Program-made: the position numbers and the translations under genes
Shown here: positions 1 to 20,000 of the stretch, in pieces
Layout of the letters: the number at the start of each line of letters is the position of its first letter
Numbering within the stretch: position 1 is the stretch's first letter
Source of the DNA: an uncultured virus (IMG/VR IMGVR_UViG_3300032294_001063)
Lineage: Duplodnaviria; Heunggongvirae; Uroviricota; Caudoviricetes
Virus record (IMG/VR): IMGVR_UViG_3300032294_001063
Length of the DNA stretch: 20,000 nucleotides
Reading direction: 5' to 3' (one strand)
The notes under the pieces: model-generated
The model's input: the letters and a program-made list of their open reading frames with translations, nothing else
What the model was told of the DNA's origin: nothing
Databases searched by the model: none

Positions 1-1
1 A

Positions 2-205
2 TGGGTAAGGGCGGTGGCAACAGTATGCATTATCTACATAATAATACCCATAGACCTATTTGATATACTCTTTCCTTGGATGGCATATAGCGATGATATC
101 TTCATAGCAGGGATATTGCTTAAATTATTACACAAGTATGGCTCATTGCCTGATGAAGATCCCATCAAGCCAATAGAGCTTATCAAGCAGATACTTGGCA
201 AATAG
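2..205 (+). CDS. DUF1232/YkvA-like small membrane protein, 5' truncated by window
   Basis: Frame open from base 2; Y-I-I-I-P-I-D-L ... D-D-I-F-I pattern typical of DUF1232. Confidence 0.6.
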   Translation, partial: WVRAVATVCIIYIIIPIDLFDILFPWMAYSDDIFIAGILLKLLHKYGSLPDEDPIKPIELIKQILGK

Positions 206-424
206 ATCCATATCCTAGGTTCCCCCCTCCATTTAACACCTCTCTAATAGCCTCCTATGGCTTATTTTGACCTATTTTAGATAGTATCTACCATAAAATA
301 TACTACTAATTCTTGACTAAATACTACTGATATATATGTAGTTAGATATACATGTAATTGGACCCCTCCATTTTACTCCACCGTAATCCACTTTGCTCCA
401 TATTGGAGCCCATGTCCTACTATA

Positions 425-665
425 TTTGAGGGATTTTGTCAATACCCTCGTAAATGGCATATTTGGCCCACATTGTCAAGGCTTCAGGGGCATTTAATAT
501 GTCCCCGTAAACGGGAAATTTTGCCCACAATTTTGACAGATTTAGATCACATTCTGTTATATTCTATATATGTTTCTTTAAATAAATATACATTTATATT
601 ATATTTTCTAAAATTTTGAGGGATTTTTTATATGTCTTCGTAAACGGACAAATTGGCCCACATTT
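425..665 (+). repeat. Three imperfect ~45-bp direct repeats AGGG-N16-CGTAAA...TT(G)GCCCACA
   Basis: AGGG at 429, 486, 619, each with CGTAA 20 nt later (449, 506, 639) followed by GCCCACA. Confidence 0.75.
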
Positions 666-708
666 TTTCCACAAAAAATCCACAGGCTGTGGATAAACCT
701 GTGGATAA
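665..708. promoter_or_regulatory. Cluster of four DnaA-box-like 9-mers near an AT-rich tract
   Basis: TTTTCCACA 665-673, AAATCCACA 676-684, TGTGGATAA 688-696 and 700-708; AT-rich 555-618. Confidence 0.65.
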
Positions 709-732
709 TTTGGGCTATATGTTAGATTAGAT

Positions 733-1149
733 CTACATGTATGACTGATCTATATACACTCTATTGTTGTTGGTATTTGTTTCGTGTAACCAAGAGTATC
801 TATAGTTTTGTTCCCGCTCTTTTGGTAAGCGGTCTATGATTGCTTTCCGCTCCGTGTTAGTTATAGGTAATTTAACATTGTTAAATGTATTCTTATCTTT
901 TATCTTATCTATAACTTGGTCTAGTTTGTATGCTATAGCAAGACCTTCTGATACCATACCGCCGTTTTCGACTTCTCGTTCATATCGTCTTGCTTGCTTC
1001 TCAATAACCCACGCTACAACTTCCATAATGCGGTCTAGAGTATAAGTTGGTTGGTCTGCTAGGAAACCTCCCAGAGAAGCAGGGTTAAAGAAATGGTCTT
1101 CTGAGTAATTACACAGAAGTTCTGCAATTTGTTGTTCTTTAGTTTTCAT
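733..1149 (-). CDS. hypothetical phage protein
   Basis: 138 aa ORF with AACGAAAGGCGGAG RBS and upstream promoter. Confidence 0.8.
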   Translation of the reverse strand: MKTKEQQIAELLCNYSEDHFFNPASLGGFLADQPTYTLDRIMEVVAWVIEKQARRYEREVENGGMVSEGLAIAYKLDQVIDKIKDKNTFNNVKLPITNTERKAIIDRLPKEREQNYRYSWLHETNTNNNRVYIDQSYM

Positions 1150-1170
1150 ACTCCGCCTTTCGTTTTTAAG

Positions 1171-1192
1171 ATTATATCATAAGGGGCTGACA
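1171..1192 (-). promoter_or_regulatory. PafBC/RecA-NDp-type promoter
   Basis: TGTCAG-CCCCTTATGA-TATAAT. Confidence 0.75.
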
Positions 1193-1229
1193 CTTGGCCA
1201 GCCCCTTACTTGTCCACCTACTGGACAGC

Positions 1230-1376
1230 TTACTTCTTTGGCTGTGGCTTCTCCGCCTGGAAGACCACGCCCTGTGCTGCAGCATCCTGCAGAGCCTTAT
1301 TAGCGGCGGACGAGAAACGTCCACGCTTTCCTACAGTAATTCCCTTTGCTGCTAGATATTCACGCTTTGTTGCCAT
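1230..1376 (-). CDS. Lsr2-like DNA-binding-domain-only protein (48 aa)
   Basis: MATKREYLAAKGITVGKRGRFSSAANKALQDA...; RGR AT-hook-like motif as in the Lsr2 C-domain; GAAAGGGG RBS; below ORF-track length cutoff. Confidence 0.65.
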   Translation of the reverse strand: MATKREYLAAKGITVGKRGRFSSAANKALQDAAAQGVVFQAEKPQPKK

Positions 1377-1408
1377 TTGTTTATCCCCTTTCAAGAGATG
1401 TTTTATTT

Positions 1409-1437
1409 ATTATATCGGATACCCACGATTTTGTAAA
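1409..1437 (-). promoter_or_regulatory. sigmaA-type promoter of the Lsr2-like gene
   Basis: TTTACA-N17-TATAAT. Confidence 0.6.
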
Positions 1438-1476
1438 TACCCCCGTAAGAGCTAAGATCAGCCCCTACGTTCCGCC

Positions 1477-1677
1477 TTATATATTAAGTTGTAAATCCAT
1501 TGATGTATCTTCATTTAGATATACATCTGTAGCTTCAATTACATCATTCGTTGCAATTGGATCCCATTCAGTTTCAGGTAATGAGTTTGCAATCTCCGCT
1601 GCCTCATATGGATCGGCAGCTTCAAGGATAGTATAATAGTTCTGATATTTATTTCCAAATACTCTATAAGCTGGCAA
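1477..1677 (-). CDS. hypothetical acidic protein
   Basis: 66 aa ORF overlapping the upstream gene in the operon. Confidence 0.7.
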   Translation of the reverse strand: MPAYRVFGNKYQNYYTILEAADPYEAAEIANSLPETEWDPIATNDVIEATDVYLNEDTSMDLQLNI

Positions 1678-1891
1678 GCTCTCTACTCTCCCATTCCGCT
1701 AATGTTCTAACAGTAAAGTCTCTACCTAGATTATAACAATATTTTACCGCCTTTGTCAATGACTCTGTCTCATATATTGGGATAGACATAGGTATATCAG
1801 TTTTATCATACACCTCAAACATATCCACCCCTCCAGGAGAACAACCGTAATTAACTTCCAGGATTTCTAAGCTTGGCTCATAATTGCTCAT
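1664..1891 (-). CDS. hypothetical protein (start MSNYEP)
   Basis: ATGA overlap with 1888-2040; AAGGGG RBS. Confidence 0.7.
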   Translation of the reverse strand: MSNYEPSLEILEVNYGCSPGGVDMFEVYDKTDIPMSIPIYETESLTKAVKYCYNLGRDFTVRTLAEWESRELASL

Positions 1892-2040
1892 TTTGTCCCC
1901 TTCTCTTTGGCCAACTTTTGCTGCTCTCGCCACCTCTGCCAATGATTAACTTGTGTAATCTCGACATCTACTTCAGGTGGGCATTCAAGAACATATGGCA
2001 CTCCGCCCACTATCTCTATCTTTACTTTATGCTTGCTCAT
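1888..2040 (-). CDS. hypothetical protein (50 aa, MSKHKVKIEI)
   Basis: Translated manually; fills the gap in a tightly coupled operon. Confidence 0.6.
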   Translation of the reverse strand: MSKHKVKIEIVGGVPYVLECPPEVDVEITQVNHWQRWREQQKLAKEKGTK

Positions 2041-2170
2041 CGCCTAGCCTATCTTTAATTAGTTTAGCAATGAGATTGTGTGCTTCAATGTTCTCTGTTT
2101 CTGACCCGCCCCACAAAAGTCTTTGTGCTTCTGCTAAGACCGAATCAACATATTGATCAGTTACCTTCAT
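2027..2170 (-). CDS. hypothetical protein (MKVTDQ)
   Basis: GAGGAAGAGG RBS before ATG 2170. Confidence 0.65.
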   Translation of the reverse strand: MKVTDQYVDSVLAEAQRLLWGGSETENIEAHNLIAKLIKDRLGDEQA

Positions 2171-2474
2171 CCTCTTCCTCCTCTTCTTCTTCAAACATTG
2201 TGTCGACAATGTATTCACGATTTAACATCCATTCAAGCACATCGTCTTGATGTTGTTCTGCCCCGTATTCCAGAGAGAACCCGTGGCCAGCCTCTACAGC
2301 CTCACAGAGGTTGTCCCACATCTGGTCCTGTGTCACGTTGGCCCTGTATGAATCGTCCTCTAAAATGCCATTAATTGTGGACCAAGTCCATAGCCAAACC
2401 AAGGAAAGGCCTAGGTCGGTGGTGTCAAGAATCTTTAAACATTCGTTTAGTTTATCTTTATCATCAGGCTTCAT
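2157..2474 (-). CDS. hypothetical acidic protein (MKPDDK)
   Basis: GGAG RBS; acidic tail. Confidence 0.75.
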   Translation of the reverse strand: MKPDDKDKLNECLKILDTTDLGLSLVWLWTWSTINGILEDDSYRANVTQDQMWDNLCEAVEAGHGFSLEYGAEQHQDDVLEWMLNREYIVDTMFEEEEEEEDEGN

Positions 2475-2739
2475 TACGTGCTCCAATCGCAAACGACAGT
2501 TGATAAGTTAGTTCATATAAGGCTACTAGAGTATCTAGGCGCCCTTCACATTCTGTACGGACCATAGAGTCCATTGCCTCTTCTGACTTTTCTTCTTGCT
2601 CTAATGCGCTTGCAAGGTCTTCCTCAGCAATCAACATTAGATTCTTTAGTTCGCCGTGCAAGATGTCGAGACCTGACACACCTGCATTAACCATACGTTG
2701 TAAATGGGGCGGGAGCCCAATATCTTCAACAGTCATCAT
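2464..2739 (-). CDS. hypothetical helical protein
   Basis: 91 aa ORF with AACGAAAGGA RBS. Confidence 0.75.
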   Translation of the reverse strand: MMTVEDIGLPPHLQRMVNAGVSGLDILHGELKNLMLIAEEDLASALEQEEKSEEAMDSMVRTECEGRLDTLVALYELTYQLSFAIGARNEA

Positions 2740-2930
2740 ACATATATCCTTTCGTTAGAAGCATTCATTATATCAGTAGCCACTGACAATAAATGCTCTG
2801 TTGCCATAATTTGTCCCTGGATATTAATCTTAGATTCAACATTCAAGTCTTTATCTAAGTCTTGGTTAAGACTAATTAAATGAAGTTTCATATACTCTAG
2901 AAAGTATGATGATTTAGTCTGTGTAGTCAA
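2736..2930 (-). CDS. hypothetical protein
   Basis: 64 aa ORF, TTG start after GGAGGG. Confidence 0.6.
   Translation of the reverse strand: MTTQTKSSYFLEYMKLHLISLNQDLDKDLNVESKINIQGQIMATEHLLSVATDIMNASNERIYV
2767..2788 (-). promoter_or_regulatory. PafBC/RecA-NDp-type promoter (within CDS)
   Basis: TGTCAG-TGGCTACTGA-TATAAT. Confidence 0.75.
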
Positions 2931-3096
2931 AGTAGCCCTCCGCCCATAGTCCCTGCATAAAACTAACAGCGTCCTCTAAGTCTTTAACTAAGGGGTCCTT
3001 GTTCATTAAATCTGACGGGGATCGAAGATAGAAAAGCTTTACATCGTGTATAGCATTAATCATTCTATTTAGATCTTCTTCTGTATAACCTAGCAT
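2914..3096 (-). CDS. hypothetical protein
   Basis: 60 aa ORF, GGAG RBS. Confidence 0.7.
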   Translation of the reverse strand: MLGYTEEDLNRMINAIHDVKLFYLRSPSDLMNKDPLVKDLEDAVSFMQGLWAEGYFDYTD

Positions 3097-3263
3097 AAAT
3101 CATACTCCATATCCCAAGATACATCAGGCCAACCTAAATCATATCTTGTACTATCTACTTTACCTAAATCGTCTAGGTGAGCATTAATTTTATTATGTGC
3201 TTCATTTTCATTATTAGCCATTACACTGCCTGCTAATTTAATTACAAAGTCATAACTTCTCAT
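3090..3263 (-). CDS. hypothetical protein (57 aa, MRSYDFVIKL)
   Basis: Translated manually; ATGA overlap with upstream ORF. Confidence 0.65.
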   Translation of the reverse strand: MRSYDFVIKLAGSVMANNENEAHNKINAHLDDLGKVDSTRYDLGWPDVSWDMEYDLC

Positions 3264-3475
3264 AAGTAATCCTCATCTCCCTCTTTTAGATTATAGAATT
3301 TATTAAATTCAGATTGAACAAACTTATCTCCTGACATTTCAGCAAATTGCTTATCTGCATAATATTGCCCCTCGTCAAGATTGCTATTAATCCAATCTTC
3401 AAGTAATTGTTCTGCTATATCTTGATAGCAAGCGTCAATTACCATTTGATTTACATCTTCTAAGAAACTAGCCAT
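3260..3475 (-). CDS. hypothetical acidic protein
   Basis: 71 aa ORF, GGAGG RBS. Confidence 0.75.
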   Translation of the reverse strand: MASFLEDVNQMVIDACYQDIAEQLLEDWINSNLDEGQYYADKQFAEMSGDKFVQSEFNKFYNLKEGDEDYL

Positions 3476-4259
3476 TTAGTGCTTCCTCCTGTGTGTATGT
3501 TTTTTCATTTGCTAATACTACACTATGGGTCTGACATTCTGCCATTTCTACTTCATTCTGCCAAGAGCCCTGCCCACATTCGGAGCAGAATTCACCGCAG
3601 TCATTTTCGCAGTAATCCAATGTATCAAAAGATTGACAAGCATAGCAACGATTCTCATATTCTAGAATAGTTTTAACATCACCACGGACAATCTCTAGTT
3701 CTCCGCCCCAACCTGTTTCTTCCTCATACTCTAATGTAAGAAGAGAGTTCGGAACAAGATTACTTAATTTAGTTAAGATAGTTACAGCAGGTGACCAAGC
3801 AGTTTCATATTTATAGACAAGCCAGTTGTCATCACCTTCTGATTTATATTCAAGTAATTCTGTATTTGAATACTCTTCGTCATCACGAACGGCTACATCC
3901 CACTTAGTTCCCCAGTTGGAGTTATTCCACGAATACCAATCTTTTTGAGTTTTAGCAAACTCAACAGACTTCTTAAACCAATTAGGGTCATTGGTGTCAA
4001 TACCACCACGAGAAGGTTGGCAAGCATATTCCTCATCAGTAATTCCGTCATCCTTATATGAGTGGATATTGTGGAAAGCAAAGACAGGATTATTATATTC
4101 AACCTGCTTAATTTTGGTGGGGAAACCCATAGAAGAGATATCACCCATACCATAGTTCTCCATTGCTAATGTGAATGGACGATTTAGTCTTTCTTTGATA
4201 GAATCAATTTCCTCTTTAGGTCCTTGAATAGTTAACGTGTTATAACACCAATTTGGCAT
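3468..4259 (-). CDS. YubB/Api92 (DUF1281)-like ferredoxin-fold protein with Cys-rich C-terminus
   Basis: MPNWCYN start, WYSWN..NWGTKWD and YETAWSP motifs characteristic of this family. Confidence 0.75.
   Translation of the reverse strand: MPNWCYNTLTIQGPKEEIDSIKERLNRPFTLAMENYGMGDISSMGFPTKIKQVEYNNPVFAFHNIHSYKDDGITDEEYACQPSRGGIDTNDPNWFKKSVEFAKTQKDWYSWNNSNWGTKWDVAVRDDEEYSNTELLEYKSEGDDNWLVYKYETAWSPAVTILTKLSNLVPNSLLTLEYEEETGWGGELEIVRGDVKTILEYENRCYACQSFDTLDYCENDCGEFCSECGQGSWQNEVEMAECQTHSVVLANEKTYTQEEALNG
3515..3536 (-). promoter_or_regulatory. PafBC/RecA-NDp-type promoter (within CDS)
   Basis: TGTCAG-ACCCATAGTG-TAGTAT. Confidence 0.65.
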
Positions 4260-4284
4260 TTTATTTCCTTTCGCTAATAACCCA

Positions 4285-4306
4285 ATTATATATTAGACCA
4301 CTGACA
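4285..4306 (-). promoter_or_regulatory. PafBC/RecA-NDp-type promoter
   Basis: TGTCAG-TGGTCTAATA-TATAAT. Confidence 0.8.
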
Positions 4307-4437
4307 TTTGTCTATGCAATATGGGTGTGTTTTACACCACATCCGATCAAAGCTGATCTCAATATGTGAAATTTCCAGGAATTAATATTGACATCCGTAA
4401 ATAGCATATGATACCCTCAGGTCTTTTGGGGGCCAAA

Positions 4438-4588
4438 CAAAAAATCCCTCAGCTAAGCTGAAGGATCTTAAGATAAGTAAGGCTGCTAGCAGAACGAAAG
4501 GAATTTAGTATACGCTGCTTTATTTAACGACTTGGGGGAACCCCTGGTAGCCGCACCATACTTCAATGAAAAGGCCCGCTAGGACCTA
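4438..4588 (-). ncRNA. candidate small RNA with anti-RBS sequence UUCCUUUCGUU
   Basis: Extended -10 TGATATAAT at 4594-4602, no ORF, 5' hairpin, intrinsic terminator 4439-4466. Confidence 0.5.
4439..4466 (-). terminator. intrinsic terminator
   Basis: ATCCTTCAGC-TTA-GCTGAGGGAT followed by a T run. Confidence 0.75.
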
Positions 4589-4614
4589 TTCATATTATAT
4601 CATATCTTAGTTAA

Positions 4615-5019
4615 CTAAACTGAGAGAGTAACGTCAGCATACTTCTCAACAAAGTTACTTAGGTCCATAGTAAAGAGCGCTTCATTGCTCATCCCATTAA
4701 CCTTGTTATCTAAGTCATTACGTGGAGCCTCTTCGTGAAGACTAAACGTTTGCTGTTGGAAATCGACAATAGCAATCTTGTGCTCATTATCGCCAATCTC
4801 ATTTACGTGCAGGCCCCATCCAGTTTCTGAATTCCATTCATCTGCTACCATTTGACTGATTGTAATACGTGTAGCATATGATGGGTCATTCCACCTAGGA
4901 CGTGCTTTAAACACTGCCTCTGCTAATCGAGCAAGCATTTGGTGGCCCGCCCAGTGCCCGTATAGTACAATTGTATTTCCATTCGGCTGTACGAATCCGA
5001 AGTTTGCTCTGTCTCCCAT
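4615..5019 (-). CDS. hypothetical phage protein (MGDR...LYGHW)
   Basis: 134 aa ORF with AAAAGGCGGA RBS. Confidence 0.8.
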   Translation of the reverse strand: MGDRANFGFVQPNGNTIVLYGHWAGHQMLARLAEAVFKARPRWNDPSYATRITISQMVADEWNSETGWGLHVNEIGDNEHKIAIVDFQQQTFSLHEEAPRNDLDNKVNGMSNEALFTMDLSNFVEKYADVTLSV

Positions 5020-5020
5020 T

Positions 5021-5230
5021 TTATTCCGCCTTTTCTAGTATAGGTGCTGCTTCTTCTTTTTTATTTAATTCTATCATCTCAAATGAGACCTTGTCAAGGG
5101 CATCCTTGTTTTTATTGTAGTGGTGGCCACAAAAGAACAGCTCACCATCTACTAGTTTAATTAGATACATAGCTTGAGCTGTACCGCATTGATCACAGCC
5201 AATCCATCTAGTTAGATCCTCAGATGTCAT
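5021..5230 (-). CDS. small Zn-binding protein (CxxC...FCGHH)
   Basis: CDQCG and GELFFCGHH motifs; start likely MTSEDL at 5230. Confidence 0.65.
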   Translation of the reverse strand: MTSEDLTRWIGCDQCGTAQAMYLIKLVDGELFFCGHHYNKNKDALDKVSFEMIELNKKEEAAPILEKAE

Positions 5231-5375
5231 AGTCAACAGTTCCAAATTCAATACGGTCTGCAATGTCATCATATACTTGGCCATCATCCTCAGATTCAGC
5301 CCACACACGAATATTTGCGACAATTACTTCACGAGCAAATTTGACGCCATCTTCAAAACCATCTTGGTAATCCAT
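5220..5375 (-). CDS. hypothetical protein (51 aa, MDYQDGFEDG)
   Basis: Translated manually; GGGAGA RBS. Confidence 0.65.
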   Translation of the reverse strand: MDYQDGFEDGVKFAREVIVANIRVWAESEDDGQVYDDIADRIEFGTVDYDI

Positions 5376-5376
5376 T

Positions 5377-5589
5377 TTATCTCCCTGTATATCCAGTCGG
5401 CTCGTATTCAGATACGTATGATTCTTTTAAATTATACTTATCTCTAATCCGACTTACCTTCTCAATGCTACCAGTTCCAATGTTGAATGTCAATGGTGAC
5501 AATGCCTGTGGGTCTAGCCCAATCATTTGTGCATCCCAATAGGCCATCTCCATAGATAGCCTATCAGGAGCAGTCAATTCAAAGTACAT
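5377..5589 (-). CDS. hypothetical protein
   Basis: 70 aa ORF, TAATG coupling. Confidence 0.75.
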   Translation of the reverse strand: MYFELTAPDRLSMEMAYWDAQMIGLDPQALSPLTFNIGTGSIEKVSRIRDKYNLKESYVSEYEPTGYTGR

Positions 5590-6242
5590 TATGCTTCCCT
5601 CACATAACAGATTTCAGTATCGACAATCTCAATGTTGCCACTCTGTGAATCAACAAAAAGATTATCTGTGATTTCTGTTTCGAAGTCATAGTCTTCAAGT
5701 ATGTTCAGGTCAATTGTTCCACTAACCTCGATGGTTGCGGTGAATTCAATTGTTCTAGTTAATTCAATGTTAAGCGCTTCAGCAATTGCACGAAGAGTAT
5801 CTTGGTCATCTGAATCAGCATATGCTTCAGTGATAATATCTTTAACTGTATTAATGTTGGATTCAAATACCCCAACACGCTTTTGTGCTTGACGTCCATT
5901 GTGTAGGTCCCACTCAATGCTGGCAACCTTATCAGTTGCATATTCTGCATCTGAATAACCACGGATTACTTTGTATGTAACCAATAGGTTAGAGTTATAT
6001 GTATCAGGAACTACAGATGTTGTTGTTTCTGTTGTCATTTTATTTCCTTTCGTTTCTGTTATAGGTGTATCTGTATACGGTATTGTAGCATCTTCCACTG
6101 ACAATAATGTGCAATTGGAGTTACATCGGCATGTGAGGTCCATCACACCCGCTGGCCATCCATATCCATCTTTAATTGTATATTCAATTAATGCGTCACA
6201 GTCTCCTGTGCACACCCAGGTATACTTTTGATATTTGGTCAT
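5589..6242 (-). CDS. hypothetical protein with Cys-rich N-terminal extension; internal start at 6038
   Basis: Leaderless ATG 6242 is 6 nt after TATAAT; second in-frame ATG 6038 has an AACGAAAGGAA RBS and its own promoter. Confidence 0.7.
   Translation of the reverse strand: MTKYQKYTWVCTGDCDALIEYTIKDGYGWPAGVMDLTCRCNSNCTLLSVEDATIPYTDTPITETKGNKMTTETTTSVVPDTYNSNLLVTYKVIRGYSDAEYATDKVASIEWDLHNGRQAQKRVGVFESNINTVKDIITEAYADSDDQDTLRAIAEALNIELTRTIEFTATIEVSGTIDLNILEDYDFETEITDNLFVDSQSGNIEIVDTEICYVREA
6082..6103 (-). promoter_or_regulatory. PafBC/RecA-NDp-type promoter (internal)
   Basis: TGTCAG-TGGAAGATGC-TACAAT. Confidence 0.7.
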
Positions 6243-6248
6243 GCGAGT

Positions 6249-6270
6249 ATTATAGCGGTACCCACTGACA
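6249..6270 (-). promoter_or_regulatory. PafBC/RecA-NDp-type promoter (leaderless transcript)
   Basis: TGTCAG-TGGGTACCGC-TATAAT. Confidence 0.8.
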
Positions 6271-6367
6271 TATACAAGCTTTTCAGGGTGTTTTTTATGT
6301 GATCCGTAACACAGAAATTTCGCCTTCAAGGTTGCGGGCATCTCACATATTGATATTAAATTCTTAG

Positions 6368-6441
6368 CGATCCATAACGGACTTGAACCGTCGACCTCTA
6401 CCGTGACAGGGTAGCGCTCTAACCAACTGAGCTAATGGACC
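6368..6441 (-). tRNA. tRNA-Asp(GTC)
   Basis: Cloverleaf GGTCCAT/ATGGATC, anticodon arm CTACC-CTGTCAC-GGTAG, T-loop TTCAAGT; no encoded CCA. Confidence 0.95.
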
Positions 6442-6448
6442 AAATGAA

Positions 6449-6472
6449 AACGGGGGAGTTTCCTCCCCCGTT
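6449..6472 (-). terminator. hairpin/terminator after the DUF932 gene
   Basis: AACGGGGGAG-GAAA-CTCCCCCGTT then TTCATTT. Confidence 0.7.
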
Positions 6473-6485
6473 GCAAATCATTTTG

Positions 6486-7490
6486 TTAGAATGATTTTAC
6501 CAACTTGAGAATTTTATTTTTCTCTGCGGTAAGAATTGGGTCAAACCCTGATGCACCAGCCATTAGTGTTTCAGAATTTCCACGACCTGAACGATAATAA
6601 TCAAGGCGCTCAGTTAGTGCATTGAACGCACCCCACTTTGTTCCCTTGATTGTAGCGTTAGTAGGTGAGTTGTGATACAAATCGTCAATGAGAACAACTT
6701 TGTTTTCCCACTTTTTCATTGCACCCTTCAAATCTTTATCAGGCTTTGGATAAAGAGTTGTAATCAACTTTGAAAATTCAGCATCGGTAATTGCTTGAGA
6801 ATAAAGAGATTGAGCCTCTTTTTCAAACTCATCGAAATACCCAAGAGCAAGCCCAAGAGTTTCACGAGCAACTTGAATGCGACCTTCAACAGATTGTGTG
6901 TGTCGAATCTTGAAAGATTGCTTAGCATTCTTCATTGCAAGATTCAATGTGTTTTGGCAAACTACACGAACAGGTGTAACAGCAGCCTGAACAGCAACTG
7001 AGCCATCGTGTGATGTCCAAACAATTAGATAAAGTTTTGTCTGGTCATTAGCGCCTTGTGGGTCAATAACCATTGTGCGAGGAATATCCACAGTTCCGAA
7101 AACAACTTTACCCTTTTTCAATGAGCCAGCAGATTCCCAACGGCAATCAGCATTAGCATCGTGAATTGCATCTGCAAACTGAAATAGTTCTTCATTCTGC
7201 ACAGGCTTGTAACGCTTACCAACAGTAGCAAGAACATCGGTTCCGCCATTGAATGGATTTGTGCGAACAACTAGAGATGATTCTGAAACATCGTTCCAAG
7301 ATTCGTCAATGTGATTTGTGATTGGTGATAAGCGAACATTCCAATTCGCTAACTTTGCCTCTTCAAGCATTGTTGCGGTTGTAACTTCCTCATCTTTTGT
7401 GAAGATACGATTTGCAAGGTTGTGCCAAGCAGGTGCGCCACGAAGAGCAAATGCAACTTCGCCGTTTTCGACTTCGAGATTGTGAGCCAT
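6486..7490 (-). CDS. DUF932 (TIGR03299-type phage/plasmid) protein
   Basis: MAH..., PAWH.L, Y.PVQN, ESAGSL..G, SHDGS, TPVRVVCQNTL, IRHT motifs. Confidence 0.9.
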   Translation of the reverse strand: MAHNLEVENGEVAFALRGAPAWHNLANRIFTKDEEVTTATMLEEAKLANWNVRLSPITNHIDESWNDVSESSLVVRTNPFNGGTDVLATVGKRYKPVQNEELFQFADAIHDANADCRWESAGSLKKGKVVFGTVDIPRTMVIDPQGANDQTKLYLIVWTSHDGSVAVQAAVTPVRVVCQNTLNLAMKNAKQSFKIRHTQSVEGRIQVARETLGLALGYFDEFEKEAQSLYSQAITDAEFSKLITTLYPKPDKDLKGAMKKWENKVVLIDDLYHNSPTNATIKGTKWGAFNALTERLDYYRSGRGNSETLMAGASGFDPILTAEKNKILKLVKSF

Positions 7491-7520
7491 TTTTGTCCTT
7501 TCGATTTGTTGTTGATTGCA

Positions 7521-7542
7521 ATTATAACAGGTGGCACTGACA
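7521..7542 (-). promoter_or_regulatory. PafBC/RecA-NDp-type promoter
   Basis: TGTCAG-TGCCACCTGT-TATAAT. Confidence 0.8.
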
Positions 7543-7580
7543 TTGTCTAGATTAGTTAGTCATTTGTCCGAATTGATCCG

Positions 7581-7660
7581 TGTGAGTAATCTCACAAATT
7601 TTTGGGCGTTTTCCACAGGCAGCCGTAAGGCTGTGGATAACCCCGCAGCTATTGCGGGCC
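7581..7660. promoter_or_regulatory. Intergenic module: CRP-type site, DnaA-box pair, CCCGCA/TGCGGG inverted repeat
   Basis: TGTGA-GTAATC-TCACA 7581-7596; TTTTCCACA 7609, TGTGGATAA 7632; cccgcagctattgcggg. Confidence 0.65.
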
Positions 7661-7671
7661 AGCTGGGAAGA

Positions 7672-7702
7672 TAGGGCGGGATTTCGGATTGATCCCGCCC
7701 TA
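7672..7702 (-). terminator. hairpin after gene 7708-7947
   Basis: TAGGGCGGGAT...ATCCCGCCCTA inverted repeat. Confidence 0.65.
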
Positions 7703-7707
7703 AGTCT

Positions 7708-7947
7708 TTAGATTAGTTTAGTTAGTTCAGTTTTCTTAGGAATAAATTCCATTGGTAAAAATAAAGCAGTTGTTTTCTTTTTCTTTAGATTGTCATAAAC
7801 ATAAGCACGGATATTTCCATCAAACTTACGCAGATTACTAAATACTAATTCGGTTAGATATTCTTTATCTACGCCTTGCTCTGAATAAATAGTCAAATCA
7901 TTTGCTTTGTTTTCGTCATAGATTTCTACACGATAACGGTTTTTCAT
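7708..7947 (-). CDS. hypothetical protein
   Basis: 79 aa ORF, AACAAAGGAA RBS. Confidence 0.75.
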   Translation of the reverse strand: MKNRYRVEIYDENKANDLTIYSEQGVDKEYLTELVFSNLRKFDGNIRAYVYDNLKKKKTTALFLPMEFIPKKTELTKLI

Positions 7948-8016
7948 TTTGTTCCTTTGTTAGTAGGGATATAAATTATAACATTGGGGGCTAGATTTTG
8001 TCTAGCCCCCATAAGA

Positions 8017-8199
8017 TTATGCGCCGATTTTTACCATAGCCCAACGCATACCCTTTTCAGTATTCAATCCTAGTTTAGTTAGATTAGGACGAATAGAAAC
8101 GATTTCTGCGATTGTTCCTGTAATACCCGACTTGCCTGTGGTAAATACATCTCCCTTGCGGTAGAAGCGACCCTTAGCAGTATCTAGTATTGGTGCCAT
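8017..8199 (-). CDS. small beta-rich protein, paralog of 8749-8904
   Basis: TT.KSGITG...RW motif; AACGAAAGGAA RBS. Confidence 0.75.
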   Translation of the reverse strand: MAPILDTAKGRFYRKGDVFTTGKSGITGTIAEIVSIRPNLTKLGLNTEKGMRWAMVKIGA

Positions 8200-8263
8200 T
8201 TGTTTTTCCTTTCGTTAGTAGGTGGGTGAGCAGTTTATAGACTTGCTCAGGTCATTAGATTAT

Positions 8264-8680
8264 TTAGAGATACTTAGCAATTTGCTTCATTGTAGAAGCA
8301 TTTACTGTTTCCTCATCTGTCATCTTTAGAATTGTAAGGGCATTTGTGATGTCCTCTTTCATCTCACGATAAGTGTGCTGATGGATAATCTCAAAATCCT
8401 TTTCAGGCTCTTTAGGAAAATCAGTTTCTTTCGTGATGATGTCAAAATCAACATTGAGAGTGTTGTTCCATTGACGATAGTTTGTGCGAAGGTTCTCAGC
8501 CTTTGCGAAGTTTGCGATAGCCCACTTGCCAATTTCCTTCTGCCACTTTTCACGGGCTTTCTGAAACTTTGCTTCGTTTGCTTCTTGTGAGGCATAGTCT
8601 TTTTCTAGTGTTGCTAGACGATTTTCTAGTGCCTTGATTACCTTTGGTGTTGCCACCTTTACTGTGATTGCTCTTGACAT
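8264..8680 (-). CDS. hypothetical protein
   Basis: 138 aa ORF, AACGAAAGGG RBS. Confidence 0.8.
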   Translation of the reverse strand: MSRAITVKVATPKVIKALENRLATLEKDYASQEANEAKFQKAREKWQKEIGKWAIANFAKAENLRTNYRQWNNTLNVDFDIITKETDFPKEPEKDFEIIHQHTYREMKEDITNALTILKMTDEETVNASTMKQIAKYL

Positions 8681-8710
8681 TATTTCCCTTTCGTTCGGTT
8701 GTTTGGTTGT

Positions 8711-8732
8711 ATTATAGCAGGGGGGTCTGACA
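8711..8732 (-). promoter_or_regulatory. PafBC/RecA-NDp-type promoter
   Basis: TGTCAG-ACCCCCCTGC-TATAAT. Confidence 0.75.
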
Positions 8733-8748
8733 ACCCCCCTGCCATTTA

Positions 8749-8904
8749 CTACTTAGCAGATACGCTTGTCCAGCGTTCTTGTCCCTCTACATCTAGTAGC
8801 ACACGATTTACACCGCTTGGGTGATTGTCAATAGCCTTGACAATTCCTGTGATACCGCTTGTAGTTGTTGTGTAGGTCTGCCCTACTTCTAGCATTGTTG
8901 CCAT
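8749..8904 (-). CDS. small beta-rich protein (51 aa, MATMLEVGQTY)
   Basis: Translated manually; AACGAAAGGAA RBS; similar to 8017-8199. Confidence 0.75.
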   Translation of the reverse strand: MATMLEVGQTYTTTTSGITGIVKAIDNHPSGVNRVLLDVEGQERWTSVSAK

Positions 8905-8930
8905 TTTTGTTTCCTTTCGTTTAGGGGTTT

Positions 8931-8952
8931 ATTATACAGGGGAGGTCTGACA
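8931..8952 (-). promoter_or_regulatory. PafBC/RecA-NDp-type promoter
   Basis: TGTCAG-ACCTCCCCTG-TATAAT. Confidence 0.75.
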
Positions 8953-8996
8953 TTTCCCACCCTAATCTCATTATTTGAGAAAGTTATTGTGTGATA

Positions 8997-9260
8997 CTAA
9001 TCACACTCAGGTAGCCACGCATCTAAGTGGTGCTGTTCGATTATAGCCGATGCGGGTGCAAACTTACCTCCACGATAAGACACGCCTTCAGGCATTTCGA
9101 TCAACCTGTTATAGTCCTCATCATAGTATGCGTCAATAGCCTCGATGCAAGGCTCGACCATTGAAAGAGGAACGGGAGGGTAATGATTACCCTGTAAGTG
9201 CATAGCAATACCTTGTTCTAAATCTAATTCTGCAAAATCTAATGCTGTGCTGTATCCCAT
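8997..9260 (-). CDS. hypothetical phage protein (HL..NHYPPVP)
   Basis: 87 aa ORF, GAAGGA RBS. Confidence 0.8.
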   Translation of the reverse strand: MGYSTALDFAELDLEQGIAMHLQGNHYPPVPLSMVEPCIEAIDAYYDEDYNRLIEMPEGVSYRGGKFAPASAIIEQHHLDAWLPECD

Positions 9261-9262
9261 TA

Positions 9263-9487
9263 TTAGTTTCCTTCCGCAATAGTTACTTCAGCCCAAGTGT
9301 TATTTTCATTAGCAAGTGGTAATACATTAGACATACCAAGTGCGTGTAGTGTTGCTTCTTTGCACATTTGCTGAATTGACTTCTCATCAAGAGCAATTAG
9401 CGCAGGCAATAAATTTGCAGGAATTTTATCCAAGTCAATAATAGCCTCGAATACAACTGTGTGTGGAACTTTCATTAGATTAGACAT
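9263..9487 (-). CDS. hypothetical protein
   Basis: 74 aa ORF, AACGAAAGGT RBS. Confidence 0.75.
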   Translation of the reverse strand: MSNLMKVPHTVVFEAIIDLDKIPANLLPALIALDEKSIQQMCKEATLHALGMSNVLPLANENNTWAEVTIAEGN

Positions 9488-9515
9488 AACTTACCTTTCG
9501 TTGTTGGATGAGAGT

Positions 9516-9537
9516 ATTTTACCGCAGGCCACCGACA
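9516..9537 (-). promoter_or_regulatory. PafBC/RecA-NDp-type promoter
   Basis: TGTCGG-TGGCCTGCGG-TAAAAT. Confidence 0.8.
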
Positions 9538-9554
9538 TTTGCTAATCAATTCTC

Positions 9555-9650
9555 GGCGTGTCGCAGCTTTTGTGATATTTCTCACAAAATCCAGGGTTAT
9601 CCACAACTAAGTCGTAAGCCTGTGGAAAACCCCGCAGTATTTGCGGGCCC
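9555..9650. promoter_or_regulatory. Intergenic module: GGCGTGTCG, CRP-type site, DnaA-box pair, CCCGCA/TGCGGG
   Basis: 9555-9563; TGTGA-TATTTC-TCACA 9571-9586; TTATCCACA 9597, TGTGGAAAA 9621. Confidence 0.65.
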
Positions 9651-9651
9651 T

Positions 9652-9765
9652 TTACTCCTCCTGGTCCCAGATATCAGGATCCACTTCTTTTAAATATTTT
9701 ATTGCAGCTTCTCTCTGATCATCATCACCCATTACCGTGGCCATTAATGCATTAAAGTACTCCAT
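9652..9765 (-). CDS. hypothetical peptide (37 aa)
   Basis: AAGGAG RBS; MEYFNALMATV... Confidence 0.55.
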   Translation of the reverse strand: MEYFNALMATVMGDDDQREAAIKYLKEVDPDIWDQEE

Positions 9766-9777
9766 GTTTATTTCTCC

Positions 9778-10497
9778 TTATTTTTTAGTTGCGCTAAATC
9801 GAATGTCTGCTTTACCATACACACACAATCCACAAGATACACAAGCAGAACCTGCATTGCTAATTAGTGGAATACTTTTCATATTCTCAGGACATTTAGC
9901 GCCAGGCTTGCCAGTTAATTCTTTCATTGTGTTTTCGGTTACGGCGAATGTCTTTCCTAGATAAGCAAGGCGGACGCCAGAATTCTTTTTTAACTCGTGG
10001 CCCGTTTCTTTATTTTCATCATCGGTAGAATAGTAAAGAGATAGATTAGAGACATCCTTAAGAATAAGCGCCGCAGACTTTACTCGTGTGTATACCCAGA
10101 ATTGAACATCGGGATGATTAGAGATAGCAGTCTTCCAGGCATATGTATAAGTATCATTAAAGAAATCGCCGTCCCAGTGGATACGGAATAATTTAGGAGC
10201 GTCTTTCTTTTCACAATCATTGACAAAGTCAACAATCATCTCATCAAGCAATAGTAACATTGCGTCCATATCTGCATTACGTAGGAGCTCCCAGTTATGC
10301 AATAGATTAGTTTTTACGCCCTTGAATAATTTTTCAAGCTTGCCCGCATAGCACACGCTTTCGCAAATACTAGTGGCGCCAGGGCAAGAATATTCCTTGC
10401 CTGCAGGTAATCCGAAAGTGTTAGCAATTGCAGCCTGCTTGCCATTTTTTGTGACAAGGTTAGCCACCTTTCTATCATTAGAACGTTTAAGTTTCAT
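9778..10497 (-). CDS. Gp88-like Fe-S (radical-SAM-related) phage protein
   Basis: CPGATSICESVCYA cluster, FRIHWDGDF, FWVYTR, C-terminal CVSCGLC; leaderless ATG 10497 is 7 nt after TATAAT. Confidence 0.8.
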   Translation of the reverse strand: MKLKRSNDRKVANLVTKNGKQAAIANTFGLPAGKEYSCPGATSICESVCYAGKLEKLFKGVKTNLLHNWELLRNADMDAMLLLLDEMIVDFVNDCEKKDAPKLFRIHWDGDFFNDTYTYAWKTAISNHPDVQFWVYTRVKSAALILKDVSNLSLYYSTDDENKETGHELKKNSGVRLAYLGKTFAVTENTMKELTGKPGAKCPENMKSIPLISNAGSACVSCGLCVYGKADIRFSATKK

Positions 10498-10504
10498 AGG
10501 CGTA

Positions 10505-10526
10505 ATTATAGCGGTTAGATCTGACA
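10505..10526 (-). promoter_or_regulatory. PafBC/RecA-NDp-type promoter (leaderless transcript)
   Basis: TGTCAG-ATCTAACCGC-TATAAT. Confidence 0.75.
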
Positions 10527-10528
10527 TA

Positions 10529-10738
10529 TTAGTAATCCTCATCCATTCCAAATCCAGCGGAAGCAAGAGCGTCGGAATCAGCCCAGCCAGTTAGTTCATA
10601 GAATTCCATTTCTTCAGCATCATAGCATTCAGCGCAGGTATAATCATCACCATAGATTTCATATTCTTCAATTGAATCGAAAGTTTCTTGAGCACCACAA
10701 ATTTCATAGTTCAAGCAAGCGACAGTAAATAGTTCCAT
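10529..10738 (-). CDS. small acidic Cys-containing protein
   Basis: 69 aa ORF, AACGAAAGGT RBS. Confidence 0.75.
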   Translation of the reverse strand: MELFTVACLNYEICGAQETFDSIEEYEIYGDDYTCAECYDAEEMEFYELTGWADSDALASAGFGMDEDY

Positions 10739-10768
10739 TAGTTGGACCTTTCGTTAGTAGATAGTGGA

Positions 10769-10790
10769 ATTATAGCAGACTAGACTGACA
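10769..10790 (-). promoter_or_regulatory. PafBC/RecA-NDp-type promoter
   Basis: TGTCAG-TCTAGTCTGC-TATAAT. Confidence 0.75.
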
Positions 10791-10882
10791 TTTTTTGCAA
10801 CCCGCCCCAGAATCTAGGGTGTTTTATATCACACCCGTAACGACACGCCCGACTCCGCAGCTCTGCGGGCATTTGTCGACAA

Positions 10883-11014
10883 TTACGAATCTAATTTATT
10901 TTTATGTTTGATCTTGCGTGTGTATTTTTTTTTATTGCGAACAGGTTGCGCCGCATTACTGCGACGCAATTCCTGAATGCGTTTTACTTTATCTCGAAGT
11001 GAAGTTTGGAACAT
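10883..11014 (-). CDS. small highly basic protein, ArfA-like tail
   Basis: MFQTSLRDKVKRIQELRRSNAAQPVRNKKKYTRKIKHKNKLDS, translated manually. Confidence 0.55.
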   Translation of the reverse strand: MFQTSLRDKVKRIQELRRSNAAQPVRNKKKYTRKIKHKNKLDS

Positions 11015-11180
11015 TATATCCACTCGCTTCGTGAAATCGTTTTACATCAAATCGCTCATTATCTTTTGCGAACATCTCTGCAAAATCGTGAACTGTTTTA
11101 GAAAAAACAGCGGGGTGAACTTTATTACTGAGATACTTTAGAATTTCAGCGGTTGCAATATAATCTTTGCGTGTCATCAT
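10989..11180 (-). CDS. hypothetical phage protein (MTRKDY...N.RFD..RF)
   Basis: 63 aa ORF, GAGG RBS. Confidence 0.8.
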   Translation of the reverse strand: MMTRKDYIATAEILKYLSNKVHPAVFSKTVHDFAEMFAKDNERFDVKRFHEASGYNVPNFTSR

Positions 11181-11380
11181 TTTACTACGACCTCTCCTGT
11201 GCGATAAAATAATTTAGTGTAGCATTTTCCAGTTGGTGTAAATAAATTTACAGTTGAGTATTCGTTAGCCATTCCCCAATCGGTAAATAAGAAAAAGTTT
11301 TCCCACGCACCATATTCGCTTTCATATTCGGCAGACCAATGAGGAGCGTTGCTATCATAAGCGCAAGTTAGTTTATACAT
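11177..11380 (-). CDS. hypothetical protein
   Basis: 67 aa ORF coupled to neighbours. Confidence 0.7.
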   Translation of the reverse strand: MYKLTCAYDSNAPHWSAEYESEYGAWENFFLFTDWGMANEYSTVNLFTPTGKCYTKLFYRTGEVVVK

Positions 11381-11515
11381 TTAGATATTCCAATCTTCTA
11401 AGGCGCACTCACACGCTTCTACATCATAATTATTTTCATCTCCCCAAAATAGGAAGCCAGCACCACCACACTCATCACAAGCAACGGCAATTATTTCTTT
11501 TACATCTTTTACCAT
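11381..11515 (-). CDS. small Zn-finger-like protein (CDECGG...CEC)
   Basis: ATG 11515 with AACGAAAGGAA RBS. Confidence 0.7.
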   Translation of the reverse strand: MVKDVKEIIAVACDECGGAGFLFWGDENNYDVEACECALEDWNI

Positions 11516-11543
11516 TTTAGTTTTCCTTTCGTTTGTTATCGGT

Positions 11544-11565
11544 ATTGTATCAGTTGCCACTGACA
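11544..11565 (-). promoter_or_regulatory. PafBC/RecA-NDp-type promoter
   Basis: TGTCAG-TGGCAACTGA-TACAAT. Confidence 0.75.
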
Positions 11566-11696
11566 ATTGGCAAAACTGGAGAGCCCTCTAGTTCTAAGCC
11601 GATTTCAAGTGTTAGCAATTCATCGGGAGTGGCTTCGGATAAATCTACCCAGCCCGCACCCTCATCATTCATTCTAAAAATTTCAATGTATCCCAT
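11550..11696 (-). CDS. hypothetical protein (48 aa, MGYIEIFRMN)
   Basis: Translated manually; GAAAGGAA RBS. Confidence 0.65.
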   Translation of the reverse strand: MGYIEIFRMNDEGAGWVDLSEATPDELLTLEIGLELEGSPVLPIVSGN

Positions 11697-11788
11697 TTAT
11701 AGTTTTCCTTTCATAAAAATTTGGTGAGAGTTCTTACTTACGACATTGGGCGAGAACACTCTCTAAACTGCCCCTGTTTCGATTTTAT

Positions 11789-12004
11789 CTAATCGGTAGT
11801 TTTTACCGCTACTGTGCGATAAGTTCTGCGACCAAAATTGTTGTATCCGCTATTTGGCATAACCTCTACCAAATAAGTTTCACAACCATCATACCAAATT
11901 GCTTTAGGGTGCTTTTCGGCAGATACGATTTCACCTTGTAAGGTGCGTGAGTAGTAGTTAGTTCCTACAAGTAGGTTTTCGATTGTATAGACATTTGCTG
12001 ACAT
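11789..12004 (-). CDS. hypothetical protein (MSANVYTIE)
   Basis: AACGAAAGGTGG RBS before ATG 12004. Confidence 0.75.
   Translation of the reverse strand: MSANVYTIENLLVGTNYYSRTLQGEIVSAEKHPKAIWYDGCETYLVEVMPNSGYNNFGRRTYRTVAVKTTD
11982..12003 (-). promoter_or_regulatory. PafBC/RecA-NDp-type promoter overlapping the start of a CDS
   Basis: TGTCAG-CAAATGTCTA-TACAAT. Confidence 0.55.
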
Positions 12005-12038
12005 AAGTTGCCACCTTTCGTTTGTTGCTATGTCTGAA

Positions 12039-12060
12039 ATTATACACGACCCCACTGACA
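12039..12060 (-). promoter_or_regulatory. PafBC/RecA-NDp-type promoter
   Basis: TGTCAG-TGGGGTCGTG-TATAAT. Confidence 0.8.
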
Positions 12061-12109
12061 TTTTTCTACTTACTAGCCAGTAATTCCAAATAGTAAGACG
12101 CTCAATCGG

Positions 12110-12270
12110 TGTGTTCTTCATCACATCAAAATGTCCGATTTGTCTGTCAAATCGACACGCCGCAGAATTCAGGGATTTTTATAACAAATCCGTAACGACA
12201 CGCCCGACGCCGCAGCTTTTGCGGGCCTGTCAAATCGACACGCCGTTGTGTCGATGTGAAATGTATCACA
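12110..12270. repeat. Intergenic module with three CGACACGCC copies and two CRP-type sites
   Basis: TGTCAAATCGACACGCCG at 12145 and 12228 (again at 12860); CGACACGCC 12196; CRP-type 12110 and 12255. Confidence 0.75.
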
Positions 12271-12273
12271 CGA

Positions 12274-12363
12274 TTATTCGTGGATACACTTATATTCGAT
12301 CTCGTGACCGAATTCATCTACGAGTTCTTCGTAGATTTCGTCTAAATAATCTAAATAATCCAT
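12274..12363 (-). CDS. acidic peptide (29 aa)
   Basis: AGAAAGGAA RBS, TAATG coupling. Confidence 0.5.
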   Translation of the reverse strand: MDYLDYLDEIYEELVDEFGHEIEYKCIHE

Positions 12364-12467
12364 TATTTATTTTCCTTTCTAATAGTAGCGGATAGAACCG
12401 CAAGGGCTTCAGCCTTGCTTGCTTCACGTTGTTGCTCAACGTGTTTTTTGAATTCATCTAAATTCAT
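12363..12467 (-). CDS. hypothetical peptide (34 aa, MNLDEFKKHV)
   Basis: TAATG coupling at both ends. Confidence 0.55.
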   Translation of the reverse strand: MNLDEFKKHVEQQREASKAEALAVLSATIRKENK

Positions 12468-12655
12468 TATGCTAACCAACTTTCTTTGGTATATGCTAAC
12501 CACTCACCAAGAGTCATAAGACCCTTGTATTCATTACAATTTCCGCAGAAAAAACTTCCTGCGTAGTCTGAGCAAAAAACGCAGACGATTTGATTTGCTT
12601 CATCAGCAGAAACGTTTTCGAGAGTAATCTCTCTGATTTGATTTAGTGTAGTCAT
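12467..12655 (-). CDS. small Zn-binding protein (CVFC...CGNC.EYKG)
   Basis: AGAAAGGTGG RBS. Confidence 0.7.
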   Translation of the reverse strand: MTTLNQIREITLENVSADEANQIVCVFCSDYAGSFFCGNCNEYKGLMTLGEWLAYTKESWLA

Positions 12656-12691
12656 TTTGACCACCTTTCTTTTTTTATCTTGATACCTAGT

Positions 12692-12713
12692 ATCCTAACA
12701 TAGACCACTGACA
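12692..12713 (-). promoter_or_regulatory. PafBC/RecA-NDp-type promoter
   Basis: TGTCAG-TGGTCTATGT-TAGGAT. Confidence 0.75.
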
Positions 12714-12730
12714 TTTTGACCTGTTTTTCG

Positions 12731-12877
12731 GGCGTGTCGCAAAACTATTTTTGTGATTTAGGTCATGTGGATAACTTGAGCTCAAAATTTGGGGGATTTC
12801 CACACCTGTTCATAAACCTGTGGATAACTCCCGCAAAAGACTGCGGGCCGATCTGACTTTGTCAAATCGACACGCCG
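12731..12877. promoter_or_regulatory. Intergenic module: GACAC repeats, CRP-like site, three DnaA-box-like 9-mers
   Basis: GGCGTGTCG 12731; TGTGGATAA 12766 and 12819; ATTTCCACA 12796; CCCGCA/TGCGGG 12830-12847. Confidence 0.65.
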
Positions 12878-12885
12878 TTATTTAT

Positions 12886-13083
12886 TTATTCATTTTCTAA
12901 TTCTGCTAAATAATCTTCGTGCTCTACTAATCCAATCGCAAACGCAACGGGATCGCAACACTCTAAGATTTCGGCGGGTGTAAAAGTTGAGTAACCAATT
13001 TTTACAGTAGGATAAATATCATTTAGAAAATCTATAAAGCTTTCTTTGATTTCTAAATCTTTTTCAAATTGTGATTTATTCAT
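12886..13083 (-). CDS. hypothetical protein
   Basis: 65 aa ORF, GGGGGA RBS. Confidence 0.75.
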   Translation of the reverse strand: MNKSQFEKDLEIKESFIDFLNDIYPTVKIGYSTFTPAEILECCDPVAFAIGLVEHEDYLAELENE

Positions 13084-13189
13084 TTAGTCCCCCATTTTTT
13101 ATGTCTTTGATTACGGCGATTAGTAGCGGGATAGTAACTCCCGCTAGTAGTAATTGGACGGCGGTAGTTAGTAGGCGATTAGTAGTCAT
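13076..13189 (-). CDS. small membrane peptide (37 aa)
   Basis: Hydrophobic LLTTAVQLLLAGVTIPLLIAVI; TAATG coupling. Confidence 0.55.
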   Translation of the reverse strand: MTTNRLLTTAVQLLLAGVTIPLLIAVIKDIKNGGLNE

Positions 13190-13344
13190 TACTTATTCTT
13201 CTTTCTCTTATAAATCTTATAGGCAATAGTTAGGGCGGTGATAATAGCGATAGTGTGCCAAGGTAGATAGATAGCCCCTAAGAAACTATCTAACTCTAAT
13301 CCGTAGTCGCTAGTTATGTATAACTCTAGTCCATCTGTAATCAT
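13189..13344 (-). CDS. small membrane protein (51 aa)
   Basis: TAATG coupling; TM segment followed by a basic tail. Confidence 0.6.
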   Translation of the reverse strand: MITDGLELYITSDYGLELDSFLGAIYLPWHTIAIITALTIAYKIYKRKKNK

Positions 13345-13514
13345 TAGTCGTTCCAATCTAGTGTAAGTGATTTAGATAGTTCATCTTCATCATATTCATC
13401 AGAGCCAAACTCTATTAGACCTTCTTCTAGAGCCTTGTTATACATTTCTTCTTCATCAAGATAAACATAAGCATCTTTTATATCTTCTTGAATTGTATCC
13501 CATTTAGTCATCAT
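13344..13514 (-). CDS. acidic hypothetical protein (56 aa)
   Basis: TAATG coupling; GAGG RBS. Confidence 0.6.
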   Translation of the reverse strand: MMTKWDTIQEDIKDAYVYLDEEEMYNKALEEGLIEFGSDEYDEDELSKSLTLDWND

Positions 13515-13678
13515 TACTTTACCTCTACTTTCATTACATTAGCGGAAAACTTTACTTTCTTTCCTAAGTCGCTAGCATTTAGCGAGGCGATTAGGTGGTC
13601 AATAGCCTTTATATCGTGGGCTACATTGTCAATACTTAGTAGGCGAGAGCCTTGCCAAATTGAGTAAGTGATAGTCAT
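13514..13678 (-). CDS. hypothetical protein (54 aa, MTITYSIWQG)
   Basis: AACGAAAGAAG leader; follows promoter 13722-13743. Confidence 0.65.
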   Translation of the reverse strand: MTITYSIWQGSRLLSIDNVAHDIKAIDHLIASLNASDLGKKVKFSANVMKVEVK

Positions 13679-13721
13679 TATCTGTTCTTCTTTCGTTAGT
13701 AGTTATTTTGTTATGTCTGTA

Positions 13722-13743
13722 AGACTACACTAAGGGGCTGACA
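13722..13743 (-). promoter_or_regulatory. PafBC/RecA-NDp-type promoter
   Basis: TGTCAG-CCCCTTAGTG-TAGTCT. Confidence 0.7.
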
Positions 13744-13782
13744 TTTACAACCTTAGCGGGGGTGTGTCGTGTGTGAGTTACC

Positions 13783-13953
13783 TCACACTAGACTAGGGGA
13801 CTTATCGTAGGTGTATCCTACGCCTGTCTCATAGTATGCGAACATCTGTTCGGTCTTATGAGTTCTATCTACTTTACAGATAGTGTCCCAACTATCGCCT
13901 GTCCATTGACAGGATAGGCATTTACTTACTAGATGAGATAGTGTTTTAGTCAT
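13783..13953 (-). CDS. small Cys/His protein (56 aa)
   Basis: AAGGAG RBS, TAATG coupling; CLSC...C....H. Confidence 0.6.
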   Translation of the reverse strand: MTKTLSHLVSKCLSCQWTGDSWDTICKVDRTHKTEQMFAYYETGVGYTYDKSPSLV

Positions 13954-14123
13954 TACTTAGACTCCTTATCTATACAGTTGATACAGTAGCAAGCCTTGCT
14001 ACTTAGTAGGTCTCGCAAGAGAGCCTTTCTAGTGTAGGCATTTAATCCGTATGAAGATTTTACTCCACCATTGTGGAAGTCGTGCACGATTGTGCTATAC
14101 AGAGTTTCTGTTAGTTGAGTCAT
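13953..14123 (-). CDS. hypothetical protein (56 aa, MTQLTETLYS)
   Basis: AGAAAGGAG RBS; first gene of the minus-strand array. Confidence 0.65.
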   Translation of the reverse strand: MTQLTETLYSTIVHDFHNGGVKSSYGLNAYTRKALLRDLLSSKACYCINCIDKESK

Positions 14124-14171
14124 TATCTGACTCCTTTCTTAGTAAGACTTTCTTACTTTCTTTATACTATA

Positions 14172-14193
14172 AGCCTAGCAGGGGGGACTGACA
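14172..14193 (-). promoter_or_regulatory. PafBC/RecA-NDp-type promoter
   Basis: TGTCAG-TCCCCCCTGC-TAGGCT. Confidence 0.7.
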
Positions 14194-14363
14194 TTTAGGG
14201 GGGTTACTGGCAAGTATTCGCAAACTATTTTTGTGATTAGCATCACATTTACGCTCAGAGTTAATAATCTCTGTCCTCACTATATAGACAAAACGGACAT
14301 TTAAAAACCCTGGATCATACAAATAAAATCTATATTAACATTTTGATAAATCTGAAATACTAG

Positions 14364-14392
14364 TTGACTAGAATTAATATATTTTGTATAAT
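14364..14392 (+). promoter_or_regulatory. sigmaA-type promoter, leaderless HNH gene
   Basis: TTGACT-N17-TATAAT, ATG 6 nt downstream. Confidence 0.65.
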
Positions 14393-14398
14393 CTCAAT

Positions 14399-14821
14399 AT
14401 GGAAGAAATATGGAAAACTATACCTAAGCTCGTAATAAGGGGCGGAAGAGAATTTACTCCAGATAGATACGAAGTATCTAACCTTGGAAGAATTCGTACA
14501 AAGAAACAAAGATACGGACAACCTAGAAAGGATCTAGGAAATAAAAGAGCGGAACTAGCAGAGTATCGTTATTTGACAGGAAGACCTGATCAAGTAGGGT
14601 ATATGCAAGTAGATTTATTTGATGCTAATTCTGTAAGATCTAAATATCGTATTCATACTATCGTTATGCAGACATTTATTGGTTTGCCAGAAGCTGGACA
14701 GGTTATCTGCCACTACGATGATATTAAAACAAATAATCATTTATCTAATTTAAGATACGATACCATGAAATCTAACGGTCAAGATAGAATAAGGAATAAA
14801 AAACTTTCTTTGATCTCTTGA
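14399..14821 (+). CDS. NUMOD4/HNH homing endonuclease
   Basis: EIWK...YEVSNLGRIR (NUMOD4); H.IVM.TF...CHYDDIKTNNHLSNL (HNH). Confidence 0.85.
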   Translation: MEEIWKTIPKLVIRGGREFTPDRYEVSNLGRIRTKKQRYGQPRKDLGNKRAELAEYRYLTGRPDQVGYMQVDLFDANSVRSKYRIHTIVMQTFIGLPEAGQVICHYDDIKTNNHLSNLRYDTMKSNGQDRIRNKKLSLIS

Positions 14822-15105
14822 CCTAGCAAAATCTGTTATGTTATACTTAAGGCTGGTTTGTGGGGGCTTACACTGAAACTCATAATGACGGAAATGTGTA
14901 GCTTCTCTATCCTACAAAATTGATTTTAAATTTTGGGGGGTAGGGGGGCTTTCCTAAAATCTAAAAATCTGGAAATGTAATTAAAAGAATATATATATTA
15001 TATATATCTTAGTTGACTAGAATATAGAGAATATGACAGTAAATAAAGTAAAGCGATATATAAATTACTTTGCTTGGTTTTGTATGATCTCATGGATAGT
15101 ATACC

Positions 15106-15228
15106 TTGGCATCCAATAGAATTGTTAAATGCGATAAATGTGGGCGGGAAATCGAAGTAAGATCTGGATTTGCCCATATGACACTAAATAACCACTATAG
15201 GACATGTAAAGATGGTGAGTCAAAATAG
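15106..15228 (+). CDS. small Zn-finger peptide (40 aa, TTG start)
   Basis: CDKC...H...C pattern; translated manually. Confidence 0.45.
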   Translation: MASNRIVKCDKCGREIEVRSGFAHMTLNNHYRTCKDGESK

Positions 15229-15809
15229 AAAACATAGCACTAATTGGAGACTCTCATGCTAATGGCATAGCTAAAGCATTTGAGGTGTTTTATAGCGATA
15301 GTCAGAATATAGTTAATATTAAAGATCTACATGCATTTCCAGGAAAGCACTGCTATAACGTAGATTACTCAAATATCGATATACCTACAGGTAGTAAAAT
15401 ATTACTACACTTTGGCGAAATTGATATTCGCAAAAGTTTACCTAAATACAAAAATACTGAAGAGACTGTTAAGAGATACATTGATAAATCAGTCGACTAC
15501 TTTAAAGATTATGAACTATTCTTCATAAAGCCTATACCTCAAGCTGAAGACAGACTAACTTGGGAGTTTAAACCTGGAGCTACTATTGGAGAAAATAAGA
15601 GAGCATACTATTTGGAGGAGAGGTTAAAGGAGCAAAATATTTTTTACTCTACACTAGATCAATATGCTGATAATGTTATAGATACTCCTTCTGCAATTAA
15701 TACGAATATATTAAAAGCAGAGAATACAGATGATGGATGTCACTTAAATCTAGAAAACTCATTAAAGCTCATAAAGTATATAGATATTGCAATCAATTCA
15801 GGGGTATAG
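15225..15809 (+). CDS. SGNH/GDSL hydrolase-like protein; start codon uncertain
   Basis: In-frame IALIGDSH upstream of GTG 15285, FGEID and DGCH motifs. Confidence 0.65.
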   Translation: MENIALIGDSHANGIAKAFEVFYSDSQNIVNIKDLHAFPGKHCYNVDYSNIDIPTGSKILLHFGEIDIRKSLPKYKNTEETVKRYIDKSVDYFKDYELFFIKPIPQAEDRLTWEFKPGATIGENKRAYYLEERLKEQNIFYSTLDQYADNVIDTPSAINTNILKAENTDDGCHLNLENSLKLIKYIDIAINSGV

Positions 15810-15821
15810 TATAATATAGAT

Positions 15822-16364
15822 ATGGATGACCTTGTAAAAGAATTTAGAGATGCTATAGAAGATCCTAGCGTAAATCACAAGATATTTAAAAAAGCTTTTG
15901 TGGTAACTCCTACCTGGGATGATATGCAAGGTTATATTGAATTTTCAAAAACGGCAGGAAACTATAGATCAGATTACGAAGGCTTTTATATCCTTCACTG
16001 TAAAGAAGACCATGACATATCCCATATGAAGGGGACTAAAGAGTTTTTAGAGTTTATGGGTAAGGTGTACGATAAAGTACCAGCATCACAAGATTGTTTT
16101 ACATTTGTAATATCTGAAAACTATAGAGCACTTACAGAGTTAAGTGGAATTAAAAGACATACTGATACAACAGATACAATTCACTGGACAACAGTTGGTG
16201 CAACCATATGGACACTATATCAGGATGGCATAGCTCACGAATATTTGGTAGAACCTGGAGATATTGTTTTTATTAAATATGGCACAGAGCATGGAGTAGA
16301 ATCTTTAACACCTAGAGCAGGAATTGTTTACTCTGGTGGAGAATATCATCCTAATAAAGACTAA
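15822..16364 (+). CDS. cupin/JmjC-like oxygenase-fold protein
   Basis: HTD...W.L...VEPGDIVFI..G..H.V; leaderless after TTGCAA-N17-TATAAT. Confidence 0.75.
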   Translation: MDDLVKEFRDAIEDPSVNHKIFKKAFVVTPTWDDMQGYIEFSKTAGNYRSDYEGFYILHCKEDHDISHMKGTKEFLEFMGKVYDKVPASQDCFTFVISENYRALTELSGIKRHTDTTDTIHWTTVGATIWTLYQDGIAHEYLVEPGDIVFIKYGTEHGVESLTPRAGIVYSGGEYHPNKD

Positions 16365-16475
16365 TATAATTATAGTCAACTAGAATAAATATAAAAAATA
16401 AAAAAGCGGGAACGCTAAGAAATTTTCTTTGCTACAATTAAGCCATATGAGACACTCTTGTAGGTATTACCTAGG

Positions 16476-16760
16476 ATGAAGTCAGAAAAGCTCTCTATAG
16501 CTAAACAGAAGGCTTATTTGGCATCATATATCAGAGACCTCAAGGAAAAATCTCCTTGTAGAGACTGTGGGAAGTTTTATCCATATTATGTCATGGATTT
16601 TGACCACGTCCGTGGCAAGAAGCATGCAAATGTAATGGAACTTATTCCCACATTGTCTAAGAAGAAGATAGATGAAGAAATAGCTAAATGTGAGATCGTA
16701 TGTTCTAATTGTCATCGTATTAGGACTCATATGAGACGTATTGCTAAAAAGAATAAATAG
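16476..16760 (+). CDS. small HNH endonuclease-like protein
   Basis: CRDC...DFDH...EIAKCEIVCSNCHRIRT. Confidence 0.85.
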   Translation: MKSEKLSIAKQKAYLASYIRDLKEKSPCRDCGKFYPYYVMDFDHVRGKKHANVMELIPTLSKKKIDEEIAKCEIVCSNCHRIRTHMRRIAKKNK

Positions 16761-16814
16761 TCTCTTCTACCGCCGCCGTCGCACTTTTTCGCTGTCAAAT
16801 GATATAATATATAT

Positions 16815-17192
16815 ATGGATTCCTTCTACAATTCTGAATTACAAGAATCATCTTTTTCGTTATTTAACGATCAGCCACTAGATACATCGTTTGCTGATGT
16901 AGATTCCGCATATCAATATGAAGGTGGATATATTTATTCTCTTGGTTTGCCCAATGTAATCGGTATGAATAAAAATGAAGCTAAGCTCCTATTAGAGTCT
17001 CAAGGATGGAAATTTTACACTGGATACCCAGCATATCCAGATGGATTATTTAGTGGGCAAGGAGACAATCCTGGACCATCTACAGGAATTAATACTGTAT
17101 CAGCTGTTTACGAATTTAGCCCATACAGGTCTTTACCAGTAGGAACAGAAAATACTGGACAGCAAATTGTAATCTATTACTGGTGGGAATAA
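16815..17192 (+). CDS. hypothetical protein with PASTA-like segment
   Basis: LPNVIGMNKNEAKLLLESQGW; leaderless after TGATATAAT. Confidence 0.6.
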   Translation: MDSFYNSELQESSFSLFNDQPLDTSFADVDSAYQYEGGYIYSLGLPNVIGMNKNEAKLLLESQGWKFYTGYPAYPDGLFSGQGDNPGPSTGINTVSAVYEFSPYRSLPVGTENTGQQIVIYYWWE

Positions 17193-17279
17193 TTTAAAAT
17201 ATATTTCTTCTCTTTCTGCCGCACTTTTTTCGGGCGCACTTTTCAATTCTCACTTTATTTAGTATACTTAACAATATAA

Positions 17280-17352
17280 TGGACCATAGCTCAGTTGGCA
17301 GAGCGTAGAGCTGTTAACTCTAATGTCCCAGGTTCGAGCCCTGGTGGTCCAG
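17280..17352 (+). tRNA. tRNA-Asn(GTT)
   Basis: Cloverleaf TGGACCA/TGGTCCA, anticodon loop CTGTTAA. Confidence 0.95.
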
Positions 17353-17356
17353 CTTA

Positions 17357-17430
17357 GCACCAGTAGCCAAGTTGGTTAAGGCCCCGAACTCATAATTCGG
17401 CTATCGTAGGTTCAAGTCCTGCCTGGTGTA
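17357..17430 (+). tRNA. tRNA-Met/Ile2(CAT), non-initiator
   Basis: Cloverleaf GCACCAG/CTGGTGT, loop CTCATAA; lacks initiator GGG/CCC anticodon stem. Confidence 0.9.
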
Positions 17431-17434
17431 CTAA

Positions 17435-17507
17435 CCCTTCGTAGCTCAGAGGATAGAGCGAGGCTCTTCTAAGGCCTGCGTCACACGTTCGAATCGTGTC
17501 GAGGGGG
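17435..17507 (+). tRNA. tRNA-Arg(TCT)
   Basis: Cloverleaf CCCTTCG/CGAGGGG, loop CTTCTAA. Confidence 0.93.
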
Positions 17508-17515
17508 CAATAAAG

Positions 17516-17552
17516 AAAAAATCCCAATCAGAGGCGGATCCGATTGGGTTTT
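17516..17552. terminator. bidirectional intrinsic terminator
   Basis: A-tract, CCCAATCAGA...TCCGATTGGG stem, T-tract. Confidence 0.7.
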
Positions 17553-17612
17553 CCTAGTGTATTGCTACACGTTATACTGGGAGCTTAATCTGTGGGATGC
17601 TACAACCAGTAC
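17516..17612 (-). ncRNA. candidate ~100-nt structured small RNA
   Basis: TTGACA-N17-TATACT promoter 17619-17647; stems TACTGG/CCAGTA and GTGTA-GCAA-TACAC; terminator; only a 4-codon ORF. Confidence 0.45.
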
Positions 17613-17651
17613 ATATGAAGTATAAAATAACTTAAATTCTATGTCAAGGAC

Positions 17652-18236
17652 TTATCCGATGAAAATTTCATCGTGTCTGTATATCCAATCAACAGCAGCG
17701 TACTTGATTCCTTCTGTAACTTCTTCAGTTTCATACTGCTCACCATTTTGTACTGGAAGCAGGTATAGTTGATTTTCTTTAACTGGAATACTAAAGTTTA
17801 AATTTTCCCAGTTGTCTTTTCCTTCTAGTACTAGATTGCCACCCTTAAAATCACCTATATAAAGAACTACTATATAGTCAGCTGCAGTCCAGTTCCTATG
17901 TACTTTAGTTTTAAATTGTTTTAGATCACGAGCAGATCTACTAACCCAAATATGACCGTTTGTCCAATACTTAGGAATTATAAAATCTATAAGTTTATCC
18001 TGAAAGTATTCAAGAGTTCTTACTGGTGGGCTTATTAAACCATCTACATCACTAGATGCGTCATCGTGACTATTCCACTCATTTTCTTTTATTGTTTTTA
18101 TTTCATTTTTAATCAAATTTAATTTTTCTTCTTTTAAGAAATTTTCGTATAAAAGTATTCCATGCCCTATGTCTACAATTGACTCTGCATTTTTAATGTT
18201 TTTTAAAAAATCTTCTGGGCTAAATTTTTTAGACAT
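17652..18236 (-). CDS. 2OG-Fe(II) oxygenase-fold protein, apparently degenerate
   Basis: LYENFL, VLYI.DF.GG.L, VTEG.KY; HxD...H ligands not evident. Confidence 0.7.
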   Translation of the reverse strand: MSKKFSPEDFLKNIKNAESIVDIGHGILLYENFLKEEKLNLIKNEIKTIKENEWNSHDDASSDVDGLISPPVRTLEYFQDKLIDFIIPKYWTNGHIWVSRSARDLKQFKTKVHRNWTAADYIVVLYIGDFKGGNLVLEGKDNWENLNFSIPVKENQLYLLPVQNGEQYETEEVTEGIKYAAVDWIYRHDEIFIG

Positions 18237-18242
18237 TTTTTC

Positions 18243-18803
18243 CTAATCTTTATATAAGAAGCTTGGGTATACATATCTAGTGCCAGATGTAACTTTAGAA
18301 ACCCCATGCTTAATTCTTGAACCGTGTATAACTAAATCTCCAGCAGAAGGGGTATAGGACAAACCTAGCTTTGGATAGTATAGGTCTCCACCTTCAAAAT
18401 CATCGTTTATATAAACAACACAACCATATTGAGTTATAGCGCATGTATTATTGTCGTCAGTTTCATTAGTTCCTTCATCACCACAACTATCTTCATGCTC
18501 GTGCATTGTGTCTCCAGTAAACATTCTAGCAAGAGACTCGCCAGGGGTCACATTGTACCCTTGGACGAGATCTTGTATTTTTTTTCTTACTGGAATTAAT
18601 TCTGGAACAATTAGGCTGCTTCTTCCGTTATACCATTCGATTGTATGTCTAGCTGCATCTCCGCCCCAAAACTCTTCATTAAAGTTTTTAGCTTCATTGT
18701 AGATGTTTGATACTTCTTCTTGGCTAAGAAAGTTTCTGTAAACCCAAATTTCTTCTTCATCATGAAGTTTTTCAACGTTTGGGTTATTTTCAAAATTAAG
18801 CAT
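18243..18803 (-). CDS. 2OG-Fe(II) oxygenase (prolyl-4-hydroxylase-like)
   Basis: HED, YINDDFEGGDL, HGVSKVTSGTRY motifs. Confidence 0.88.
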   Translation of the reverse strand: MLNFENNPNVEKLHDEEEIWVYRNFLSQEEVSNIYNEAKNFNEEFWGGDAARHTIEWYNGRSSLIVPELIPVRKKIQDLVQGYNVTPGESLARMFTGDTMHEHEDSCGDEGTNETDDNNTCAITQYGCVVYINDDFEGGDLYYPKLGLSYTPSAGDLVIHGSRIKHGVSKVTSGTRYVYPSFLYKD

Positions 18804-18957
18804 TCTTTTTCTTTCTCCAGAATAATATTTTAGAAGCTATTTTTTCAATTCTTTTTTCTATTCTAGTTTCCATTTTCCCAGCAGGTGTTTCTTCCTTATA
18901 ATACTTAGATTGAAAATAAGGATTTTTCATCTGCTTAGAAAATTCATGTGGGGACAT
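18796..18957 (-). CDS. basic hypothetical protein (53 aa)
   Basis: Translated manually; leaderless, 6 nt after TATAAT. Confidence 0.55.
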   Translation of the reverse strand: MSPHEFSKQMKNPYFQSKYYKEETPAGKMETRIEKRIEKIASKILFWRKKKNA

Positions 18958-18995
18958 AGTTTTATTATACCCACATGAACCTAATAACTCAAATA

Positions 18996-19193
18996 TTATT
19001 GATCTACTGAAATAGCACCACGAGAAATTAATGCATCAACCATACCACTACACATCTGTCGGTATCCTTCTTGGACTGACAATAGATGCTTTTCTAGCTC
19101 AACAAGGTCTTGCTTATGCATTACCGCTGCTTGACGCTGTTGGATATTAAGCTGTTCAACCATAATTTCTACAATTGCGTTTTTAGTCGCCAT
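18996..19193 (-). CDS. hypothetical protein (MATKNAIVE)
   Basis: GAGG RBS before ATG 19193. Confidence 0.65.
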   Translation of the reverse strand: MATKNAIVEIMVEQLNIQQRQAAVMHKQDLVELEKHLLSVQEGYRQMCSGMVDALISRGAISVDQ

Positions 19194-19398
19194 CTTTATT
19201 TTCCTCAACTGAATAAGAAGGGGTGGGCCCAAGCAGGAACCCCTGTTCATGATATTGTATCATTTTTTGTGTATCTTCGCCACCTACTATTTTATTAGCT
19301 ATTATAGTAAGCAAATCATAAATTCTATGAAGCATAATATAATTAACCATAGGCAAATTATCTTCTAGATTTTGAGGCTCTGGATTATTTTCTGTCAT
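19183..19398 (-). CDS. hypothetical protein
   Basis: 71 aa ORF, GGAAGG RBS. Confidence 0.7.
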   Translation of the reverse strand: MTENNPEPQNLEDNLPMVNYIMLHRIYDLLTIIANKIVGGEDTQKMIQYHEQGFLLGPTPSYSVEENKDGD

Positions 19399-19466
19399 CT
19401 GGCCTTCCTAGGTCTTCCCAAAACTTTTCACGCCCCATAGCGTCTGTTTCTTTAATAGTGCCACCA

Positions 19467-19679
19467 TCAGTTTGAATTTCGGTCAACGGATTTTTTAAGT
19501 TCTCCATAAAATTCCAATCCAATATTATTTGTATACTGACAAGATAAGCAGTATAAATAAATTATACTATCGTTTGTTTCGTTACACATTAAAGGGCCCT
19601 GATCCATAGGACATTCAAGTCTAGGAACAAGGCCCTTCTCTGCTAGAAGTAGGTATTTAGACACATATTGTATCTTCAT
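19467..19679 (-). CDS. small Zn-ribbon protein
   Basis: CPMD...CLSC. Confidence 0.7.
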   Translation of the reverse strand: MKIQYVSKYLLLAEKGLVPRLECPMDQGPLMCNETNDSIIYLYCLSCQYTNNIGLEFYGELKKSVDRNSN

Positions 19680-19691
19680 ATACCTACCCCT

Positions 19692-20000
19692 CTAATTTTT
19701 GAATTCAGATAAGAATTCTTTGTATCTTACCCCATTCAGGGAAGACCATGATGACCAATCGGTTCCGCCTTTAGTCATATAATACGTTATCTCTGCGTTA
19801 ATTACTGGGTCAAACAGTAAAATGTTTGACTTTAGATCAAATTTTTCTTTACGATCAATGCCGAGTTCACCCAACATATTAATCTGAAAAATTCCGTAGG
19901 AACTGTCTCCAGTTTTCCTGTTACCATTGTAAGCCAGAGGTCTTGAATTAGACTCTGCCTTAGCAATAGCCCAAGCCTGTTTAAGGGCTTTTCCTTCAAA
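19692..20000 (-). CDS. lysozyme-like/lytic transglycosylase domain protein, 5' truncated by window
   Basis: Frame open from 20000: AWAIAKAES...SYGIFQIN...LFDPVINA...WSSW. Confidence 0.85.
   Translation of the reverse strand, partial: FEGKALKQAWAIAKAESNSRPLAYNGNRKTGDSSYGIFQINMLGELGIDRKEKFDLKSNILLFDPVINAEITYYMTKGGTDWSSWSSLNGVRYKEFLSEFKN

Follow-up and report, generated by a model that had tools for sequence, protein, structure and literature searches.

What switches on a long block of small phage genes that all point in one direction? The window analyzed here, 20,000 nucleotides of DNA from an uncultured phage, carries such a block on its minus strand (736..14123), where about 40 co-oriented ORFs of 44–334 aa are packed into short cassettes over 13.4 kb. 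The initial annotation had described it as a phage small-gene array driven by eighteen PafBC-type DNA-damage promoters, and the array itself was borne out. Most of its proteins are acidic (pI 4.1–5), and only 6 match any family, leaving about 34 of the 40 without one. Those with matches, all on the minus strand, include a DUF932/TIGR03299 protein of 334 aa (6489..7490; 52% identity to gp2/gp3 of Streptomyces BE-cluster phages), a cysteine-rich GP88-family protein (PF17338; 9781..10497; 53–57% identity to Streptomyces and Mycobacterium phage proteins), a 263-aa DUF1281_C protein with an Api92-like ferredoxin-like domain (3471..4259), a DUF7455 protein (5024..5323) and a basic 48-aa protein (1233..1376) with a partial match, positions 6–46 of 188, to the PHROG Lsr2-like DNA-bridging profile. 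A tRNA-Asp(GTC) lies within the array on the same strand (6367..6441). We infer an early or host-takeover role only from gene size, acidity and synteny with the terminal-repeat arrays of BE-cluster phages.

A pattern search of the whole window for TGTCRG-N10-TANNNT returned 18 matches, on the minus strand only, against an expectation of 0.40 (sd 0.61, largest 3; 18 reached in 0 of 200 shuffles). Each of the eighteen minus-strand coordinates in the initial annotation was reproduced exactly, and no match lies beyond 14193, in agreement with its statement that none occurs right of 14200. The spacing that it had called invariant also held: TAnnnT follows at exactly N10 in 18 of the 22 gene-strand TGTCRG (21 TGTCAG and 1 TGTCGG), at N9 and N11 in none, and the other spacings tried from N4 to N17 gave 0–5 matches each, with N5 yielding 5. 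Across all 20 kb of the plus strand there is no TGTCAG and one TGTCGG. The box was also found unforced, as TGTCAG stands 16 nt upstream in 14 of 81 gene-strand TA[TCG][AG]AT hexamers and no other upstream hexamer was seen more than twice among the same 81. Of the 18 sites, 17 have a start codon 6–62 nt downstream, usually with a conserved ribosome site, ACGAAAGG, in front of it. The match at 11982..12003 (minus strand) probably arose by chance and is unlikely to be a separate promoter, since it overlaps the ATG of the gene that it would serve (11792–12004) and lies 57 nt past the promoter at 12060; the claim of eighteen promoters thus stands as eighteen matches, seventeen of them before start codons. 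Two additional sites had been read as degenerate remnants. The one at ~7975 turned out to be a conventional promoter-like site, TAGACA-18-TGtTATAAT, with ATCTAG where the box would be, and the one at ~12382 is doubtful, its TTGCGG-N10-TACTAT being located in coding sequence.

Read leftward along the minus strand, and identified by the pattern search plus a downstream start codon, the PafBC-type sites begin with TGTCAG-N10-TAGGCT at 14172..14193, in the first cassette of the array (gene start 14123), and TGTCAG-N10-TAGTCT at 13722..13743 (ATG at 13678). They continue with TGTCAGTGG...TAGGAT at 12692..12713 (ATG at 12655), TGTCAGTGG...TATAAT at 12039..12060 (ATG at 12004), TGTCAGTGG...TACAAT at 11544..11565 (ATG at 11515), a site at 10769..10790 (ATG at 10738) and the GP88 site at 10505..10526. 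The sole TGTCGG variant, TGTCGGTGG...TAAAAT, lies at 9516..9537 (ATG at 9487), followed by sites at 8931..8952 (ATG at 8904) and 8711..8732 (ATG at 8680); the box of the latter forms the loop of a GGGGGGT/ACCCCCC inverted repeat. The DUF932 gene has its site at 7521..7542. The site at 6249..6270 precedes a possibly leaderless 217-aa product, and the one at 6082..6103 is situated within that 217-aa ORF, with an in-frame internal ATG at 6038 behind ACGAAAGG. The DUF1281_C (Api92-like) gene is served from 4285..4306, the ATG at 3475 from 3515..3536 in the 3' end of the preceding gene, the ATG at 2739 from TGTCAGTGG...TGATATAAT at 2767..2788, and the last gene of the array (736–1149) from 1171..1192.

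Most cassettes begin with a hybrid promoter, in which an A-rich tract is followed by the TGTC(A/G)G(TG) box (about −28 to −23), ten nucleotides of spacer usually ending in TGn, a −10 element TAtAAT, and then either a short leader with the ACGAAAGG ribosome site or a leaderless ATG. We compared 858 distinct sites from the phage family of the window, forcing only TGTC-N12-TAnnnT. Positions 5–6 are R-G in 798 of them (AG 728, GG 70); position 7 is T in 67% and position 8 is G in 54%, matching the TGTCRgtg of the initial annotation. The extended −10 is similarly marked: 80% of the family sites have G at −14, and 66% have T at −15. A −35 element is not conserved, since in window and family sites none of the positions −10 to −4 relative to the box exceeds 0.25 bit of information. 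The box is under selection, as 59 distinct orthologous sequences of the DUF932 promoter keep box, TG and TATA invariant while the spacer varies. Two sites have in-frame ATGs 6 and 7 nt past the −10 (6242 and 10497, respectively), which fits the leaderless mRNAs often seen in actinobacteria as well as transcription starting some 7 nt past the −10. The GP88 Pfam match starts at the residue encoded by the ATG at 10497, and this, together with the ATG's position 7 nt past the −10, suggests that the GP88 mRNA is probably leaderless.

The same conservation bears on the idea that the motif has no reader of its own and is a by-product of repeated promoter-cassette duplication. Some cassettes are indeed partly paralogous, such as those of two small GITG-motif proteins (8752–8904 and 8020–8199). 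We nevertheless regard this explanation as highly improbable: in the 18 paralogous window sites the spacers and flanks are fully diverged whereas box, TG and −10 are fixed, the 59 orthologous sequences show the same contrast, and the opposite strand of the whole 20 kb is free of TGTCAG.

The family to which the window belongs consists of large, ~115-kb uncultured phages of lake type with a GC content of 38–39% and WhiB and Lsr2-like genes, distant kin of the Streptomyces BE-cluster phages. The motif occurs in 85 of 85 related loci, with 7–18 copies each. In one complete relative (G001), 18 of 19 copies are confined to the array strand of a single 13.5-kb gene block (15.6–29.1 kb), and outside the array none of 17 strong −10-like hexamers from 48 intergenic stretches is preceded by the box. 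On these three grounds TGTCRG marks a separate promoter class. The host is probably an actinobacterium, as suggested by WhiB in the same relative, the Lsr2-like and GP88 families, the GAAAGG ribosome sites and the nearest cultured kin, which are phages of Streptomyces, Mycobacterium, Microbacterium and Arthrobacter. The mycobacterial or corynebacterial host envisaged earlier found no support, given the phage GC of 38–39% and a genome scan that gave only phage contigs binned into unrelated MAGs.

Which factor, then, would read the box? The published PafBC motif, as given in PMC8635444, is the 22-nt tGTCgg(N10)tA(N3)T with the box at −23 to −28 and no −35. The earlier assignment to this type stood as far as architecture goes (a −26 element set exactly 10 nt from TAnnnT, with no −35 conserved), and the unforced positions agree. 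With this layout the phage may borrow a DNA-damage switch of its host. In the likeliest mechanism, the WYL-domain heterodimer PafBC of the host, activated by single-stranded DNA, would read the box and stand in for the −35 contact ("sigma adaptation"), the host housekeeping holoenzyme would read the −10, and expression of the array would rise whenever the entry of phage DNA, end processing, replication or UV damage produced single-stranded DNA. We give this reading about an even chance; we infer PafBC as the reader, its possession by the host and the position of the transcription start. Several observations count against it. The G at −14 and T at −15 make these extended −10 promoters, and in 5 other cultured DUF932 actinophages, 2 of them from M. 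smegmatis, TGTC-N12-TAnnnT was not enriched over a reversed-pattern control. Six of the 18 window sites have a −35-like match (4–5 of 6) at 17–18 nt, the genes behind the promoters are not DNA-repair genes, and a phage whose first genes wait on a damage signal would run a risk. No LexA box accompanies the array promoters (one match with 2 mismatches versus 0.36 expected). According to PMC9380542, a motif search in S. venezuelae, the host of Mandalore, did not yield the M. smegmatis PafBC motif.

In the cultured Streptomyces relatives, only TGTC is retained at the same offset (TGTCCY in NootNoot, TGTCTC in Mandalore), together with a clear TTG −35, and for this reason the TGTC element may be a trait of the lineage that a phage factor reads. 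Such a factor, encoded by the phage or delivered with the virion and of no recognizable family, would bridge the box to the sigma factor much as MotA/AsiA does, and the array would be a delayed class turned on by the product of a few conventional promoters. The shared TGTC-N12-TAnnnT offset combined with lineage-specific positions 5–6 (AG here, CY and TC in the two relatives) fits a co-evolving phage factor, and the upstream palindrome is equally lineage-specific (TGTGA-N6-TCACA here, TGTCSGG-N-CCSGACA in NootNoot, TGCGCC-N-GGCGCA in Mandalore). The array also offers many proteins without a family and at least three to five conventional promoter-like sites, among them, on the minus strand, TAGACA-18-TATAAT with TG before the −10 and no TGTCAG (7975..8004, before a 79-aa gene at 7711–7947), TTGACA-18-TAGAAT (5068..5097, before the gene at 4618–5019) and TTTACA-17-TATAAT (1409..1437, before the Lsr2-like gene). 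On the other hand, there is no recognizable phage-encoded reader. The phage's own WYL homolog, offered earlier as an alternative to the host activator, is absent from five of five complete relatives and all 52 window ORFs; HTH_11 over the cut-off and HTH_Crp_2 were each found in none of the five; no sigma factor or RNA polymerase appeared among the 104 searched of 108 ORFs of at least 90 aa in G001; and the Lsr2-like piece is the only DNA-binding family among the 40 array proteins, with no HTH, WYL, Crp-type or sigma-like protein in the array or the five complete relatives. Moreover, six to eight positions of the box, R at position 5 among them, agree with the host-type consensus, and the homologous NootNoot array lies in a terminal repeat that, if it enters first as we assume, would meet host factors only. 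A phage activator is a possibility that we hold only tentatively.

Still less probable, in our judgment, is a reading in which the host housekeeping sigma factor uses the sites as constitutive extended −10 promoters and TGTCAG is not an activator site but an operator or spacer element for shut-off or modulation. Extended −10 promoters can work with neither a −35 nor an activator, and the strongly conserved TGn may permit such firing here. Repressors classically bind between the −35 and the −10. The cultured relatives have both a complete −35 and a −10 beside the TGTC element, so that polymerase should need no help there. Against this stand the absence of a conserved −35 in the family of the window and the nature of the box, a 6-bp non-palindromic word at one fixed distance from the −10, the signature of a polymerase-docked factor.

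Besides the box, about half of the promoters have upstream CRP-type palindromes (consensus TGTGA-N6-TCACA) in a 10-bp register, a probable second input on one helix face judging from their placement. Perfect copies lie at 14232..14247, 13772..13787, 9571..9586, 8990..9005, 7581..7596 and 6132..6147, their centers 46.5, 36.5, 41.5, 45.5, 46.5 and 36.5 bp upstream of the boxes at 14193, 13743, 9537, 8952, 7542 and 6103, respectively. Copies with 1 mismatch lie at 12110..12125 and 6298..6313 (57.5 and 35.5 bp upstream of the boxes at 12060 and 6270), and another perfect one, at 12255..12270, has no adjoining PafBC-type promoter. Both half-sites of the palindrome at 7581..7596 are nearly invariant across the 59 orthologous sequences.

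PafBC-dependent (RecA-NDp) promoters, known from Mycobacterium and other actinobacteria, work by sigma adaptation (PMC8635444, PMC8223512 and PMC6789036). The phage sites share with them the −26 element, the GTC core at −28 to −23, the 10 nt to TAnnnT, the lack of a conserved −35 and R at position 5. They differ in being phage-borne and in numbering 17–18 per 13 kb before small genes without known function rather than repair genes; in addition, an A-rich tract precedes the box, and a strong TGn extends the −10. T4 middle promoters, which combine a MotA box at about −30 with a −10 and are used through MotA/AsiA "sigma appropriation," are likewise a phage class; in these, too, the −35 gives way to a box that lies between −35 and −10 and keeps a constant distance to the −10, a parallel with PafBC promoters also made in PMC8635444. 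T4, however, encodes its own reader, whereas no candidate was found in the family of the window. SARP/AfsR activation in Streptomyces, described in the discussion of PMC11804915 as resembling sigma adaptation, similarly involves an actinobacterial activator that makes up for an imperfect −35. With their TGTGA-N6-TCACA upstream of the core in a 10-bp register, the phage promoters resemble class I CRP-dependent promoters and actinobacterial Crp/GlxR sites. Should transcription start 7 nt past the −10, the centers would lie at about −54.5, −64.5, −74.5 and −84.5, ~3 bp off the E. coli positions, and the 41.5-bp class does not fit the register. SARP activators bind direct heptamer repeats, and nothing like these is present at the phage promoters. 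The BE-cluster phages (Boydwoodruffvirinae: NootNoot, Mandalore) differ in being cultured, with a GC content of 49%, and in having a clear TTG −35, CY or TC rather than AG at positions 5–6, and other palindromes. Their terminal-repeat arrays nevertheless share DUF932, GP88 and Lsr2-like homologs, leftward small-gene cassettes and an HNH gene at the boundary, and their cassette consists of a hairpin, a palindrome and then a promoter with TGTC 12 nt before TAGACT, which NootNoot has 7 times in each repeat copy and only once in the rest of its 131 kb.

The initial annotation had placed eighteen TGTCRG-N10-TANNNT promoters in the window, and our search recovered the same 18, site for site and all on the minus strand. 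Dinucleotide-preserving shuffles gave 0.40 matches on average and 3 at most, with 0 of 200 reaching 18, and the right end of the window, which had been described as free of such sites, indeed holds no pattern match beyond 14193. On the gene strand, 18 of the 22 TGTCRG words (21 TGTCAG and one TGTCGG) are followed by TAnnnT after exactly 10 nt; the plus strand of the 20-kb window contains no TGTCAG. When the spacing between the TGTCRG word, hereafter the box, and TAnnnT was varied from N4 to N17, N10 gave 18 cases, N9 and N11 none, and the remaining spacings 0 to 5 (five at N5). A count that did not force the box gave the same picture: of 81 gene-strand TA[TCG][AG]AT hexamers, 14 have TGTCAG at an offset of 16 nt on the upstream side, where every other word appears at most twice. 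A start codon follows 17 of the 18 sites at a distance of 6–62 nt, mostly with a conserved ACGAAAGG ribosome site in between. The remaining site, 12003-11982, is probably a chance match: it runs across the start codon of gene 11792-12004 and follows the promoter at 12060 by 57 nt. At two of the sites an in-frame ATG comes as close as 7 nt (10497) or 6 nt (6242) after the -10, the ATG at 10497 being the first residue of a GP88 Pfam match; judged from this spacing, the mRNAs starting at 10497 and 6242 may be leaderless, an indirect hint at the predicted transcription starts 6–8 nt after the -10.

Megablast found no nucleotide match of the window to cultured phages. At the protein level, the best cultured relatives were Streptomyces phages of the BE cluster (52% identity for the DUF932 protein, 53–57% for GP88), with further matches in Mycobacterium, Microbacterium, Arthrobacter, Gordonia, and Rhodococcus phages. 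A set of 282 contigs in IMG/VR proved to be related, and 80 were retained at 89–96% protein identity, several of them of ~115 kb; five records estimated by CheckV to be 100% complete served as complete relatives. The first of these, G001 (115,479 bp, GC 38.1%), encodes WhiB, RecA, the DNA polymerase III alpha subunit, DnaB, primase, tail and capsid proteins, and many 2OG-Fe(II) oxygenases. The WhiB and Lsr2-like proteins, GP88, the phage kinship, and the GAAAGG ribosome sites together point to an actinobacterial host for phage DNA of unusually low GC. A scan of genome contigs with a relative's RecA returned three loci (L093, L094, and L095; RecA 73–89% identical), all of them phage-family contigs binned into Bacteroidia and cyanobacterial MAGs; this is probably mis-binning and no evidence of the host. 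A relative's AhpC, matching Pseudomonadota and virus clusters in the protein atlas, was uninformative on the host.

The strict motif occurs in all 85 related loci, in 7–18 copies each, with few exceptions to its gene-strand orientation. G001 has 18 copies on a single strand at 15,604–29,074 and one elsewhere, and the array that they serve is oriented against almost every other gene. Outside the array, we found 17 strong -10-like hexamers in 48 intergenic stretches, a few with a conventional -35 and none preceded by the box. The 59 distinct sequences upstream of orthologous DUF932 genes all keep the box, the TG, and the TATA unchanged, although the intervening spacer differs. Together with the distribution of the copies, this indicates an element under selection and a promoter class confined to the island.

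According to PMC8635444, the in vivo consensus of PafBC, a WYL-domain DNA-damage activator, is the 22-nt tGTCgg(N10)tA(N3)T with the box at -23 to -28, the PafB HTH reads the box via the two guanines of the GTC triplet, and PafBC promoters have no -35, their -10 being read by SigA. The comparison with this motif proposed in the initial annotation came out in agreement on the box, the N10 spacing, and the missing -35 consensus: the phage motif matches it part for part and at equal distances, which is a likeness of sequence. In the collection of family sites, only TGTC-N12-TAnnnT was forced, and positions 5 and 6 are nevertheless AG in 728 and GG in 70 of the 858 distinct sites, so that 798 read R-G and the other 60 scatter over 11 dinucleotides. 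The PafBC box is also known in the form TGTCRgtg, as quoted in the initial annotation, and this form is matched by the bases directly after the box, T in 67% and G in 54% of family sites (11 and 9 of the 18 in the window). Upstream of the box, the information content is at most 0.25 bit at every position from -10 to -4 before it, in the window and family sites alike, leaving no -35 consensus; six of the 18 window sites, however, carry a -35-like hexamer at 17–18 nt with 4–5 of 6 positions matching, which weakens the PafBC reading. The extended -10 is strong: among family sites, 80% have G at -14 and 66% have T at -15. An extended -10 can free a promoter from both the -35 and activators, and its strength here also weakens the PafBC reading of these promoters. 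The motifs might be constitutive extended -10 promoters whose spacer holds an operator, an explanation that the strong TG element favors and that we consider improbable. A box serving as an opposite-strand -35, CTGACA resembling TTGACA, was rejected, as no conserved -10 stands at the required place and positions -24 to -17, where the antisense -10 would fall, hold little information. LexA/SOS boxes were counted as none in the window, the single match with two mismatches comparing with 0.36 expected.

The initial annotation had offered a WYL homolog of the phage's own as a second possible reader of the box. This did not hold among the complete relatives, where WYL matches were found in 0 of 5 and HTH_11 exceeded the cut-off in 0 of 5, two matches remaining below threshold (E 0.003 and 0.02). 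No sigma factor or RNA polymerase was found among 104 of the 108 G001 ORFs of at least 90 aa, the four ORFs skipped being those that straddle locus boundaries. The search for DNA-binding and sigma-related proteins in the array and in G001 was by known family, with novel folds outside its reach. A phage-encoded factor could be made from promoters that do without the box: the array contains at least three conventional promoter-like sites of this kind, at 8004-7975, 5097-5068, and 1437-1409, and two further ones inside ORFs. With a product of these sites as a conceivable reader but no recognizable one among the families searched, we regard a phage-encoded reader as unlikely, if less so than constitutive promoters. 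Reading by a PafBC-type activator is the best single explanation of the promoter array, and on the sequence evidence we give it about an even chance of being right.

The cultured Streptomyces relatives bear on both of these readings. In NootNoot, the homologous array lies inside a terminal repeat of ~10.8 kb, and one strand carries 15 copies of TGTC-N12-TAGANT (seven per repeat copy and one elsewhere) against 0 on the other, with 0 and 1 matches to a reversed control; the box there is TGTCCY, with a clear TTG -35 before it. Mandalore has five sites with the same offset and a TAGA(C/G)T -10, four with TGTCTC and one with TGTCGG. The shared TGTC fits the GTC core read by PafBC and fits equally well a phage factor specific to the lineage. 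According to PMC9380542, a motif search in S. venezuelae, the isolation host of Mandalore, failed to recover the PafBC motif of M. smegmatis, whereas PMC5087735 reports RecA-NDp promoters at recA and SCO6735 of S. coelicolor. For a Streptomyces recA-promoter word, full-text literature matches came from unrelated primer lists only, and this consensus was not used as evidence. Five other cultured actinophages with DUF932, ChrisnMich, Phantasmagoria, Trina, MeganTheeKilla, and Atuin, two of them M. smegmatis phages, showed no enrichment over the reversed-pattern control, which weakens the PafBC reading. The partial, lineage-specific element of the Streptomyces phages tempers that reading too, yet its TGTC at the same offset in cultured relatives provides a bench system in which the question can be tested. 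The two phages also carry GC-rich palindromes of their own, placed between cassette hairpin and promoter: TGTCSGG-N-CCSGACA in seven copies within 10 kb in NootNoot (739-8271) and TGCGCC-N-GGCGCA in the cassettes of Mandalore (9350-14700).

The 40 ORFs of the array encode proteins of 44–334 aa, mostly acidic (pI 4.1–5), and only six have a family match. The families represented are DUF932/TIGR03299, GP88, DUF1281_C, DUF7455, and an Lsr2-like PHROG, NCBIfam contributing only TIGR03299 for the DUF932 protein. The position of the NootNoot array in the terminal repeat and the HNH gene adjoining it, as in the window, suggest by analogy that the array may be an early or takeover block. Several genes within it merit description. 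The ORF at 5592-6242 is served by two PafBC-type promoters, one at 6270 leading to the putatively leaderless ATG 6242 and one at 6103 leading to the in-frame internal ATG 6038 with a strong ribosome site; the gene may accordingly yield two isoforms, a long one of 217 aa and a short one of 149 aa. The small genes 8752-8904 and 8020-8199 are paralogues sharing a T(S/G)GITG...W motif, each with its own promoter, and one of the proteins matches phrog_16275. The GP88-family protein (9781-10497) is cysteine-rich, with one Cys cluster near each terminus, and might bind a metal or an Fe-S center. Gene 4618-5019 and the promoter at 4306 are separated by ~300 nt without an ORF; the stretch 4441-4615 opens with a TGATATAAT extended -10, has terminator-like hairpins at 4587-4572 and 4469-4441, and may encode a small RNA. 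Rfam gave no match there, its matches over the window being tRNAs only. The four tRNA genes are Asn, Met, and Arg, consecutive at 17280-17508 (plus strand), and Asp, which lies within the array at 6367-6441 (minus strand). Directly beyond the final array gene, an AT-rich noncoding stretch of ~500 nt contains three imperfect 50-nt direct repeats (425-474, 482-531, and 615-664; 66–78% identical), which may be origin iterons or belong to a terminal or packaging region. Across the G001 record (L087–L092), we counted at least 14 oxygenases of 2OG-Fe(II), JmjC, or Asp-Arg-hydroxylase type, along with AhpC, thioredoxin, Hsp20, a pyrimidine-dimer glycosylase, and a CMD-family protein; for a phage, this is an uncommonly rich set of functions in oxidative stress and UV repair.

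A second element accompanies the box. The palindrome TGTGA-N6-TCACA occurs nine times in the window, seven times in perfect form, against 0.58 expected, and all 11 copies in G001 are inside the array. Eight of the nine in the window lie upstream of a box, with center-to-box distances of 35.5, 36.5, 36.5, 41.5, 45.5, 46.5, 46.5, and 57.5 bp. Across the family, 516 of 852 distinct promoter contexts, which are variants of perhaps 20–30 orthologous promoters and not independent events, have a palindrome within 100 bp, and the distances peak at 26.5 (34 cases), 35.5–36.5 (134), 45.5–46.5 (153), and 56.5–57.5 (75); another 50 cases form a class of their own at 41.5. Compared with the class I CRP site positions of E. 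coli, this register is off by ~3 bp. HTH_Crp_2 matches were found in 0 of 5 complete relatives, and a host protein of Crp/GlxR type is the simplest guess for the reader, to be taken with caution because the Streptomyces relatives carry lineage-specific palindromes. A fuller model, in which host PafBC and a CRP-type regulator in helical register license the ~40 small takeover or anti-defense genes of abundant lake phages, is one we advance tentatively, at somewhat less than even confidence.

As far as the literature matches listed for PafBC with phages or mycobacteriophages showed, no such phage promoters have been described, and the words "promoter" and "motif" are absent from the Mandalore preprint. 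A 2025 study by Rafique et al. reportedly concerns PafBC and mycobacteriophage resistance and may bear on the PafBC reading. If that reading is right, the hundreds of natural -26/-10 hybrid variants would be material for studying what PafBC and the polymerase need. The appropriation of sigma by MotA and AsiA in T4 differs in needing a phage activator and a sigma-remodeling partner, of which no known family was found in the array or G001. To our knowledge, PafBC promoters have been described on bacterial chromosomes alone, where they make up the LexA-independent DNA-damage regulon. A phage family copying them 17–18 times per island would represent a new coupling of virus to host stress sensor, achieved without a phage-encoded reader; sigma adaptation would have its first known viral user, with the DNA-damage sensor of the cell doubling as the ignition switch of the phage.

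What the first reader, a model, noticed from the sequence alone, without database searches (positions are those of the whole stretch)
4438..4602. Candidate sRNA carrying the exact antisense of the shared early-gene RBS
Seen: an ORF-free ~150-nt minus-strand unit between an extended -10 (TGATATAAT, lacking the TGTCAG element) and an intrinsic terminator. It contains UUCCUUUCGUU (+ 4493-4503), enclosed by an AGCAG/CUGCU stem. This is the 11/11 complement of the leader AACGAAAGGAA at 6044, 8206, 8911 and 11523, and a near match to leaders at ~1156, 2748, 4266, 7497, 8687, 9494, 10747, 12014 and 13690. It is the only copy I saw in the opposite orientation, and no start codon follows it on the + strand. 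Inference: a trans-acting RNA that shuts off translation of the early regulon, and possibly host GAAAGG mRNAs, while leaving leaderless genes unaffected.
Basis: partly seen in the sequence, partly recalled or inferred. Interest (0 to 1): 0.85.

Follow-up and report, generated by a model that had tools for sequence, protein, structure and literature searches.

The report
Phage small RNA mirroring early-gene leaders
An uncultured lake phage, probably of actinobacteria, carries a conserved, folded small-RNA gene whose exposed loop is the mirror image of the short tag in front of about a dozen of its own early genes, so it probably turns their translation down as a group, although no experiment has tested this.

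Summary
On the minus strand, 4602-4436 is a self-contained gene with an extended -10, a 5' hairpin, a three-way-junction core and an intrinsic terminator. Its unpaired P3 loop carries UUCCUUUCGUU, the complement of the AACGAAAGGAA leader.

The RNA matches no Rfam family. A covariance model finds it in the window and in 137 of 144 related IMG/VR loci, and once in each of three complete 104-116 kb genomes.

CUUUCGUU is kept in 57 of 60 non-redundant members. In complete genomes the leader tag is confined to a 10-12 kb early block on one strand, and the RNA is the only reverse copy inside that block. Loop extensions and leader flanks change together across clades, but this count is not corrected for phylogeny.

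Best reading (about 0.5): a trans-acting antisense brake on the early regulon. The junction is more conserved than pairing alone requires, and three members have other loops, so a protein-bound scaffold role remains open. No transcript data were obtainable.

This scan has already reported this RNA family on sibling genomes (e1-6025591, e1-5997635, e1-5954746). A parallel anti-SAS hairpin exists in Cluster K mycobacteriophages.

The parts
4594..4602 (-). Extended -10 promoter TGATATAAT of the RNA gene. It overlaps the 3' flank of the upstream 134-aa gene (stop codon at 4615-4617), and GTTAAC stands where early promoters carry TGTCAG.
   Evidence: TGnTATAAT is conserved at this place in the relatives aligned.
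4572..4587 (-). 5' hairpin AGGUCCUAGCGGGCCU starting at the inferred transcription start. It may cap the 5' end of the RNA, or terminate the upstream gene, or both.
   Evidence: A hairpin of at least 5 bp and at most -4 kcal/mol is predicted here in 36 of 44 relatives, with different stem sequences. The transcription start is inferred, not measured.
4472..4565 (-). Conserved three-way-junction core (covariance-model match). P1 is 4563-4555 with 4483-4475. P2 is 4554-4549 with 4532-4527, plus a distal GGG/CCC. The junction UUAAAUAA is at 4526-4519. P3 is 4518-4513 with 4491-4485, with A4487 bulged.
   Evidence: CM R1 scores 97.7 bits, E 6e-24.
4493..4503 (-). Anti-leader segment UUCCUUUCGUU in the 21-nt P3 loop (4512-4492). 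The family-wide invariant part is CUUUCGUU (4500-4493).
4436..4469 (-). Intrinsic terminator: a 13-bp stem followed by a U run.
   Evidence: A hairpin of at most -8 kcal/mol followed by at least 5 U in 9 nt is present in 40 of 44 relatives.
4265..4275 (-). Leader AGCGAAAGGAA of the adjacent 263-aa gene (ATG at 4259), a candidate target giving 11 contiguous pairs including one G-U.
6044..6054 (-). Exact leader AACGAAAGGAA, 8 nt upstream of an ATG that opens 149 codons.
8206..8216 (-). Exact leader AACGAAAGGAA upstream of the 60-aa ORF 8017-8199.
8911..8921 (-). Exact leader AACGAAAGGAA upstream of the 51-aa ORF 8749-8904.
11523..11533 (-). Exact leader AACGAAAGGAA upstream of a 44-aa ORF (ATG at 11515).
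8685..8695 (-). Leader AACGAAAGGGA upstream of the 138-aa ORF 8264-8680, giving 12 contiguous pairs with the loop.

Best explanation
The unit at 4602-4436 (minus strand) is a gene for a roughly 150-nt non-coding RNA of a family not in Rfam. The family is carried once per genome by a large group of uncultured 104-116 kb lake phages, whose proteins most resemble those of actinophages. The RNA folds into a 5' hairpin, a three-way junction (P1, P2, P3) and a terminator. The P3 loop presents CUUUCGUU, extended to UUCCUUUCGUU in this phage, as single strand. I infer that this loop pairs with the AACGAAAGG tag. The tag sits in the roughly 20-nt 5' UTRs of about a dozen early transcription units, where it overlaps the Shine-Dalgarno sequence, so pairing would block 30S binding and turn the whole early block down together. 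The RNA has a plain extended -10 promoter rather than the TGTCAG-type promoter of its targets, so its level is set independently of theirs. Shown: the gene boundaries by sequence, the conservation, the structure by covariation, the complementarity and its conservation, the restriction of the tag to one block, and the co-variation of loop and leader flanks. Inferred: transcription, pairing in vivo, repression rather than activation, and timing.
For: Boundaries: extended -10, terminator (40 of 44 relatives) and 5' hairpin (36 of 44).
Family: CM R1 hits 96 of 100 sources and 42 of 45 sources. It hits once in each of 3 complete genomes.
Structure: 89.1% of cells are paired against 78.2% in shuffles, and the covariation score is 0.306 against 0.113, with 0 of 500 shuffles reaching either value; slid controls give 0.036-0.082. 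On 60 sequences the figures are 88.3% against 72.0% and 0.395 against 0.131.
Loop: CUUUCGUU is present in 57 of 60 members. Its mean unpaired probability is 0.67 against 0.42 for the whole RNA, and it exceeds 0.5 in 51 of 55.
Regulon: in three complete genomes AACGAAAG occurs 7, 12 and 12 times on the gene strand, nearly all within one 10-12 kb block. The RNA is the only opposite-strand copy inside that block. In the window, 13 of 15 CGAAAG copies lie 7-11 nt before a start codon.
Co-variation: genomes whose RNA has UUCC or UCCC before CUUUCGUU have CGAAAGGAA in 50 of 101 distinct leaders, against 6 of 67 in genomes whose RNA extends on the other side (Fisher 1.6e-8). C-AACGAAAG shows the reverse trend, 21 of 101 against 26 of 67 (p 0.014).
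In L087 and L107, which lost the P3 motif, CCUUUC appears instead in the P2 loop.
Against: No transcript evidence could be obtained. The junction strands, three P1 pairs and three P2 pairs are invariant or nearly so. A junction C..G / U..A pair of positions co-varies perfectly (36, 23 and 1 A..A of 60). This is more constraint than a simple antisense RNA needs. Three of 60 members keep the core but have other P3 loops. One of them, L075, is still a stand-alone gene with its own promoter and terminator, and L087 and L107 still have AACGAAAG leaders. Complementarity is short, 8-12 bp. The co-variation count is not corrected for shared ancestry or orthologous leaders. In the helix-length matrix one of four RNA types (V3) pairs no better with its own leaders, 10.82 against 10.99. 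The whole-RNA folding z-score is only -1.73. The RNA gene lies inside the block it would repress, so the timing logic is unproven.
Confidence: 0.5

Rival explanations
1. The family's primary function lies in the conserved three-way junction, which binds a phage or host protein. The P3 loop is then an exchangeable module, either a guide that brings the complex to leader-tagged mRNAs or something unrelated to them.
For: The junction and helix-proximal pairs are invariant. C..G / U..A co-variation within the junction is perfect in 59 of 60, with one A..A exception. Members with the same core but other loops are L075, L095/L097 and L087/L107. The RNA keeps strict synteny with a highly conserved 134-aa protein of unknown function.
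Against: No partner has been identified. 57 of 60 members keep CUUUCGUU unpaired. Loop and leader co-variation points to RNA-RNA pairing as at least part of the function.
Confidence: 0.25
2. It is a cis-acting element of the downstream 263-aa gene. On this reading it is an attenuator or leader whose anti-SD segment sequesters that gene's ribosome-binding site in read-through transcripts.
For: It lies immediately upstream of the 263-aa gene in most loci. That gene's leader gives 11 contiguous pairs with the loop. In L095/L097 the RNA core has no terminator and runs straight into an 82-aa ORF.
Against: A terminator follows the core in 40 of 44 relatives. The downstream gene has its own conserved TGTCAG-type promoter between the two. 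The RNA occurs at other positions as a stand-alone gene, as in L075, and about 2.1-2.4 kb downstream of the 263-aa gene's start in L076, L117, L137 and L141. The tag it complements is on about a dozen genes, not one.
Confidence: 0.07
3. The loop mimics the 3' tail of 16S rRNA. On this reading it acts on Shine-Dalgarno sequences in general, host mRNAs included, or on a factor that recognises that tail.
For: UCCUUUC equals the end of the 16S anti-SD region of most bacteria (recalled, not tested here). The CCUUUC in the P2 loop of L087/L107 lacks the CGUU part in one of the two.
Against: 24 of the 57 motif-bearing RNAs have A or U in place of the UCC. The invariant part is CUUUCGUU, and its GUU has no counterpart in the 16S tail as I recall it. 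The complementary AAC-G prefix is phage-specific and confined to one gene block.
Confidence: 0.06
4. It is not an RNA at all, but a DNA-level element such as a protein-binding site in an intergenic region dense with such sites.
For: The flanking DNA holds several conserved boxes: a GCCC..GGG inverted repeat, TTTACG, and a GGTGTG/CACACC palindrome.
Against: Compensatory changes keep pairing in three helices. The element is strand-specific and is framed by a promoter and a terminator whose stems vary in sequence but not in pairing.
Confidence: 0.03

Closest known systems
c4 antisense RNA of phages P1 and P7 (Rfam C4 family)
   Same: Both are small structured phage RNAs whose complementary sequences sit in loops and pair with the target mRNA around the ribosome-binding site to block translation (review PMC12197685, passages seen).
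   Different: c4 controls one operon (ant) for immunity, whereas this RNA would address a tag shared by about a dozen separately promoted early units. No sequence or structure match was found: the C4 model gave no hit even at E up to 10. RNase P processing of c4 is recalled and was not testable here.
T4 RegA translational repressor and RegB endoribonuclease
   Same: Both are phage-encoded post-transcriptional shut-off systems for many early mRNAs acting at their translation initiation regions. RegA competes with the ribosome on about 30 mRNAs, and RegB cuts GGAG Shine-Dalgarno sequences of early transcripts (PMC3014915, passages seen).
   Different: RegA and RegB are proteins. Here the recognising agent would be an RNA, and the recognised tag includes a phage-specific prefix (AAC-G) next to the SD.
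Start-Associated Sequences (SAS) of Cluster K mycobacteriophages
   Same: SAS is a conserved tag (GGGATAGGAGCCC) 3-9 bp upstream of the start codons of 13-19 non-structural genes. It is in one orientation and extends beyond the SD, its role is still called unknown, and each genome has a single copy in the opposite orientation (PMC3203893; PMC11373665). I found that this reverse copy lies in an ORF-free gap and in the apical loop of a strong hairpin on the gene-sense strand.
   Different: The motif and the RNA differ, with no homology. In Adephagia late transcription is reported to start in that gap, so the anti-SAS hairpin would be part of a long late-transcript leader rather than a terminated small RNA. 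In 2 of the 5 further Cluster K genomes scanned the loop is only a degenerate complement.
C-rich-loop sRNAs that target Shine-Dalgarno sequences (actinobacterial 6C/B11 RNA, RsaE/RoxS of Firmicutes); recalled, not tested beyond Rfam
   Same: These also present pyrimidine-rich apical loops to purine-rich ribosome-binding sites, and they work in Gram-positive hosts, where Hfq is either absent (actinobacteria) or not known to be needed for such sRNAs.
   Different: They are cellular RNAs with a different fold. No Rfam family matched. Here the seed is defined by a phage-specific leader, not by GGG-type SDs.

Membership tests
Rfam C4 antisense RNA (P1/P7 c4, P4 CI) | Match to the family covariance model | tested here: not met
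   cmscan of all 4227 Rfam 15 families found no C4 hit, either at gathering score over the window or at E up to 10 over 4250-4700.
Rfam C4 antisense RNA (P1/P7 c4, P4 CI) | Loop sequences complementary to the target mRNA at or near its RBS | tested here: met
   The loop UUCCUUUCGUU is complementary to the leaders. It is predicted unpaired, with a mean probability of 0.66 in the window RNA.
Rfam C4 antisense RNA (P1/P7 c4, P4 CI) | Maturation from a longer transcript by RNase P (recalled) | not testable with these tools
   No RNA data were available. The unit has its own promoter and terminator instead.
Any described RNA family (Rfam 15) | Score at or above a family's gathering threshold | tested here: not met
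   Only three tRNA matches were found in the window. The best sub-threshold hit in the region is NsiR1 at 18.8 bits against a threshold of 39, and it is carried by the terminator.
Independent trans-acting sRNA gene | Own promoter and own intrinsic terminator, with no conserved ORF | tested here: met
   TGnTATAAT is conserved. A terminator is present in 40 of 44 relatives. No ORF of 30 aa or more is present, and the short AUG-started frames in the window are not kept in relatives.
Independent trans-acting sRNA gene | A discrete transcript is made | not testable with these tools
Independent trans-acting sRNA gene | Seed conserved, and targets co-vary with it | tested here: met
   CUUUCGUU is present in 57 of 60 members. 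Loop-extension type correlates with leader flanks, 50 of 101 against 6 of 67, but this is not phylogeny-corrected.
Riboswitch or cis-regulatory 5' leader | Lies in the 5' UTR of the regulated gene, with no promoter in between | tested here: not met
   The downstream gene keeps its own TGTCAG...TATAAT promoter between the terminator and its start. One divergent lineage, L095/L097, does look like a leader.
Cluster K SAS system | The 13-bp motif GGGATAGGAGCCC upstream of starts | tested here: not met
   The window's tag is AACGAAAGG(AA). The two share a design, not a sequence.

The most novel reading that the evidence does not exclude
Actinophages have evolved, more than once, an RNA counterpart of T4 RegA/RegB. 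This is a single RNA, made from a different promoter class than the early genes, that displays the mirror image of a private start-site tag and so silences the whole tagged gene set. In the lake phages the tag-reading loop is mounted on an invariant three-way-junction scaffold that binds a protein, so the RNA acts as a programmable guide whose loop can be exchanged, as in the members with other loops. The same logic would explain the unexplained SAS tags of Cluster K mycobacteriophages, through the anti-SAS hairpin in the late-transcript leader.
Probability: 0.15. Interest if true: 0.9.

Novelty: new variant of a known kind. Interest (0 to 1): 0.72.

Why it matters
If the reading is right, a widespread group of abundant lake phages shuts off a whole class of its own early genes with one small RNA that reads a private tag next to the ribosome-binding site. 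Known phages do this job with proteins (T4 RegA and RegB). Known phage antisense RNAs such as c4 do it for a single operon only.

The finding also supplies a new, well-supported structured RNA family with three covarying helices and hundreds of natural variants. Its over-conserved junction invites a search for a protein partner.

It offers a concrete, bench-testable hypothesis for the start-associated sequences of Cluster K mycobacteriophages. The role of these sequences has been called unknown since 2011. These phages grow on a laboratory strain, and RNA-seq data for them already exist.

Tried and rejected
1. Known family. Rfam at gathering score over the window and at E up to 10 over 4250-4700 gave only weak matches (NsiR1, PyrR, GcvB) carried by the terminator or by composition.

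2. Cultured relatives. blastn of 4200-4900 and tblastn of the 263-aa protein against 50,697 phage records found nothing. CM R1 found nothing in Streptomyces phages Riptide and Mandalore.

3. Whole genome and expression. Expression therefore stays untested.

5. An alternative 8-bp helix UAAGUAAA/UUUACUUA, predicted as the MFE in many members, was rejected. The 23 sequences with A at the G position keep the partner C (an A-C mismatch), and no double-sided change occurs.

6. An alternative helix GCGGCUA/UAGCAGC that would compete with P2 was rejected by inspection of the alignment, not by a pair count. The P2 co-variation (G-C to C-G, A-U and U-A) is with AGUCGC, not with that strand.

7. RNAduplex of the whole RNA against the TIRs was uninformative. 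All 63 TIRs and the shuffled RNAs passed any threshold. It was replaced by contiguous-helix counts.

8. A similarity of AAGUCGU to the 16S 1492 region was dismissed as expected by chance (my estimate, not a tool result).

9. The upstream 134-aa protein gave a confident model (pLDDT 87.9), but no informative fold match. Foldseek on the PDB gave a best E of 0.19, and VIA-align wide gave a best Z of 3.6. Pfam found nothing, and the PHROG match is of unknown function. This says nothing for or against RNA binding.

10. Pfam DNA_pol_A and Terminase_6N searches of complete genome G001 found nothing. Phage typing therefore rests on two window proteins.

11. Literature. Ten searches found no description of this RNA or of an anti-leader RNA for a phage early regulon. 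In the 10,006-candidate viral structured-RNA screen (PMC10690425), four short strings from this RNA gave 0 hits in the 6 supplementary files searched, but 3 files could not be searched. The RNA may therefore be among its unnamed candidates.

Full report
**Observation**

Genes in this window run on the minus strand. The + strand carries AACGAAAGGAA at 4493-4503, so a minus-strand transcript reads UUCCUUUCGUU.

With up to one mismatch the 11-mer occurs 9 times. Eight copies are on the gene strand and this one is reversed. Chance gives a mean of 0.52, and none of 200 shuffles reached 9.

Using the core CGAAAG, 13 of the 15 gene-strand copies lie 7-11 nt upstream of an ATG that opens 44-334 codons. 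Nine of those 13 have TGTCAG within the 40 nt upstream, and a TATAAT-type -10 box follows it in most of them. Their 5' UTRs are therefore only about 20 nt long, which I infer from promoter positions.

The reversed copy sits in a stretch with no ORF of 30 aa or more. The stretch is bounded by TGATATAAT at 4594-4602, with no TGTCAG before it, and by a 13-bp terminator hairpin with a U run at 4469-4441.

**What it is**

No Rfam family matches the region, and no cultured phage has similar DNA.

The flanking 134-aa and 263-aa proteins have many relatives in IMG/VR: 64 loci for the first, and 80 kept of 229 for the second. blastn with the intergenic unit found it in 75 loci, giving 45 distinct sequences at 97% down to 68% identity.

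I built a covariance model from 43 core sequences (A2, R1).
- It then found the element in 96 of 100 sources, including the window.
- It found it in 42 of 45 further loci.
- It found it exactly once in each of three complete genomes of 104, 110 and 116 kb with terminal repeats.
- It did not find it in Streptomyces phages Riptide and Mandalore.

**Phage and host**

The window's DUF932 and GP88 proteins find their best matches in actinophages: 52.8% to 131-kb Streptomyces phages, and 56.6% to Mandalore and to Mycobacterium phages. G+C is 33-41%. I therefore infer a low-GC freshwater actinobacterial host. This has not been shown.

**Structure**

The RNA has four parts.
- A 5' hairpin starts at the inferred +1. 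It is predicted in 36 of 44 relatives, with varying stem sequence.
- A three-way junction forms the core.
- A terminator closes the unit (40 of 44). Of the four misses, two are an artefact of my truncated extraction, one (L101) has no hairpin, and one (L097) runs into an ORF.
- On the MAFFT alignment A2 the three helices are 89.1% paired against 78.2% in column shuffles. The covariation score is 0.306 against 0.113, and 0 of 500 shuffles reached either value. Partners slid by 1-3 columns score 0.036-0.082.

On 60 non-redundant sequences aligned to the model (A3), the figures are 88.3% against 72.0% and 0.395 against 0.131. An alignment fitted to the model leans towards the model's structure.

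The P2 base helix is the clearest case. GCGGCU/AGUCGC is replaced by GCCGCU/AGUGGC, GCCCCU/AGGGGU, GCAUCU/AGAUGC and others, and it is 99.4-99.6% paired.

The register GCAGNN/NNCU(A)GC with a bulged A is 85% paired, with 4 of 6 pairs changing on both sides.

**Conservation beyond the helices**

- The junction strands are nearly invariant.
- Two junction positions four bases apart co-vary perfectly: C..G in 36 sequences, U..A in 23, and A..A once.
- An alternative helix, UAAGUAAA/UUUACUUA, is not supported (see Tried and rejected).

**The loop**

CUUUCGUU is present in 57 of 60 non-redundant members. It is predicted single-stranded, with a mean unpaired probability of 0.67 against 0.42 for the whole core, and it exceeds 0.5 in 51 of 55.

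- In 33 members it is preceded by UUCC or UCCC, as in this window.
- In 24 it is preceded by A or U and followed by GG, and it sits at the tip of a longer hairpin with a UUCGUU apex.

Three members keep the core but not the motif.
- L075 has P3 GCGC-UUAG-GCGC and is still a stand-alone gene with its own promoter and terminator.
- L095/L097 has no terminator and runs into an 82-aa ORF. Its locus has no CGAAAGG leader at all.
- L087/L107 have CCUUUC in the P2 loop instead and still have AACGAAAG leaders.

**The targets**

In the three complete genomes, AACGAAAG occurs 7, 12 and 12 times on the gene strand. Nearly all copies lie within one 10-12 kb block. Inside that block the only opposite-strand copy is the RNA gene (the RNA positions are).

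The tag is therefore not the phage's general ribosome-binding site. It marks one set of small, separately promoted, presumably early genes. In the window, 8 translation-initiation regions can form 10-12 contiguous pairs with RNA positions 85-96.

**Co-variation between RNA and targets**

I grouped genomes by loop type and de-duplicated the leaders.
- CGAAAGGAA, which pairs with the UUCC extension, is found in 50 of 101 leaders where the RNA has that extension, against 6 of 67 where it does not (Fisher 1.6e-8).
- C-AACGAAAG, which pairs with the G after CUUUCGUU, is found in 21 of 101 against 26 of 67 (p 0.014).

In the helix-length matrix, three of four RNA types pair slightly better with leaders of their own type, and one (V3) does not. 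These counts are not corrected for shared ancestry, so I treat them as suggestive.

**Mechanism**

The best-supported reading is a trans-acting antisense RNA. Its loop pairs with the AAC-GAAAGG tag, covers most of the short 5' UTR including the Shine-Dalgarno sequence, and lowers translation of the tagged block together.

The RNA's promoter is a plain extended -10. Its targets use TGTCAG-N8-TATAAT promoters. Earlier notes of this scan read those promoters as PafBC/RecA-NDp-like. I could confirm only that such a motif exists by name (PMC6789036); its sequence I know from recall. The RNA and its targets would thus be under different transcriptional control.

Two facts keep the confidence near one half.
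- No transcript or repression data exist.
- The junction is conserved far beyond what pairing needs, and the core survives with other loops.

A protein-bound scaffold or guide role is therefore the main rival. The cis-attenuator, 16S-mimic and DNA-element readings are weaker, for the reasons listed under Rival explanations.

**Comparison with what is known**

By mechanism the closest RNA is c4 of P1/P7, which has loops complementary to the ant mRNA around its RBS (PMC12197685, passages). This RNA is not a member of that family.

By role the closest systems are T4 RegA, which competes with ribosomes on about 30 mRNAs, and T4 RegB, which cuts GGAG Shine-Dalgarno sequences of early mRNAs (PMC3014915, passages). 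Both are proteins.

By design the closest parallel is the SAS tag of Cluster K mycobacteriophages. This lead came from earlier notes of this scan. Pope et al. describe a 13-bp tag 3-7 bp before the start codons of non-structural genes, in one orientation, with a single reversed copy per genome, and they leave open whether an RNA or a protein reads it (PMC3203893, passages). Its role was still called unknown in 2024 (PMC11373665). A 2025 survey of 188 genomes does not contain the words antisense or sRNA (PMC12699233, term counts and passages).

**The Cluster K check**

I looked at the reversed copy in these phages.
- In Anaya there are 16 forward copies and 1 reversed copy. The reversed copy lies in the 385-bp ORF-free gap between gp96 and gp97.
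- The gap is conserved in 182 Cluster K records.
- An invariant TAGACT lies about 95 nt upstream of the reversed copy.
- In Anaya, Adephagia, Biglebops and Krueger the anti-SAS decamer forms the 10-11-nt apical loop of a hairpin of -23 to -33 kcal/mol, with z-scores of -2.0 to -3.5.
- Adephagia and Biglebops each have one exact reversed core in that gap. Krueger has a variant. Shandong1 and Ekdilam have only degenerate complements.

The same design therefore recurs in cultured phages: one reversed copy of the start tag, on the sense strand, in a loop, under another promoter class.

**Novelty**

I found no description of this RNA family or of a regulon-wide anti-leader RNA in a lytic phage. This rests on ten literature searches and on Rfam.

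It may be among the 10,006 unnamed candidates of PMC10690425. I could search that paper's supplements only in part: 0 hits in 6 files, with 3 files not searched.

Within this scan the family has been reported before on sibling genomes (e1-6025591, e1-5997635 and e1-5954746), with the same reading and the same caveat about members with other loops. My analysis agrees with those notes. It adds the corrected P3 register, the junction co-variation, the loop-type against leader-flank association, and the Cluster K anti-SAS hairpin.

Noticed in passing
L147 39683-40067 (Mycobacterium phage Anaya, record 59682-60066); also L148, L151, L152: The single reverse-oriented SAS of Cluster K mycobacteriophages lies in a conserved ORF-free gap. 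On the gene-sense strand it forms the apical loop of a strong hairpin, about 95 nt downstream of an invariant TAGACT. Adephagia late transcription is reported to start in this gap. This gives a possible anti-SAS RNA and a testable answer to what SAS tags are for.
   Followed up: partly
window, minus strand, e.g. 4285-4314, 1171-1192, 2767-2788, 7521-7542, 8711-8732, 10769-10790: Early promoters share TGTCAG(TG)-N7/8-(TGn)TATAAT. All 21 TGTCAG copies are on the gene strand (chance 8.6). Earlier notes of this scan read these as PafBC/RecA-NDp-type promoters. The RNA's own promoter lacks the element.
   Followed up: partly
window 4396-4436 (minus strand) and relatives (alignment A5): Directly after the RNA terminator lies a conserved block: GCCC(G/C)CA-N-TGAGGGTA-(T/A/G)CATAT-N-TTTACG-N-GTCAA. 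It reads as an inverted repeat plus a promoter-like pair of hexamers (TTGGCC-17-TATCAT). Looser copies are at 449-469 and 506-526. It matches the repeated TTTACG/three-box element described in earlier notes.
   Followed up: partly
window 4323-4341 (minus strand: GGTGTAAAACACACC) and relatives: A palindrome GGTGTG-N3-CACACC (GGTGTGAATCACACC in several relatives) lies upstream of the 263-aa gene's promoter.
   Followed up: no
window 4615-5019 (minus strand): The 134-aa protein always encoded just upstream of the RNA is highly conserved, with invariant YGHWAG, YATRI and DNEH. It gives a confident model (pLDDT 87.9) but no informative match in Pfam, PHROGs or solved structures.
   Followed up: partly
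L097 4832-4919 and L095 4832-4919: A divergent copy of the RNA core has no terminator and runs straight into an 82-aa ORF, in a lineage whose leaders lack CGAAAGG. It looks like a 5' leader rather than a separate gene.
   Followed up: partly
relatives, leader of the 263-aa gene (A5 columns about 170-200): In many relatives this leader reads AUAUC-AACGAAAG-GAUAU, so the tag would sit in the loop of a 5-bp hairpin. This would allow a loop-loop (kissing) first contact with the RNA. The window's own leaders show no such stem.
   Followed up: no
window 6367-6441 (minus strand), 17280-17508 (plus strand): There are four tRNA genes: Asp, and a tandem Asn-Met-Arg. An HNH/NUMOD4 endonuclease ORF is at 14384-14821 on the opposite strand, where G+C drops to 33%.
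   Followed up: no
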